64,000 bases of DNA from Haplodiscus bocki (Eukaryota). Numbering within the stretch: the stretch's first letter is position 1; the number at the start of each line of letters is the position of its first letter. The stretch is from contig OZ296649.1 in the NCBI GenBank assembly GCA_965655095.1, forward strand, positions 135,718,001 to 135,782,000. Reading direction: 5' to 3'. Below are positions 1-64,000 of this stretch, in pieces. The notes beneath the pieces are model-generated. The model saw nothing but the letters and a program-made list of their open reading frames with translations, had not been told where the DNA came from and searched no databases. The position numbers and the translations under genes were made by a program.

Positions 1-929
1 CCTCCTCCAGCTGGTGGTAGGGCAGGTTTTGCCCTCAGAATTCCCGCTTGGGGAGGCGCTGCCGACAGAATTGCTGCAGCGGGAAGCGGGGGAGGTGCTG
101 GCGATAGAATTCCTGTTGAGGGAGGCGGGGGAGGTGCTGCCGGCAGAACTCCTGCTGGGGGAGGCGGTGGAGGTGCTGCCGTCAGAATTCCCGCTGGGGG
201 AGGCGGTGGAGGTGCTGCCGTCAGAATTCCCGCTGGGGGAGGCGCTGCCGACAGAATTCCTGCTGCGGGAGGCGGGGGAGGTACTGCCGACAGAACTCCT
301 GCTGAGGGAGGCGGGGGAGGTGCTGCCGGCAGAATTCCCGCTGGGGGAGGCGCTGCCGACAGAATTCCTGCTGCGGGAGGAGGGGGAGGTGCTGCCGATA
401 GAATTCCTACTGAGGGAGGCCGGGGAGGTGCTGCCGATAGAATTCCTACTGAGGGAGGCCGGGGAGGTGCTGCCGACAGAACTCCTGCTGGGGGAGGTGG
501 TGGAGGTGCTGCCGACGGAACTGCTGGGGGAGGCGCTGCCGATAGAATTCCTGTTGAGGGAGGCAGGGGAGGTGCTGTCGACAGAATTCCTGCTGCGGGA
601 GGCGGGGGAGGTACTGCCGACAGAACTCCTGCTGAGGGAGGCGGTGGAGGTGCTGCCGTCAGAATTCCCGCTGGGGGAGGCGCTGCCGACAGAATTCCTG
701 CTGCGGGAGGAGGGGGAGGTGCTGCCGATAGAATTCCTACTGAGGGAGGCCGGGGAGGTGCTGCCGACAGAACTCCTGCTGGGGGAGGTGGTGGAGGTGC
801 TGCCGACGGAACTGCTGGGGGAGGCGCTGCCGATAGAATTCCTGTTGAGGGAGGCAGGGGAGGTGCTGTCGACAGAACTCTTGCTGGGGGAGGCGAGGGA
901 GATGCCATCCAAGAAATTTTAGACATCAT
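1..929 (-). CDS. Proline-rich tandem-repeat exon (units like [13 protein letters not shown])
   Basis: Acceptor cttacttcag|ATG at 930/929, phase 0 matching the donor at 5215; 309 open codons to the window edge; 27-39-bp repeat units. Confidence 0.8.
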   Translation of the reverse strand, partial: MMSKISWMASPSPPPARVLSTAPPLPPSTGILSAAPPPAVPSAAPPPPPPAGVLSAAPPRPPSVGILSAAPPPPPAAGILSAAPPPAGILTAAPPPPPSAGVLSAVPPPPPAAGILSTAPPLPPSTGILSAAPPPAVPSAAPPPPPPAGVLSAAPPRPPSVGILSAAPPRPPSVGILSAAPPPPPAAGILSAAPPPAGILPAAPPPPPSAGVLSAVPPPPPAAGILSAAPPPAGILTAAPPPPPPAGILTAAPPPPPPAGVLPAAPPPPPSTGILSPAPPPLPAAAILSAAPPQAGILRAKPALPPAGG

Positions 930-3900
930 CTGAAGTAAGTAGTGATTTAAATTGAAAGAATAATCCAATAGCGAAAAGATGTTAGAAACGTTGCTCTAGA
1001 CTTTCACACATTTTTTAGATAACTTCAAAAAAATTGATCTTGATTCGTTTTCAGTACTGAGAAAGACTGAGCTAACACTAATTTCGCCTATCTCATTTTT
1101 TTTATTCTCGAAGAAGACAGAATTATCCTAATTTTCGGTCTAATGGCAATCAGACTTCTATTTGGAGTTCAATAACTTTCGGGGGATCAATTACTGAACA
1201 CATTTCCATCTTTGCCAAATAGGCCCCTGAATATCGAAGCACAAGAAATTAAGAGATTTGCCGATATAAAATTTTCGAATGAAACTTTTTAGATCATCAA
1301 ACGCGGATTAATTTTTGCGGGAAACCATTTTGAAACGTGACCTAAAAGATCAATCCTTTCAAATTTTGAACAGAAAATATTTGAGGAAGAGCACACAGGA
1401 ATATTTTGCACATGGATCAATCAACATATAATAGGTTTTCGATTGAGACACAGGTAAGCTAAACGGAAAGGCTGCAATTTATATTGCGAAAAAGACTTCG
1501 CAAATACAAAATGCCAATTATCAGTCCATACTGTAATGGTACTAAAAGAAGCACTTTTGAAGCACGTAACTCCGAAACACTCTGCATGTAGCTTTTGCAT
1601 AACCGTTGTATTTTCCTCAAGCTTCCACGCTCTTGCCGTCACTTTCAAAAAACAGGCGCCTAACGGGGCCCAAACATCGAATTGGAACGAAAGCCTACTT
1701 ACTATTTTCCGCCACATGTTTTCAAATATGTAAGAAAAATTATTCATTCAGTGGGTTCGTTTTTTCGGTATAATTTTGCCAACTCTTTTTATTAGAAATT
1801 GAATCTCGGCATTAATGTTAGGACAAAAATTCTCAAGCAGTAGGTCCGGTCCGGGTCCGAATCTTTGGCGTGCCAGATATTGTTATGATTTCACTGAAAA
1901 TTGTCAGACATTGCAATGGTTCCCATGGCACAAAGGGTAGGACAACAGGGTACTCAAGCATTAGGTACGAGTTCGAACCGCAGCATGTGTATCTAGTTTT
2001 TAATTTATTTGTAAGATAGTGAAAGTTGAGGATTGTTTTTTTTCTACTATCAAAAATATTATATTTCGCCGATTTTGAGAAAGTACTCAATAAAAAAATG
2101 CTGAATCTAATGGACACTTTTTTCTTTTATTATTTTCAAGAGAGAACGAATTTTCTCCTTTTTTCTCTTATTGTTTTTTCCGGCATATTACACAGGAAAG
2201 TACTGCCAAACACAGGCAATAACTCACAAACAACAAAAGGTCCGTTCGACGAAAATTTCCGTTGCTGTGAGATAAAAATGTTTCGCGGTTTCTCATAGTT
2301 TTTCGATACTAGAAACTTGCAGACACACCAAAAGGGACCCCTCACGAAATTTTTCATGCAGACGAAAAGCTTTTCACATCTTTTTGTGATACCCTCCTGT
2401 ATGGTTTACCAAAAGTTTCCCACCTGACAAATGCGCAGAGCTAGAAACTTCCATAAACACAAGAAACTTCCAGAAATAAAAAAAGGGCTCCCTTACCTAT
2501 CTTTCGGTACTTTGATATCGGGAGACAAACAGTCTTAGAGGTTTTTTCGTGATACACTTCCATGGTTTACCGAGGCATGCTTTACCGAGGTTTTCGCGTT
2601 AGACAGATGAGGAATGTCGACTTTGACCTGATCTCAGCTCGTTTTAGTTTCAATCTAGAAATTTTCCCAAAAGAAAAAAGGCAATTCAGAAGTGCAGTTT
2701 TTCCTTTCCCAGGATTGTTTATTACATATGCGGCGTCACCCTAGATAGGTAGCCCCAACTCAGAACGCACCACATCTTTTCAAAACTGGTTTTATGTTTC
2801 CTGAAACTGTTGTACAAATTAGATTCTTTTCGATCCACACTCTTTTTTCCCCCATATACTTTAGGGTTTTTCTGTTTCCCGAAAAAGATTCACTTTTTCC
2901 ATATGTATGAATCAACTGAACTTGTTCTAATCTTTAAAAAAATGGGCAAAAAAGTAGTTGGTAACTTTCAACTATAACAAAATTATATGTTCATTTTGTA
3001 AAATGAACACCATTCGAAAAAAATGAGCTGTTTTTCCAGAAAAGATTCCTCCAGAACATGTATATTGTTTCTTTATCTATGCTTCAAACACCAAAAAAAA
3101 ATCAAGAAAAACTTTCCTTCAAAACGACCGACTGACATTTTCCATGAAGGCCACAACCCTTAACTTTTCATTTGTTGAAAATCCTTGTTTTTCGGAATAC
3201 TTCGTTTCAAAAAGCTGGCATATGAAACAAGGATCAATTCTGCTAAAATATATTCGACAGGCAATTTTCTAAAACGGAATTCAAACCTATATTTCTTCAA
3301 ACCTCCCAGTTGACTTTCATCCGTCAACGTCTCACTGAACTAATGTCACCTTGTAAAAAAGTGTTGAGAAAATATTTTGCTATTCGACCTTTTCAAGAGA
3401 AACCCGTATGAACGAAATTAGCAAGAACTGTTAATGTATGATGAACTTTGATATTCAAACTAATTTTACTTCCAAACTACTTGCCAGAACCAATCCATCA
3501 ATGTCTGAATCGACAACTTCCTCAGAGCCAAACATCTTTCAACAAAATCTTCCATACGGGTTCTTGCCTCGAAACCTTGGAGGGTGGGATTAACCAAAAA
3601 GGCTTGGTGGATTGATTTTTCTCGCTAGTGACACTAAAACTTTGCTCAAAACTACCGGCTACGTTTCTGCAATCAATGTCTCACTCGACGATTTTCTACT
3701 TTTAACTTGGTACTTCACTGTACAATATTGCGTTTCGTTCCTCATAATGGAAACCTCATAATGTCCAAAAATGCATGTTTGCTTGAATCGTCTTTATAAC
3801 CAGACTCGATTCGTTTCGAAACAACCTTCTCAATATCTGCTATCATGGTTTCAACCGACAATTTTTTTTTCGGCACAACATCGTTCAAGGAAAACGTTCA

Positions 3901-6900
3901 TGGAAAATGTGAAGGCATCGCAAACTTCATAAACCGATATAGCCAAAATTTAGGAAAGGTCTTATTTTTCCTGAAAAACAAGTCGGCATTTCTGAAAAAC
4001 TACTGGCTGCATTTCGTCCATCAGGGTATCAATAGAAATTTTTCAGTTGGTAGAAAGCTACTTGATTGCTCAACAAAGCAGTTAGTTACTTCTAACGGAA
4101 ACCGGATGGGCCAAACCAGCCAAGACCTGAAGATTGGTCTGATTCATCTTGATTTTCAAACTCGGTCTCCCTCGAAGCAACTGTAATTCTTTCGTCAAGG
4201 TCTCAATCAAGCAATTCTTATGGTACAAGATGATTCAATATCTATATCTTCTTTTTTCATCCCTTCGTCGAAAAACATGACAGAACTGAACTGCCAAAGG
4301 CTATGTACATGATAAAAAGTTATGAATGAGGCTTCGTGTTGGAAATTAAGTTTTTCCAGAGCTACCGACTGCATTTCATCAAGACGTGTCGATGAAGTTT
4401 TTATATTTTTATTAGTTTTAAAATGAGAAACATTAAATTCTATAGCTCTCAGCGGCAACATGAATTCCTGAGAATTCGAAAAAATTGCAAATGCATGTGG
4501 TTCTTGAGATTCCAATTCATCTGTCTCCAAAACTACCGACTGGACATCTTCCACCAAGGTCTCAGCGGATACTTTCATCTGTGTTTAAGGTTACTCGATA
4601 AACTTATTTCGAAAGGTGTCCCCTGCATTCGTAATCTCATAGGCTGAAGGTGGCAAAAGTGGGACTTGTAGTGGCCTTTCTCTAGTCAAACTCATTTTCT
4701 CTAAAACTACTGGCTGGATTTCTACTATCAAGATCTCACAAGATTGTTTTGAAATTTCAGAAGGTGATTCAGAAATATGCCTCGAGTTCAGCACTTTGCT
4801 TCGGAGCCCTGATAAGTTGGTAATGCCAAAAATTGTAGAAAGCAGTGGTGGGATTGATGTTTGCGGAGAACTTTTGAAAACTAGATTCAAAACAATATTC
4901 TCGTTTTTTGAAATGTTTGCAAAGTTGATCAAAAACTTTGTAATTGGGCGAAGAATATCCGGTGCTGGCCGGTCATCTTGTAATTTTTTTTCAATCAATT
5001 TTCAACAATCTGTAAGACAGCCGTATATAGTACCAAAGTAGTTAAACAGTGAGCGCTGAAAAATTACCACAGCCAACAGAGGAGGAGGATATTCAGTATA
5101 AACTGACCGATTTAATTAAATTTGGAAGAATATGAATGATTCTTTTAAAATAAAGAACTCCTTTTCACAGGTGAAACAATTTTTCTTTCTTTAAAAAAAA
5201 ACGAAAATACACACCCGTGCAGGAACAGTCATCCCCTCATATGATGAACCAATTGTTTTGCCAAGGGGTGATTCTATCTCAGGAGACTCGACGTGCATCT
5301 TCCGAAGTGATGGCAAAGAAGATTCCTGAATTGGCCGACTGAAAACGTTCGGAGGATCTGCGGAGAAATCTGCAGAGGTTACTAAAGAGAGGTCGCCAGA
5401 GGTTTGCGGTTGCCTCGTTTTTTTCTTTTTCAAAGCAGATCCAAGTATTGGTTCTCCAGGAGAAAGGTTGCCTAAAAAGCAAAGTAAGTTTGAGTGAAAA
5501 GGAAAAAGCTGCGGAAAAAAATAGAAAGCAAATTTAAACAGGACGGCCGGCTACAACCGGAAAATTTTCCTCCCTCCAATTTTGTTAGAGATGATTTCTT
5601 TATGATAAAGATTGAAAACGGTTTTCTTTAAAAAAATACTTTTCATATAGTTTCTAACATTCCCAAAGTTGAAAATTTTCTGAATTTTATCCAAAAAAAC
5701 CCTCAAAATTAGGGTAAAGATAATTGAAAAAATCATTTAATACGAATTCTACAGCAAATTTGCCTCCTTAACCTATTTTTAAAAAAATTGAAGTATTTTT
5801 TCAAAAAGCCCAACTTCCACAAAAAAGTTAAATTTTTTTTACTTATTTGAGAAATCTTACTATTCGAGTCGGATTCTACGGCAAATTTGCTACAATTTCC
5901 TGATGAAAAGTTTTGAAACTCAGAATCTTCCTCCGGTCATTCTGCCCGGACAATTGGCAAGTAAACGTAAAAAAACGCACCGCGTTAAGTGGATGATTTT
6001 CCCTCCATATTATATATAATTAGACGCGGAGAATAACGAATAGTGAAAAAAAATTATGGAAAAATAAATCGAGAGCCGTTTGATTCTGGGCTTTTAATTT
6101 AGGCTAAAATGTCCGACTATTACATTGACTAATTTTAGTTTAATCTTTTGCACAGTCTATTCGACGAAAATGAAGCGTACACCGAAACGAAAGATGGTCA
6201 CGGAAAGAGATATCATATCGGCGAATGCGCTGGATGAAGTTATCACAAGTCGTTTAGATTAAAAATTCGAGGAAAAGATGGTAGAAAAGTTCACTAAAAC
6301 ACAGTCGTCGCCGAGCCTGAAAAGATTTTCGTCGGAACGTGAAACAAACCAGACTATCACATTGACAAGATCAGCAATCGCTAGAGGAGGAAACGAAACA
6401 GATAACTGACCATTGTCACCGAATTTCGGTCAAACATCGGACCGACAGCGTCTCAGTCACCAAAGGCTTCTTTTTTACATACCTGTCAAAACTAGCAAAG
6501 AACGAATCACAAGAAAATTGCGTTTGCATTCTATCATCAACCTTGTTCAACTTGTCGAATTTTTCTATTGGAAACAGCTTGCCTTGGAGGGAATGGAAGA
6601 CTCCAACTCTCCTGAGGGCTGGATCAGGAAGATGTATACACACACTGTTCTGTCTGGTGAAAACACAAATTGCTCTAAATGTGGACAGACAGAAAATCAA
6701 TGCCACTTAATTCCCAGCCTGTCGGTTGTATTGCTGGATGGGATAATCTATTGCAGAATGGACAGCAAGATGTTTCTGCAACCGCCGTGTTTGATTGGAC
6801 AATATTACAGTGACTTTCTCAGTCGGCGTTTTGGAAAACAAACCGACTATTACAGGACTATTTCTTTCACTTTTTTGTAACACGCGGTTCTCTCTTTCGA

Positions 6901-9900
6901 ATCGAACCACTTCTCGGTATAAATTGGTATCTCGTAAAATTACAGAATGCAACCGGAAAAATTATACCAATGTACTTGCAAAAAAACTCTCCGCATTCAT
7001 TGGCGGACTATCGAGAGATTACTTAATACCTCAACTATTGCCGGATTATTGAGATACTACTCAGCCTCTCTTCCGGTATACGAAAGTTTTCTTTAAAAAA
7101 ACGAAACATATCGCTTCGAAAGCCTAATTGTAGCCCCTGGCTTTCCCTCGAATATCTGCCACTCGAGCTTGCGCCAAATTCGTCAGTCAATGCCCATATG
7201 TAAGTAAAGAATCACGTGGCGGATTTTCGAGGTAAAACAATTCGCTTTTTCGAACCATAGATCTATTTTGGAAGAAAACACAGAACACAAAGAGAAATTC
7301 AGTACACGGTCGATTATCCATGAGCCCACTACAAATGAACACAGAGTTGAAACGGAACTTCGCAACATATTGACTGTCAGTAGCGATCAAAAATGAGAAT
7401 CACACATTAAAGGTCAATCGAGACATTTGAAAACAAGATCGGAGATGTGATTCATAGTTTTAGAATTACTACACCGGCGCTCAATTAAAAGTTAGTCCGG
7501 AAAACTCGAATCAAGACGAGCAGCGGTTACAGTGTCTCATACTCAAACATTCAATCTAACAGTCAAGCCTTTTTAGGTTTTGCCATTCTGCAGCCCAGTG
7601 TTCAAGATTTGAACAGTAAACAACACGGAAATGAACAATATACCAACAAAAGTGTTTCATATTCAAGATATTGGTATGTAAAACATGACTTTTTAAGAAG
7701 CTGTTTTTATTTTTTTTTCAAACCATATGTTTTGGAAGTTGGCACTTTTTGCGAAGCGAAAAAATAAACTAACAGCCAAATGTCTCAGAAGAATTCCATT
7801 GTGTCAAAAAAGTTTTCAACAGGATTAAAAATTAGACAATAGTCGGTTTCAATACAAACTCTTGCCTTCGGGCAGAATGCCTAGAAAATTGATTGGGAAA
7901 AGACTGTACGCTGTCAAAGAGTTTTCAAGACACTTGTGGACCCATCCAGTTAAAAAAGACGCCCCAGTTTGCGCCGGCACATTCTCGTTTTCCCTTCCTT
8001 GTTGTCAGAATTTTTTAAAATAATTATATTAATAATTTGAATAGCTAATAACAATACTCTTACAAAAGTCTGGCTATGATTGGCAATCAAAATCTGAATT
8101 ATTTGGCAATCGCATCAACCAGGGTTTTTAATCGGCGCATTAGTAATTACCAAAAGATAGACTCCAGTAGTACTTACTTTTTTGTTAGTTCTAAGATGAC
8201 AGAACTCAATCTGTATACGTAAATTCCGCTAACGTGTATTTCAACTCTTCTGCACGAGGATCACAAAATCATACAACGTGACAGTAAAAAAACATAAGGC
8301 ATCGAGGATAACATAGTTATTGATCGCTAAGAAATTAGAATAGTACAGAAAATGGGAATCAAGCAAATTAGAGAAATTCCCATCGCATCGAACATTCAAA
8401 AGCTTCGAAGAAGTCGGAGCACACAGTTTCAGCTTTACATAGTCTGCAATTGTTCGACCCTTGGCGGATCAACATTTTTCGAACGCAAGCAAAATCATAT
8501 ATACATAAACTAATATATAAAGAAACAAATATACAAACAATTATGCGCGATAAAAACTTTTCTTCAAAAAAAGCAACCACGAAAACTTGGGAAAAAAATT
8601 GAGACAAATATAAATATCAGAAACTTGAACACAAAACTTGTCTGATTGTTTTTTTCTTCAAAAACGCCACTGCGTAAATTTCCGTGATACCCACTTTTGG
8701 GTAATCCGTTAAATTCTTCAACAGAAAATCCACAAAGATTGTATATACCCAATCGTCGCTTTTTTGTGGAAACTTGTAAGTTGTAATTTTAGGAAACGAA
8801 AGTTCTCCTCAAAAAACCCTCTCTTCCTTTGATATATTGAGCTTCACGGGCAGCGCCAATTTGACCGTTCCGGCGCGTTTTTGGACTTTTAGCTTAAATT
8901 TCATTAAAAAGAAGCACAGGCTGACTGTACAGCTGTAGTTTTTCAAGTACACGGCCATTAAAATGCCAGGTAGTAACCGCTAAGAATTTAGCATAATAAA
9001 AAAACGACATGAACGAGATTGGCTAAAATTGTCAGAGAAATCTGAAATATGGGGATAAAGACACCACTTTGATGGAGCCAAGCACTCCCAATGCACATCA
9101 ACCTTTCGTTCAACCCAACACAGTCAGTCAAATCGCTCCGCCAATAGACGCGGTTTCTGTTGCAACTTAACCAGGCACATTTGTCTTGCTCATAGACATC
9201 ACTCTCAGTTCTGCACTGCCACGTATGTAGCCCCTCCAACGCACATGGAAAACAATCCATCAGAGGATGTTCATTTTTCTCGCGGTAAGGGCTCGGATTC
9301 AAAATTCCATAGATCTCAAGTTCGATTATCTTAGTCACCTAAGTTCAACTTCAAAGCTAGTACGACCTCCGGAAAATTTCTTTGCGAACATCTAGTATCA
9401 CAAGCCTTGTGCTGAGATACCTCTGATTCTCCTGCTCTTCTGAATCAAAACCAGTGTGAGCGATTTCCCGAAAAGTGATCATGTCATTTCATGGCTCGGA
9501 ATTGCTCAAAAGTTGATAACGCCCTGCAACATCTCTGGATGCCTGTTCATCAACTAATAAACGGAAAGTAAACATGCAGAAGCCATTTCAGTGCCACAGA
9601 AAAAATCTCCCAACATGTCGAAAACTCGCAGCAATGTTCAAAACTCCCAGCAAATCACGCCAGTAGTAAGGATAGGGAGTAGGGGGTGGGTGTTCGCACC
9701 GTAGATGGCACCCAATAAATTTTCTCTATCTTGACAGCTAAATAACCAGAAATATCGCCTGCAAATATCGCCCATTCGTGAAAGTGCGCGAAGATGAAAA
9801 AAGAAGTGAAATCTATAGGCCTTAAGCTTAACATCTTCATGCTTAAAAATATCTTGGTTCGAATATTTTTTACAGCGTTACCTGAAAGGCCACCACAGGG

Positions 9901-12900
9901 CAATTGGAACACGGGTGGTGGCGCGGGTGCACTAGGGAGCGCTGCGTGCATCATTTTAGGTGAAGCCATATTAGGAGCCGAAAAAAGCATAGATGCCGCA
10001 ACATTTACAGTTGGCCCAGTGAAGTCACTAGCTGTAGACGTGAATTTCGCTGAAACGTCTTCAGTTGGCATTGAGAAGGCGATACCTTTCGCACTCGGCA
10101 TCCGTTGGTCAGTTATAGCAGTTGGAGACATTGAAGCGTTGACTGACAAAGGCGAAGTACTTCTTTCAGTTGGGTCCCACGCTGCACGACGAATCCTTCC
10201 TGAAGTTGTAAAAAATCATGAAGATCTTCAAAAGATTCAATGATGGCATGTACACACCGAGTAATGAAAAGTGCATTTTAAAACAGTTTTCCAGAGCCGT
10301 TATTTAGAATTCTGCCCATTTTAATACGAGACAGTGTTTCTGGATTTGACAAATTATTTATGCATTTAAAAATTCTATTCATTTTAGTATACATCCGCGA
10401 GGTGATTTTAGACGGTAATGTAGACCACTTTTGGAATGAAATTATGATTTTTAGAAACGGTTATAAGGTAGAATTTAAATTAGCAATTTTTAAGCTAAAA
10501 TTTTAGTTGCCTCTATACTCGGGAGAACTCACACTGAAAAGCGCACAAAGTCCCACTTTAATCTACATACAATTTAATCCACGCTGGCTTTTTTCTACCA
10601 AAAGTAAAACAGGTTTAACCGGACTGGTTTACCAGTAAAAAAAACAACTTGTAGTTTTGATTAGTAATGTCTCAACTCTAACCTAAATTTTGATTCAAAA
10701 ATGATGATCAAATAATCACCCGGAAAATTCACAGCTCTTGCCGATCTGCTAGGAGACAACTTGAAACTTGTTCCAATTTCAGGTCCAACGTAGCTGTCTT
10801 TCTGACCCATTCCAACCATTACACCTAAAACAATTTTACTGTGCAAAATCGAGATTTCTTGCATCTTTCCATGCTGAAAACATAGACTTTAGCGTTGAAA
10901 GTAAAGAAGAGCCAACGACCCCCCTTGAAAAATCTTCCTGACCAATCTCGAAACGTCACCAAGTTTTTCTATGATGAGATACTCCTTCTAAGGAGGTAAA
11001 GTTTCTGAACAGGATTCGGCAAACATCACCTTATATCCAGGAAAACTATTCTGATTTATTGTTGGATTTGAGCTATTCTCATTTGTCATTAGCCGAACTG
11101 TTTTGGCAACCTGACTATTAAATTGCGGGCTGCTAGTTGATACTTGATGTTGCAGTTTAATTCCGCCTGCAGTTGATTAGTTCAGATTTCATCTTATATC
11201 GCAAACGTCTTATAAATCTATCCGAGCCAGTTCAAACTTTAAATCCAATCGGTAACTTTGTTAGTGCGAAGCTGATGACAAACGCCTGCTTTTGAGGTTT
11301 TTTTTAGATATTAAAGCCTTTTCTTTCTGTCAGGTCCAGGTAATATTCATTGCCGTTCGGAGGTTGACCGTTTACACAAGAACACTAGAGTCTGACGTCA
11401 AGAAATGCAAGTTTTGGACAGGATAGAAAAAGTGGGCATAAATCACTTCCAATTAGTGGCTTGACTGTTACCAGTTGTTCTGCAACAGTTACAGAGAGGC
11501 GAAGCTGCGCTTTCCATCTGCTTGCAACGAAGGTCAAAAATGAACAGACTAATTAATTACCCAACCACGAAAACAGCTCATTTTCGTGAACTTTTCCAAA
11601 TAGCAAAGTGTACAGAAATGTTTGAGCAGAAAATGAAATGGAAAATGGCGGTGTGCAGAATTGTTGATTTTCTACAATAAAGCGTTTTTGATTAGCAGCC
11701 ACTTATCCTTGCCGCAGAGTCTTTTTGGAATAATCTCTTCACTGGCCGCAAGAAAAAAATTACCAATTTGAAATGATTTTGCCAGGTATCTCCACACAAA
11801 TCAACAATGTTGTCCCATCATCCTAGCCACGTCATTGAAGGAAAAAGTCCTTTCAGAACATCTTCGTAAAATTTTCGACAGTGGATAGCATATCAGTCAC
11901 GTATACAGCAAACTTGTCAGATAAATTGTGTCTTCCTTATATTTCATTGACCACTTGACCCAAAGTCAGATGATCAGGAAGCTTTTTGGAGAATAGACTG
12001 TCGAGCACAACGCAAAATGGCCTGAACCGTCGGATGATATTCACAACATATTGATCCCTCTCGTTGCAAATTTCGTAGAGTTTTATGCAAAAAAAAACAT
12101 TTCTTTTGACTGCAATCCTCTATCGTAGCGGTAAGTTGTTTCTGGAATGAATTTGCAACGAGGGTTAGGTATGCTCCATGCAACTGCTCGGGTCTCGGGA
12201 AAGTCCCTCCTCTGACAATTTTTTTCAAGGAAATTTTGCATTTTAGTTGCTCTTTTGAGTCGTCCATTTAACGCCAAAAGTATTGCAAAAAAATCTTTCA
12301 GACAAGTTGATCTTTCGTTTTGGTTCGATAAAAATGTTGCGACTGAAACTTGTCGCAAACCAGGCAAATAGGATTTTCAGCTTCCGTTATCTTCTTCACA
12401 AGCTGGTTTGACCTTTTATGACCTCTATTGTTCTCCCTTTTAAAGATAATGGTTTATGGGAATACAGTTTGCATGGTTTTGTACCTCCATAATTGTAAAT
12501 ATCGTTCAGGTACTCTCAATAACAGTCCGCGGGTGTAACTACTGTGGGAATCTTCTGCGCTGCAAGATGAAATTGTTCGGATTCTGCAATTTATGCTGTC
12601 GATTTTCAAATATTATTTGAATTCCTTTAGTAATTTGACCGTTCATTCAGGTACTTCTTTAAAAATAAATTCACAGCAGTCTGAACAATTTCTATATACT
12701 TTCGTTGTTCGCGAGCTTTAATTTTACCTGCAAATGATGCGTTAAATCTTGAGAAATATTTGCTTATTCAATTTCTTTGTTGCCTCATTGTCTGACTCTT
12801 TTGTTGAAACTTTAAACTATCGCATATCGTTTTCTGAAATCCTACTGGCTGATTAAATAAATTTATGCTAATACAATAACATTTGACCGAACTTTTGCTG

Positions 12901-15900
12901 CCAAAAAAGGCTGCTAGCAGAATTGCGCTGTTCCTGCACTACCTGTAGCTGTAGCGGTACCGATCAAACCACTAGTTTCAATACACATCATTCAGTCGGA
13001 ATGTGTAAAGAAAGGAAATCATAAGACTCCTAACATCACCTTCTGCTTCCAGCTTTTTCAAAAGCGACTGAAAAAAGGAAGGAGACAGGGAGACCAGAGG
13101 AATGGGAGTTTGAACGTGAATTTGATGGTAGAGAAATTGAAGATAGATCAAACCTTGGTGTCTAGGTCGTCCAATCACGCTTCGGATCTCAACCATTTCA
13201 TCGCAACTTTCATCAGGAAGGTCTTCTTTCTGGGCCATTCTAGCCATTGGAAACCCAGCCTTTACTGTGTAAGAGCCAGAGTCAATCACAATAGTCTGTT
13301 TGCATTCTTGAAAACATATATATTCAGAGAGAAACTTAGGTATTATATTGGTTTTCGAAAATTATGACTTCTTTAGAAAACTAGTATACTATATCACGTT
13401 TTATCGAAAAAATAAGTCACAGTCCTGCCTATTTGTAGGTGCTGGTTTATGCAATCTCTCGGACACTCACTAGTAAAGAAATTTGATTAACGCATTTTCA
13501 ATAATAATTAAGATAATAATAATTTATCTGAATAACACCACATGTTATCTGAACATTCAACTGATTCAACTGACGAGTGTTTTTTTTGTAAGGTTTAAAC
13601 ATATTGACACTCCTGGAAAATTTAATCATCTGAGGCTCCTCTTCAGCGTGCTTAAGCCCTTTGGAAGTCTCTTCTAACGGATTGTTAGTTATCTAATTTA
13701 ATTTATTGAGTTATTTATATTATATACTGCAGATGAATTAAATTATTATAAATTATTATTGTAAAATATTTGCTTTTTTTTGGCCTGAAGATGATAGTGT
13801 CATTATCGAAACATGTTGTCGTAATTTAAGTTTTTGTTTCATTTATTTGGTTGATAAATATTTCAAACAAGGGTAATACAACAAAGACACTGAGGCGAAA
13901 CTGCTTCGCAACGCTTGCAGAAACGGAATACAAGAAACAAGTCATTCGCTTGATATTTAAAATAAAAACACTGATTCTCAAGCGGCAATGACGCAGTCAG
14001 TAGAGCATGTGACTGCAGCGCGAAAAGTTCGTCCTAGGTTCGAGCCTAGGACGCTCCCTCATCTTTCTGATCAAAATCTAGGAAGAACTGCGAGTTGTGA
14101 ACGGATTGAACAGAAAGTCCAGAGAAGCCTGTGCTATAACAGAGACCGAAACAAAGAGACCAAGAAAGACTTTCCAAGGCACATGCCCCCAAAGAGAAGG
14201 CCTTCACAATGGATGTCTGTGGTCTTTGATTTCTCTAAGACAAATCCCCAAAAATCGATTTCATTCCAATGAGCCCAAAACTTAATTTTTGAGGTATATG
14301 ATAACAGGGTAGATGTATTCGTCTCCGTCGGCAGTAGTCCTTAAAATTTTGATAAAATAGTAAATATATGAATATATTGTTTGTTGTCTAAGCTGTTGAA
14401 AAAAAAAACATTGTACTTTTTCTCTCAAGAAGCGCCGACAATTATTACTGTGTGCTTAACTTAAAAAGTTATCTGCAATACCGCCTGAAATCTGAATTTT
14501 CTGAATTTGAGCAGTGCTCTTGAAGTTTTGATGTGATTTTAAAAAAGACTAGATTACATTCAAGCATAGGCGTCAAGGATACTATGCATTATGGGGCTAA
14601 GAAATGAGCAGTCAAAAACGGAAAATTGAAAAAGCAGAAAATGGGGTGCGAATAAAATGAACAATTTATAAAGAAAAATTCCAACAAATGGGAGCACTTG
14701 AAAGTGAATGAAAGTAAATAGAAATGAAGGTAAGTAAAGAGACGTTCGTTCACTCGCTAAGTTCAAACAGAACGACATTACCTCGTGGTCCAAGTTCAAT
14801 CTTCATCACTCAGCCAGCTAGCCACGAATCGATTTCCGAAGATGCGAAAAAAAAACAGATTAAAATCAATACCACTTGAGTTAATTGCTTAATGCCTATA
14901 AATTCCAAAGACTTGACTGAGGAATTCGAATAAATTAAAAAAACAGGAAACACGTCACCGAAATTCCTCTCTCGGCTGTTGAAAAGTGGCTTCAATTTAG
15001 CCGTACATTGCAGCTAAGAACGAGAGTTAGCAGATGTTTAGTTTGCATAGTTAATGTAAATTTTGTATGATTTAATACATGGGCATTTCATTTGTCTTGA
15101 TGATTGTCTCCTCGTAGATACCGGCTCTTCCTATACTAGATCCGGGAAGGTGTGTTCATTTGCATTTCCTTTGAAGTTGGAGTTTGCAGTGTAATGTTTT
15201 AAGCTGTTACCGCAAATTATCGCATTGCTACTGTGTCTCTTGTTTTTACTTTCGTGTGCGAATAAAAAGTGTACTGGAGCCTACACTAAAAACAGAGCCT
15301 GCTTGAAATTAAAAGACCTTCTCACTTTTAGTGATCCGCTGGTCAAAAGTTGAGTCGACATACCCTCCCCTGAGTCGCAACACCAGGTGGAAAACATCAC
15401 CTGTCTGCACATTCAAATCATGCAATGTGACTGAATTATCATTCAGCTGATTGCCTTTGAAAACCAGTCGCTGCTGATCCAATGGAATACCTTCCTAAAA
15501 TACAAAACTCTTATTATTTCAGAAACTTTTAAGGCCAAAAGAGGACATCTTTGATACATCCTGCAAATTACATTTATGATACATTATTGAAAAACATAGG
15601 CATCAAGAGGCTAGACATAGCACTAAGAAATTAGCACAGTCAACAGACGCGAAGCGGAATTTCCCAATACATTTTGACTGGTCAGTTGAAATCAAAGATA
15701 TTGAGAAACAATTTAGACATAGCAGAAACTTGCTCAGTTTTACGTTTTTTACATTTCTCGAAGATTGGACGGCCTGATGGTGTGACCGGAAAAATCATGA
15801 TTGATAAATTAATTTTTTGATAGAGGGTGTGGCAAGTAGTTGACTCAAGTCGACTTTTTAGGACAAAAACTTGATTGACAAATGGTCTAGTAATTCTAAA

Positions 15901-18900
15901 AGTGTCAATCACGTCTATGGTCAGACTGCCTCATAATCAAAAATTGATATGCCACGTCTTTTCGGGTTATTCTATTTTGCCGCCCAATGTTTAACAAAAT
16001 TGCACTGTAAAAAAAGGCAAAAATGACCGATTACCTGCCACAGTGTCTCGCAATCAGAAAGTGATCTGCGAATCAAGTTTTCTCAGGTTAAGCCACTTCG
16101 CCTCCCAACGTTTCGCAGAGTAAAAAACGCGCAAAAAAATAAATGTCAAAAAGAGACCGTTTCTGACCGTTTACACCAGAAGACTACACACTCTGATGCC
16201 GCCAAAAAGTTTTGGGAGAATGGATTAAAAAACTAGGCACAAGCTCGTTTCAATACACATTCTTCCCATCACTCAAAGGAAATTGAGCAAAATTCACGAA
16301 AAATTAGGGACTACTTGAACGAGAAAATATCACTCGAATGGTGTGACAAATTTCAGAAAAAAAATTGAACAGTTAAGGCACTTGAAAATGAATGAAGTAA
16401 AGTAAATGACCGACCGTAAAAAAGACTTTCACTCACTTAATGCTTACAAACAACTGAAATGAAATATATGGAAGATATGCTGGAATTCTAGACACAGAGG
16501 CAAAGCAGCTGAACTTCGCAACATATTCTGACTTACCCGTTGAAAACAAAGATGAAATTAACAGACAAAAGTCCTGAGAGACATTTGCACCTTGATCGGA
16601 GACATGATTGACTATTCTAAAAATACTATACCATGTGTCTATCGAAAGTTTGTTCAAAAAACCCATTGAGACCAATACCTGTCCCAATGTCTAATAGTCA
16701 AAATTTGATCTGTCTATCATGTTTTTCAAGAATCGCGATTTTATAGTTTAAAAGCTTTACACATTAAACAACGCAAAAATGAACAACACAAGAATCCGAA
16801 AAAAAGGTAACCTGTAAAAAATTTCTAGCTCTCAAAATGGCTCATATCAGTCAACAAGACTTCAAAACAGTTTCAAAAAATTCTCATCTCACTTTTCAAT
16901 GATGAGGACATGTGAATCTTACTGAAACATTAAAAAAGTTGCATAATTTCGGTTAAATAAGTGTCAACTTTCATGATCTGAACCTAAATTTTCACAATTT
17001 GAGATTCAGGGCATGTGTCAATTTTAATGATTGACAGGAGGCACGTGCAGACTTGAACGAAAATCTGATATCTTCTTTACTGCTACTAACCTTTTTGAGT
17101 TTTGAGAACTTGAAATTTTTACATGTAACATTTTTTGGGGACAACTAATACGCTGCCCTCACTGTCTCATTTTCAACAAACTCCTGCTGACAAGAGGCCG
17201 TTTACACTAGATGACTACATTCTCGGATGAGGTCAAAAACTGCCAGTATTGGACAAGAAAAAAAACTATGCTTGAGCAGGTTTCCAATACACATTTTTGT
17301 GTTTCAGTCAGAATGTGTAAAAATGAGAAATTAATCAAAGGAACACAAAAACGTCTTGTCTAATGCGCTTCAAAAGTTCATTGTTGCCCCCAGTTTCAGT
17401 TTCACTTCTCACGTCGAAACGCAATTCTGTGATTCAACTCTTACCACTTGTTCGATTGCGTTTTTGAGGTGGTGTACAGTTTCGTATCTTTTGAACGTCA
17501 CTTCAAACTTTCTACCCGAGAGTAGAACCACTTTCACTTTCACCTCTCGCTCTGTCTCCGGTACCAGCCATCTCTCCAACTTGTCCTTATATTTCACATC
17601 TTCGCCACTTCTCAGTCTGAAACATTCTCTACTATTACGCACTCGGCTAAAATCCGATGAATCCCAATCGCTAGAAAAACAAGAGACGGAGTTTTGAGAC
17701 AGGACGTTTGAGACTCGCAATGAAAATTTAGGCTAATCCTCAAAATGCTGTTAAGGCAAAGAATTTTCCGACTAATAAAATTTAAATTTACTGGTATGGA
17801 ATGCATAATTGCGATTATTAGAGAAAATGAAAAGACTCGGGCTCTAAAAGTATTTTTTCGTACAGATGCCTAGGCTTCTAACAGCTTAAATGAGATGCGG
17901 CTGTAGTTGCGGGCAGTTTCAATTCGAGAGCAACTTTTAATCGAATAGTCCTCTCAGTAGCTGCGAGAAGGAGACTTCGAGAAATTTCGACGTTGCAATG
18001 TGTTAGAGGCCAAAAACCTTTCCATGCCCAAAGAAGAGTCGTTAAATGCAGCAATTTACCAACAATGTGCTTGCAATAGTTTTGAATACTTCTCGGTGGG
18101 CAACTTGCATTCAACTCATCTGTTCTATTTCGAGAAGTCCTCAATTATCTTGACCACTATCATATCATGACATCCTACAAATTAATTTGGTTTGGCTCGG
18201 TACTTCTCTCACAATACTTCTGAAAGTTACTCTTCCAAAACTTCGAGGTCCGTTCTCATCCTTAGCTCTTTAGCAGTCTGAGCTTTTTGTTAGTTTAACA
18301 TTCAAGTTCCATTTTGGTCCTCATGTTAGATTACAACCGCAAACAATTTCCAAAAAAAGGAGAAACAATAGCAAAGGATTTGCAATGATCAAGAGCCTGG
18401 ACTATGTGGAAACTCGCTTATCTAGGGAATCGCTGTAACTTTAGGTTTCCGAAGCTGTTTGCTTCAATGCGACTCCTATTCAAGGATGTGACAATTCGGA
18501 TCAAACAAATTTTTGATGTGATCTACTGTAGTTTATGGTCATGGAACGTAGGTAAAGAATAGTATGTGTTTCCTTTATTTCAACTTCAAAAGATTATAAT
18601 ATTTCATCCATTACTTTGTCTTCCGAATGATATTCAGTTTTTCTTCGTTCAAATAGAAAAGAAAACAACAAAGGATTCACGGATGCTATGCTTAAACAGT
18701 TAGAAATTGAACAGTGAAAGGAGCAGAGCAAGCTAATTCGAAAAAAACAGACAATATTGAAAAATCACATAAAAAAAGGCCAAAACTAGAGAGAAAGCTT
18801 GGATGACTTGGTATCCACAAGCAAGAGAGCTCACTACTTTGAACCCACTCGAAAGTAAATTGAATTACTTGGAATACCCTTCAAAGAGAACGAAAGTAAA

Positions 18901-21900
18901 AAAGACTTTGATTAGCGGCACAAAATTATAATCGAAAGGCAGGACAATCACATCCGAGATGTCAGAAAATGAGATTAGACAGACTATTGTACTCACTTCG
19001 ATATCCCTTTTTCTTTCACGCAGATATCCCTTCCTATTCCATCCGATTCTCCGTTCGGTGTTCCGGTTATTTTTTCAGTTAGCAAACAAGCGAAAGCCTT
19101 AGACCTATAGATTTCGCTATAAGGGTTCGAGCTGATTATCCCTTACAATTTTAATCGCATGAGACGAGACTTCAAAGTCTCTTCGAAGTTTTAATCCCAT
19201 TTGTCCGAGCGCAGATGATAATTTGTCTGAGGTGACCTTTAAAAGTTACGTAACAAAAATCTGAAGGTCACCGCTTTCGTTTTGAACACATTGTTATAAC
19301 TAAGCGTGAAACCACTCAAATCAATGCGTGGCCATCATTTGTTTTAATTGTTAAGCAACCAACACCAGCAAAGTCATTTTTACAATTCGTTCAGCATTCC
19401 GGTTGAACAGAATTGAAAAGTTGTACTTCGACCAAAAAAATTCTGTTGTTTGGTTTCCAATCAATTAATTTAATTGCTTTAACAATTCGGGCAGAACTCA
19501 AAATCGGTCCAAACAACTTTGCTTCATATTTCGCTTTGGTTTGGCCGGAAACCTCGTGTAGTATTCGAAGAAACACGGCGTATTGTTTTGAGCATTTGTT
19601 TCGAAAATCTCCGTAGTAAAAAACCGATAAGAGTTAGCTGACGAAAAAACCAAGCATGTAAATGTGTCATTAAATAATTTCTGTAACTCAAAGTCAAAAA
19701 CCGCCGCATTTTACACTAAATTGATGTTTTGATGTTGAATCCTGGTGGCAGGACAAAACACCCAAACCCAAAATACCCAAAGTTCTAAAATACCCAAGCC
19801 CAATTCATTCAGTCCCAAAATACCCAAGATTCAAATAAGTATACCAACTAAACAATTAACAGCCTCTCAACGCTAAGAGTTTCTAGACGCTACTGATTAC
19901 GTAGGTTTATACATTGCTTCAAAATGGATGCTAGACAGAACCAAATATTTTAGAAGGGGACAAAACAGCCGATTTTGAAAACGGGACAAAATTGCCGATT
20001 TTGATAATGAGACAAAACCGCCGATTTTAAAGTGGGACAAAACCGCCGATTTGTAATAATACAGATCACTAGTCTTTGCAAAGATAGAAGTTGTTCAAGA
20101 TTAAAGCGTCTTGACCTAATTATCGATAAGTAGCAATTAAATTACCAACATACCAATGAAAAGGTTCTACTCCAGAATACCAAACCCAAAATGACTAAGC
20201 CCAAAATACCCGAAGACAAAAAAATTGACTGAAATTCAAATTTTTCTAATATTAGCTTAAAATTCTGGGCGGGCACGAACAGAATATTTTGAAAATTGAT
20301 AATGCCAATATCTGCAAACTAAATTTTCTGTCACCTAATGAAATGCCAATGAAACAAATACTACAAAAACAATCTATTTTAATTTTTGCTTGTTCAGAGG
20401 AGTTCGGTACAGAAAAGATAGGGAGGGGGTGGGTACTACAAATTTAGGTTAAATGGAAGCGGGAGGTTTGATAAAATCTTTGTAGTTGGCATATTCCAAA
20501 ATTTATTAGCCGCAAAATTTGAAGGAAATTGCATTTAGGTAGAGGTATCCCAGTTATTATTTGTAATTGGTAATATAATTGCTAATTATCGATAATTAGG
20601 CCCAGACGCTTTTATCAGAGAAACAATTTTGATGGCAGTTCGTTAACTTTTACATAATCAGCGGTTTAGCCCCACTTTCAAAATCGGCCGTTTCGTATCA
20701 TTTAATTTGAAATCGGCTGCTTTGTCCTGCTCCCCTTCAAAATATTGGTGATGTCAGATTAAAATAACACATGTCAAAATATTTGCAGAAAATTACCCTG
20801 AACAGAAAATCATTTTTGAAAATTTAACATTTTGTTTTCGATGAAAAATAAACGGAAACTTGCATATCCAAAATTCCGTATTTCTTGTCCAAATATTTTC
20901 ATGCAAATAATTTTCTGTTTTTGAGATTTTGGAATTAGCATATTTCAATTTTATTAGTTCTTTTTTCTAAGTGGCCGCGCGTACTTTTCAATTTTTGTCC
21001 TATCCAAAAAGACAAAAAATGATTTCAAACACTTTTTTGAAAACATTAAAGTGTAACCTACAAACTTTTCGGCACTGAGACGAAACTTTGATAACCTTAT
21101 TATTTTGCACCAGACCGGTAAAAAGCACGGATTTGAGCCTTGACGGCCTTATCTGCCTTTTTCGTTTTTGTCGTGAATTTTATTGCATAAGTTTGAGTTT
21201 TCAAAAACCTTAAAATCCAAAAAAGTGAGGCTTTTCAAAGTAGATGCTAGATGTGGTAATAATTCTATTTAGTGTATTCATAATCGTGTATAGAATTTTG
21301 TTGAACAGAGCACTAATATTTAGCATCATATTTACGATATCAATTAAGTAATTACGCAACAGTCGAGTATTTCGGGTCCTTTACTTTTACGACGCTTGTA
21401 AGAATTTAAATGGTATGGTTGTTTAAATCTTGGGTATGTTGGCTTGGGATATTTTGGGACTTTGGGTATTTTGGGGTTTGGTATTTTGGGGTAGAACCGT
21501 TGAATCGTGTTTTTTCCTCAAAATACATCCATGAACTAAAGGGATACTTTCATTGCTTAAAATGAAAATTTTTCCTGGCAAAATTCATAGGCAACTTCTG
21601 CCGCTATTAGAACATAAAAGTGCGCAATCTCAGACAAATTCATGTGCAATAAGGTCTCAGATTCATGGCAAAAAGCCTTTGATACTAACGTTTGTAGAGT
21701 ATTGAAGATAAAGGAGGCATGTTTCAAATGCTCCTCAGACAGTTTTTGCAAAGTTGAATCTTCAAGCTGGGCCATTGTCCTCAAAACTTGGTTACCAATT
21801 GATTCTATCTGTTCAGTTCTGTCTAGACATGACATCACGTCAATCGAATCCGCTCCGAACTAAATCAAAAACAGTAAAAAAATTCTTCGATAAAATTCAG

Positions 21901-24900
21901 TCTTCAAGATCTGCACCGCTCAGTAAAATAAGTTCTCTCCATTCTTGATCTCACGACAAATAAAAAAATATAAAATTCTAAAACAACAAAAAAAAATATA
22001 TATATATTAAACATAAAAGTAGAAGTTGAATTTTCATGATACCACAAGACTGGTGCCCGAGAAGCAGTTCTGCTTTTCACTCGAACACGTCGACGGCCCA
22101 TACAAAACCTATTTCCCTATAGCGCAATCTATGGTATTGGCAACTAATTGGTCTAGTAATGCTAGACTAGCGGCAGAAGCGTCCGTGATTAATTAATGGC
22201 ATGGAAAATCTTCCTATGAAAGATAGCCCTTCACAAATCTTCTAAGGCGCTGCCGTTTCTGTTGCTTTCTCTGTGTTCTTTCTATTACACTCACCAGATA
22301 AATCCAATTATATTATTTTTCTACTAAGTCCTCAACTCGGTATTATGTCCCGACAATGACGAAAAGTTATGAGTTAAAAAAAGTTCGAGTCAAAACTTTA
22401 TAGACTCAAAGCTATTTATAATTCCGTTCTCTCTTCCCTCGCTCTCAACTTTTTGCGCTCAATTTGCTTTAACATTCATGCATTGCAACTTTTTTTTCAG
22501 ATTTTAGGACATTAGTTCTAAGACTCTGGTGACAACATCTGAGGATGAATTTCATGTTTTCGCCAAGCATAACTCCAAAACAGAAACGAAAATTCTCTTC
22601 GTGAAACACGAATAAATGTTATGACGTTATTTCAGATGACGTTAGTGTTGCAATCTTCTAAATATAAGCTCAATCAATTATTGAGTTTGTCAACTAAATA
22701 CGACACAAAAGCTGAAATGTGGATTCTAAGACATGCACACCTCGATCAATTTCTCGATAGGCAAAAATGTCTTTGGATCGTGTTTCGTCAACATTTTTGC
22801 CGCTTCATTGATTGATTGTGCAGCCGTCAACAGTGAGAAGGTCTTTTCTTTCTCAAAGGACTCATACTTGTCCAGAAACTGATCGTACGCCGACTAAAAT
22901 AAAAAAAAATATTTAGACTTTTCGAGTACCCCCCCCCCCCAAATTGAACATCAGCTGAGTCATACTATTCTGTATGAATAACTTGAATGAGTAATCACTA
23001 CTTCATAATGGCATGACTCACTCATTAGGATTTCATTAACTAATTTGTGACATTTTAGCAGTACTCATAACACAAAAAGTCATCGAGAAATAGTATAAAT
23101 GTCAAATTTTTGTCAATGCAATTGTTTGGCGGAGGGCATTTTTTTCACAGTAGGCTGGGAGGAGAAAAAACCCAATATTTGGTAGCTACTGTCCGTGAAT
23201 CCATTTAAGTTATACGCCAAACTTGTGATAAAACGGTCAAAAGTTGACTGGGATTATTTGTGTCAACTCACCCACTGAATAAACGAGAAACAATCCTGGA
23301 ACGCTCAAATCGACGATGCCCTCAGTGGGTTAAAATATATAAAATTTGAAATTCATATTATTCACAATGACTTATGAGTTATGTCATACTAAAATGGGCA
23401 CATATTCGATGATGTAGAATGAGTCATACCATTACTAAGTAGTCATTCTGATTCAAAATATCAATTGAGAAAGCCATGACTCAGCTAACTGCAATTTGAA
23501 AGAGGGGACAAATCTACCGGAAAAGAAACAATAAAACCAATTTATGATAGTTGAGCAATTAAGCTCTGACATTGAACTCACCTTGACTACGATTTCATTT
23601 TCCCACCCAATATAAGTCAAGCTGTCCACTCGTTCCTGGCTGATTATTTGTTGGATGAATTTTGCGTCCATGCTGAAAGTTTCATCCTGGAACAAAAAAC
23701 AAGGAACTTTTTAACAAACTAAATGGATCACACCAAAGAAAACGTGAGCACAGAACTGACCACACGATTGGGCTATAGGTCAAGGACAAAAATTTTGTTT
23801 TGAAAAAGTTCAAGAGAAAAAACTATATACTAATAAAATAGCAGCCCAAGTCGGATAGGAATTCGGGAAACTTTTGGGATAACCATTTAAAGGACTTCTG
23901 CGTAAGGGGGTGTTTGTAGGGACTACCATTCTATCCATTTCCATTTTCAAGGATAAATTCATCAAAGAGTTCACAATGCTTGCAATTGCCTAAATATTAC
24001 TGTGGATTAAAATTGTACACTTCCTCATACTGAAACTTGTCCTGCCACATCCATTGCTCAGCCCTCGATCCTTAATACCTGTACCCTAGTTAGAATAATT
24101 TCTATGAGTTTCAGATTTCTGTGACTTCCTGCCTTCGGACAACTTGGCTATGGCAAGCCAATCACCAGGATAATCTTCAAGATTAAAAATGGTAAGCAGA
24201 AAGCCGAGAAAAATATAACACAGAATATGAACATTGAAAAATTACATCAAATATACACATATTAATAACAACAACAGCACATACTACACACTAAATAGTC
24301 CCGAGATCACAAGGAGAGGAAAATGGGATCACTTCACCCACAAGGACCTGCCCTAACAGATTGAAAGCAGAGTAAAGATTTACCAATGAACATCTTTCTG
24401 TCGGAAAACGTATGGCAAAATATTTAATATATTAAGTTTATTTGACTTGCATGGTGCTGCCAAAAAGCCTTATGATTCGAACACGCAAACCCCGAGATTA
24501 GGTAAGGCAGTAAAAATTTGCCATACAATCAATATCTGTCGCTCTCTTTCTCGGAATTTCTTTTCAGAAAAAGGTTACTACAAGAATAACTTCAACGGAG
24601 CGTGGTTACTGATGCCGTCCGTTATAAAAATGTTTCAACGTCATCTTTACAGGCCATTTCCTGAGGGATCAATGCAGAAAAATACAACCTTTCAAGGCTG
24701 GCTAAATTTAAACGGTTATATCTTCATATCTTACGATTTAGGGTCTCAAATTGAAGCCCAAAACTGGCAAATAAAAAGAGGGGCCTCCCGGTTTAGACAA
24801 GCCTACCAACGGGCGGACCTGAAGCGGGAACGCATTTGATATGAGAGCGCTTAGATATAACTTGATAGTTCGAATGTTTACACATACTGCAATCAAAACA

Positions 24901-27900
24901 AACGGTGATAGGCTTCATACTATTTGAAGACAAGTTTGACAAGTTATACATTCCTTCATAGGAAACTATTGAGGACTTTACGGAGATAACTTCCGATCAA
25001 TTCAGACGATAAAGCCAAAACATCGATAGTGCTCCAACTACTTAGCCTATCCAGCCCAGCCCAAGCATTCAAACTGGAACAATTTCTCCAGATTTTCTTG
25101 AATGATATCATTCTCACGGCATAGGCAAGGAAACTCCGTTGCCCAGTTACTGCGCCAAATCAGAATTTAAACTTTGAAACCACCTCAACTTTCGCCGAAC
25201 ATTTCCACAATTACTGTTTTTCAATGAAAGCATGTTCAAAAGATGAAGAGAAAACATAGCCGCCCAAGGCGGATAGGACTTCCGAAAACTTTTAAGATAA
25301 TCATAGGGTCGTTCTTCAACCCTTATTCAATCTTCCCATGAATTGGAATAAATGAGTTCAAAAAGTCCGGGGTTCACACTTTTGTAAGTATACTGACTGG
25401 GGAACAAGAAAAAAATTCATTGTCTTTTTATTTGCGCGCCCTCGCCGCAACTACGATGGTCCGTGTGGTCCCTTCTCTAATGCCAAGCAGCTTTCCTGCC
25501 TTTTTGTAAATTTTTCATTTTTCGCAAGAAATTCTTATTTTGGATCGGGTCGCAAATGTAGTACCAAAAAACCTAGTAACACAATAAAGACTTCGTAAGA
25601 ATAAAATTTTCCCTAGGATCTAATAAATTTTGGGTTAAAAGTAACACACTAGGAAAGCAGTCTAAGTATATGAAGGCGCTATTAAAATTGTATTCCAAAA
25701 AATCATTGAGAAGCACAAGGATAACTTGGGGATTATTTAAATCAAATTTGCAGTCTGCCCACGCCAGAAGTCTAGTATTAACGATGTCAGGATTCGATCT
25801 GAACTAATCAAAGGAATGATCTTGAAATTTGTTTTTGAAATACGAGTAGCACCGCTGGTTTCCAATTTTTACGACATTGTAAGGAAAGTGGAGCGGAGCC
25901 TCTTTAAACCCGAACACTGCCAAATTCAGGGTCAATTACCTATTCGATGGCCTTTCCTGATTTTCGCAGAAACTTTACGACAGAGCTAGTCTATCACATA
26001 CTAAAATTTCGTTTCGGCCCGACATTTCGTCGATTGGTTTTTCGGCAAAATAAACCTGAAAATCGAGCAAATTTTGGTTAATTTGGCAAAACGTTGTCTA
26101 TTGGTAGTCATTTTTTCCCTCATGTAGGCCTCCAAATCATTTACATTTTGTACTGGCATAAAGAGTGGGCTTTGTTCATCCGATACTATTTTTTGGGTGC
26201 GGTCAGAAAATGTTTCGATAGTTTATTTTGCGATTGAATCTAAAACGTGGAGATATTATTGACTATTTAAAACATTTTTCATTTAAAACTTTAATCATAA
26301 ATTCCCGAACCTAAATCTAAAGTTGACTCTAATTTTCCCATCGAATAAAAATGAGACTCCAATCCTTTACATACCAAACTTCGTTTGCAGTCAGATTTTT
26401 TGACACGTTTTTATTTCAAAGAAGGTCCAAATCGGGCTGATTTCGGCTATTAGAAGACCAATTGTCAAAATTTATCCACTCAAATTTAAAATTAGAGCCC
26501 AAAAAATAATAGGTGGCCTAAAAAATATCGGTATTAAAAGGCCTCCGGATTCATCTGGAGGCCTTTAACAAACCGAAGCCATTTAGTGCAATTTCAGTGA
26601 AAATTGGATCTCTTTATGACCAATTGGAAAGTTTGGTTCGATAAAATCCTGCAAGGTGTTCGAGTAATCAACTATCCAAATTTTGAATCACTCTGGTTCA
26701 AGTCAATTCTCGAAAACTTCAAGCTGGAAAACGCTACCTTGTCTCTTTTCTCCACGGCAACAAAACTTGTGAAAGGCGTGATCACTTGATGACGTAGGCT
26801 GAGATCAATGATGGTCTGTTTGAGCTGTTTCTTCACCATTTCATTGGTTGCTTTGTCATTATGTAAGATCGCATTAGTCTCCCAGTCTCGAATCACGGCC
26901 CTGATACAACGGATTATCACAACCTTTTTTACTGAAGAAAAACATTATTTCAGTTCAGAAAAAATCCAGTACATATGACTGGCTATCCAAAACATAAGTG
27001 TAAGGCTAACTTTGCGATATTTTCCACATCCAAAATTTTACCAAAATCAAATCAAATGGAAGCATGTATCTGCTATAAGAATCGCAAATATTCTGAAATC
27101 ACAAAAATTTGGAATCCTTATATCACCTGATGCTCAAATACTAGCAAATATGCCTTAAATTTGTCCACAATCTGCTTGGAATTTTACTTTAGTAGTAGTA
27201 GCATTTCACTCAATTAATCGGCAATTTTGGGAAAAATCAGGATGCAATTCCGTCGTAAGCTTCACCGAAATATTTACTGGAAGTAGCCCAGAAAAAAATT
27301 TCAAAACTGTAGATATAACACTTGATTTTCTAACACTTAGAAACTGTTACGTGCGTGTTCAATTTCTTTAAAGAAATAGAATGTGTGAAATTTACATTTA
27401 CTCAAATTCCAAAGACAGCACTGATTAATGAGACTGTTTTTCAGCGTTTCGGATGCACTCCGATTAAATTCCACTTTCAGAAGAAAAACTAGCTTTCTGA
27501 AAAAATACGAAGCGCTTAAAATAGTTCAAAACTCGGATTCGAAGCCACAATTCAGCAATTAGATGGATCAAAACGTGTCGAAAAAATAGTGCACATCAAT
27601 TGAAGTATAGGTACCTCTCGATTAGCCAACTATTCGCTGAGCTCCTTTGCAGCTATTTACACACTGAATTACCACCAAATTGGCTTTACTCAAGAGATTG
27701 GAAAAATTGAGAAAAAATTCGTAATTATTTTGGAAAAGTCCCTAGAGAAAACCGTGAAAAAAAATTTGACTGTTCAAGCTATGTACTACAGCTTTCCTGC
27801 AACGCATGAAACAAAAACCACTTCAAATTAAAACCGCTACTGCAAATTGAAACCGCTTGTGACCATAATGCCCACGAGATTGTTGAAAAACGACTGTTCT

Positions 27901-30900
27901 CCCTTCACTTTGCGGAATTTTACTCTTGATAGCTCACCAAGAAAAAGTCCGAGAGCTGAAAGGTAAATAGCATTCAGGCTAACCACTATACAAGCTAACG
28001 CGTAGCTTTGACGTCTTTAGAGTGCGCCTAATGTTCATTTTCGACAAAAAAAATTTGTGGCATTACTTACTTAAGACACAAAAGAAAGGCAAAATAGCAC
28101 TGCAAAGCACTGTAAGCAACTCAGTCTAACAATTTCAAGTAGATGGACGTAGATCGAAAGTCTGGGAAGCCGATGAAAAGACAGAAAATGACATTTTACC
28201 GCAGCCAACTGAATGAACCATAGAAAAAATCGAATTTTTCGCAAACAACGCGCTATCACTCGTCAAACACTTCTAAATTGGGAGCCGCAAACGAAATAGT
28301 GAGAATAAAACACTCTTTGGAAGAACTATGCCCCAGATTGAAAGCAAAACCGGTGGAAGGAAGGAAGGAAGCTGACGGAGGAAGGAAGCCGGAAGACCAA
28401 ACGTTCGAAAAGATAAATTTTCCTTTTTTGGCAAAAATTGGCCGAAAAACATTTCTGACATAATTACCACAGGCCATTCGAACGAATGCTATTAGACTGA
28501 TTAGTGCTAAGACATGAGCAACACCGAGCTTACTGTGAAGACGGCAAAAAAATTAGCCTTTGCCCTCAAAAATACGAAAACTGAAGTTTTTTCGCCAAGA
28601 ACTCAGCGAAATGATTTCCACTGCCGAAAACTTGGAATGAGAGATCGTGAATCCGGCGCAATGCTTATCCAAAAACTAGACAAAGTCGATCAATAGGTGC
28701 CGAGATATTTAGAGGAAGTGGGATGAAACGCAGAGGGATGTTGCGGACGATATAAATGAAATCATTGTTAGGTATCTTTCTGCGAATAGGCTTCGATCCG
28801 TTCGCCTAAAAGCATAGCTCTAAAGTGCTTTGAGGTAGACTCGCGAAGATCACAAGACACACCGGAGATCAACATTGCACGTGTTAGAAGCTTCATTGCA
28901 AGCATAGCTGATTCGTAGCTAAAATCTGTCGCCGAAAATCAAATGAACACTTGGCGAAGAAGTAGATCTTTCTGGCATCGATTGCAATGAATTGCCAAAG
29001 GAAGAGAGGCAGTTTCTCACAAAACAGGCAGTCTAGCATTGTCCTCTGGCTACACTTTACAATGCCACACTGACCTACAGAAGACAATCAGAGGACCGAG
29101 AGAAAAAATGAACATTCACAGAAGTTTCCGACAATTTTTTCTGAAACTTTCGGCAAAAATTCGTCTTTAGCACGCGCTCAAAATCAATCGGAGCTTCACG
29201 AAACTTTTTACAACTGAATTAACGTTGATCTTTCTCACCATTTAAAAATCGGTCAAGTTACATAAAATCTCCCAAAATAAGATAAAAAAGGTCGACTTTG
29301 ACGATCTTTTGCCAAAAAATGGCGAAAAACACGAAATATTTTAAGGGACCTGTGACATTCTCAATGGCTTCAGAAGAGACAAGATGGTTTCATTGTGAGG
29401 AAAACAAATGAAGCCATCTCCAGGTCTTCAGTAAGGTAAAAGACCGAGAAACATGGAATCTTCCGCTTATTCGCATGATAGTGTCCGCTGGATTAACGCG
29501 GAAAAGAAAACAACGAAGAATCTCCTGAGGCACCATGAGGTCTACTTGACCTCTGACAATCAATCAACTGAGTAAATTAGGTTTTTGCACGTCCGCCAGG
29601 CGGTGGTAAAGCCGGAGAACATGCCCTTTTCCATCTTTTTCTTTTCAAAATTCGACGGCATCAAGACAGGTTGATTTCGCACCGATTCAACTAACATAGG
29701 CACACATCGTATGTGAATGGTTCTGCTGCTAGTCAAATTCGACAATTTGCCCAAACAATTTTCGACGTTTTCAGTTTAATTTCGCTTATTATCTCTCGGC
29801 GAGAAATATTCGGAGGTGCAAAATAAGGGAAATGGTCATTTGCAACCTTGCCGTACAGATTTTCAAAACTAGAACGCCTCAGCCAATATGCTCTGAGATG
29901 AAACGTTCAAAATCAAGAAATGCCGAGGGCACTTCATGTCACTAAGTGGAAAAATTCTAAAATGGTAAAATTTGTCTGAAAAAGGAGAAAAACGGCACTA
30001 GCGACTGAATAATTTTCCTTTCCATATATAAAATACGGAGGCATAAAATAAAAAAGCGCGAATATTACTCAACAGGATTATTGAAAAAGGCACGATCAAT
30101 ACAAGCCACTGAAGGTACCTCCTCTGATTTTTCTCCTTATGTATTTGTTTGGATTAAATGACTTCCGGCGTGATGCCCGAACGCGACATCAATTTGCCAA
30201 ACGGGATTTGTTGTCTCCTGGGACATCAGAGATGATTACGATATACCGTTAACCTCCAACGACGAAAACAAGAGATGTTTATTCCCAAATTTTTCATACC
30301 CGAAAACCGGGAAAATACCGAATGATCAAGACCATAAAGGCTACCGAATGCGATCTCGTTCTCAAGATTACTCGATTACAAAATACTTGATTTTTTAATA
30401 TCGATCAATCCACTGTATCCATTTTTATTATTTCCCAGCATTTTGCCAGTTTTTCGGGTTCATTTTCAAGCAAAGTTTTTGATCGAATGTTTGAATATAT
30501 TTTCTGAATGTTCGAATAAGCTTTCAATACATTTCTTTCATCTCTAGCGTGGCGAATATTCTAAAGTGATTATAGTTCGTTGTATTCAAATGGTGACAAT
30601 TAATGAATGATAATCCGTGCCTGGCAGCCAGTTGATGAACCATTTGTCCTTCGGTCACTTGCAGGTCAGGACAGGAAATTACAGTGGATATTTCTTGACC
30701 GTTTAGTTCCGCTCTCAGAATTACTTGTCTACAGTGTCTGACAAGTCCATACACCACAACACGCTCTCCATCAAACAAAACTGATAAGTTAGCAGGAGCC
30801 TGCAAAGAAGAACGATAAAATACTTAGAGAAATTTATTCATTAGTTCTTCCCTTTCACGCTCTAGGGTGTAGGGTGCTAGGCAATGCGGAAACATTTGAA

Positions 30901-33900
30901 AAAAATGCAGTTTTTCGAAGGTCAGAATCAATAGTCAACGGAGATAAAGCTCGATGTCACAATAAAACAAACAGAAAGCAAATAAAATAATTGATCAAAT
31001 TTTTTGCCCTTAATATACTTTTGTAGTTTACATGTCATTTTTTGTAGTTTACAAATCTCTGGAAAAGCTAAGCATGTAAGCATGTTTAACATCAACTTCT
31101 GAAACTCCGACTTCATGTTCTTTAAGAACTTTGAAAGATTTAAATGTTAAAATACTTAGCTTCGTTGTTCCAACATCTCTGCTTTAGAAGTCGCAGAGCT
31201 AGAACCCTAATACGCGTGTTGCTAGAACACGAAAACTAACGGTACCTCCCATTTTGAACGTAAACATATTTTTTTTTGTGAAAATAACGGGAAGAAATCA
31301 GCAGGTACCTGAATCAAACCAGAGCCATCCAGAGGATTATAAACTGGTCGATTTTCTTTTTCATCATGGAGCACCCACTGAACAGAAACTTTATTCAGAG
31401 CAAGTTGGAAGCACTTTTTGAATTGCATCTTAATTTTTTCCATCCATGACGACTTGTGAGAAGTATCGAAAAACTCGAAGAAACCACCAGCTTTGTTAGC
31501 GATAAGCCTCATCGTGTGTTTGTCGCAAGAACTAGAAACTCCGTTGGTAAACAACCGAAATTGGCTATCTTCTGCGCCTTCGAACACTCTTAGTATCGAG
31601 CTTTGCACGTTTTGTGTCAAATGACCGTCGCTGAATAGCATCAAAACTGTTTTCAAGTTGACTTCCTTTTTCGATCGCAGCAAAAGGTTGGAACCATCTC
31701 CTTTTCCTTGGAAGAGGGCTGATAACATTCCAAGAGGTTTCCCCAATTCGGTCCCGCCCAGCGCTTCAAAATTGGACGCAAGTTTGCCCAGAGTCGCAAT
31801 TGCCGACTTCTTTGAAGTTTCATCCGCTTTCAGAGACTTGTCAAAAACTTCGCGGTAATTAGTTCCGAAAACTATGACGTTGAAAAGTTGGTTTTCTTTC
31901 AAGTTCATTATTGTCAAACACGCTAATTGTATTGCAGTGAAAAAAGCACGGTCATGTTTCATTGAGTTTGAGAGATCTACGAGAAGTATAATCTGATTGG
32001 TTGAAAGACTCGTCTTCGATTGGCTGGCTTCAAACTGAGGGTAGAAAGACAGCATGACGGCTTCGTCGTCAGAATTATCAGGCAATCGCTCGACCCACAT
32101 TCTGGGTTTGTTAACTTCTTCTAAGTGGATCAGCAACTCGAGTCCGTCTTTTCCAAGGCCTTGGTCATTTTCTGATGCTCCATTCGGAAGGGCACATACC
32201 GCTTGAGTTTCGGTACGCTGAAAACATAGAGCTTTTGAAAAGATTAAATTAGGGGTATACTCTCAACTTACTGAGTAAAAAGCATGTATCAATGGAGCCA
32301 ACACCTTCATACCAGTAAACAGACTTTCAAGTTTGAAACTGTTTGAAAACCGGTCGTTATTTAAACTCGTTTTAATTTCTCAGACTTTCGTTGCCTTCAT
32401 TTAGACTTAGTTAATAATCCAAGTGACTTCAAAAAGATTCAAGTGCACTTGGTGCTAAACGTTGAATTCTCGAAATGGTTGAGTGCCCGCACTAAAATCA
32501 ATAAACAAACCCAAGCTACCAAACCATGTGATAAATGAAATCTCAAAGACTATTTTGTTTAACCCATTATACATTTATTTCTCCACGTAACATGCCCTAG
32601 TATTCCATACACTTGATTTATGTGATGCCTTACAGTTTTCTGCTTTCTTTGCCTATGAGTGCACTATTCTTCTTGAAATCTTGTTACATCAAGGATCGAA
32701 ATTTACAACTCTTAGTGCTTAAATAAGTAAGAACTTTTTAAAGTCTATGAAATCGGGCATACCTTAATTTTGAGTTGCGGATGCGTCCTTGAAGTGAGCT
32801 GTTTGATTGCCGATCCCATATTTGCCTGCAGTTCAAATGTAAACTTATGTCGCACAGACTTATCTTCAGCATTTCCGGCGTTAACGGAAACCGAATCCAA
32901 CTTCGTTTGCAACTTCATTTCTTCTAAAGATTTGATACTCCAGGGTGCCACGGCTGCGGGCAACGAAAACTTGACTTGAGACCCTTCAACTTGCAATTCT
33001 GTCACATACGTTATTTTTATAAGCACCGTCGCTTGCGGGGGCAAATTGCCCACTGCGACCGAAAACACATTTGGGGTTTCCTTTTCCTCTTCCATCAAAT
33101 AAGCTCCATGACCTTCCTCAATTGCTTTCTTGTACTCCTTCCGAGCCGCAACTTTTTCTTTGACTTCGCCCACAATGTGTTTTCCGTTGATGTAGGCTTC
33201 GAACCCGACAACGGTGCAAAACTCGTCCAATGGAAAAACGTATTTAGCTTCGATGTTAGAAGACGTGCTATTGTTTTTGTAGACTTGCATCACGACGACG
33301 CTGGCAACAAGGTCAACCATTTTCGCCCGGATATGAACTGCCTGTAGAGGGATCGAATCCCGTAAACCGCTCTGAGGTACAAGTCCTGCTTCGCTCATTG
33401 GAGGCGTCAGAGATGAAAGATGCTCCAATTCTGAAATAGCTTCCTATTGGTCAAATTCGAAAGCTCTCCAAGGGGTCGAAACGTCGCGCTTTTTGGATGA
33501 AAGTTGGACTAGACAAAATTTTGATGAAACCTACAACTTTCAATTGACTCAATTGAATACAATTATTTGCCGACTCCAAATAATGACTGGCAAAATTTGA
33601 TCCAGAGAATTCAGTCAAATAAATTTTTTCAAGTTTGCTAATGGGTATATAAATTCACTAGACCGGTGTGAAATTGGAAAGCCAATTGAGAACTAACTTC
33701 TTTCATGAAAACTATTCTATTTGTTGTTCAATGCCATTAAATCAGCAACCAGCTAACATCAAATTCTTGTTTCTTGCAAAAGTTTAACTCAATAGAAAGC
33801 TATACAAGGAACTAAACTCACTCAAATCTTCAGCCTTCCGCAACTCTTCATTCCCACTTTCTTTCTTCCTGGTACTGTCACTGTCATCCAATAGTAACTT

Positions 33901-36900
33901 TTGCCCAACTTTTCCTTTCGCTCGCTTTTCCCCAATTTTCCCAGTATCATCTTTCAGCTTGAGTTGTACCAGGTACTTAATGCTGATCTGACTTGTATCA
34001 TAAACTACAACTTCTTGCCCGGATTCAAACTCTTTGGAGCCCAGGGCACTGACGACACTGTTGTACCCGTCAGGTGCTTTCACGAAGTCAATTTTCAGGT
34101 CATCAGCACTGTACTCCTTGCCGCAAGCTACGTCACAAACTAGCAAGTAGCGGAACTCGTTTTGGGCACAAGAAGTGTATTTTAAACTGGTTGTGCATTG
34201 GGGTGAAAAGTAAACGCCTGCTCCCAATTTGCCAAAGTCTGTCAGGTTTATTCCGAATTCGTTGGTTACTATGTTTGGCAGCAAAAGACCCCTACAAGTT
34301 AAAGGTTTGATTTGATGGATTTATTCTTACAATGAGATTTAATAAAATTAGTATACTGTAATGACATTGAAACAAAGATATAGGTGCAACAGATTCCGGG
34401 AAACATTTTCCGACACTTCCGCATGATAACAACGTTTTCCACACATTCTTCTCCCTTTTACCACTTTGCTGAAAATTGGCCCTTGTGGATCTTGACTATA
34501 GAAACACTAGAACTCTTATCTTTCTTTTTTTAACCGCAGATCTAAAAATCATATTGAATGAAGAAACATCTTACGTGTCACAGTCTTATGTTGTAGATAG
34601 AATACGGTGAACATGACAATATCCTGAGAAAGAATCGATTTTGAAGTCTCGCAAAAACTGGACCCAAAACTTGATATGAGATAACACCGACTCCAATAGG
34701 CTTAAGTAGAACTTCATATGATTTGAATGCCCAAATTTCTAGATGCAGGACTTCGAATATGACAAATAACGTCAAAATAGCAGAAAAAGGACCGTTTTTC
34801 ATGAATTCTTTGACATTAAAACTGCGATGAAACAATTTTACACAATCAAAACTTCGCAAGTAAAACTTTGGGGTCTACAAGATAAGTCAATGATAAACTC
34901 AGTTGGTTCGAAGGCCTATGTGTCAAGATAGAGGTCTTCGGAAATGAAAAAGTAACGGCCAAAAAAACTGCGATTTCCATAAGTCTTCCGGGAAAATCTC
35001 ATCGCAGCCAAAAATAACTATATGATAAATTAGAGTCTCTCCGCTATGTGAACACAAAACATGCTAGGGGAGCAGATGCTAGAATAGAGAAATTAAAGTT
35101 GATAAAGTATTTCAAAATAGGCAAAATAAGCTCGATTTTCAAAATTCTTTTCCAAAAAAAACTATTAAAGAGATTTTGGATCACAATGAAAAGGCAGTAG
35201 GTGACAAAATGGGGTCTCCTTGTTAAATCTGTGCAAAAATCAAGTGACTTGGAGACTTATATACCAGGATGCATGACTTAAAATTGATAAGATACTTCCA
35301 AAAATAGCCAAAAATCCCGATTTTCAAGTTATTATCGCAAAAAATCTGTCGCAAAAAAAACAAGACCGCAACCAAAAATTATGCGAACTATTGGAGTCTG
35401 TTTATTCTCCTTAGCTAAAATTCAGGTGACTTCGAAATAGCTCCTCCAATAAGACGAAGCATCGTCAAAACAAAATTTAAAAGAAGACATGTTTTGGTCA
35501 ATATGATCATCATGTCGAAAAAAGTGGACAGAGGAATATTCATGTAAGAAATAAATAAAACTACGGTAGAGTTCTCCTAGAACAATACGAACTACTGTAA
35601 AAACGTAGCATCAAATGAAGATGATCATACTATTTCCGGGAAATGAACAGTGGGTTCTTCTCCACAATAAAAAGGGCCTCTAAGGTCACAAGAATAGACT
35701 CCATTGAAAACCAATGAAAGAACCACGTGCGTCCATTTACTTTAGATCTTGTTCACCCACGATTAAGAAAATGATACAAGCGGGAGAGCCGTTGCGACCA
35801 TCCTGTCATCCTGGTTCCAAGATGCTGCTCCATCAGTCCCAAATACTGGGCACTGCACCCAGGACATGTAGTTTCATGAACCACTTTCAATCTCAAACTC
35901 ATTGGAACAGGCGCTTTTGAACTTGATAGCATCATCTGATGTTTTTTGAGTTGTGGGAATGACGGTAAAAAGCCCGCAACTTTCCTCTGACTCTAAAATC
36001 TTGACAAAACAATCTGTGTGCGAGCCACGATTGTCGAGAGAGAAACCCCTAGCGCTTTTCCGCAATCAGATGTCGATTTAGGTTTCTCGAGGGAATCACC
36101 ATAGCACTTGTACATAGAAGCTTCAATTAGAGAGTTGTAAAATTCTGGTGGCCATTCATTGGTCTACAAAAGCTTTTTCAAAACTTCGAGTTTTTAATGA
36201 AACAGTACCTAGGACGACCAAAATTGGAGAGACCAAAGGGCCTTGCTGGCGGTAAGTACCAAAATTTACCGTACTGTTTTTTTCCGAAAGGCAATCGAGC
36301 TAGTCATTATATTCAAATAGCTCAACAGCTTTGTTGATTGTTTCCTTCAATGGGATCATTGTCAAGGGTGAATTCATGTCGAGTGAAGCAAAATTTTCTC
36401 CACGACGGAGTGCAAGATCACGTAATTGTTTCGCATTTGTTTTTGTTCACTAATGAATGCGAGATGGCTTCAATTTCTCAGCAATTCGTGCAAGTTGATT
36501 GCCAAGCTTCTCATATGAAGGTCTCGGCATGGAGACGGTAGGCCTCAAGGGGTTGATTTTGTACTTTAGCGAGTCCGTAAAGATGTACAAGCTGTCCTCC
36601 AATGGATCGAGCAGCTTCGATAAATTCTGTTTCTCTTTATATTTAGAAGTTGGATGGTCACTCGATCAATTCAGGCCAAAAAATGGTTCCATGCGCTAGC
36701 GCGGCTTTTCACCTAAATATTTTTGGATTGTATGACCTCAAGAAATTTATCAAGCTTTCCGTTGTAGTTTTTCCTTGTTAGTAATAAAAAATGAACATCC
36801 TCTATCAGAGGAAAATGCTACCAAGTCATCACGTTTCGGAAAAGCAGAAGCAGTGAGCACCATGCGGTCGACCTTGAGCTTCGTGCAATTCCGATTGTTT

Positions 36901-39900
36901 CGAATAGCCAACGTTTTTACGTCATTCTTCCATTTGTCGATCCCACCAGAACGTTGTTGCTGCGTCACCAAGTGGAATTTTTGTTTGAAAGAGCCGCGAG
37001 TCGAAGGCTGTCATAACCGGAAGTTTCGTGCTGAAAGACAGTAGATTCAATATACTCTGCGGTAGTTTTACGCCGTCATCGCAAACACCGGTTCTTTCAT
37101 TAGTCATTAATTTGTAAATGTCTTTCAAGTTGAAGCGAGTTTCTTCATTTCGGATTCAATTTCAACTTTCGTCCACTTGATAGCACTAGCCTGTGTCTTC
37201 GCACGTAGAAAGAGACGCCGAGTACCATGACAAGTTCTAAAGTTCCGCCACAACTTGTCGGAGAGGCAAAAGTATCTCAGGGTCTTCGAGCTTCTCCGCG
37301 GTTTTGTGGGTCACCATTCGAAGCAATTTCAGGTAAAATTGTTCCACAAAATCTCCACTGAATACTCCGTTGCTAGGTCATTGGAACTTGAAGAAATCTT
37401 GGCAAAATATTAGCCAAAAATAGCTCTGTTTTCAAGTTTCTTTCCGAAAATCTGATTTTCGGACCTCTACCAAAAAACAGCATTTGGTAGATTCGAGCTC
37501 CGTTGTAACATTTTTGCGAAAAATTTGACCAAATGGCGAAGAAGTATCAAGCTCCAAACGAAAAATTTCTCAAAAGAAAATGAAGTTAATACATTAGACG
37601 TAGCTTTCTACAGGCCAGATGTCAAAATGCGTGGTCTTCCGAGGATGATTGGCCAGTAAATGCAAGGAAACGATATACACGGTACACAACTACGTAACAC
37701 AACTAAGCAATCAATGTTGACATCAAAGTCGATTCACATCAAATCCACATTTTCAAGTCTGGGAAAATTGTCGGACAAGACCTGGTTCCAATACTATCTT
37801 CACCGTCGCGTTGGATAATAAAAATGACCAAAATTGTTATAAAAATTATTGCAATTTTATACAACACTTGTGGAAAAAATCAGTTGACTGCTTATTCCTC
37901 ATTTTTTAAACAATTTTTGGAAGCATTTGAAACCCGGCATTCAACGAAAAAAGGATACTTTGTCCCCACAAATCTTTCATCAGTATCATACCACAGAGGT
38001 GAAGCTGTGTTTTGCAACAGTGGCGCAAACGGAATACATGTAAGAAACGCTTTAAACTTCATTCGGTTGCTATTTTCAAGAAAATACTGATTCTCAGGCG
38101 AAAATTGCAAAGCTAGCAAGTGATGCGACTGTGGCGCGATAGGTCCAAGGTTCCCTTCTCTTTGATCAAAATCTAGGAACTTATGCTAGTTTTGAACGGA
38201 TCGGAAGAAAAGTAAGCAGAAGACTTATGTAACACTTGGTTCCGCAAGTTTAACCATACCTTGATAGAATTCCGATAAGATTGGACACGTTGGTACCGTG
38301 AAACAGTCTTCTCACGTTGCCAATATTGCTTTTGAATTCTGCCAATTCACTGGCTTTGGTAACTTGGAACAACCCAACTATTTCTCCATCCAGATCTTCT
38401 GGCATCAATAACGACTCAATACTGTCACTTTCAACACTCACAGGCACAATCATAGAGTCCAATGCTTCGTACATGGCTCTCACGGCTGGCTTCGTATTCC
38501 AGTTAGTTACTTCTCCGAATGATACCATGTCCTTGATTACCTGTAAACAAATAAATTTTGTATTGTAAGGACAAACTAAGCGTAACTTCGCGACACATGT
38601 TGACTAGAAACACCGTACTATCAAAGATTGCGATATTTTTCAAAAAATATAACAGAAATAAGTAAAACAAAACCTCAAAGATCCTGAAAGTCAACTGGTA
38701 CCAAGCTTGGAGACGAGATTCACACTTTTGGAATTACGAGACCATCTGTCAATCAAACATTTACTCGCAAATGCAATTGCAACAAGTTCCTGCCATATTG
38801 ACTCAAACTCATCACTCAATTAGTTAATTCTTCCTTACATTTACGGACGGTTTTGGTCACTTTTGAGCTCATTCAAAAATTAGCATCTTTCAGAGCGTGA
38901 AATTAAACAATCGATAGCTAAATGTCGTTTAGAAAAAGGACGTTTTTCAGAGTTAATATCGCAGAAACAGACTTTCTGATCACGTCAGAAAATGCAAGTG
39001 TTGTATGAGAAAAAATCTCGGTTACCCGTCATGAAAGTCAAACTGAAATTTCATTCCACAATATGTAAAACTGGACTATTCAGTGCAGACAACCCAAAAC
39101 TAACTTGACACATATCCAGTTTTTGAGCAATCCTCTGCAACGAAAGATCATCTTCGGGCCTTTTGTGAGGCAGGCAGTCGAAAAACTTGCGAGTCAGATC
39201 CGAACATTTGAAAGTCATCAGAACGAGGTCTCGCATTTCATCCTTTAATATTTCAACTTTTTTCTCGTTAGTTCCTGAATTTTCCATTTTTCCCAACTTT
39301 TTCGTTTCGGCAGCTGTCGATAATTGCTTCAATCTTCTGATCTCCAGAAGATAGCCAATGGCTTCTTCAATTGTGTCACGGTTACAAGGTTCGATTGAGA
39401 AGTTTTTCAGGTCGTCAAAAGAGCTTCTAGCTTCCGAGTAAAGTGTTTGAATCAAATCAACAACTTCGTCATCTAATTTGGCATCTGTAGAGTTGGAATC
39501 CAGTATAATCGCCTAAAGAAAAGATAAGTATGCAGATGAAAAAAAACTTAATTTGCAGTGTGTTGATTAAACAAAACAAGGACTGATAGTAAATAATTTT
39601 CAGCATCTTTCTATCAGTGTAAAGGTATTTCAGACTAAAAATTGAAATTGCGAAAAATCCCAACTCAGAGTTTTGCATACAAGGCAGTCCCCAGTCCTCA
39701 TCCACTATTTTATGGAACTTTGATTTTGTTCCAATTTTACCGACACAAATATTTAGCATCGCTTGATAGCTTCCGTAATATAAAAGTAACAGGCCAAGAA
39801 TGGTCGGAGTCGGTGGCACTTGGATGGCTCAAAATATTCATAGGAAGGAGCTGATTTTGATGTTTGAAAAAAAATGTACTTTTGATATATTTTATGGTTT

Positions 39901-40669
39901 AAAAAATGAGAAAACATAGCTTATGCTGGGATTTCAACCCGCTAGTCAATTCGGTAGATTATAAAAGGGAGTTATCCTTTTTTAAAAGTTCAATTTTTTT
40001 TTCGAAAATAGGTAGCTTTTTGTACGGTAGTTTTCGGTATAAAAAATATATAGCCTTAACCGGGGTTCGAATACGAGACTCGTGGCTTCGGAGCCCTTTT
40101 GTCCTACCCAGAGGTGCATACAAATTGTAACAAATGTAAAAAGGCAAAAATGCAACTATGTCCGAATTGGATCAGTTCGATGTGAGGTATGTTATCTCAA
40201 AAAAAGTCACTACAATAGTCGGCCTCTTCACTGAAAATAAAGCGCCGACTACAAACTTGCAAATGAATTTTTCAAATCAGCAAGATTCAACACTAACTTT
40301 TTTCAATTTGGGCGATCCAGGAAACTTTGGATTTAATATTTTCTCTCTCAGCCGCTGATCCACCTCAGCAACCTTCATCAAACATCGATCTTTATCACCG
40401 CTTTCTAAGCTGCTAACACACTTCGCATAACACTCGACTGCGATTGTTGAGTCATTGCATAAATATAATTCAACTGGAGCATCTTCCTCTGAATCAAATT
40501 CTTCCTTGCTTTTCTCACTGATTTCAGACGGGAGCCATTTGAGAACAATAAAAGGAGTATCTATCTCAAAATTTGGATCAGCCGATGAATCGGAAAAGTT
40601 AGTTCGAAGCGGTACTGATACCTTTCCGTTCAATTGTATCAACTCCACAACCGCCAAATTATCTTCTGT
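1..40669 (-). CDS. PARP4: PARP4/vault PARP-like multi-exon gene with extra ubiquitin-like, actin-fragment and Pro-rich modules (5' exons not resolved; 3' end beyond position 1)
   Basis: Predicted exons: 40669-40298, 39512-39105, 38540-38260, 34291-33822, 33430-32763, 32217-31309, 30799-30621, 26900-26738, 23686-23582, 22893-22741, 21859-21690, 19104-18997, 17670-17445, 15494-15326, 13306-13154, 10824-10720, 10199-9882, 5471-5215, 929-<1. All junctions are GT-AG (one GC-AG) with matching phases. PARP+VIT+vWA order and motifs ([44 protein letters not shown]) match PARP4. Confidence 0.88.
1922..1995 (+). mobile_element. tRNA-like SINE head (related copy at ~40050-40115, minus strand)
   Basis: gggtaggacaa...gttcgaacc shared by both copies; B-box-like motif but no intact cloverleaf. 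Confidence 0.45.
3050..5000 (-). repeat. Degenerate ~175-bp tandem array
   Basis: Recurrent minus-strand motif gagac(c/a)ttga..ga..t.cag(c/t)c.gtagtttt near 3135, 3310, 3490, 3660, 3835, 4010, 4185, 4365, 4540, 4720. Confidence 0.65.
5215..10199 (-). CDS. Ser/Pro-rich low-complexity exons (10199-9882, 5471-5215)
   Basis: Phase-consistent (1,1,0) GT-AG exons; includes PSAPAPPP and a basic KKKKTR cluster. Confidence 0.72.
10720..13306 (-). CDS. Actin N-terminal fragment (phosphate-1 loop plus DNase I-binding loop), exons 13306-13154 and 10824-10720
   Basis: [15 protein letters not shown]...[11 protein letters not shown]|[13 protein letters not shown]; actin similarity stops after G55. Confidence 0.9.
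11000..12900 (-). mobile_element. Highly decayed Penelope-like or other non-LTR retroelement fragment
   Basis: Broken frames with KLAFLDVR (LPFLDV-like) and [12 protein letters not shown] (FxFN-like) RT remnants. Confidence 0.35.
13781..13821 (+). ncRNA. Minimal type I hammerhead ribozyme (Penelope-associated type)
   Basis: uggc-CUGAAGA-u-[GAUAGU guc AUUAUC]-GAAA-CAUG-UU-gucg: core boxes, stem II, palindromic stem III, short stem I. Confidence 0.65.
13977..14150 (+). mobile_element. tRNA-derived SINE
   Basis: A-box-like tgacgcagtcagtagagc and B-box ggttcgagcc; body tgatcaaaatctaggaa...tgaacggat shared with the copy at 38093-38240. Confidence 0.65.
15326..17670 (-). CDS. Internal ubiquitin-like domain (exons 17670-17445 and 15494-15326)
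   Basis: [33 protein letters not shown]|[44 protein letters not shown]; 34/76 identities to ubiquitin by manual alignment; the second exon is absent from the ORF track. Confidence 0.92.
18997..22893 (-). CDS. Unassigned, probably helical exons of the same gene (22893-22741, 21859-21690, 19104-18997)
   Basis: Open frames with canonical splice sites whose phases (0,0,2,2) link the PARP4 exons to the Ubl exon; the 19104-18997 exon has a weak acceptor and could be skipped without a frameshift. Confidence 0.6.
19742..21498. mobile_element. Non-autonomous foldback DNA transposon with a nested TIR element at ~19940-20750
   Basis: Termini built from inverted ccaaaatacc subrepeats; gttgaatc direct repeat at 19734-19741 and 21499-21506 (candidate TSD); inner ~200-bp TIRs with gacaaaaccgccgatttt subrepeats. 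Confidence 0.7.
22953..23486. mobile_element. MITE
   Basis: Terminal inverted agctgagtcat...atgactcagct plus subterminal inverted similarity. Confidence 0.55.
23582..30799 (-). CDS. PARP4 post-vWA conserved exons (30799-30621, 26900-26738, 23686-23582)
   Basis: [18 protein letters not shown]...MVHQLAAR|AVIRDWE...[22 protein letters not shown]|DETF...[12 protein letters not shown], collinear with PARP4. Confidence 0.88.
24850..25360 (+). mobile_element. Possible decayed LINE 3' fragment
   Basis: Stop-interrupted frame KLEQFLQ...ENF...LFNLP loosely resembles LINE ORF2 C-termini. Confidence 0.25.
31309..32217 (-). CDS. vWA domain exon
   Basis: MIDAS DxSxS (VDLSNSM), [26 protein letters not shown]. 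Confidence 0.93.
32763..33430 (-). CDS. VIT domain exon
   Basis: [27 protein letters not shown]...[11 protein letters not shown]...[20 protein letters not shown]...[18 protein letters not shown]...[11 protein letters not shown]. Confidence 0.95.
33822..38540 (-). CDS. PARP catalytic (ADP-ribosyltransferase) domain, exons 38540-38260 and 34291-33822
   Basis: RRLFHGT (His), ILSR|[13 protein letters not shown] (Tyr), [22 protein letters not shown] (Glu): the H-Y-E triad appears intact. Confidence 0.93.
35570..37360 (-). mobile_element. Decayed Penelope-like retroelement (RT plus GIY-YIG endonuclease)
   Basis: LYGLAKV...[15 protein letters not shown] (PLE RT N-terminal motif), [17 protein letters not shown]...HLGTRM (GIY-YIG), [14 protein letters not shown]; many stops and frameshifts, RT core appears deleted. 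Confidence 0.8.
38093..38240 (+). mobile_element. tRNA-derived SINE, second copy
   Basis: Similarity to 13977-14150. Confidence 0.55.
39105..40669 (-). CDS. PARP4 exons: WGR-like and helical regulatory region
   Basis: LAVVELIQ...PFIV...GSPKLKK|[28 protein letters not shown]...IAQKLDMCQ resembles the PARP4 segment before the catalytic domain; AG acceptors and GTTAGT donors. Confidence 0.8.
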
Positions 40670-42199
40670 CTGTAAAAGCCATCAAATTAAAACCTTAAAG
40701 CGAGCAGTAGGGCACCCAGTTATGAACCGTTCGATTTTCAAAATTAAATTTAATATTGGTAATTTAATTTCCGCCAGCGGAAGGTACTTGAATATCCGTT
40801 TAAACAGCTGATACCAAAAAACCACCCCGTACTTTTTCCTGAAAGCTTTGTGTAGAAAATTCGCATAATAAATCGATTGTAACTTAACAACCCTTGTCTA
40901 ATAGCACAATTTCGAGAAAAACGTGACCCAAAGGACTCCAAAATCAGGCGCTCAATTTCCCTACGACTCGGAAAATTTCACAATCATTTCAATTGATTAG
41001 TACAAGATCTATAACTTCAAAAAGATATTTAAAGATGATACATAAATATGCAGAAATGTACATCACCGAGGGCAGCGGAAAATCATTCATAATTTCGGAT
41101 AAAGATATTGATTTTAGCTGACAGGTGCTAACAAGTACAACTATTCCGTGATTCTTCATTACAATTGCACATATATTATTATTTCCGCCCATATTTATAA
41201 TATGGAAGGAAAATCATACATACATTTAGCGCGAAAGCTTTTTAACGCTGACTTTCCAATTGATAATCTCCAACTTCTGATGCTAAGTCCGGCTGGTTCT
41301 GACCTTGAAAATTTCTTATCATCAAAATATGGTAAGTTTGCCGCAGAATGGGACTCAAATAGTACAAAATTAGGGTTCTTTCAAGAAGTAGATGGCTTTT
41401 TCCGAAAAAAAACTTGAATTCTTTTCAAAATCGGTAAAGGTGGCAAATTTGCTGTAGAATGTGTATCAAACGACATCATTTCATAAAAATGTATTTTTCC
41501 GCCTGCATTGAGGGCTTTTTTTGCAGAAATCAGAGTTTTTAATTTTGGAACAGAATAGAATATCTTAGAGAAAACGCTTTCATCCTTCTAAAAGGTTTCT
41601 TTAGCAAATTTAGGATGGAAAATATGCCGGTGGTGGACGCCCGGCCGTCTTGTTCATTAAAAGATTCACTAACACTTGTACTTTGATTGCCATATGATAA
41701 AACTTTTCCGTCGATTATCTGCCACTCGAACGAATATCGATTAGCAACCTTCGCCAACGTATGCTTTTTGGCTCGAGAAAGCCGCTAAACCCGATTTTAC
41801 GCGTTGGATGGTTTTATGAAACTTATTGGTTAAAAAAAACTACTCGAACTAGGGCCAACACTCGAGCCAAAGATCAGGAGATCAAGCATGGTTCGGAAAG
41901 TTGAAGTGAGAGGAAATATAAGTTATCTTTTCATCGAAGACGCATTGTAAGCTACTCTGAGGTCCAATCAAGAGTCAACCATCTCTTTTTGTCTGAAACT
42001 AAAAATTGGCAACCTTGCTTCTATTTCGACATCCTGGCACTGATTCTTGAATTTGTTCAAAATGTAAAATCAGTCTGCCGTCTTTATTCCACAAATTTCT
42101 ACGCTCTTTTACTGCACCCGCTCCCAACCTCAACAACAGTTAACGGAAAAACAAGTTAACTCTAAGTCTGGGACGAGTGAAGTTGATGAATTTGAAACA

Positions 42200-44300
42200 T
42201 TTTGCACACCATCTTCATTAGACACAGAGGTGACGCTGCGCTTCGCAAACACTTGCGAAACCAAATATCACGAAAAAAAAGTACACAAAAACTACCTAAC
42301 AGACACTCTAGGCCGCAAGAAATTGAATCAGCGCTGGATGGAACCAATCCGGTCACCAGCCCTACAGAAAACAATTCTATCGAACAACGCAAATAATAGC
42401 ATTTTCGAAATTTCATAAAATCAGGTCGAGATTTTTCGCAATAAGATTCAAAAATAGGCGATCTAATCTAATCTACAGAGACTGTAAGACTCAAGTGATT
42501 GATAGGGTGCTGGATGCACCCAATCCGACCAGTAGTCAGTGACAAAAACATCTTTACCGGAAACAACAAAAATGAAAATTTCTTTGATTTTATTTCTGAA
42601 ACAAATTGACAATTTTCACAAAAAAACTAAAATTGTACTTAATTGCAATTAAAACAAACGCCAGGCAGGAGGTAGTCGAAAAGCTTCAAGAAAATTTCTG
42701 CCTTTAGTCAGTAAGAAAAAAGACCTTTGAGGAGCAAAAGAAGTAAAAAGACCACCAAAATTTTGAATACAAGTCAAGATTCTTCGTAATAAAATTACGA
42801 CAACCACGCCATATCGTAAACCCAAAATTCTCAACGCAATTGACTGAGCGCTAGATGGACCCAATACCAACACTAGTAACTGAGAAATACACTCTCAAAA
42901 AAGCGATTTTTCATTTACAAGTCAGATTTTCGCATCAAAAATACGAAAAGGACCACCCAAGCTACAACGCTGACCCTCTAGGCCGTAAGTACCTGAAAAA
43001 GCGCTAAATCGACCCAATCCGACCACTGGTCAATGAGAAAAACAATTTTGAGTAACAATGCGAGAAAAGACATCTTCGATTGTTCAAGTTCTTTTCAAGA
43101 TTTTTCGGAGAAAAATATTGAAATAACCATCCAAGCTACACCGTAAAACGTATAAGCTGCGATTAACTGAAAGAATGTCCAGCAGACGGAATCCAACCAT
43201 AGTTACAGAGGAAAACACGGAAAAAACATCGAATTTTTAAACAATCTAGTCTGCAGACCTTGTGGAGCTTTCAAAGTTGACAGATAAAGCCAATTGGACA
43301 AATCGTCACAGAGACTAACGGTTTCAATGAACACAGCAAGTAAAATGATAGTCGATTTTTCGATCAAATGTTAGTTGAGATTTTCCGCAGTGAAATTCAA
43401 CACTATCGATCACAAAGAATTTACAGTATCTCTTGAAGTCAATCAGAAGAAATGAAACCTAATTGAATGCAGTGATCAGCAGCGACATCAATTGAAAGCA
43501 CGGACTTATTGAAGCCTTATTGAAGCAATATCTTCAGAAGCAACACTACCAGAATAGCAGAAATTTGCAAATATGTGCAGCCGAAAAAAAATTTTCAACT
43601 TATCTTGATTTCAAGAAAACTTCTCATCAAAGATAAAAGGTATTTAGCAAGAGACCAATAAAAAGACCAAATCGGACTCTCTGGATAAATTCTAAGCTTA
43701 AAAAAATGAACAAAAGCCGTAAGGACGAATGCGAAATGTTCGTTTAAAAAAACCATGACGAAAGACCAAAAAAGTCCCCCTATATTTTTGCCCAATAGAA
43801 TGAAAAATTTGAAAGATCAATGGATGCTCCAGGCAGCAATCAATTCATTTATTTACGAATTAACATCCAACCAATAGTTTCGTAACAAAACAAACGACAA
43901 AACCTCTTCGATTTTTTCAAACACCAATTAAATTTCGTGTAAAAGTTAAAAACTGACCACCCCAGCTACTTGTCAGAAGTACCTGGCAGCGATGGGTTGA
44001 ATCAGCCAAGGAAGTACCCAATTGGAACATCAGGAGAAACACTCTTAACGATAAACATCTGCAAATCTTCAAACAAAATTTATTGCATTATATGGTTTAT
44101 CAGTTCACGATAAACGTTGCAAATAGACTACTCCATGTGCTCATTAACGGCTACAGCTACCGAGAAACTGAATCATCACTGGGTTGGCCCAATCCGACCA
44201 GTAGTTATTCAGACAAGCACTTTTAACGAACAACGAAAGTAAACGTTAATTTTTCAATTTCAATTCAAAAAATTTCATCAAAAAATTAGAAACAGTTACT
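42200..44300 (+). repeat. Degenerate ~170-175-bp tandem array
   Basis: g(a/g)cccaatccgaccagtagt-like motif near 42340, 42515, 42857, 43012, 43188, 43863, 44016, 44186. Confidence 0.65.
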
Positions 44301-47300
44301 GCCTGTTACTCCACGGGAAATAGATTCAAGAGGTTCTATAGAGAAAATCGATTTCAAGCAAGTAACTGTCACAGTGTCTTGAAAAGCTATGTTGGTCATG
44401 TTTATCTAAGTTGCACTATTTGACATTACAGCCTCTTATTTAGGAGACTTGCGCAGTAAAACAAACAAACAATTCACCACCCACAGACTCATCCAAAACA
44501 TTAATAAATCAAACATGAGCCTTTAGGACGTGTTGTTTATTTCTTTAGAACAATTAGCAAATTTTAGAACAAGAAAATAAACAAGAACCTGCTAAATGTC
44601 CCAAAACAGGCCGTTTTTGATCGCTAACGAAAGATGGCTGGGCTCTCTGATAACGAAAGACCTCAGAGCCAAAAGTCGTGGAATATATCGTAGTAGAGGT
44701 AAACAAATGATTGGGGTTGGAAAATCCATTCGCAACGGAATGTTTGAATACTAATTGGGTATTCGCAAACCTTTCATTTAGGCAACAAAATGTTTCAATG
44801 TTTCCAAAATTGCCAAAACTTCCACTTTCAACTTGACCATAAGCAACAAGTTGCCGTTTAAATTTTTTCTTGGAAACGAAAACAAGCTTCTTTGCAATAA
44901 ACAAACGGAACTAGATTGATAGATTGTCCGTTTATTATTTTCAAGTATTTTTGCCGTTTCGCGTTTAATTCACGCAAAGTTTTTGATCGAATGCTCGAAA
45001 ATCGTCCCTGAGTGTTCGATTAAGCTTCCAATAGATTTGCTTCAGCTCTATATCTTGGGTACATTACGTTATCTAGTGCCTTAGTTCAAAAATCTACTCA
45101 AACTTATATATCTTTGCTAGAACCTTCAGGTATATGTAGTGGGAATAGTATTGCGAAAATATAAGGCGTTTGCTACTCCATTTTGGAACATGGAGAGAGG
45201 GTGTATCGATAAAGGTAGTCTTCTTGTCGAATGTCCCAACAGCTTGAACATCTTGTTTTCTACGCTGTGAAAAAAAACAGCTCCAATAATCGGACTTTTT
45301 TCTCAAAAAAAAAAGTCTTGAATATTTTAAATTGTTGAATTTAATTTATTTTGGATGCATAGGGGGGAGGAGGTTTTCACATTTCACATTCCACTCTCCG
45401 CTGGATAATTACCTCTCTCACAAAATCTTGAAAAAGTAGGCTTGTACGAGGAGTACAAATTTATCTTTTGGTACCGCGCCGCAGTGTCCACGTGTCATAA
45501 CCATTAACCACGACACCAAATCGGAACCGACTTCAAGGGAACTGAAGGAGAGAGTGAAAAGAGCCCTAGCTTTAGCGAAAGAATCGGAAAAAGGAAACGA
45601 CCTCATGCAATATCTTTCCTCCTACTTTAAAAATTAGACCGACAGTAATACAAAAGGCGCAGTAGAACTGCGATATTTTGCGACAGCAGCTGCTCTAAAT
45701 TTTATTTTATCACTTGATTTGCCGTTTATCAATTGATTATCCACCACCTTTGCCAAGTTACAGTGCATCTTTTTTTCGTGATACCCCCCCATTCATCCCA
45801 CGATCATCCGTCATCCTGTTTATCTGTAATGGGAACCTTTCGATGACTCTGTGTACACAATGTTGGAGAAAAAGTGATCCCGTACAAGACCACAGAAAAT
45901 CCTGTTCTCTCCCAATCACTCGCAATTTTGATGCCCCAGGTTCCGTGATCAGTTCTGGAGAGTGAAGTAGTTTCTATGGATTGGCGGCATCTCACGACAA
46001 TTAGGCCTAACTTACAGCTCCTGAAAACCTAAAGCTGTCACGTAAAATTATTAACAGCACAAACAAAATTAAAATAGTCGGGAAATGCTGAAAAATGATT
46101 TCCACAAGGAATAATTCTTTCGACAACGCCCATTATATAAACACAAAAAGTAGTTTTTATTTTTCGGGCTCTTTTTTATAGAAGATTTTCTAGTTCTTTT
46201 TTCTGTCTCTTCAAAAGGCTCGTTGGTCCACTGGAATGCTGTTTCTAGCCTTTACTATTCTAGGTTGCTCTTCTGGATGGTCAGCTTGCCAAATAAGTAC
46301 CAGAAGAGCTACTTCGATTTTTGATCACTGATCATGAAATCAAAAATAAAACTGGCTGAGCCTGAAAGTTTCTATTACAATCCTTCGATTAACCACCAGT
46401 CTTATTTCTTCGATGACATTGCACAATAATAACCGTCGTTTCTGCCACCTTACCATGCATGCCGCTCTAATGACCGCATTTTCTGCTATCTTACTTTGTT
46501 TGCAGGACTTTCGACTGCCCTTTACATTTTTTTATAATTGTTTCTTCAGAAAACACCATGACCTTCGTGATACAACCCATTCATCTCACGATCATCCGCC
46601 GCTCTATTCATCCCCCTATTATTAACAAATGTACTATCCGATACTATTGCAACATTAGGGCGGAAAATTGAGTGACAGTATACTTCCTTCCGGTGCCTTG
46701 ATTTTCAGTGGGACACGTGAATGCCTCCTAATGAATTGGCAGTCGCAGTGAATTTTTAAAGCTTACTGAAGATTTTACTCTATACCCAAGTAAAGTCGCA
46801 AAATAAAAATTACGCTAATTGATGCAATTTGCCCCCCTGGTCAACAAGACCACCGGCCTTTTCCGCCGTCCAAATTGGTCAAAGATGCCTTCTAGAAGGA
46901 TGAAAGCGTTCTTTTTTCAAAATTGTTTTCTTTTGCAAGATTTCCAAATTTCGTAGGTATTTGAAAAATCTTACTTTTTCATCCACCTGCTACGGCCAAC
47001 TTGCTGTAATTTGGTGATTTTAAAAAAAAACATTCTAAATCGTGCAATTTTGTCATCTTTTGCCGGAAAATTGCAATTGGCAAGTAAACAAATGCTTAAA
47101 AAAATGTTTTCAGCTCTTTTTGATCATAACGAAAGAATCTTTTGCCACAAAAAATGCTTACCCGAAGAACTTTGTATTTGATGAGATTGTAATTCTGTGG
47201 GTCAATATTTTGAATTGCATGATATGTGACGTTCGAGAGTTCGCTAAAACAACCCATTTTCATCAAATTGAAAAACATTTCCTCAGATATCAAACAAAAT

Positions 47301-47329
47301 GGCCTTCGCGGGAATCATGGAAACAAGAA

Positions 47330-47395
47330 GCACGCTGAAATTCGACTACACAACCTATGTATTCGAAACCCTAACCATTAGGCCACGGAGACACT
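47330..47395 (-). mobile_element. tRNA-like SINE head
   Basis: Reverse complement gtctccgtggcctaatggttaggg (A box) with a degenerate B box. Confidence 0.45.
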
Positions 47396-47717
47396 GTATA
47401 AGCCCGATACCAATTTTACTAAAACTAGCCCTTTAGTAGTGAAGCTGAAGAAAAAAACCACTGTAAAAATTGGGCATTTAATTGTATAAAGCTTCAACTG
47501 AAGTACACTGGAATGTGGAAACTGTGACGAAAATGAACTTACATCGCTGAAGATCGTTTAACCTCGGTTGAAGTAGCAGGTACTCTATTCGGAAGTGGTT
47601 GCTGAACTAAAAAAATTAAGATGAGTTGATTTTTGCACTCCAATTTTATTCAATGGCTAAATATATAGAACTAGCAAACTCTTCTGCCAGATAAATGGAT
47701 TTTTCTGTACACCCCGC

Positions 47718-47718
<1 letters not shown>

Positions 47719-47766
<48 letters not shown>
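47719..47766. repeat. (AC)n microsatellite
   Basis: About 24 perfect AC units. Confidence 0.98.
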
Positions 47767-47768
<2 letters not shown>

Positions 47769-49539
47769 TCATGGATATGCGAAATAATAAGCAGCGCAAA
47801 AGTTTAACTCACGCGCGAGTGAACTTAAGTCAATCAGAGAAGAGTTAAAAATCTCGACACTACTGGTGGGTTAACAGGAAAGATCCGATTAAATTTTCTC
47901 TCTTTCCAAGACACTTTAAAGATCTGTACGATTTTTTCGGTTCCCGAGTCATTGTTATCACGCTGAAAGATTGAAGAAAATGAGTGAATGTAGTCGACGA
48001 CGTGATAACCTTACTTGCTTTTAGCATTCGGCACGGACATCATGATACAATAATCAAAACACAATCACTGAGTTTATTCTCGCTTTCATTGGCTCACTAT
48101 TTCCACTTGCTTGGTTCGTTCTTTCGACAATGTCAAGAAAAATTCTGAGTTTTGAAAAGCCGAGACACCGTTTTATATTTGCATTATATAGAGGATTTCG
48201 TCCACGTGACGTTTAAAGCACAAGACATCCTGTATTACATACCTCGTGCAATTTGGTGTCATGTATCAGTAACGGTACTAAAGCTTCGCGACATGTACCG
48301 TGTTTTTCGTGTATTCAAAAATCACGAGAAACAACACCAATTTTACCAAGCGCTTCTAGAATTAGATGAAGATTTCTATTGAGTTCCGGGGATTTCAGGA
48401 AACGGACTAAAAGAAATTATTGATAACGGCGAAATCTATCGCAAAGTTGAGAAACCCGCGGTCCAGATTCTTGATTTTCCAAAAATTCGAAGTTGCATTC
48501 GTAGCCCCTGAAGTCCTGTATTCACGACTTCGTGCACCTGTACGGCCAAAACCTTGTATTCCCATCCGAAAAATTATACCGATATCAATACACGGTTTCA
48601 TAGTCGGGAAATTTTAAAGGTAAAGTAAATACACAAACCGGATCATGATTAATTAGGACCCCGGGCAGGTTCGAGTCACAGCTGCTATTTAGACTGAAAT
48701 ATGACAGGGGTGTCACAAAACGTAAGGAAAACAATAATTTGCCACTGTTAGTTTTTCCGCGAGAAGGGGTGATTGATTATTGCTAAAATCACTAGTATTT
48801 GCAAAATTGTTTGTTGATGCTGGCAAAGAGACGGGGGTTTATTAAAATTAGGCTTCTACTTTTGAAAATTTTTCGAAGGCAGCTAAGAGTATCAAGGAAC
48901 ATTCAAGTCCAAAAGCGTTTGGCAAAGTTATTTCAATATGTGTTTTACTGACCAATTTTGTTAGCTTCTTTCTACTTGACTCTACTTGACCTTCCGAAAA
49001 CAACTGCCAAACTATATAAGTAGATCTTTCGAAGTAGACCGAACAGTCAGGCAACTCATCCAAAAAAAACTGAAAACCGCACAAAAATCAACTGCTACGC
49101 ATTTAAAATAGTTTTTTTCCACTTTTGTGGGGTCTCAAGGAGGTATTGGCCAAAAAGAAAACGCTGTGACTTTGACTCAGAGTGTACATCTCATGGAGTC
49201 ACTAGAAGAGTGCAAGACCCAACTCTACATAGTATTGCCAAGTCTGGCCGTTTGATGATATGGAGCCGTTTGGTGATATGGATGATTCCTCCTGTCAAAA
49301 CTAGAGGCAATACTTACTTTGTAAACGACTGAGGATTTTTCTAATTACACAATTGAGTGCTTGCCAAAACACTAATGTTTGATATTGTTGAACTATTGGA
49401 AATAACAATTTCCTAAACTGAAAAACCGATTTCCGGTGAAGAACACAATGAAAAACCATTCGTTAACTGAAAATCGGCACCAGTTGAATCAATCTAATCA
49501 TAAAATGTTTCTTATTCAGATGAAAGAAATTAAACATGC

Positions 49540-50110
49540 AGTTTGAAAACAGGAAACCCATTTTGAAAAATGAGTAAAATCGACATTATCTGCCTTCTCA
49601 ACAACATTTAGCCCATCATTCCGAAAAAAAAAACCAAATATCAAATCATTGTTCCTCCTATAACAATCAACACCGATGAAAACTGAATCACTACTTGGAG
49701 AGAGAAACCATTGTGAAAAAATTAAACAAATCGAGCTCATATGCATTTATAGCAATGTTTGGACCATAATCAGTCGAAAATGGAACAAAATGTCGCGAAA
49801 CTGATCTTCTTAAATCAATCCACCTGTAAAAAACGTTTTATATTCATCCCGAGGCGAAAGGAAACGAGTGGGCACTTTCATCGCAAACCCATTTGGAAAA
49901 TTGACTAAAACCGATGCTATATGCATTTATAGCAATCATTATTGGTAAAAATAACAAAATCTCGGAAAAGGCGCCGAAAAAAATTACATATAACAGATTT
50001 CTGATTATGCCGTAAAATACACAAATTGAAAGCCGTTTTTCAGAACAAACCATCTAGAAAAGCAGAGCAAAACCACATCCTAGGCACTTATAGCAAGGTT
50101 TGGATCAAGT
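49540..50110 (+). repeat. Degenerate ~150-180-bp array
   Basis: aaaccca(t)ttt.gaaaa...atgcatttatagcaa units near 49552, 49703, 49885, 50046. Confidence 0.55.
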
Positions 50111-51884
50111 TCAAAAAATGAAATTCTTTTCCGAGAACTTTTCCGCTTAAATGAAACTAAAGGTAACAATACTTCTTTTGAATCATAGATCAAAGGAACA
50201 GAATGGTTAACTGGAAAGAAAACACATCAAGAAATCGATCAAAATCCGCACTTTCGGAGTTTTTGGCTTACTCTTGGACCAACATACCTGCACAATACAA
50301 GCAAAACGCGACATTCGGCTACAGTTTATATGCAAGTTTTTAGCCTTCAGAAAAACATTGCATGAAAACAAGACAATAAAATCTATTTGATAAAGCAGTT
50401 GTTATAAATGAGGATTTTCGAGAACCTTTGGACAAAATCCGGTTTCAATACACATTCTTCTGTTGTCAGAATGTGTAATAATACTAATAATATACTTGTG
50501 CAACAACGGCAAGAGTCTGTTTCGACATTAGTTACAGAAGAAATCACCTGCAATGAGACAGAAGTGTCGTAAGCAGCTACGTCCCGTCTGGAGAAAAAGG
50601 TCAACGACGTAAATAATTATAAAGGTGCGGATAATACCAGTCAAACTCTGATCGACTTTGACTGGTATGATCCTCACCCATATCAACGTACCACAAGAAC
50701 TACAAAAAAAAATTTCAACTCACCCGTTATTTTCCACCACATAAAAGCCATAGTTGGGCAAAGCATAAATACATGAAAACGTGTAAAAATAATTCCGCAT
50801 TTTCATAAACATAGAATTGATAAAAAATATTACACTGAAAATTACACTGGAAATTACACTGTAGTGTCGTTTTTTGTGTAAATTACACTGGAGTGTCGTT
50901 TTTTGTGTAAAAACTTACTGGCGGGCGAATGATACACAATTTCTTTTTCCGATCGTGGATTTGAAAAACTGCACCTGTACAATTACAAAATTGGTTGTCT
51001 TAAACGAAAACACAATTTCTTAGAAATATGTTTACTAGCATGATGACTAGCACATAGTTTTTTTAAGGAATTCTCCACGAATACCTGTCCGATTGACTTC
51101 AAATGAAAACTAACGTAAACTTCATTGTTTTAATTACAATATTTTTACAAGAATGCGATTAATTATATTATTATAATATTCGTACAAGTATAAGAATAAG
51201 TATATCATTATTCATATTTTAATACGTGTAAAAAAACTTTTTTTAACGAACATTGTGGATTATTATATGAAAACCATTTACGACATGCAAAATGAAAAAG
51301 ATTATTTAAATTATTACAATGTGTTTGAAAATATTCTCGATTTTGAGATAGTTTTCTAAAAAAAGTGACGATGCATTATAGGTTTTTGTAATTTTAGATA
51401 ATAAGGTGTTTTTATATTTGATAGATTTGAATCAATTTACTATTTCATTAAATATAAAACCAAAATGATCACACACGATAAAATGATTAAATAGAATTAC
51501 ATAGAAGATATGATAAAATGATTGAATATGAATAAAATAGATTAATCAAACGATTGTTTGTCTTCTTGCTTATTATTAGCATCAACAAGATGTTTAAAAC
51601 TACTCAAATAAAGAATAACAGATCTTGAAGAGTCAGTTCTTTCTAAACGATAATGCAAATCATTAGTCACATCTGATAGCTTCATTTCATCAATAATATT
51701 TAACGCATATACCATTTCAGATATATTACAATCTTCAAATTCTCTAACCAACATTTTTTAACCTCCAATTCTTCATAGTAGTCGTTATCTAGTTTGTCAA
51801 CAAAATCAAGTTCGTTTAAAAAACATAACACATCTTTCATTGTCACCATTTATATGTATAAAAAAATGATGAGTTCATAAAAAT

Positions 51885-52344
51885 TAAACACGATAACTTT
51901 CAACTTTTCTATTCAAAGGATGTCGCCAATTTCGATTAAAATTATTGATCAAACTTTTAGTTTTGTTAATCATAGCGTTTAATTTTCATTCGACAGCATG
52001 AATATTGTGTTTAATATAGAAATCGCATGTCATATCCAAGTTATTAGCTATTGTTATAATATTCATTTCTTCAATATGCTTAAAATTATATCCTTTTTTT
52101 AAAATCATCAAAAACCTTTTTTTAAAAAATTCTGCCAAGAAATCATTGTTTTATTATCAAATAAGTTAGACTTGACATATGTACTATATTGATTATCATT
52201 AGAAATTAAGTTAAAGTGACGTTTAATAAGCTAATAATCATATTCTTCATTGTGTTGAATAATGTATGCATTTTTGTTAAATGGTTTGATAAATTTATTG
52301 CACGGTTCACAATAAAATTTCCATTTAATTAGATTTTTTGTCAT
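51885..52344 (-). pseudogene. Polinton hypothetical protein with N-terminal CxxC
   Basis: FYCEPCNKFIK...MNIITIANNLDMTCDFYIKHN...WRHPLNRK, with internal stops. Confidence 0.5.
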
Positions 52345-52435
52345 AAAATGAACATTAAAACAAATCTACTTGAAGAATACATCAACTTTGTTGATGTCAC
52401 AAAGAAACAAAAAAAATATATTATCATTCTTTTTA

Positions 52436-52953
52436 TTATGTTCTACAAACAACACATCTTAGTACATCGATATCACCTTTATTTTGATCACATTGCTCAC
52501 AAATACACTGATGACCGCATTGTCTAAAAGCATAAACACTATCTCTTTCGCGACATATAACACACTTTTGATTTAAAAATTTTTTACTACTTCATTGTTC
52601 CCATTAATAATTGGTTTCAACCGTATCTTCATTCTCATCATCTAAAACAACATCTTCATCCTCTTCATCTTCATCTTCTCTAACATTCGGCCAACAAGTA
52701 TGTATCCGAGTATGCTCTAACACTTTGAAAGAATCTACACCACATTTTCCAAGATGATAATCAAACGGATCTAAACTATTGTTTGTCGCGTTTAATAAAG
52801 TTCCTTCTTCAATTTTATCATTTTCAATATATTTGTAATCTCATTATGACAATCTCTAGTACAATTATCGATTGAAGAATCTATTTTATGAAAGACTGGT
52901 TTATCAAATTCATATTCTTTAACAATAACATTTTCGTTCATTATACCATTCAT
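52436..52953 (-). pseudogene. RING-HC (C3HC4) finger protein with acidic linker
   Basis: CVICRERDSVYAFRQCGHQCICEQCDQNKGDIDVLRCVVCRT* at 52564-52436, preceded by EDEDEEDEDVVLDDENED in a shifted frame; absent from the ORF track. Confidence 0.8.
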
Positions 52954-53420
52954 TTATTAAGGAGGTATTTATTGAAATAAAAAATTCTTTTCAATAGTAA
53001 ATTGAAATAATTAAAATGAAATACTAGTCTTCGAAAACTGTCTGGTTTCTTTTATTATTTTCTGATTAGGTTGATGTTATCAATTACATACATATGCCCT
53101 GAACTTTAAAAAACTTGTTTCTTTTAACTGAGGTCATGAAAGACCATCCTGTTATTTTGACATCTCTTTTTTATCTCTTTAATTATACATTTATTGGACC
53201 AGAAGTTGAATAGTTTATCACTACCATATAATGCATCCGACTCACATCCGATTAAGATATAATTATCGACTTTGTCTGTTTTAATATGTTTGAATCCATA
53301 AATCTTTTTGTTTTCGGGAATAACTTCGTTTTTATTATACGATTTACACTCCATCATATCAACTATTCTCTCAAACCGTCTTTCTACAACCATTTTATCA
53401 TCTTCTTTCATCAAAATTTG

Positions 53421-56400
53421 TCATGCAGATTCAAAATCAACAATATTTTGCCTAGGTTCATATTTTCCTTCATAATGAGGAAGCATTTCATGATTTTCGT
53501 TTGCAGGTTTTCTTTTCAACAAAATAATATCGGTAGAGTATGTTTTCTTTTGAGATATTAGATTTAAACACGCCTTACAAGCTCTTACCATCTCGCAATT
53601 GAAACAATTCATTTTACATTTTATAGCACAATCACTACAAATTTTTCCACTATCACAATCTAAACAACCTTGTTTCCTATGCGGTATCTTCATTCCTTCG
53701 AATGTTTTAGTCCATTCAATCGAAAATCTACCTGATACAGTATTGCCTTCTGATAACGATATATATTCATCCAGATTTATCATTCTATGTTCTTCAGAAT
53801 AACCTTTGAACGTGCGTTTAGCCGAAATAACACCAAAATCATCAATCACTAAACAGTACTTTATCTTCGGAGCTAGAAACCAAGCATAGAATATACCCGA
53901 ATTGACGTAATCACTTTTACCTAAGCCAAGAGATTTACCAACGAATCCATTATCAACCAAGTCAGAACAGTATTTTTTGTGTATACAGAGAATCGGTATC
54001 GGTGTAGTAAATACTATTATTACAGAAACCGTCTATGTGCCTAATCACATTGTTCATTAATCTGTTACTATGTGATAAAATATACTTACCAAAATGAGAC
54101 GGCATCGTTTTTACTGATTTCGCTGTATCATAATCGTCAACGCCTTTATCACCTTCTAATTTTACTCTTAAATTACCGTTTTTCAAAGGAAACCATTCTT
54201 TGTCCCTATCATCGAAATTCTCTCTCATCCCAGTCTCAGTAACGCATTTGTATTCTTCGTTTATATCTTTTCTAATATTGCCACAGTAGACTGATATTCC
54301 GATCTTATTAGCAAGGTTTTAAAGTAAATCTTTTCCTTATGACTTAAAGAAATCTCTTTTTTCAAACATATTGGTAACAAACTCTGTATAAGGATTATAT
54401 TCTAGGTTATGACAGAAAAATCCTTCAAATACTTCCAAAATAAAACCACCATATTTAACTATTTCAACAATATCAACGCTTGTCAAAGTATCTATTACAA
54501 TCCCATTTCTCATCCTATTAATTTCCTCAAATCTATTGTTTTGTATGGGTTTTTATTCTTTTCTTTCATAGGAAGGTGTTGAAAAACTAAATTCTCGGAA
54601 TTGTGATATTTCACCATCAAAAAAGCAGATCTATTTAACTCATTCCATCTTCCGCTGTTAAGCAAACTACAAATTGATTCATTCAAATCTTTTTTAAACG
54701 TATAAGCTGTTTCTATTTTAGGCCAAGTACCATTTTCATCTATCTGAGCACTTGGATATAAACTATTAAAATCATATGATACTAACAAATCATCTTTATT
54801 AATTTTTTGTAGTTCTTTACTTATCTCCAATTCTCCTAGTTTTGTTTCCAGAAATTTATCTAATTCTTTCTTAATTATTTTTCGATAGTCTTTTTCATCA
54901 TTTTCAAATTCTAATTTAAATTTCTCGCGTTTAGTACTGATATATTTTAAATATTCATCAATTATACTCGAAATTTCATTATGATTTATTTTTAAATGAT
55001 TTTTAATAGTTAAAATGATCTCATCAAAGTGTTTAAAATCATCAACTCGAAACACCTGTTGAAAGCTCCACATCTACCACCCTTTATGCGTTTGCGAATA
55101 AAATCACGTACATATTTATCGTTAAAAGTGTAAAATTCTCGATCTTTATTTTATGTTCCAAAGCATTTCCAACCTAAACTAGCTTCTGTTAAACAGTCCT
55201 TAATACCAAATCCACTCATGTTTTGCATTTCCGTAGCATGTCTAGCATATATAAAAGCCAAACATAACACGTCTAACTTATATGGCTCCCAAATATGTCT
55301 TAAATCAGCAAAATTACTTTTATTAGTAACCGAGTGTTCAATTTCTCCTTTAAGTAGCTCTGGTTGCAATCCGTATTCTCTACCGATTTTTTCTCAAGAA
55401 CCTTTTATATGAGATTTTGAAGATGTAAATTTAACGTATTGAGGTACTTCAACTGTATTTACTATTTTAACACCACACCGGAATGATGACGATATCAAGC
55501 CTCTAGCGGTTTTTATAATTTTTAATTCTGTTATCTCTTTAACTGAGGAATTCAGTACAACCCAACTATCAAAACCACTACTATTATGCGCAACTAATAA
55601 AAGTCTATAGGAGCTAACTATCTCATCTCCGTCTTTATCAATATAAGTCCTTTCATCACCTTCGTAATTTTCTGAAATATATTTAGGCATGTTCATAACA
55701 GGGTTGCATTAGATCCATCAAAAACGGTAACATTATCTTTCTCTATCACTAATTCATCACTAGTTAAATCTCTATACCACCTATCTCTTAAACGATTCAC
55801 ATCATATAATCCAGCTGCATATCCTTCTGCAAATTCTTGATAGTTAACTGTCTCTAAATCAAATACGAACACATTTTCTAATTGATCTATTGTTTCATGC
55901 TTATGAAATCTATAACGAATTCTTTGTTTTTTATTATTTTCGTTTATTTTATTTTCAACATATTTGAAATTTTTATCTATCTCTTCTACCCCATTAAGCA
56001 AAGAATCTTTTCTTATTTTTCTTCAAAAAAACACAATAATGATTTTTATGAATGTGTACACATATGTCCCACTGTTTAACAGTCCTAGGTAGAATTCTTT
56101 TGTTTTTAGGATCATATATTCCAATATCTATTTTATATCGTTCACAAAAATTGGTATTCTACAACGAGTCATAACATTTGTTCTTCTCTTATATGATTGA
56201 ATGAATCCGAAATACTCCATGCTAAAGTCTTTCTTGAAAACAAAAGTTAATACATTTGAGGAAGCATCCGTTTCCATTTGGTATATAACAGTTTTCACAT
56301 TCATATTCCAATATATTATTAAATTCGTTAGCTCCTCTTCCATCTTCAGATCCGTTTAGTCGTTTAAAATTTCTAAAAAACCCATAAAAATTACCTGTAT

Positions 56401-57030
56401 AATATAAAGAAGGATGATCATCGTATTTGTCTAATATTTTGTCCATGAACTTGGCTAATTCATTACTATCTTCAAAAAATCTATTAGTATCGATCTCTTC
56501 TTCGTCACCTAGAATAAAATACCCATTCGTAAAAAACCCATTTCTCAAATTTTCCATATCTTCTTTGAGAGTGTTTACTGGTAATTCATTGTATTCAATC
56601 TTGTTTTCTGCTAATTCGAGGAATAAACCGAGATCTATCTCATTATCTTCTTTTTTCAACAAATTCTGTAAAATCAAACGGGTTTCCTAGAGAATGTTTT
56701 TAATTCTCTTTTTTAATTGTTTAATTTTTAGTTTAACTTCATCTTTTACCTCTTCAATGTGCGAAATTATTTTTAATACGTCTATTTTATTTCTAATATC
56801 GGTTTTTGATTCAATTCACTCATTAAGTCGCGAAGAAAGTTCCCAAAATTTTCGATCTTTCTGTCTCCTTCTTCGTATGGTTTTTTTAATTCTATTGATT
56901 TGAGAGATCTCATGTTTTTTTTATTATTTTCATCTATATCAATTGCTAACATTTTAATTTTTTTATTCACTACAGCTCTAGCTGTTATTTCTTTTCTCAG
57001 TTGCTTGTTAAATGAAGAATTGTGTTCCAT
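53421..57030 (-). pseudogene. Protein-primed family B DNA polymerase (pPolB), frameshifted
   Basis: Exo I FVFDLET, Exo II AHNSSGFD, Exo III YKLDVLCL, YDFNSLYPS, KIGISVYCGNIRKD, YTDTDS, LAPKIKY; the N-terminal part may be the terminal-protein region. Confidence 0.93.
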
Positions 57031-57089
57031 TTATAAGGAATAAATTTATTGAATTAAAAATATCTATTCAATAAAACATAAAAAACAAA

Positions 57090-57388
57090 ATGGCTAATGA
57101 AACTTGAACCGTGTGTAATATTGAAAAACATATCAACAATTTTTACAAAAATTATTCAGATTGTAAAGAATGTAATATCAAAAGAGGTGTAAAACGTTAA
57201 TATGAAAATATTGATAAAAAATCAATTCAACAAAAAATATATTACGGAAAAAATAGAGATAAACTATTACAGAAACAAAATGATTACAGAAAGAAAAGAA
57301 ACACAGATTATAAAGAAATACTTAGATCCTATGTTGATTTACAAAATAAAATTGAAAGCATTGGAAGAAAATTTGTCAAGGAATGACT
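57090..57388 (+). pseudogene. Small Cys-containing protein upstream of the integrase
   Basis: VCNIEKHINNFYKNYSDCKECNIKRG followed by a basic/helical region, with stops. Confidence 0.45.
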
Positions 57389-58230
57389 CAGAAAACAAAC
57401 AAAATTTTCATAGATGAAATATATTCCAAACCACCTAAAAAGAATTATCCAACAGATAAAACCGAAGTTAACTCTATCGATTACATTTGGACTTTAGATA
57501 ATTTAGACCTAAAAGATTACGGTCCCGAAAACAATAGAGGATACAGATATGTTTTAGTTATCATAGACAATTTTTCAAAAATTGGTTGGACAGTTCCTTT
57601 AAAAAATAAAAATGCTTAAACAATAAAAGACTCTTCCGAAAAAAATTTGAAAAGTTGAAAAAAAAACCAAATTTAATCGAAACTGATCGAGGTGAGGAAT
57701 TTTATAACATTATTCTTCAAGGTTTATTAAATAACAATAACATCAAGCTCTATTCAAGAAATAGTTCATTGGGCAGTCTTTTTGCAGAAAGATTTAATCG
57801 TAACTTAGAGATCTCCTTAAACGACCTGTTTTTGAAAAGAGTGAAACCGATTGGATTGATGTAATACCCACAAAAACGAAACAATATAATGGAATACATT
57901 AAACCGACTAGGTTGACGCCGATTCAATCTAGTTTAAAAAAGAATGAAGGTTATGTTTACAATAATTTATTAGATAATCGTAAGAAAGTGAAACCAAGGT
58001 TTCAAGTAAATGATCTTGTTAGAAGAGCAGATTTAAAGAGAACTTTCTCAAAAGGAGATACAACAAATTGGTCGTATAATTTGTATGAAATCACAGAAAG
58101 TTTTAATGATATAATACCGAGTTATCGCATTGACAATTTACCAGAAAGATATAATGAAGCCTTACTAAAAAAGACAAATTTAACAATGAAAGAAAACAAA
58201 GATGTTATGATAAAATTAAATGTCACGTAG
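57383..58230 (+). pseudogene. Retroviral-like (rve) DDE integrase
   Basis: WTLDNLDL (D), YVLVIIDNFSK, IETDRGEEF (D), AERFNR (E), FSKGDTTNWS; one stop and frameshifts. Confidence 0.93.
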
Positions 58231-59479
58231 ATCAAATCAAAATGTCGTTGTCCATCACTGCTGATAGAAACTAATTTGTTTGTCAAAACTAGAGCATATC
58301 CGTTGATGTCATTAGGGACAACTCCATCAAATTTGAATTCTACTTTGATTGGTTGAGAAATTGTATAGTTTTTTTGATACCTTATATCGAAAACATATAA
58401 ATTATAACCAACATCATCAGCCCTAAAATTGCAAGATCTGAAATCATCATCTGATATATATGGTTGAAGGATATCATCTTTTGTTAAAGCCCTAGAAGCT
58501 TCTTCGATTTGACTATAACCCTGATTATAATCATCATCATCATAATTTAATAATATACCACTATCAGGACACTTTTCTGTCCCGATAATGCATTGAGACC
58601 TAACAACAGGTAATCTACAAAAAGTATCATTATTCAAGTTTTGACTATCTTGCCTATCTCGTAGTTGAAATTCTATAATTATCCATATAGGAACATTCAT
58701 ACTTTTTTGACTACCCAATTCGAAATTCCATAGATTTTGATAGATTACTTCTTTCATAAAAACACTTCGTTCAACATATGTGAGTTCTGTTGGTATCTTA
58801 TCGAAAATCTGTTTCATTAATATCTTTTCTTGTTGAACATTAGATGTGTAATGAGGTACATACCAATGAATGTGATCGATTTTAAATCTAGCATCAGCGG
58901 TACCTACAGCTTTGTCTATAACAGCTTCATCTTTATTTCTTGTTGGAGTCAAATTACAACCGAGGCCATAACTGGTTTTTCTTGACATTCTGCAAAACCA
59001 AAGACATCCTTGAGCATAATTCTGAGATGATATTTACCTTTTACGTTTTTGTTTTGAGCTAGCTCGTCTTTTCTTCTGTTACGACTACGATCAAAACCAA
59101 AAGATAAGTCATGACAATCTTTACTTGATGTTATTAGTTTATACATTAGAGAAACAAGATGGGCATGGCTAACATCTTCCAAATGCTTTCCACTGCCAGT
59201 TGTCAATTTAAAATTACTAAACAACGCAATAGGTCCTACATTAAATAATCGTATATCATTACCGTTAGCATATCTACTATCATCAGCTTTTTAATAACTT
59301 CAAAGTTTATATCAAGATAACTATTTAATAAACTAATAACAACTGTCTTCTCTAGGTATGCTGAGATATATCTGACTATTAGGAGTGTTTATTGTAGATG
59401 TCTCTGCAGGTGAATAATGAAAATGATAACATTTCAGAATTCCCCGATCCACTTCGTAACTTTCATTTAGTTTAAACAT
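58228..59479 (-). pseudogene. Putative double-jelly-roll major capsid protein
   Basis: About 415 codons over three frames; IDHIHWYVPHY, PIWIIIEFQ, LYVFDIRYQ motifs typical of Polinton MCPs. Confidence 0.78.
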
Positions 59480-59554
59480 TTATGTAGCAAAAAACATGTA
59501 TACGTACAATTATATGAGTACTTTCATAGAAATATATGCAGATTTATACTTAGC

Positions 59555-60402
59555 TTTACAATAGATAACATTCAAATGAAATTTGTTTATGTTCTTTCTT
59601 AGATATACATTTGTATTCTAATAAATTATCAACTATAGCAATAATTTCCTAGTTAATGAAGTTAGAATTATTTCCAGCGTGTTTTTCTTGTAGTAATAAT
59701 GTTAATCTATTACATAATTCGTTAGGATCAGATGAAAAAAATATTGTTTTTCAAACACCTGAAGCAGAAACCATTGAACCTGGTGATTTAAGTAATTTTA
59801 TAAGAGTTCTATCTCTAGTACATGGTCGACCGGTAGCTTTTATATCGAAGTGCATTTCCTCTGCAAAATCATACATTAATTTTTTATCCTGTAAACTAGC
59901 AAGATCAACGTTATAGTTTTTGTTCGTTATCATTTTCAAAAGATCTTTCAATTCGAATTCTTCACCTGTGTCACGAAATGTTAACAAATTGTCATGTAAA
60001 GTAATTGGTATTGTATTCATTATTAAAAAATCATTGACTCTATGTGAGCTAGAATCCTTAACTAATCTGAATTCAGTAGTATTTTCAGGATTAGTGATTT
60101 CAGATAGAGGAGACATGAAATATGTTGCTAATATACCTCTACCACTCATTACTTCTAGAAGTTTCTTGTTTAAATTCCCTAATGCTTCGTTGTTATTATA
60201 AGAAGTTTCTGTTGTTGTCTTCGTTACCTTTTCAGAGACATCTTTAATAAATTTAGTGACGTGTTCGAATACTTTTTTCATGTCTTCCATGAAAATTTTG
60301 TTTACCTGATTTATCTTGCAATCTGACTTTCACTTGATTTTGTAATGAAGCCAGCTCTTCTAATTTTTTCAAATCTTCTCCATCTTCAATTGAATAAAAC
60401 AT
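59555..60402 (-). pseudogene. Conserved Polinton protein (C-terminal DPNEL..RL.LL....AGN motif)
   Basis: SSDPNELCNRLTLLLQEKHAGNNS...EIIAIVDNLLEYKCI near 59600-59740. Confidence 0.65.
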
Positions 60403-60535
60403 TTAGAAGAATGTGAATGTGTTTGTCTACAGAAAATGTGAATGAGATCTACTCTTATACGTGTAATTATAGTTTTATTCATACTTTTATAAGAGTAAAT
60501 CCAGGAATACTTGTGTGAATAAGAGTCATAACTTC

Positions 60536-61388
60536 TCGAAAAGGTTTCGTTTCAGGAGTAGATTCTATATACTTTTTTTTGCTCTTGTTACAAATACAAT
60601 ATCTTCCTTGTTCTCTCTAATTTCATCTATCGATAAAAAAATAATTATAATCTTCTCCCGGTGATTTTCTGCATAATTTTTTGAATTCATCATAACTCAT
60701 ATCATAACCTGCTACATCTCTATATATAAATGTTCAATATCTTTTAACGTTTGATTAAACAGAATAATTTTATTACTATTATTTCTTATAGTTCTCCTTG
60801 GCAAATCAAAATAGGATTGTGATAAATATTGAATGTCTAAATCATTATGGCGTCCTCTAATGAAGTATTGGTCTACAAGTCTGCTATTTGATGAACATAA
60901 AACATCACCAAAAACTATGATAGCATTTTCATATTCGTTTAGAGGTTTTATTTCGAAGTATTGGTCTACAAGTCTGCTATTTGATGAACATAAAATATCA
61001 CCAAAAACTATGATAGCCTTTTCATATTCGTTTAGAGGTTTTATCTCATCACTTTTTTTCTTTAATTTTGATTTTAGAATTGGAATACTGTTCTGGATGT
61101 CATTTAGTGATTATATAAAAAACTCGATCTGGTATTCGTGAAAGAATTTTTAACATCAAATAGGTTTTACCCGAAAAACTAGGGCCGACCAATAGTGTTC
61201 GATTGTTATTGTTATTAGTACCGTTTTCAATTTTTGGTTGTTGGTAAGAAACAGCAGTTTTGTTTTGGATTAAATTGTTATCCTTGTTTTCTTTTATTTT
61301 TATTGTAACAGCTTTTACAAACAGTTCGATCTTTCTTGTAATTATTTACATCTATCTTTATACTACATGCTCTACAATTTCGATTCAT
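60536..61388 (-). pseudogene. A32/FtsK-HerA-type DNA packaging ATPase with an N-terminal CxxC..CxxC segment
   Basis: Walker A LLVGPSFSGKT, Walker B AIIVF(G)D, RGRH, YLSQSYFDLP, IRNNSN. Confidence 0.9.
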
Positions 61389-61528
61389 TTAATAAACAGA
61401 ACAGTTCACAATAAACAGATCAGAACAGTTCACATCGAACAGAACAGTTCAAAGTGAACACAGCAATTCACATTGAACAGAACAGTTCTATGTTCTAGGT
61501 TGAAATATTTTTATTTTTATGTTCATAT

Positions 61529-62064
61529 TTATAAACAAGATTCTTTTTTAGTTTCATCAACATATTTACTAAAAATATTACACAGACTTTCAAATTCATT
61601 TTCATCAATTAGATTATCTTGAAAAGATTTCATGTATAAATTATCAAAAGAATTTATTGTTTGTTGATCTTTTTCAGATTGTTTTGTGTTTTTATATTTA
61701 TCTATAATTATCTCATATAATACTTTAATACCAATTGATAATCCGCATGCTGTTGCAGTTGATATTGGAATAGCTATCCTGTAAGGAAACCGATTCCTGT
61801 AAGACTCAAAGTAATAGAACTAGATGTTGTGGTAATAATAACAAATGTATCGAATGATTTTAATATTGTAGTTAGTGCTTTATATTTTTTATAATTCCTT
61901 TTTGACTCGTTATTTTTTTCTTTGGAGTATTGAATCATTTCTTTTAATGTTATTAAATGAATTGTTGAAGGAATTCACGTTGTTTAGTTTTTTTCTAATC
62001 GTTGTTCTAAATCAATATTTTCTAATGGTGCAGATGGGTATGATCTTTCTGTTTTTTGGTCCAT
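61529..62064 (-). pseudogene. Polinton membrane-associated protein (coiled coil plus hydrophobic hairpin)
   Basis: MDQKTERSYPSAPLEN...; FVIITTTSSSITLSLTGIG...IAIPISTATACGLSIG; ...QDNLIDENEF. Confidence 0.6.
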
Positions 62065-62078
62065 TTATACAACATAAT

Positions 62079-62475
62079 TTAAACAAATTTGCCTAGGTGA
62101 AGACCTTTTCCGGTGTAGTAAAACGTTATCAGCTCTGGTAATGTTGATAGAGCCTGTTCAGAAGTTTCAGAAACAGCTGCTGTAGCTATTTTTGCTGTTA
62201 AATCTAAGGCTCGTCCCGGATTACTTAATACGTTTTTTACCATCTTTTTTTGATACATTGAGTCCTTTTTTACCTAGATTTATGAAAAAGTCGCCGAGAG
62301 CTTCTGCTTGTATATTATTATCACTAACAGTCATAGATTTTTTTCTATTACAAACTGAACAATAACCAATCAATACTTTATTACCTTCGGAGGTTATATC
62401 ACCATAAATGTTTTTTGTAGCAGATCGATGTCTAGCTCCAACGCAATTATCGCTTTCAAAGTTTTGAAAGCTCAT
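62079..62475 (-). pseudogene. Zn-ribbon plus amphipathic-helix virion/core-like protein
   Basis: GYCSVCNRKKSMTV...AEALGDFFINLGKKG...ALSTLPELITFYYTGKGL. Confidence 0.55.
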
Positions 62476-62657
62476 TTATTACACAAATAAGCAGAATTAC
62501 TCGTATATATGTATGTATACACAGATATAAATACTGAAGTAATTGCATGTATACACGTTTATTATCACTCGTGTAAATATAAACATACATAAATACTCAT
62601 ATAATTGTATGAATACACAAATATAATAACTCATATAATTGTATGTATAATGTTAGT

Positions 62658-63749
62658 TCAAACTTCAATCATTTGTAATGTAAATGTCAATGTTCCTCCG
62701 TTAAAATTGACTTCTTTGTGATTGTCCTTTTCCAAATAAAATGTTATAGTGTTCAAAACAGATTTTTTTATAGTGTATTGTTTCAGGTTCGCAAAAGATT
62801 TTATAACGGCTTGGTTTATCTAAAACAAAACCGAAAAGTATAGGCTGACGTATTCCATTTACGACATTACCATCGACAACGTCACATTTCAAATGAATTT
62901 TATCAGCTGTACTTAAATTTAAATTCTTATCAGTAGTATAGAAACCAGGGCTATCAGAATAAATTATAAAAGTAGTTTTATAATCCCAATAAGGTGTAAA
63001 TTTCAATAAAGTATGAAAGAAAGATCGTTCATCGAACCTTAACGTTCCAAAAGTACTACCAAAACGGGTTAAATTAAGTTTTGTTTTCCTTGTTATGTCA
63101 TCATATTCAATTCTTAAAGTTCCTTCATGATCACCAAGAGGAAAAACAGCCTCTGTAATATCTTTAATTGTGTAAATGTCTGGTGTTAATTTATAAGTGA
63201 CAAAATTTGAATTATACTGTTTTAAAATTAATTGAATATCATCTTCATCTAAACCAATTACAATTCTAAGATAACTTTCAAAATCTCTAAAAGGAGATCT
63301 GGCTTGAGCCATTAATATTATAATAAAACCATCAGTGTTTGATTTTTCCAATCTTAATTTCCTATTTGCTTCAATAATAAGATGTCCTATTTTTTCATGT
63401 TGTAGATGATATGGTGTATTATCTGAAATACTAAGGATCTCTTCAAGTTCATCCTTTAACTCTGTAAAGGAAAATTCATCAAATGTGTCTGTACAAAGTT
63501 CAAATTTATTATTTTCTTCTGTTGAAAAAATTATTATATACTTCTAGACTCGTTAATCCTAACATCCAAGATCCTTGAGTCGATATAGGTGGGTTGAAAT
63601 GAAATATCTCTCTTGATTTGGTAAGTTCAAATTCCAATGTCTCTTCTGCTTTTCTATGGGTTTGCTGAATAAGCGTTTCACAGTTTTTCGTTATTGATAA
63701 TAAAAACTCTTCTGTTTTGTTTTTTAGGTCTAATTAAATTTAGATTCAC
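62658..63749 (-). pseudogene. Minor capsid (penton-like) protein 1
   Basis: GSWMLGLTSLEVYN...IHLKCDVVDGNVVNGIRQPILFGFVLDKP...ITFYLEKDNHKEVNFNGGTLTFTLQM. Confidence 0.75.
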
Positions 63750-63754
63750 TTATA

Positions 63755-64000
63755 ATATTTTAATTAGTTAGCAAGTAAAACTGATCGTTTCACCATTAAA
63801 ATCTACTGGTTTGTGATTGTCATCTTCCAAATAAAATCTTATATGAGATAGAACAGATTTATGTAACTTTTTAAAAAGTTTTACTCTTGGTTTTTTATAT
63901 TTTTTTCTCCCCGGTTTTTGATCAAGAGCAAAAGAGTATAAATTTTGTTCGCAATGCCGTTGACTATGCTTCCTTGTATACAATCGGCTTTCAAACGAAT
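63755..64000 (-). pseudogene. Minor capsid (penton-like) protein 2, C-terminus
   Basis: LYSFALDQKPG...KSVLSHIRFYLEDDNHKPVDFNGETISFTC, paralogous to the C-terminus of the neighbouring gene. Confidence 0.72.

Follow-up and report, generated by a model that had tools for sequence, protein, structure and literature searches.

The PARP4 gene of Haplodiscus bocki has ubiquitin and actin fragments in its predicted tail, possibly displayed as bait for pathogens

To our knowledge, the function of the vault and of PARP4 (vault PARP) has been unclear for decades, and the sole earlier evolutionary clue we know of is the positive selection on the disordered tail of mammalian PARP4. This mode of evolution has been described for the mammalian tail (PMC4038475), and the MINT domain has been identified as the anchor inside vaults (PMC12280208). 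Domains related to 14-3-3, actin and ubiquitin were reported on PARP4-like (clade 5) proteins by Perina et al. 2014 (DNA Repair 23:4, PMC4245714), who see in these fusions a connection with signalling, ubiquitination and the cytoskeleton; the domains are only listed there, and a bait function is not proposed. Our literature search, which had incomplete coverage, turned up no publication in which PARP4 is given a bait or decoy role.

In plant NLR-IDs and the NLRP1/CARD8 tripwires, a protein able to respond contains a copied host protein or motif that pathogens target, and as far as we know this guard and decoy logic has so far been found mainly in plant NLRs and NLRP1/CARD8. The bait of NLRP1 is a disordered, fast-evolving region, and both ubiquitin and the actin D-loop are targets of pathogens. 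Integrated copies of ubiquitin and of the actin D-loop are present in the PARP4 gene of Haplodiscus bocki described here, and many other fragments of hub proteins are found in its orthologues. The resemblance to integrated decoys and tripwires is functional only and putative: unlike those systems, PARP4 has no NLR, FIIND or CARD module, and the output would be the ADP-ribosyltransferase or the vault. A true ubiquitin with LRLRGG, joined head-to-tail to a downstream polypeptide, is also known from ubiquitin-ribosomal protein fusions and from polyubiquitin. In contrast to these natural fusions, the copy in H. bocki lies inside a long predicted protein (well over 1,400 residues), with six of its seven lysines gone, and most PARP4 orthologues have a proline after the GG or G76S, blocking normal processing. 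The proline-rich regions of formin FH1 and WASP are similar to the end of this gene in their long PPPPP runs, short hydrophobic spacers and adjoining actin-related element; unlike in formins and WASP, Pfam found no FH2, WH2 or VCA in the polyproline exon and its continuation.

The window analysed is a stretch of 64,000 nucleotides (contig OZ296649.1, positions 135,718,001 to 135,782,000), and the gene lies on its minus strand. It is a PARP4 orthologue and single-copy in the H. bocki genome. Pfam matches to PARP were found in minus-strand open reading frames at 38250-38528 and 33784-34284, VIT and then vWA are placed after the catalytic domain, as in PARP4, and the best full-length homologue matches carry the PARP4 annotation. 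The gene starts with a conserved N-terminal exon block (40250-40663), which is defined by tblastx blocks shared with the contig of a related species (L008) and has no family match; a BRCT domain was not detected by Pfam in the open reading frame 40277-40657, and tblastn with the N-termini of orthologues gave nothing upstream. The exon for the PARP helical/regulatory domain follows at 39099-39512 (63% identity to the relative, orthologue tblastn, a weak PARP_reg match with E 0.017). The catalytic domain is encoded in two parts, 38259-38555 (E 2e-5) and 33937-34302 (E 5e-10), and its H-Y-E triad can be read in the translation, with the His of the first part in LFHGT and, in the second, the Tyr in GVYFS and the Glu in QEVVVY. 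The VIT exon (32757-33437; E 7e-36, 67-94% identity to the relative) and the vWA exon (31306-32229; E 2e-10) come next, the latter with 826 homologues in the representatives search and no other copy in the genome. The core is completed by a conserved post-vWA exon (30620-30805; 45-56% identity in orthologue tblastn, 85% identical in the relative) and by the last core exon (26739-26926; seen in the sequence and by tblastn), which ends in FVAVEKRDK directly before the donor gt. Mapping of the core exons by tblastn with 13 orthologues gave 38555-38259, 34293-33946, 33431-32763, 32229-31333, 30805-30620, 26902-26739 and 23689-23594.

With vertebrate PARP4 the gene has in common the H-Y-E triad, VIT, vWA, the motif VDxLPYxxW and a long disordered proline-rich tail. 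The preliminary description of this DNA had stated that vertebrate PARP4 is devoid of ubiquitin and actin modules; this is borne out by the sampled vertebrate tails, which have neither and end in a recognisable MINT, whereas no MINT was found here. An MVP-binding exon beyond position 1, which had been considered as well, did not appear: a profile of 40 MINT domains gave a best E of 0.06 on six-frame pieces of the 20 kb downstream, where split exons or divergence could hide the domain, and neither tblastn nor a genome-wide alignment search gave anything significant. We looked at the weak MINT candidates near -3.5 kb and -4.9 kb and accepted none of them. The MVP gene, also considered there, is present in the genome, with four Vault repeats above the cut-off (G000:C11:71.24 Mb). 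We counted the MVP gene and the positively selected mammalian tail in favour of the bait reading discussed below, and the result of the MINT search in the 20 kb downstream and the genome against it.

The tail was rebuilt as the exon chain 23686-23582, 22893-22741, 21859-21690, 17670-17445, 15494-15326, 13306-13154 and 10824-10720. Every junction is AG...GT (canonical GT-AG), all seven are phase-matched, and the translation gives 360 residues without a stop. Splice sites were selected by eye and by phase, and we infer that splicing joins the ubiquitin and actin exons to the PARP-VIT-vWA core. The exon that opens the tail (23582-23686, starting with DETF) was seen in the sequence and is kept in the relative; it contains the family-wide motif VDxLPYxxW, which was found in a motif cluster of 22 tails. 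It is followed by two lineage-specific exons bounded by splice sites, the helical-looking E2 (22741-22893, phase 0 to 0, 66% identical in the relative) and E3 (21690-21859, phase 0 to 2, 75% identical). A search for sequencing runs of the species returned four, all of DNA and from one study. In contigs from two of these samples, ubiquitin exon 2 and the two actin exons are covered with zero differences (the second sample covers actin exon 1 only from 13159), which confirms the assembly and has no bearing on splicing.

Downstream of the actin exons, a polyproline repeat exon starts at 929, runs through position 1 and extends 255 bases beyond the window start. It is a tandem array of about 23 copies of a 39-base unit, and polyproline is also located downstream of the actin exons of the relative. 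A candidate path to this exon leads through a putative Ser/Ala/Pro-rich exon (9875-10199), which was found by splice and phase enumeration, is phase-compatible with both neighbours and has no conservation support; the last link is a matter of splice-site choice. Of the stop-free in-frame chain claimed previously, the part from the core through ubiquitin and actin stands on its GT-AG sites and phases, and the link to the polyproline is a candidate by splice-site choice only. E2, E3, the Ser/Pro-rich candidate exon and the polyproline exon with its continuation gave zero Pfam matches, and a formin or WASP reading of the polyproline was dropped for this reason. A low-GC block at 53-63 kb, considered as a polymerase motif, had no Pfam support.

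Ubiquitin is split between two exons. The first (17445-17670), with an acceptor and a donor and kept in the relative, encodes a linker and ubiquitin residues about 1-33 (Pfam ubiquitin positions 1-30, E 2.5e-4). Residues 34-76, up to LRLRGG, and 14 linker residues are encoded in the second (15326-15494; Pfam E 5e-9), whose best PDB match is ubiquitin itself (residues 34-76, E 7e-11). The Pfam ubiquitin halves span 17409-17720 and 15309-15482. K27 is the only lysine left. The module is internal to the reading frame and consequently has no free C-terminus, and conservation with the relative extends beyond the GG (YVDST versus YIDPT), the first residue after it being Tyr in both species. Judged from these sequences, it is ubiquitin proper with a complete fold, predicted to be unable to build chains. 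With the Tyr after the GG, ordinary host deubiquitinases might cut constitutively in H. bocki, a point that we counted against the bait reading.

A comparison of 17 PARP4 ubiquitin copies revealed that L8, K27 and G75 are invariant, that Q40, R42, H68 and V70 are nearly so, and that position I44 is occupied by I, V or L. K29 is absent in 15 of the 17 and K48 is retained in five; Pro follows the GG in nine copies, and two have G76S. Of the five lineages that lack this Pro, four show Y, H, R or L in its place and the fifth has G. Since the recognition surfaces and the tail are kept, K29 and K48 are mostly lost and Pro is usual after the GG, the PARP4 copies look made for display, not for cleavage or conjugation.

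The actin fragment, roughly 50 residues in length, is located about 60 residues beyond ubiquitin and followed by the proline-rich repeats. Its first exon (13154-13306) covers about residues 8-41 of actin, interrupted by an insertion, and ends in IGRPRHQ G before gt; it aligns with the own actin of the genome and with seven PARP4 fragments, and is kept in the relative. The second (10720-10824), recognised in the sequence and in comparison with the relative, encodes the D-loop and then diverges. The joined fragment (residues about 8-55) is 53% identical to the own actin over 62 residues (E 9e-17), and the D-loop is exact over 20 residues. Between the two exons, the intron is placed as in the own actin gene, at Q41/G42, with a one-base shift. 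Actin exon 1 alone had zero matches among PDB sequences; homology is based on the joined fragment and the orthologues, and these comparisons identify the fragment as a descendant of an actin gene. The complete actin/ATPase fold of about 375 residues is absent. In all PARP4 fragments aligned (five phyla and the H. bocki lineage) the D-loop is invariant. In a structure model of the Dysidea orthologue the ubiquitin fold is confident and the actin fragment is predicted to be disordered, a combination counted for the bait reading.

The contig of the distantly related species is collinear and matches the H. bocki gene in its exons and in their order. We give pN and pS and not dN/dS, since saturation of the synonymous sites (pS 0.7-0.85) makes the ratios unusable. 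pN was 0.16-0.30 for the ubiquitin and actin exons and 0.05-0.25 for the core exons, and a hand count of the 20 D-loop codons gave about 10 synonymous and 0 replacement differences. Replacement changes are as rare as in the catalytic exons while synonymous sites are saturated, showing that the ubiquitin and actin exons are under purifying selection. The per-domain dN/dS comparison suggested earlier thus could not be used as such, and pN and pS took its place. The central claim, that pieces of conserved ubiquitin and actin lie in frame in a genuine PARP4 orthologue, in the stretch from the vWA core to the C-terminus, was upheld.

The idea of a lineage-specific chimera has to be given up. The ubiquitin-then-actin order, with similar spacing, is also present in public PARP4 models from the sponge Dysidea, the mussel Dreissena, the flatworm Macrostomum and the acoel Convolutriloba, and a PARP4-like protein of the snail Physella has both domains. 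The PARP4-likes of Physella acuta, Dreissena polymorpha and Dysidea avara have the same PARP-VIT-vWA core followed by ubiquitin and an N-terminal fragment of actin; H. bocki differs from them in the Tyr instead of Pro after the GG, the insertion within the actin fragment, the two lineage-specific tail exons and the long polyproline array. The actin fragment alone was found from Capsaspora and ctenophores through to hemichordates and a tunicate, and thus is of ancient origin. Some public gene models could hold gene-fusion errors; ubiquitin or actin inside PARP4 was seen in all Nematostella isoforms, in Diplonema Trinity contigs and in one intron-free Logan contig. A homologue search with the ubiquitin region of the Dysidea PARP4 was swamped by polyubiquitins and yielded zero new PARP4s. 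By its domain content the gene is another case of a partly known kind of PARP4 and its architecture is not unique; what had been called possibly undescribed was in part described already (Perina et al. 2014, PMC4245714).

Tail matches in 80 homologues were to Actin, 14-3-3, ubiquitin, HSP70, Synaptobrevin, EF-hand, Ribosomal_60s, FG-nucleoporin and the Rpb1 repeat. Across about 125 homologues the tails also hold Pol II CTD heptads, the ribosomal P-stalk tail and, once, the histone H3 tail, in part as exact motifs (YSPTSPS heptads, MGFGLFD). Single PARP4 proteins combine several of these modules, the set differs between related lineages, and the tail is disordered and of variable length across species. 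As judged from these matches, the PARP4 tails of many lineages are mosaics of fragments from highly conserved hub proteins. The PARP4 of both Nematostella and Hydra ends in a C-terminal MINT domain, with the actin fragment placed upstream, and the Oscarella PARP4 has a WH2 match too. Two further observations were counted against the bait reading: species with MINT place the putative baits next to an anchor in the vault lumen, where recruitment of cargo fits equally, and the modules are very old and slow-evolving, unlike many arms-race interfaces, with the copied proteins themselves nearly invariant.

We propose, with a probability of about 0.4, that the modules are bait copies of hub proteins displayed on PARP4, most likely for host defence. 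A pathogen enzyme or toxin able to recognise the tail and surface of ubiquitin, or the D-loop of actin, would meet the copy on PARP4. In a trap version, the caught pathogen factor would be brought beside the ADP-ribosyltransferase and the vault; in a tripwire version, the action of the pathogen on the copy would change PARP4 itself. Such a decoy or tripwire is plausible, and its support is circumstantial, because the PARP4 tails are mosaics of hub fragments and the ubiquitin copies look displayed. We know of no pathogen partner for the modules and of no effector acting on PARP4.

It is also possible, though somewhat less probable, that the modules are adaptors for host partners, bringing cell proteins to PARP4 as substrates or to the vault as cargo, or tethering vaults to actin. 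Candidate partners would be ubiquitin-binding proteins, binders of the D-loop or barbed-end cleft of actin and, for the polyproline, profilin or proteins of the SH3 or WW type. The position of the actin fragment before the vault-anchoring MINT (PMC12280208) in Nematostella and Hydra, the interpretation of the fusions by Perina et al. (PMC4245714) and the Oscarella WH2 match would agree with such recruitment, and long-term conservation suits a housekeeping role. However, the D-loop, P-stalk tail, CTD heptads and H3 tail are pieces that cannot fold or work as their parent proteins do, and the module set varies among related lineages. We consider it improbable that ubiquitin serves as a processing site, where, as with natural ubiquitin fusions, host deubiquitinases would cut after LRLRGG to give a core-ubiquitin part and a separate tail starting with Tyr, its fate set thereby. 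Tyr is a destabilising N-terminal residue in the N-degron pathway, and the intact LRLRGG followed by Tyr in H. bocki and its relative, together with the Y, H, R or L in four of the five lineages without Pro (the fifth has G), would fit such a role. The Pro or G76S of the other copies (9 and 2 of 17) suggests that most were made to resist cutting, the absence of K29 from nearly all copies points to a stable fusion that has to avoid the ubiquitin-fusion-degradation pathway, and the purifying selection on the downstream actin fragment likewise speaks against cleavage.

It appears very unlikely that the ubiquitin and actin exons are part of another transcript or are rarely used cassettes, with the chain as a by-product of our choice of splice sites. 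Such a view could draw on that choice by eye and phase and on a second good donor, GTATGT, at 15363 immediately after the GG. Yet ubiquitin exon 1 lacks a start codon and opens mid-codon, the phases match at all seven junctions, the exon order is the same in the distant relative, and gene models and transcript assemblies of other phyla have ubiquitin or actin inside PARP4. Least probable of all, we think, is a neutral relic, functionless exon-shuffling debris tolerated in a disordered linker. A disordered, length-variable tail with a module content that differs between lineages would be expected for such debris; against it stand replacement divergence as low as in the catalytic exons despite synonymous saturation, the invariant D-loop in every aligned PARP4 fragment, and the retention of particular ubiquitin surfaces while the lysines are lost.

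Far from being a random linker, the non-vertebrate PARP4 tail is a mosaic in which exact copies of hub-protein pieces are kept by selection, among them a ubiquitin that looks made for display, and even if the bait reading fails, the textbook picture of the PARP4 domains is corrected. The bait question becomes concrete: which proteins bind or cut the modules, how PARP4 responds, and what role this has in infection. Nematostella, Hydra and oysters are tractable animals with these modules. More tentatively, the PARP4 tails across Amoebozoa, Diplonema, Capsaspora and animals might be arrays of integrated decoys, and PARP4 with the vault an ancient effector trap or guard. Such arrays would display copies of ubiquitin, the D-loop, the H3 tail, Pol II CTD heptads and the P-stalk tail, and further of 14-3-3, Hsp70, a SNARE motif and calmodulin-like EF-hands, and the H. 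bocki gene would be the ubiquitin-plus-actin version of one lineage. Among vertebrates, the PARP4 tail of lungfish contains a synaptobrevin piece.

The minus strand of the window carries a multi-exon eukaryotic gene, which reaches from about 40.7 kb down to the window start. In the window ORFs, Pfam recognised VIT (E 7e-36) and vWA (E 2e-10), a PARP catalytic domain split over two ORFs, and a ubiquitin domain in two halves, one in an ORF at 17.4-17.7 kb and the other at 15.3-15.5 kb. With the vWA exon as query, 826 relatives were retrieved from 1.8 billion representative proteins, and the named full-length proteins among the best matches were annotated PARP4. The core exons, located by tblastn of relatives, lie at 38555-38259, 34293-33946, 33431-32763, 32229-31333, 30805-30620, 26902-26739 and 23689-23594 (minus strand); all three catalytic residues (His, Tyr and Glu) can be read in the exon translations. 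PARP4 is single-copy in the 1.5-Gb genome of H. bocki, and the major vault protein (MVP) gene, for which the preliminary description had proposed a search, is present on another chromosome. BRCT exons were searched for at the 5' end of the gene and not found.

The PARP4 core, the ubiquitin and the actin fragment form a single open, conserved and selected reading frame. The predicted tail exons are located at 23686-23582, 22893-22741, 21859-21690, 17670-17445, 15494-15326, 13306-13154 and 10824-10720 on the minus strand, with splice sites read base by base. All introns start with GT and end with AG, the phases agree at each junction and the joined chain translates into 360 stop-free residues, confirming the earlier claim of a phase-consistent chain into ubiquitin and actin. 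The family-wide motif VDxLPYxxW is followed by two lineage-specific exons, a 76-residue ubiquitin ending in LRLRGG, a 14-residue linker and the actin fragment. Pro-rich exons had been placed in the same chain, and here the picture is less firm: enumeration of splice sites and phases showed that a candidate exon at 10199-9875 could join the actin exons in compatible phase to the polyproline exon, which starts at 929, a link that is only plausible given the many alternative donors en route. The polyproline exon is a 39-base tandem array extending 255 bases beyond the window. At 1700-3000 lies an interspersed repeat, matched at least 78 times across the chromosomes at 63-82% identity.

As a coding test we used the closest database match (74% identical in the vWA exon), which lies on a 118-kb public contig of a related species. 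This contig contains in the same order and on the same strand the core exons, the two lineage-specific tail exons, two ubiquitin and two actin exons and then a polyproline stretch. Synonymous sites between the two sequences are saturated (pS 0.7-0.85), thus the two species are far apart. The replacement divergence (pN) of the ubiquitin and actin exons was nevertheless 0.16-0.30, comparable to the 0.14-0.25 of the PARP catalytic exons, and a hand count of 20 D-loop codons gave about 10 synonymous and no replacement differences. Similarity extends beyond the GG of ubiquitin (YVDST versus YIDPT), which makes the downstream GTGAGA donor more likely than the GTATGT one that directly follows GG. The exons are identical in DNA contigs of two samples, with actin exon 1 covered in the second sample only from 13159. 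The introns of the ubiquitin-actin stretch contain high-copy repeats at 11300-11500, 13900-14100 and 15500-16300, with contig depths of up to hundreds to thousands and many loose ends. Downstream of the related species' polyproline stretch, GLFG-type repeats (…GGLFGSAAAQPASKSLFGS…) with one in-frame stop are located on the same strand (L010:18069-18800, a piece of this contig); this tail ORF matches Nucleoporin_FG weakly, and no counterpart was found in the 20 kb downstream of the window.

The ubiquitin-actin unit of PARP4 is ancient. Among the best 150 of the 826 homologues, local BLAST identified ten with ubiquitin and five with the actin fragment, and among the listed matches of a search with the Nematostella fragment, about 45 proteins of PARP4 type had an actin match. 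Actin-bearing proteins come from a ctenophore, six sponges, cnidarians, bivalves, a gastropod, hemichordates, crinoids, a tunicate, an acoel, a flatworm and Capsaspora. In Dysidea (sponge), Dreissena (bivalve), Macrostomum (flatworm) and Convolutriloba (acoel) the D-loop follows ubiquitin 55-90 residues on; for the snail Physella a precomputed Pfam list gives both domains, as presence and not order. Ubiquitin without actin is found in Biomphalaria, Plakobranchus, Sinanodonta and two Diplonema transcript assemblies. Perina et al. 2014 (PMC4245714) had noted PARP4-like proteins that bear 14-3-3, actin or actin-binding, and ubiquitin-related domains, and took these domains as ties to signalling, cytoskeleton and ubiquitination. 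The gene, previously described as chimeric and possibly of undescribed architecture, thus belongs to an old architecture that was already described in part.

In an alignment of 17 PARP4 ubiquitins, L8, K27 and G75 are invariant, Q40, R42, H68 and V70 nearly so, and I, V or L stands at position 44. Fifteen of the 17 lack K29, while K48 is kept in five and replaced by Arg in seven; Pro follows GG in nine, far above chance. Deubiquitinases act poorly on ubiquitin-Pro junctions, and K29 and K48 are the route of degradation for a non-removable ubiquitin. The lysine losses and the Pro therefore fit a ubiquitin that stays attached and stable yet still ubiquitin-like, and judging from these residues it looks built for display. 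In the H. bocki copy K27 is the only lysine kept. From a shallow input alignment, AlphaFold modelled the ubiquitin fold of the Dysidea unit with confidence (pLDDT ~90) and predicted that the linker and the actin fragment are disordered. K29 is kept by only two proteins (P0100 and P0107), which are also the two with G76S; this coincidence might mean that tail integrity is traded off against lysine loss.

The joined actin fragment is 53% identical to conventional H. bocki actin over 62 residues (E 9e-17) and spans only actin residues ~8-55; actin exon 1 alone is too diverged and matched no PDB chain. Aligned with the PARP4 fragments of Nematostella, Hydra, Magallana, Mytilus and Macrostomum, a 19-residue D-loop stretch is invariant and both flanks drift. 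The intron of the fragment is located at Q41/G42, in the same phase in the related species, and the species' own actin gene also has an intron there, offset by one base. This shared position suggests that actin was captured as genomic DNA and not as a retrocopy. In the conventional gene (genome piece L015, G000:C2:47.6 Mb) the intron between Q41 and G42 is of phase 0; another actin gene, the paralogue in L012 (G000:C6:42.5 Mb), lacks introns and has an altered D-loop (GRPRHVG…GQKTSYVG).

Bearing exact fragments of hub proteins is a habit of the whole PARP4 family. In the post-vWA tails of 80 homologues, Pfam detected 14-3-3 (13 tails), ubiquitin (10), Actin and Synaptobrevin (4 each), HSP70, EF-hand, Ribosomal_60s and FG-nucleoporin (3 each) as well as Slu7 and an Rpb1 repeat (1 each). 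Several modules can co-occur in single proteins: Dictyostelium purpureum and Cavenderia combine 14-3-3, Pol II CTD heptads and the P-stalk tail, Dreissena has ubiquitin, actin, Hsp70, CTD heptads and a histone H3 N-terminal tail, and one homologue has a synaptobrevin motif adjoining an EF-hand pair. A synaptobrevin motif is also present in lungfish, seven exact YSPTSPS heptads in the sponge Sycon, and MGFGLFD preceded by an acidic run in an oyster and a millipede. In Nematostella and Hydra the actin fragment is located upstream of a recognisable C-terminal MVP-interaction (MINT) domain. The H3 tail of the Dreissena polymorpha protein (P0251:1482-1498) is near-exact (RRTKQTARKSTGGKAPR) and lies just past the actin fragment.

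We infer that these fragments might be displayed baits, which would act as a trap or tripwire for pathogen factors recognising ubiquitin, actin and other hubs. We favour such a defence role, tentatively and with a probability of about 0.4, since the fragments kept are recognition epitopes and not working domains, since the module set turns over between lineages and since the mammalian PARP4 tail evolves under positive selection (PMC4038475). A literature search of incomplete coverage found no paper proposing a bait role for PARP4. The main competing explanation, that the modules recruit normal host partners or vault cargo or tether vaults to the cytoskeleton, is somewhat less probable.

The remaining explanations carry less weight. 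Ubiquitin might serve as a processing site, and the Tyr directly after GG would make cutting by host enzymes possible in H. bocki, but overall we regard this as improbable. Slightly less probable still are separate transcripts for the ubiquitin and actin exons, because the first ubiquitin exon lacks a start codon and its sequence starts within a codon, which prevents it from being the first exon of an independent gene. That the unit is a neutral relic is the least likely of all.

Combinations of hub proteins with other modules were also seen outside PARP4. Among P0195, P0196, P0211, P0213, P0217, P0222 and P0223, amoebozoan proteins, for example from Balamuthia, join NACHT/AAA and TPR modules to an actin match and resemble STAND/NLR-type proteins into which a piece of actin has been integrated; in a second protist group, of ~1,100 residues, actin is combined with Sec23/24-trunk or vWA domains. 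Ubiquitin repeats are annotated together with NACHT and ZU5 (Amphiura), CARD (Amphiura), a Death domain (Dysidea) and NB-ARC (Gossypium) in P0318, P0361, P0339 and P0359; either integrated baits made of ubiquitin or wrongly fused gene models could explain these annotations. In the window itself, Pfam gave no support for polymerase motifs in the ORFs of a low-GC block (0.27-0.30) at 53400-63400, which contains several intron-free minus-strand ORFs of 100-290 residues. Two of them have motifs resembling protein-primed DNA polymerase B (…NSSGFDS… and …DFNSLYPSA…), a likeness that suggests a Polinton/Maverick-type element.

Follow-up and report, generated by a model that had tools for sequence, protein, structure and literature searches.

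Clade 5 PARPs (PARP4, or vault PARP) are composed of a catalytic domain followed by a VIT domain, a vWA domain and a long variable tail, and the gene described here has the same order. Vertebrate PARP4 is located in the lumen of the vault, bound by MVP residues which are reported to be conserved in vertebrates only (PMC12280208), so that residence in vaults need not hold for invertebrate PARP4. Decades after the discovery of the vault there is no agreed function for PARP4 or for the particle, and all the biochemistry has been carried out on vertebrate PARP4, which lacks the module discussed below. An actin Pfam match in the tail of Capsaspora PARP4, and "actin or actin-binding domains" in PARP4-like proteins of Salpingoeca and Acanthamoeba, were described by Perina et al. 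2014 (PMC4245714); precomputed PF00022 matches are also attached to the RefSeq and UniProt PARP4 entries of many invertebrates. Our search of the literature on PARP4 with actin, with the D-loop or with a vault-cytoskeleton connection returned nothing specific beyond that paper, and no description was found of the limits of the fragment, its invariance or its spread across animals.

The window, that is the whole stretch of 64,000 nucleotides of the Haplodiscus bocki contig that was analysed, carries on its minus strand a gene whose upstream PARP4 body (26675..40681) was recognised through Pfam, tblastn and conservation in a related species. Its exon 40681-40280 is kept in that species and has no BRCT match in Pfam. 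The PARP helical domain is encoded by exon 39512-39054 and the catalytic domain by exons 38603-38253 and 34320-33787, the latter matching PF00644 with an E-value of 4.6e-10; the His-Tyr-Glu triad is present, in the motifs LFHGT (first exon) and GVYFS and QEVVVYD (second exon). The VIT exons (region 33443-32748) and the vWA exons (region 32262-31225) are colinear with annotated PARP4 proteins in tblastn, with 48-61% and 33-38% identity, respectively; the orthologous ORFs of the related species have precomputed PF08487 and PF00092/PF13768 matches, and a query with the vWA exon gave 866 matches in which PARP4 proteins ranked top. Two post-vWA exons follow (30823-30527 and 26944-26675), and the actin insert lies in the tail, after the post-vWA exon marked by a particular ten-residue stretch.

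Between the vWA region and the insert there is a ubiquitin-like domain (Ubl). A first exon (17445..17670, minus strand) encodes its N-terminal half, with a PF00240 E-value of 6e-5 and conservation in the related species, and a second (15326..15494, minus strand; PF00240, E 4e-11) ends with a 21-residue stretch plus one base. The Ubl tail reads LRLRGG and then Tyr, and the actin module begins about 17 residues after the Ubl. The donor of the second exon, AAAA/GTGAGA, is in phase 1 and gives an in-frame junction with the first actin exon; the Ubl exon of the related species likewise ends in phase 1. An alternative donor, GG/GTATGT, was discarded, since joining it directly to the actin exon shifts the frame and runs into a stop codon 7 codons later. 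Assignment of the actin exons to another gene was also dropped, because the Ubl exon of the related species extends to a phase-1 donor whose AAAA/GTGAGA equivalent exists in the window; once this donor is used, splice phases agree with membership of the PARP4 gene. A separate actin or Arp gene was ruled out by the lack of more actin-like exons in the window and of an in-frame Met. The module stands upstream of polyproline tracts, one of which occupies an exon at 3..995 (minus strand), where runs of 5-6 Pro are spaced by xAG[IV]LSAA; this exon probably belongs to the same gene, further downstream. The 3' end of the gene, where the MVP-interaction (MINT) domain of a PARP4 would be encoded, runs beyond the window. 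Pfam found no further domain in the downstream open segments of the window. By domain matches and colinearity, then, the layout of the host gene is PARP catalytic domain, VIT, vWA, Ubl, actin fragment and polyproline. The preliminary description had placed an actin piece within a PARP, and this is borne out: the gene is of PARP4 type, and its exon order follows that of annotated PARP4 proteins in which the piece is also present, namely those of Magallana, Macrostomum, Hydra, Mytilus and Nematostella.

Two minus-strand exons, 13306-13154 and 10824-10720, translate into actin residues ~8-57. Both have canonical AG/GT sites and phases 1-1. Exon A (13154..13306, 153 nt) encodes actin-like residues ~8-41 and the first base of the G42 codon, its translation including a 47-residue stretch followed by this G; in order, it contains the beta1/phosphate-1 strand IVIDSGS, KAGF, a lineage-specific expansion of ~12 residues and VIGRPRHQ. 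An intron of 2329 nt (10825..13153) interrupts the D-loop after the first base of G42, and exon B (10720..10824, 105 nt) supplies the rest of that codon and 34 residues, of which the first 13 correspond to actin 43-55 and the remaining 21 resemble actin only at E57. The D-loop is thus coded in two parts used for the codon comparison, 13154..13172 (G36-Q41 and the first base of G42) and 10784..10824 (the rest of G42 and V43-G55); read together, GRPRHQG plus the following 13 residues are identical at 20/20 positions to the canonical actin of the host (C2:47.6 Mb). The identity to actin 36-55 reported earlier from the letters therefore holds against the host's own protein, as do the divergence of the phosphate-1 part with an insertion of ~12 residues, which alignment to host actin resolves into two 6-residue insertions, and the end of the similarity after G55, with E57 as the sole later match. 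The intron does lie one nucleotide from the actin 41/42 intron, which in the host actin is found exactly at 41/42, in phase 0.

Pfam Actin recognises exon A weakly (E 0.006, 15.7 bits, under the 27-bit cut-off), as would be expected of a fragment; a profile of 26 orthologous fragments matches the exon A ORF with 23.7 bits (E 2e-7). Exon A occurs once in the 1.5 Gb genome, and no further actin-like segment was found within the 64 kb window. As ~8-57 are present of a four-subdomain fold of ~375 residues, and G15 of phosphate-1 is lost, the segment falls outside the actin family (PF00022); judged from these residues, the PARP4 fragment is not an actin and can neither bind nucleotide nor polymerise. 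Conservation and orthologues, on which their inclusion is judged, indicate that exons A and B are constitutive-looking coding exons of the host PARP4 orthologue.

A contig of the related species retains both exons (L021, 15098-15238 for exon A and 18965-19099 for exon B), with the intron in the same position and phase as in the window. Over the 20 D-loop codons the two species differ by 10 synonymous and 0 non-synonymous changes (S 13.3, N 46.7), against a pN of 0.44 in the flanks of the loop; at the flank rate ~20 replacements would be expected in the D-loop, and the chance of zero, calculated from the codon counts, is ~2e-12. Near-identity to a host actin gene, which the preliminary description took as the mark of a recent neutral insertion, is not what comparison of synonymous and non-synonymous sites with the host actins gives: the D-loop DNA is identical to the nearest one at 53/60 positions, all seven differences are synonymous, and the best nucleotide match is 37/40. 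A recent copy of host actin is ruled out by the codon differences, by this match and by genome-wide uniqueness. Purifying selection on the module has been very strong, above all at residues 36-55, which comprise the D-loop and its flanking strands. The earlier suggestion that selection acts on the D-loop surface alone is therefore right about the loop but not about "alone", since D11, G13, K18, G20 and P27 are also kept and, in early-branching lineages, conservation reaches ~P70.

The same actin fragment (~2-74) is found in the same place in the annotated PARP4 of Capsaspora, a ctenophore, sponges, cnidarians, molluscs, hemichordates, crinoids, a tunicate, a flatworm and an acoel, and in every PARP4 actin homology is limited to residues ~2-74. 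Among 26 PARP4 fragments, from Capsaspora to the tunicate, R37, P38, R39, G42, V43, M44, G46, M47, G48, Q49, K50, Y53 and G55 are invariant; the window carries every invariant residue of the insert, D11 and G13 included. The PARP4 fragments have lost G15 of the phosphate-1 loop and vary at S14. Early-branching orthologues keep SKRGIL(T/S)L (actin 60-67) together with the D-loop, and bilaterian versions, including that of the window, have lost residues 58-70 and kept the loop. All the full-length Nematostella and Hydra isoforms examined contain the D-loop. With the fragment profile no remnant was matched in the PARP4 of Latimeria or of a teleost, and human PARP4, the only one whose biochemistry has been studied, has no actin piece in its domain map; consistently, a region-restricted protein search with a full-length orthologue gave no match to any vertebrate PARP4. 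Because the fragment is common to Capsaspora, the capture predates animals: on the evidence of these orthologues PARP4 gained an actin module, ~2-74 ancestrally and ~8-57 here, before animals arose. In Nematostella the PARP4 intron falls exactly at actin 41/42, in phase 0, which makes plausible the earlier idea of an origin from an intron-bearing actin gene; a capture specific to the host genome is contradicted by the piece shared with Capsaspora.

The neighbourhood of the module is also recurrent. The Ubl-then-actin order is present in Dysidea, Dreissena, Physella, Macrostomum and Convolutriloba, and polyproline runs are located 100-600 residues downstream of the D-loop in almost all orthologues, as well as in the related-species contig and in the window (3-995). 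The exons after exon B can be aligned with the related species only as low-complexity polyproline. WH2 motifs (PF02205) are confined to sponge orthologues: the score is 29 bits in Oscarella, over the cut-off, and 22.3 bits in Amphimedon, just under it, and five sponges share the motif R-G-x-L-L-x-x-I-x-x-G-x-x-L-K-K-V. WH2 of the LLxxIxxGxxLKKV type was absent from the downstream open segments of the window in Pfam, and no convincing pattern match was found below 10.7 kb. PARP4 tails also hold pieces of 14-3-3 and of Hsp70 (positions 378-526, a substrate-binding fragment).

We propose that the module is a mimic of the pointed face of actin (subdomain 2 and D-loop). Each D-loop in a filament plugs into the adjacent subunit, entering the hydrophobic cleft between its subdomains 1 and 3; the PARP4 copy would dock the enzyme, or its carrier particle, onto the cleft of an actin monomer or of barbed-end subunits, and downstream polyproline tracts would help through recruitment of profilin-actin, assisted in sponges by the WH2 motifs. 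Under this proposal the D-loop would be absolutely invariant because the partner surface of actin is itself invariant. We hold tentatively, with slightly less than even confidence, to this self-derived pointed-face mimic docking PARP4 onto the barbed-face cleft. A predicted complex of host actin with the Nematostella fragment scored an ipSAE of 0.54 in all three runs against 0.00 for the best control, a value in a band that is more often wrong than right and that may reflect memory of F-actin structures; contact agreement was >=98% and partner pLDDT >=71, and the result was rated as weak support. The AF2 model of the fragment is a confident three-stranded sheet (pLDDT ~88) from which, like in actin, a flexible loop extends (pLDDT below 50); a Foldseek search with it returned actins only, at TM ~0.4, and adds nothing. 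Since the D-loop is flexible on its own and makes a cooperative contact in F-actin, a lone peptide may bind with low affinity. The conserved D11, G13 and K18 of the phosphate-1 hairpin are not accounted for by simple loop docking.

Other explanations have to be weighed against docking. A neutral relic, namely an untranslated, decaying piece of an actin gene or pseudogene in an intron of the PARP4 gene or downstream of it, whose likeness to actin would come from recent insertion or from gene conversion, would fit the diverged N-terminal part with its insertions; the sequencing runs found for the species are DNA runs of a single study, and exon inclusion rests on conservation and orthologues. 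It is nevertheless highly improbable in view of the purely synonymous loop changes, both between the two species and relative to the nearest host actin with its short best match, of the splice sites and phases that are kept, of the same fragment in RefSeq PARP4 models of many phyla, and of the 2.3 kb between the two halves, which one conversion tract cannot cover. It is also unlikely that the copy recruits a reader of the D-loop rather than actin, for example a DNase I-type nuclease, cofilin, MICAL, tropomodulin/leiomodin or myosin; such a protein would either be kept sequestered or be delivered to PARP4 as a substrate for ADP-ribosylation. In the actin-DNase I structure residues 60-67 and the D-loop together contact DNase I, and retention of both in early-branching orthologues, like invariance of the whole loop, would suit a reader of its full length; bilaterian versions, however, have dispensed with 58-70 and kept the loop, the polyproline and WH2 motifs indicate actin itself, and the complex prediction with actin passed its controls, if weakly.

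The D-loop is a target of ACD toxins (K50), of grimelysin/protealysin (G42-V43) and of MICAL. A bait or decoy would mimic this host target of pathogen effectors or proteases, in company with the Ubl and, in other species, the Hsp70 and 14-3-3 pieces; PARP4 would sense that the copy had been modified or cleaved, or the effector would be diverted onto PARP4. Several unrelated, conserved hub-protein pieces are in fact gathered in the same disordered tail, an observation that suits an array of baits and an adaptor tail equally, and a decoy has to remain identical to an invariant target, from which the same invariance would follow. Actin fusions also occur in protist STAND NTPases that have a TIR-like DUF4062 domain, and a recent study connects DUF4062 with immunity and with TEP1, a vault protein (bioRxiv 10.64898/2026.05.01.722283); these fusions hold full-length actin, not a fragment. 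The pre-animal age of the module and its presence in free-living sponges, cnidarians and a filasterean would call for a very old and universal attacker; 20 invariant residues with conserved beta-strands far exceed what recognition for cleavage or modification would require; neighbouring polyproline and WH2 motifs are characteristic of actin-assembly factors; and the window shows no signalling domain after the module. We consider a decoy as improbable as reader recruitment, and judge a little less probable still its broader form, in which the ancestral tail would be a bait array copied from the most conserved hub proteins of the cell: ubiquitin and the actin D-loop, joined in some lineages by 14-3-3 and the substrate-binding domain of Hsp70. 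PARP4, together with the vault system, would then be a guard that senses or soaks up pathogen effectors directed at these hubs. The decoy and the docking peptide put forward by the preliminary description are both putative, and the polyproline and sponge WH2 context favours docking. Taken from its sequence record, the module is an ancient, selected actin mimic and most likely an actin-docking element.

Compared with the "actin domain" of a few protists (Perina et al. 2014), what we describe is only actin ~2-74, widespread in animals and absent from the two vertebrate PARP4s examined; its D-loop is invariant, purifying selection on it has been measured, and a Ubl often comes before it. Ancestral PARP4 would thus have carried a piece of the filament-contact surface of actin, invariant in 26 orthologues. 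The module and the D-loop in its F-actin contact share identical residues 36-55 and, in the AF2 model, the same strand-loop-strand with a flexible loop, but the module is ~15% of actin and lacks subdomains 3 and 4 along with the greater part of subdomain 1; because of these absent subdomains it offers the pointed-face surface but cannot accept the next subunit. Plant NLR integrated decoys likewise keep a conserved host-target fragment identical inside a larger enzyme or sensor; PARP4 differs from them in having no NLR/STAND module and in being far older and more uniformly conserved, so that the likeness is one of analogy only; if the bait idea were true, the tail would represent early target mimicry in innate defence and an animal and pre-animal counterpart of those decoys. 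WH2, RPEL and the Ena/VASP GAB share with the module the proposed target, the hydrophobic cleft on the barbed face of actin, and the polyproline neighbourhood; its sequence is unrelated to those of WH2 and RPEL, which bind as an amphipathic helix, whereas the PARP4 module would bind as actin's own loop. We know of no self-derived actin-binding motif of this kind. The hypothesis offered is that the targets of PARP4 are monomeric actin or the barbed ends of filaments and, if docking is true, this would be the first case of an actin-binding motif that originated in actin.

The actin-derived sequence of the window is carried by two minus-strand exons, exon A (13306-13154, 153 nt) and exon B (10824-10720, 105 nt), both of phase 1-1 and with AG/GT boundaries. 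On translation, exon A gives an actin-like start, about 12 extra residues and SVIGRPRHQ, and ends one base into a Gly codon that exon B completes. Over the D-loop (actin residues G36-G55) 20/20 residues are the same as in the canonical, intron-bearing actin of the host genome (contig C2, 47.6 Mb), which confirms the actin fragment with a perfect D-loop of the preliminary description. The insertion of about 12 residues that it reported is also present, and in the BLAST alignment it falls into two insertions of 6 residues each, within the loop that leads from KAGF to the strand preceding the D-loop; the end of actin similarity after G55 is borne out as well, E57 being the sole actin match beyond it. 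Exon A is a sub-threshold Pfam actin match (15.7 bits) and a single copy in the 1.5 Gb genome, exon B matches only itself and actin genes there, and when four host actin-family proteins were compared with the 64 kb window by tblastn at relaxed settings, no further actin-like piece came up.

The gene that carries these exons is a PARP4 orthologue. Exons A and B are preceded on the same strand by exons encoding the PARP helical and catalytic domains, with His, Tyr and Glu all present, VIT and vWA, and by two post-vWA exons. The vWA exon, used as query against 1.84 billion representatives, retrieved PARP4 proteins that line up with the window in the same order between the catalytic domain and 26.7 kb; the window PARP4 is about 40% identical to the best annotated matches, which are mostly molluscan, plus one from the sea urchin Lytechinus. 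Between 26.7 kb and the actin exons there are two exons of a ubiquitin-like domain (Ubl) ending in LRLRGG. A Ubl exon donor at GG|GTATGT has the wrong phase for exon A and yields a stop. In the related species, represented by a 118 kb ENA contig with the orthologous gene, the Ubl exon runs beyond RGG to a phase-1 donor, and in the window the donor AAAA|GTGAGA at 15326/15325 joins the Ubl exon to exon A in frame. Exons A and B are probably included in the PARP4 transcript, and the colinear upstream exons together with this junction bear out the embedding of the fragment in a PARP.

The contig of the related species was reached by walking from a vWA open reading frame 75% identical to that of the window; exons of the two species share about 75-80% DNA identity, and introns are unalignable. 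The contig retains both actin exons, and the intron separating them has the identical phase and falls at the same base. The D-loop (20 codons) shows 10 synonymous and 0 non-synonymous differences between these species (S 13.3, N 46.7), and pN is 0.44 over 75 flanking codons, a rate that predicts about 20 replacements in the D-loop, with a probability of none of about 2e-12. The comparison with host actins, which the preliminary description had proposed, gave 7/60 differing bases against the nearest one, all synonymous, and the top nucleotide match anywhere in the genome is 37/40. The near-identity to a host actin gene expected of a recent neutral insertion was therefore not encountered (53/60), and together with the selection data this divergence excludes such an insertion. 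Gene conversion is an unlikely source of the D-loop identity, also because the two halves of the loop lie 2.3 kb apart. The best-scoring intronless actin of the host genome (G000:C6:42499827-42500945, locus L001) has a slightly non-canonical D-loop (HVG for HQG, KTSY for KDSY), so that the PARP4 copy is nearer to consensus actin than this true paralogue.

The host canonical actin has the classical phase 0 intron between codons 41 and 42, and the Nematostella PARP4 intron has the identical position and phase; in the window and in the related species it lies one base 3' of this site. The shift by one base came about later, as a slide in the lineage of the window. The intron position fits the suggested capture from an intron-containing actin gene, with an independent intron insertion at a CAG|G proto-splice site as a conceivable alternative. 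The capture is, however, pre-metazoan.

The actin piece was already visible in 5 of the first 150 PARP4 matches. The Nematostella fragment then served as query of a region-restricted search confined to proteins of 1005-3197 residues, which kept ordinary actins out. The fragment occurs in PARP4 or PARP4-like proteins of the filasterean Capsaspora, the ctenophore Bolinopsis (two tandem copies), seven sponges, five cnidarians, bivalves, one gastropod, two hemichordates, two crinoids, the tunicate Clavelina, Macrostomum and the acoel Convolutriloba, and in each of them actin homology is limited to residues ~2-74. The 26 aligned fragments are invariant at D11, G13, R37, P38, R39, G42, V43, M44, G46, M47, G48, Q49, K50, Y53 and G55, and conservation is 90% or higher at K18, G20, G23, P27, G36, H40, V45, D51 and E57. 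Actin-like sequence extends to ~P70 in sponges, cnidarians and Capsaspora, and only to ~E57 in bilaterians. Every full-length Nematostella and Hydra isoform available contains the fragment; it is absent from the PARP4 of Latimeria and of one teleost, and no vertebrate PARP4 is among the matches of the region-restricted search. Some animals, e.g. Antedon and Saccostrea, have an additional PARP4-like gene that lacks it. Of the two Bolinopsis copies (P0168, 1228-1291 and 1334-1398) the first has a degenerate D-loop, and a degenerate upstream copy is visible in Convolutriloba (P0269, ~1515-1607).

Unrelated protist fusions retrieved by the same search contain whole actins. P0210, P0183, P0184, P0195, P0199 and P0216 (Balamuthia and others) are STAND NTPases with a complete C-terminal actin, carrying DUF4062 (TIR-like), NACHT and TPR domains; P0261, P0263 and P0265 are split actins, in which a large vWA insertion follows residue ~57; and P0192 (Anaeramoeba) combines VIT-vWA with actin 41-373 and, after it, a second 7-59 fragment.

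The fragment has recurrent neighbours in the PARP4 tail. In one sponge, two molluscs, the flatworm, the acoel and the window it is preceded, at a distance of 14-110 residues, by a Ubl with RLRGG at its end, where GG is followed by P, H, R or Y. In the window Ubl (15326-17670, minus strand) LRLRGG is followed by Tyr, as in the related species, and in other orthologues by P, H or R; a non-Pro residue could in principle permit a deubiquitinase-type cleavage parting the PARP4 body from its actin-fragment tail. Polyproline runs of 4-10 residues occur 100-600 residues downstream of the fragment in nearly all orthologues, and similar tracts are present in the related species (segment L023, ~13919-14788); in the window they form a GC-rich minus-strand repeat (3-995), probably from the same gene, of 5-6 Pro runs spaced by xAG[IV]LSAA, similar in look to a formin FH1 region. 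Past the polyproline region, a canonical WH2 motif occurs in the PARP4s of five sponges (P0220 ~1943-1968, P0185 ~2118-2143, P0197 ~1964, P0221 ~1663, P0224 ~1947), with a Pfam WH2 match of 29 bits, exceeding the cut-off, in Oscarella; a simple pattern detected none in other phyla. Bivalve tails contain an Hsp70 fragment restricted to profile positions ~378-526, the substrate-binding domain (Magallana P0250 ~2040-2180, E 2e-28; Dreissena P0244 ~2177-2323, E 4e-27), a further piece of a hub protein, and a 14-3-3 domain is found in the Capsaspora and Oscarella PARP4s. In the related species the polyproline exons are followed downstream by a long FG-type repeat (SLFGSSSAQPASGGLFGSA...; L023, ~17640-19328), and the corresponding Magallana region has a weak Nucleoporin_FG match.

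Elsewhere in the window, an AT-rich block (~51000-64000, minus strand; GC ~0.28-0.30) has many broken open frames with B-family DNA polymerase motifs (YDFNSLYPS, YTDTDS), a P-loop (GPSFSGKT) and a RING finger (PF13920, E 1.4e-9). Pfam does not recognise the polymerase pieces; the block looks like a decayed mobile or viral element with a protein-primed polymerase.

In actin, the conserved block makes the pointed-face contact of the filament, where loop 40-50 of one subunit enters the cleft that subdomains 1 and 3 form in the next. A fragment that keeps this surface unchanged, having lost whatever else an actin requires, would most simply be a ligand for that cleft, which is equally invariant. 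Polyproline together with WH2 is a signature of proteins acting at actin monomers and barbed ends. The AF2 model of the fragment is a confident three-stranded sheet bearing a flexible loop. Complex prediction of host actin with the Nematostella fragment gave 0.54 in three runs against 0.00 in all three controls, with contact agreement of at least 98% and partner pLDDT of at least 71, a result that the tool itself grades as 'weak support' and that may reflect memory of solved F-actin.

We therefore tentatively favour, at a little short of an even chance, a fragment that docks PARP4 on the actin cleft as a pointed-face mimic. The decoy already considered in the preliminary description, in which the loop would be bait for D-loop-directed effectors, agrees with the other hub-protein pieces of the same tail and is nonetheless unlikely in our judgement; the recruitment of another reader of the D-loop is to be given equally little weight. 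A neutral relic is contradicted by the selection data and is very improbable.

According to a structural study of 2025 (PMC12280208), the MVP residues contacting PARP4 are conserved in vertebrates only, and a vault tether is accordingly no part of the mechanism proposed for this fragment. In the literature searched we did not find the limitation of the 'domain' to actin 2-74, the D-loop invariance with measurable purifying selection, the generality in non-vertebrate animals with absence from the examined vertebrate PARP4s, or the pairing with Ubl, polyproline tracts and WH2. An extra C-terminal 'actin' domain in some PARP4-like proteins, with Capsaspora as example, was described by Perina et al. 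2014 (PMC4245714), who also recorded actin domains, or actin-binding ones, from Salpingoeca and Acanthamoeba and proposed a cytoskeletal connection, and public PARP4 entries have precomputed Pfam actin matches. The PARP4-actin fusion as such is already known, and the window gene is a new example of it.

What the first reader, a model, noticed from the sequence alone, without database searches (positions are those of the whole stretch)
15326..17670. Internal ubiquitin domain keeps its processing/activation tail but has lost six of seven lysines
Seen: residues 68-76 (HLVLRLRGG, with LRLRGG at 15380-15363) plus R42 and L8 are identical to ubiquitin, while overall identity is only ~45%. K6, K11, K29, K33, K48 and K63 are replaced; only K27 remains. 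Established: DUBs cleave linear fusions after LRLRGG, and R72 is the ubiquitin-versus-NEDD8 E1 determinant. Inference: cleavage would yield a PARP-VIT-vWA-Ubl with a free C-terminal diglycine that could be conjugated to targets as a chain-terminating, enzyme-bearing modifier. With the 15326 donor, the released C-terminal part starts with Tyr (GG|YVDST), a destabilising N-degron residue. Cleavage would also separate the catalytic half from the presumed vault-anchoring C-terminus.
Basis: partly seen in the sequence, partly recalled or inferred. Interest (0 to 1): 0.86.

Follow-up and report, generated by a model that had tools for sequence, protein, structure and literature searches.

The report
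Built-in ubiquitin module of a vault-PARP gene
A real ubiquitin-like domain ending in LRLRGG sits in frame inside an invertebrate PARP4 (vault PARP) gene, but relatives show it is one of several old built-in copies of hub proteins that are mostly protected against cutting, so it is more likely a fixed docking or bait surface than a releasable modifier.

Summary
Two minus-strand exons (17670-17445, 15494-15326) encode a ubiquitin-fold domain that is 34/76 identical to this genome's own ubiquitin. L8, R42 and H68-G76 are kept, and K27 is the only canonical lysine left.

No RNA data exist, but a relative's contig (about 75% identical) has the same exons in the same order and phases. It supports the 15326 donor, which joins in frame to an actin N-terminus/D-loop module, so the Ubl is internal.

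The same module occurs after the vWA domain in PARP4-like proteins of a sponge, a ctenophore, molluscs, Euglena and Diplonema. It sits beside 14-3-3, actin, Hsp70, synaptobrevin and ribosomal P-stalk modules; Perina 2014 had listed 14-3-3, actin and ubiquitin-related ones.

- 13 of 18 GG-bearing modules have Pro right after GG, a junction known to resist deubiquitinases.
- K29, a ubiquitin-fusion-degradation acceptor site, is replaced in 20 of 22 modules.
- Only strongly diverged modules, this one included (GG-Tyr), lack the Pro.

The family therefore looks selected to keep ubiquitin in the chain, uncut and stable. Cleavage at GG|Y remains possible here but is untested. Conjugation of a PARP-bearing modifier is unlikely.

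The parts
38253..38603 (-). Open frame holding the first part of the PARP catalytic domain (LFHGT, the His of the H-Y-E triad). Exon ends were not mapped.
   Evidence: Pfam PARP E=3.7e-5. The best PDB match is human PARP4, aligned over LLHGS.
33787..34320 (-). Open frame holding the second part of the PARP catalytic domain (GVYFS Tyr, QEVVVY Glu).
   Evidence: Pfam PARP E=4.6e-10. Human PARP4 8swy at E=4.7e-22, with Tyr and Glu aligned.
32748..33443 (-). VIT domain exon (open frame).
   Evidence: Pfam VIT E=7.5e-36.
31225..32262 (-). vWA domain exon (open frame).
   Evidence: Pfam VWA/VWA_3. The query for one search found the PARP4 family. It is 75% identical to the relative L013.
26720..26908 (-). 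Conserved post-vWA exon ([12 protein letters not shown] motif).
   Evidence: tblastn hits from about 85 PARP4-family proteins. 78% identical to the relative.
21690..21859 (-). Last conserved exon before the Ubl. Its donor AC|GTTAGT is phase 2.
   Evidence: 75% identical to L014 9674-9850. Same donor and phase in both species.
17445..17670 (-). Ubl exon 1. It has a phase-2 acceptor (tctag|C), a 42-residue linker, then Ubl residues 1-33 (17543-17445). The donor G|GTAAGA is phase 0.
   Evidence: Pfam ubiquitin positions 1-35. Collinear with L014 12227-12412 in the same phase.
15326..15494 (-). Ubl exon 2. It encodes Ubl residues 34-77 (EGIP...HLVLRLRGG) plus a 12-residue linker ([12 protein letters not shown]). 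The donor A|GTGAGA follows 15326 and is phase 1.
   Evidence: (E=1e-10). The relative L014 14509-14682 keeps RLRGGY, shows an in-frame indel in the tail and has a phase-1 donor.
15363..15380 (-). LRLRGG tail of the Ubl, followed by Tyr (15362-15360).
13154..13306 (-). Actin-like module, exon 1 ([14 protein letters not shown] ... IGRPRHQG). Its acceptor is phase 1 and joins in frame to the 15326 donor.
   Evidence: Pfam Actin E=0.0043. tblastn with oyster PARP4 P0011. Collinear with L014 15085-15240.
10720..10824 (-). Actin-like module, exon 2 ([13 protein letters not shown], the D-loop), with a donor G|GTGATT.
   Evidence: tblastn with P0011 and P0017 at 88-94% identity. Collinear with L014 18946-19035.

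Best explanation
The two exons encode a genuine ubiquitin-fold module. It is spliced in frame into a PARP4 (vault-PARP)-like gene, after the PARP, VIT and vWA domains and directly before an actin N-terminus/D-loop module.

It belongs to an old, family-wide set of copies or fragments of abundant hub proteins built into the variable region behind the vWA domain. The set includes ubiquitin, actin, 14-3-3, the Hsp70 substrate-binding part, the synaptobrevin SNARE motif and the ribosomal P-stalk tail.

Most likely the module stays in the chain. It would work by non-covalent recognition of its preserved ubiquitin surface (L8, V44, H68, V70, Q40-R42 and the RLRGG tail), acting as a docking or bait surface carried by the enzyme.

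Loss of the canonical lysines, K29 and K48 above all, is best read as protection of an uncleaved in-chain ubiquitin from ubiquitin-fusion-degradation-type ubiquitylation. It is not best read as a device for chain termination.

Shown here: the domain, its in-frame position, its conservation, and the family pattern (Pro after GG, K29 lost). Inferred: that it is not cleaved in this lineage, and what binds it.
For: Domain identity.

Internal, in-frame position:
- A relative's contig has collinear exons with identical splice phases on both sides of the Ubl.
- The relative keeps RLRGGY, and its tail differs by an in-frame 2-codon indel.
- The downstream actin exons are conserved.

Selection: between the two species the Ubl has pN 0.28 against pS 0.67, so it is under purifying selection but changes about twice as fast as the vWA domain.

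Family context:
- The Ubl lies after vWA in PARP4-like proteins of Dysidea, Mnemiopsis, Mercenaria, Ruditapes, Nucella, Potamilus, Sinanodonta, Biomphalaria, Plakobranchus, Euglena and two Diplonema transcriptome ORFs.
- In the sponge the order is Ubl, then an actin fragment, then synaptobrevin, matching the Ubl-then-actin order seen here.
- Other modules found were 14-3-3 in 11 of 71 C-terminal parts, actin in 4, Hsp70 in 3, synaptobrevin in 3 and P-stalk in 3.

Signature of an uncut, stable ubiquitin:
- Pro follows GG in 13 of 18 modules, against a local Pro frequency of 12% (binomial p=6e-9, not corrected for phylogeny).
- K29 is replaced in 20 of 22 modules and K27 is kept in all 22.
- All 13 GG-Pro modules are 53-79% identical to ubiquitin. 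All 5 non-Pro modules, this one included, are 36-51% identical, a complete separation (Mann-Whitney p=8e-4).

Established knowledge:
- Ub-Pro junctions resist deubiquitinases (Bachmair 1986 and Johnson 1992/1995, from my own knowledge).
- K29 and K48 of a fused ubiquitin are the Ufd4/TRIP12 acceptor sites (PMC3564756).
Against: - In this lineage the residue after GG is Tyr, in both species, and a Tyr junction is cleavable in ubiquitin fusions.
- The RLRGG tail is kept even in the most diverged modules. This suggests the tail has a function of its own, possibly as a cleavage site.
- There are no transcript or protein data.
- The module counts are not phylogenetically independent.
- The binding partners are unknown.
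Confidence: 0.5

Rival explanations
1. Processing site, the core of the first reader's idea. Host deubiquitinases cut after LRLRGG|Y. This would split the protein into PARP-VIT-vWA-Ubl with a free GG, and a C-terminal actin-like/proline-rich part starting with Tyr, a destabilising N-degron residue. It would resemble ubiquitin-ribosomal fusions, FUBI-eS30, or ubiquitin inserted in pestivirus polyproteins.
For: - The tail L71-G76, R42, L8, H68 and V70 are identical to ubiquitin and I44 is Val.
- The P1' residue is Tyr in both the window and the relative, not Pro.
- RLRGG is retained in all five diverged non-Pro modules.
- Divergent, lysine-poor Ubl fusions such as FUBI-eS30 are known to be cleaved (my own knowledge).
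Against: - The family-wide Pro after GG and the loss of K29 argue that the ancestral role needs an uncut module.
- Non-Pro junctions occur only in modules at or below 51% identity to ubiquitin. That fits relaxed need for protection once deubiquitinases no longer recognise the fold.
- F4, T7 and K48 have changed, and there is an inserted residue in the 52-54 loop.
- There is no experimental evidence.
Confidence: 0.27
2. Enzyme-bearing modifier, the full first-reader idea. After cleavage, the roughly 1400-residue PARP-VIT-vWA-Ubl is activated by UBA1 through R72 and conjugated to targets as a chain-terminating tag.
For: - R72 and the GG are present.
- N-terminally extended ubiquitins such as GFP-Ub can be conjugated (my own knowledge).
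Against: - It requires the cleavage step, which is itself unproven.
- Most homologues cannot expose GG, because they carry Pro at P1' or end in RGS.
- Six lysines remain, so the module is not chain-terminating.
- Between the two close species the module is only 54% identical, which is poor for a surface that would have to fit E1, E2 and E3.
Confidence: 0.05
3. Non-functional inclusion. The Ubl exons would be an exonised ubiquitin pseudogene fragment, or a separate small gene wrongly joined to PARP4.
For: - There is no RNA support.
- Long, repeat-filled introns surround the exons.
Against: - The frame stays open at 45% identity to ubiquitin.
- The intron position (33|34, phase 0) is shared with the relative and differs from the intron in this genome's own polyubiquitin.
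- Splice phases are conserved on both flanks.
- The exons show purifying selection.
- Transcriptome-derived Diplonema and Euglena ORFs carry the module in frame.
Confidence: 0.04

Closest known systems
PARP4-like (Clade 5, vault PARP) proteins with appended domains, as catalogued by Perina et al. 2014 (PMC4245714)
   Same: The core is PARP-VIT-vWA with extra C-terminal domains. That paper already lists 14-3-3 (dictyostelids, Acanthamoeba, lancelet, sea urchin, Capsaspora), actin, and 'ubiquitin-related domains' in two Acanthamoeba proteins.
   Different: That paper only lists domains. It does not describe the LRLRGG-Pro junction, the K29 loss, or the Hsp70, synaptobrevin and P-stalk modules, and it does not report the ubiquitin module in animals. 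The present copy is a diverged variant with Tyr after GG and only K27 left.
[quoted passage not shown]
   Same: Ubiquitin is held in the chain because the junction resists deubiquitinases. K29 and K48 of the fused ubiquitin are the Ufd4/TRIP12 acceptor sites (PMC3564756; Ub-Pro resistance is from my own knowledge).
   Different: Those are engineered, N-terminal and unstable. The PARP4 modules are natural and internal, and they have lost K29, which should spare them from that pathway. This window's copy has Tyr rather than Pro.
Cleaved ubiquitin-like fusions: UBA52/RPS27A, FUBI-eS30 (FAU), and host ubiquitin inserted in cytopathic pestivirus polyproteins
   Same: A Ub or Ubl ending in GG is followed directly by another polypeptide. 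FUBI is diverged and lysine-poor. The pestivirus insert is internal and marks a processing site (my own knowledge).
   Different: In the cellular fusions the Ubl is N-terminal and the partner is a ribosomal protein. Cleavage is proven for them but not here.
Integral UBL domains of multidomain proteins (RAD23, parkin, USPs)
   Same: An unprocessed ubiquitin fold used for non-covalent docking through the I44 patch (my own knowledge).
   Different: Those domains have typically lost the LRLRGG tail. Here the tail is strictly kept.
Integrated decoys of plant NLRs and protease 'tripwires' of NLRP1/CARD8
   Same: Copies or mimics of host target proteins are built into a defence protein. The comparable region of mammalian PARP4 (exon 30) is the only part under positive selection and was proposed to contact pathogen factors (PMC4038475).
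   Different: This is a functional analogy only. No immune role, effector binding or cleavage has been shown for any PARP4 module.

Membership tests
PARP4 / vault PARP (Clade 5) | PARP catalytic domain with the H-Y-E triad, closest to PARP4 | tested here: met
   Pfam PARP matches on two exons. The best PDB hits are human PARP4 (8swy, 8sx1, 11jf). His (LFHGT), Tyr (GVYFS) and Glu (QEVVVY) align to the human residues.
PARP4 / vault PARP (Clade 5) | VIT followed by vWA after the catalytic domain | tested here: met
   VIT at E=7.5e-36 and VWA at E=3e-10, on consecutive exons of the same strand. The top full-length hits are annotated PARP4.
PARP4 / vault PARP (Clade 5) | N-terminal BRCT domain (animal PARP4) | tested here: inconclusive
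   The upstream open frames 40280-40681 and 39054-39512 gave no Pfam hit. Small exons were not searched.
PARP4 / vault PARP (Clade 5) | C-terminal major-vault-protein interaction domain; vaults present in the organism | tested here: inconclusive
   A profile of the conserved C-terminal block of 55 homologues found nothing in window 1-27000 or in the 20 kb fetched downstream. The stretch 135688001-135698000 was not fetched. An MVP gene does exist in the genome (MVP_shoulder E=2e-32).
Ubiquitin family fold (PF00240) | Sequence match over the whole beta-grasp domain | tested here: met
   Exon 1 matches profile positions 1-35 and exon 2 matches 32-72. 44.7% identity to the genome's own ubiquitin.
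Conjugatable ubiquitin-like modifiers | C-terminal Gly-Gly that is free or freed by processing | not testable with these tools
   GG is present but internal, and 13 residues plus at least two more exons follow it. There are no RNA or protein data.
Conjugatable ubiquitin-like modifiers | GG conserved and exposable in homologues | tested here: not met
   13 of 18 GG modules are followed by Pro, two modules end in RGS, and two tandem first copies lack GG.
Conjugatable ubiquitin-like modifiers | Activation by an E1 (R72 for UBA1) and conjugates in vivo | not testable with these tools
   R72 is present. There is no biochemical test.
PARP4 in-chain ubiquitin modules (pattern defined here) | Position after vWA; K27 kept, K29 replaced; RLRGG tail | tested here: met
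   window K27 = K, K29 = A, tail LRLRGG.
PARP4 in-chain ubiquitin modules (pattern defined here) | Pro immediately after GG | tested here: not met
   The window and its relative have Tyr. This is shared only with other modules at or below 51% identity to ubiquitin.

The most novel reading that the evidence does not exclude
The variable region behind the vWA domain of PARP4 may be an array of integrated baits. These would be stable in-chain copies of the host hub proteins that pathogen toxins and effectors bind, use as cofactors or cleave: uncleavable K29-less ubiquitin, the actin N-terminus/D-loop, 14-3-3, the Hsp70 substrate-binding part, the synaptobrevin SNARE motif, the ribosomal P-stalk tail and EF-hands.

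On this reading the vault-associated ADP-ribosyltransferase, and with it the vault, acts as a sensor or trap for such factors. In this lineage the GG|Tyr junction could serve as a protease tripwire.

This would link three things: the invertebrate and protist domain collage, the positively selected disordered exon 30 of mammalian PARP4, and the long-open question of what vaults do.
Probability: 0.15. Interest if true: 0.9.

Novelty: new variant of a known kind. Interest (0 to 1): 0.6.

Why it matters
PARP4 and the vault particle have had no agreed function for decades. This gene shows that the ubiquitin module is an ancient, selected part of PARP4 and not a curiosity of one genome. It is present from euglenozoans to sponges and molluscs.

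The module carries a clear molecular signature: the LRLRGG tail kept, Pro after GG, K29 lost and K27 kept. That signature fits a ubiquitin meant to stay in the chain without being cut or degraded.

It sits among other hub-protein modules, in the same region that evolves under positive selection in mammals. This gives concrete, cheap experiments:
- test whether the junction is cut;
- find what binds the modules;
- see what happens when Pro or K29 is changed.

These experiments could show what PARP4 recognises. For the specific claim of a conjugatable enzyme-bearing modifier, the comparative evidence is mostly negative.

Tried and rejected
- RNA evidence. The only four public runs holding the locus are genomic contigs from one study. 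Laid on 12400-18000 they cover the introns continuously and give no splice joints, only repeat-derived ones. The donor choice therefore rests on comparison alone.
- Word-index search with the exon 1 open frame found nothing.
- Donor after 15364 (GG|GTATGT) was rejected. It is phase 2, incompatible with the phase-1 acceptor at 13306, and the GT is absent at the homologous place in the relative.
- Donor after 15318 was rejected. It is phase 0 and a weak site (GTCTTT).
- Read-through to the stop at 15312 as a short isoform cannot be excluded.
- The exon 21859-21690 looked to me like a 14-3-3 remnant, since such a remnant precedes the Ubl in four homologues. A profile built from those remnants does not hit the window (best E=0.65 elsewhere), so the idea was dropped.
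- The search for the C-terminal MVP-binding block found nothing.
- No conserved coding blocks were detected beyond actin exon 2 between the window plus 20 kb of fetched flank and the relative's next 10 kb. The 3' end of the gene is therefore undefined.
- dN/dS values: synonymous sites are saturated (pS 0.67-0.78), so only the contrast between pN and pS is used. My extraction of the actin exon in that script was out of frame, and that row is void.
- Literature searches for PARP4 with decoy, integrated decoy, or synaptobrevin/actin/ubiquitin architecture found no prior description beyond Perina 2014.
- I found no open-access source stating the Ub-Pro rule. It is cited from my own knowledge.


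Full report
**What is in the sequence**

On the minus strand an exon runs from 17670 to 17445. It begins after a tctag acceptor and ends at G|GTAAGA. A second exon begins at 15494, after tttag.

Joined in phase 0, they encode a 77-residue ubiquitin-fold domain. Pfam ubiquitin matches exon 1 at profile positions 1-35 (E=6e-5) and exon 2 at positions 32-72 (E=1e-10). phmmer aligns exon 2 to ubiquitin residues 34-76 of many solved structures.

I compared the domain with this genome's own polyubiquitin unit, taken from locus L007.
- Identity is 34/76 (44.7%), with one inserted residue.
- L8, R42, H68, V70 and L71-G76 are identical, and I44 is Val.
- Of the seven canonical lysines only K27 remains: K6V, K11R, K29A, K33V, K48N, K63T.
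- LRLRGG lies at 15380-15363.

There is one caveat. The domain still has six lysines, at positions 2, 4, 12, 18, 27 and 46.

**The gene around it**

Upstream on the same strand are open frames with these matches:
- the two halves of a PARP catalytic domain (38253-38603 and 33787-34320);
- VIT (32748-33443, E=7.5e-36);
- vWA (31225-32262).

The closest solved structures to the PARP exons are human PARP4, and the H-Y-E residues align. A phmmer search of 1.8 billion representatives with the vWA exon returns the PARP4 family. Full-length animal PARP4 proteins score about 40% identity, from sea urchin, bivalves, Lottia and Hydra. The genome (1.5 Gb, 36% G+C) also encodes a major vault protein.

**Is the Ubl really internal, and which donor is used?**

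No RNA data exist. The only four public runs with this locus are genomic contigs.

The best substitute is a contig of a related species, with 75% protein identity in the vWA exon. I walked along it in three steps (loci L013, L014, L018). It carries the same coding blocks in the same order: vWA, the 26.9 kb, 23.6 kb, 22.8 kb and 21.8 kb exons, Ubl exon 1, Ubl exon 2, and two actin-like exons.

The splice phases agree between the two species.
- The exon before the Ubl ends AC|GTTAGT (phase 2) in both. The Ubl exon 1 acceptor supplies the third base in both, giving an open frame.
- After GG the relative reads YIDPT--AIPDKS against [13 protein letters not shown] here. The difference is an in-frame two-codon indel.
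- Both species have a phase-1 donor in the conserved AAAAGTG stretch. Here it is A|GTGAGA after 15326.
- The next conserved exon starts with a phase-1 acceptor in both species. Here it is ttcaag|AATGC at 13306.

The donor after 15364 has no counterpart in the relative and has the wrong phase. The donor after 15318 is phase 0 and weak. The most likely product therefore continues ...[31 protein letters not shown]...

What follows is the first ~55 residues of actin, split by an intron at the classic actin position after Q41. It includes a 20-residue stretch identical to the actin D-loop.

I could not define the 3' end of the gene or find the vault-binding C-terminal block.

Between the two species the Ubl is 54% identical, with pN 0.28 against pS 0.67. 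It is constrained, but it changes about twice as fast as the vWA domain.

**The family context changes the reading**

Among the PARP4-family proteins and a second search, a ubiquitin module lies after the vWA domain in these organisms:
- the sponge Dysidea;
- the ctenophore Mnemiopsis (two copies);
- the molluscs Mercenaria, Ruditapes, Nucella, Potamilus, Sinanodonta, Biomphalaria and Plakobranchus;
- Euglena;
- two Diplonema species, as transcriptome ORFs;
- several unnamed eukaryotic contigs.

In the sponge the order is Ubl, then an actin fragment, then synaptobrevin. The Ubl-then-actin order is the same as in this window.

A Pfam scan of 71 C-terminal parts shows that the same region holds other modules:

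| Module | Number of the 71 parts | Examples |
|---|---|---|
| 14-3-3 | 11 | full domains in dictyostelids, a fragment in lancelet |
| Actin N-terminal fragment | 4 | Hydra, Nematostella, mussel, oyster (a flatworm copy appeared only in the local profile search) |
| Hsp70 substrate-binding fragment | 3 | |
| Synaptobrevin SNARE motif | 3 | |
| Acidic ribosomal P-stalk tail | 3 | |
| EF-hands | 2 | |

Perina et al. 2014 had already listed 14-3-3, actin and, for Acanthamoeba, 'ubiquitin-related' domains on PARP4-like proteins (PMC4245714). The architecture as such is therefore known at catalogue level.

**The signature of the ubiquitin modules**

I aligned 22 modules to ubiquitin.
- K27, the buried structural lysine, is kept in all 22.
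- K29 is replaced in 20. The two exceptions are the two modules that end in RGS instead of RGG.
- Of the 18 modules that keep GG, 13 are followed directly by Pro. The Pro frequency over the next eleven positions is 12% (binomial p=6e-9, without phylogenetic correction).
- Identity to ubiquitin separates the two classes completely. All 13 GG-Pro modules are 53-79% identical. All five non-Pro modules are 36-51% identical: this window, its relative, Biomphalaria, Plakobranchus and one unnamed contig.

Two pieces of established knowledge bear on this. A Ub-Pro junction is the one junction that deubiquitinases hardly cut (my own knowledge; Bachmair 1986, Johnson 1992/1995). K29 and K48 of a fused, uncleaved ubiquitin are where Ufd4/TRIP12 start the degradation chain (PMC3564756).

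The simplest reading is that the family keeps ubiquitin in the chain. The module is protected from cutting by Pro and protected from fusion degradation by loss of K29. Once a module has diverged far enough from ubiquitin, the Pro is no longer needed.

On this reading, the wholesale loss of canonical lysines in the window's copy is the far end of a family trend. It is not a design for chain termination.

**What remains open**

In this lineage the residue after GG is Tyr in both species. The RLRGG tail is kept even in the most diverged modules, so the tail probably has a role of its own. Cleavage at GG|Y, by host enzymes or by a pathogen's LXGG-type protease, is therefore not excluded.

My odds are:

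| Reading | Probability |
|---|---|
| Uncut docking or bait module | about 0.5 |
| Processing site | about 0.27 |
| Conjugated enzyme-bearing modifier | about 0.05 |
| Non-functional inclusion | about 0.04 |

**A wider idea, marked as speculation**

In mammals the only part of PARP4 under positive selection is a disordered exon between the vWA domain and the vault-binding end. It was proposed to contact pathogen factors (PMC4038475).

The modules found here lie in the corresponding region. They are all hub proteins that bacterial toxins and viral enzymes are known to bind, use as cofactors or cleave (my own knowledge). An 'integrated bait' role would fit both facts, but nothing tested here shows it. 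I found no paper proposing it.

**Verdict**

The gene model with the 15326 donor is supported by comparison. The interpretation as a releasable, conjugatable modifier is mostly not supported. The instance is a diverged variant of a known but little-studied PARP4 architecture, and the family-wide GG-Pro and K29 signature is the most useful new result.

Noticed in passing
window 13306-13154 and 10824-10720 (minus strand): An actin N-terminal module follows the Ubl directly. It is split by an intron at the classic actin position after Q41. A 20-residue D-loop stretch ([20 protein letters not shown]) is identical to actin and conserved in the relative. The same fragment occurs in PARP4 of Hydra, Nematostella, Mytilus, oyster, Macrostomum and Dysidea.
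   Followed up: partly
window 3-995 (minus strand), running off the window start: A 331-residue open frame of proline/alanine-rich repeats (AAPPPPP... units) lies on the same strand downstream of the actin module. It may be a further exon of the same gene, but I could not show this.
   Followed up: no
window about 53000-63700 (minus strand): A run of long open frames looks like a Polinton/Maverick-type element. There is a protein-primed-type DNA polymerase B motif (YYTDTDS, about 53.97-54.03 kb) and a P-loop ATPase (GPSFSGKT, about 61.1-61.3 kb). This was observed only.
   Followed up: no
window 13896-14082, 15766-15952, 16514-17261: The introns flanking Ubl exon 2 hold high-copy repeats. Genomic contig depth there is 10 to 70 times that of the flanks, with many repeat-type joints.
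   Followed up: no
L007 (G000:C2:73987293-73990454): This genome's polyubiquitin gene has an intron inside every repeat, after G53 (QLEDG|RTLSDY). That position differs from the 33|34 intron of the PARP4 Ubl.
   Followed up: no
L001 (G000:C11:18385886-18389098): A 361-residue open frame holds three tandem ubiquitin-like units. The second ends in LRLRGG and is followed directly by MQIY. The last ends in HLILRNNV without GG. This is another diverged ubiquitin array in the genome.
   Followed up: no
proteins P0260, P0263, P0264, P0266, P0267, P0269, P0280: Alpha-2-macroglobulin/TEP-like proteins fused to ubiquitin units occur in Balamuthia, Anaeramoeba and unnamed protists. This is a second case of ubiquitin joined to a protein class known for 'bait' regions.
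   Followed up: no
proteins P0136, P0085, P0089, P0090, P0072 (dictyostelid PARP4-like): In these proteins a full-length 14-3-3 domain is followed, some 500 residues later, by the last 20-40 residues of the acidic ribosomal P protein. That tail is the peptide bound by translation GTPases and by ribosome-inactivating toxins.
   Followed up: partly
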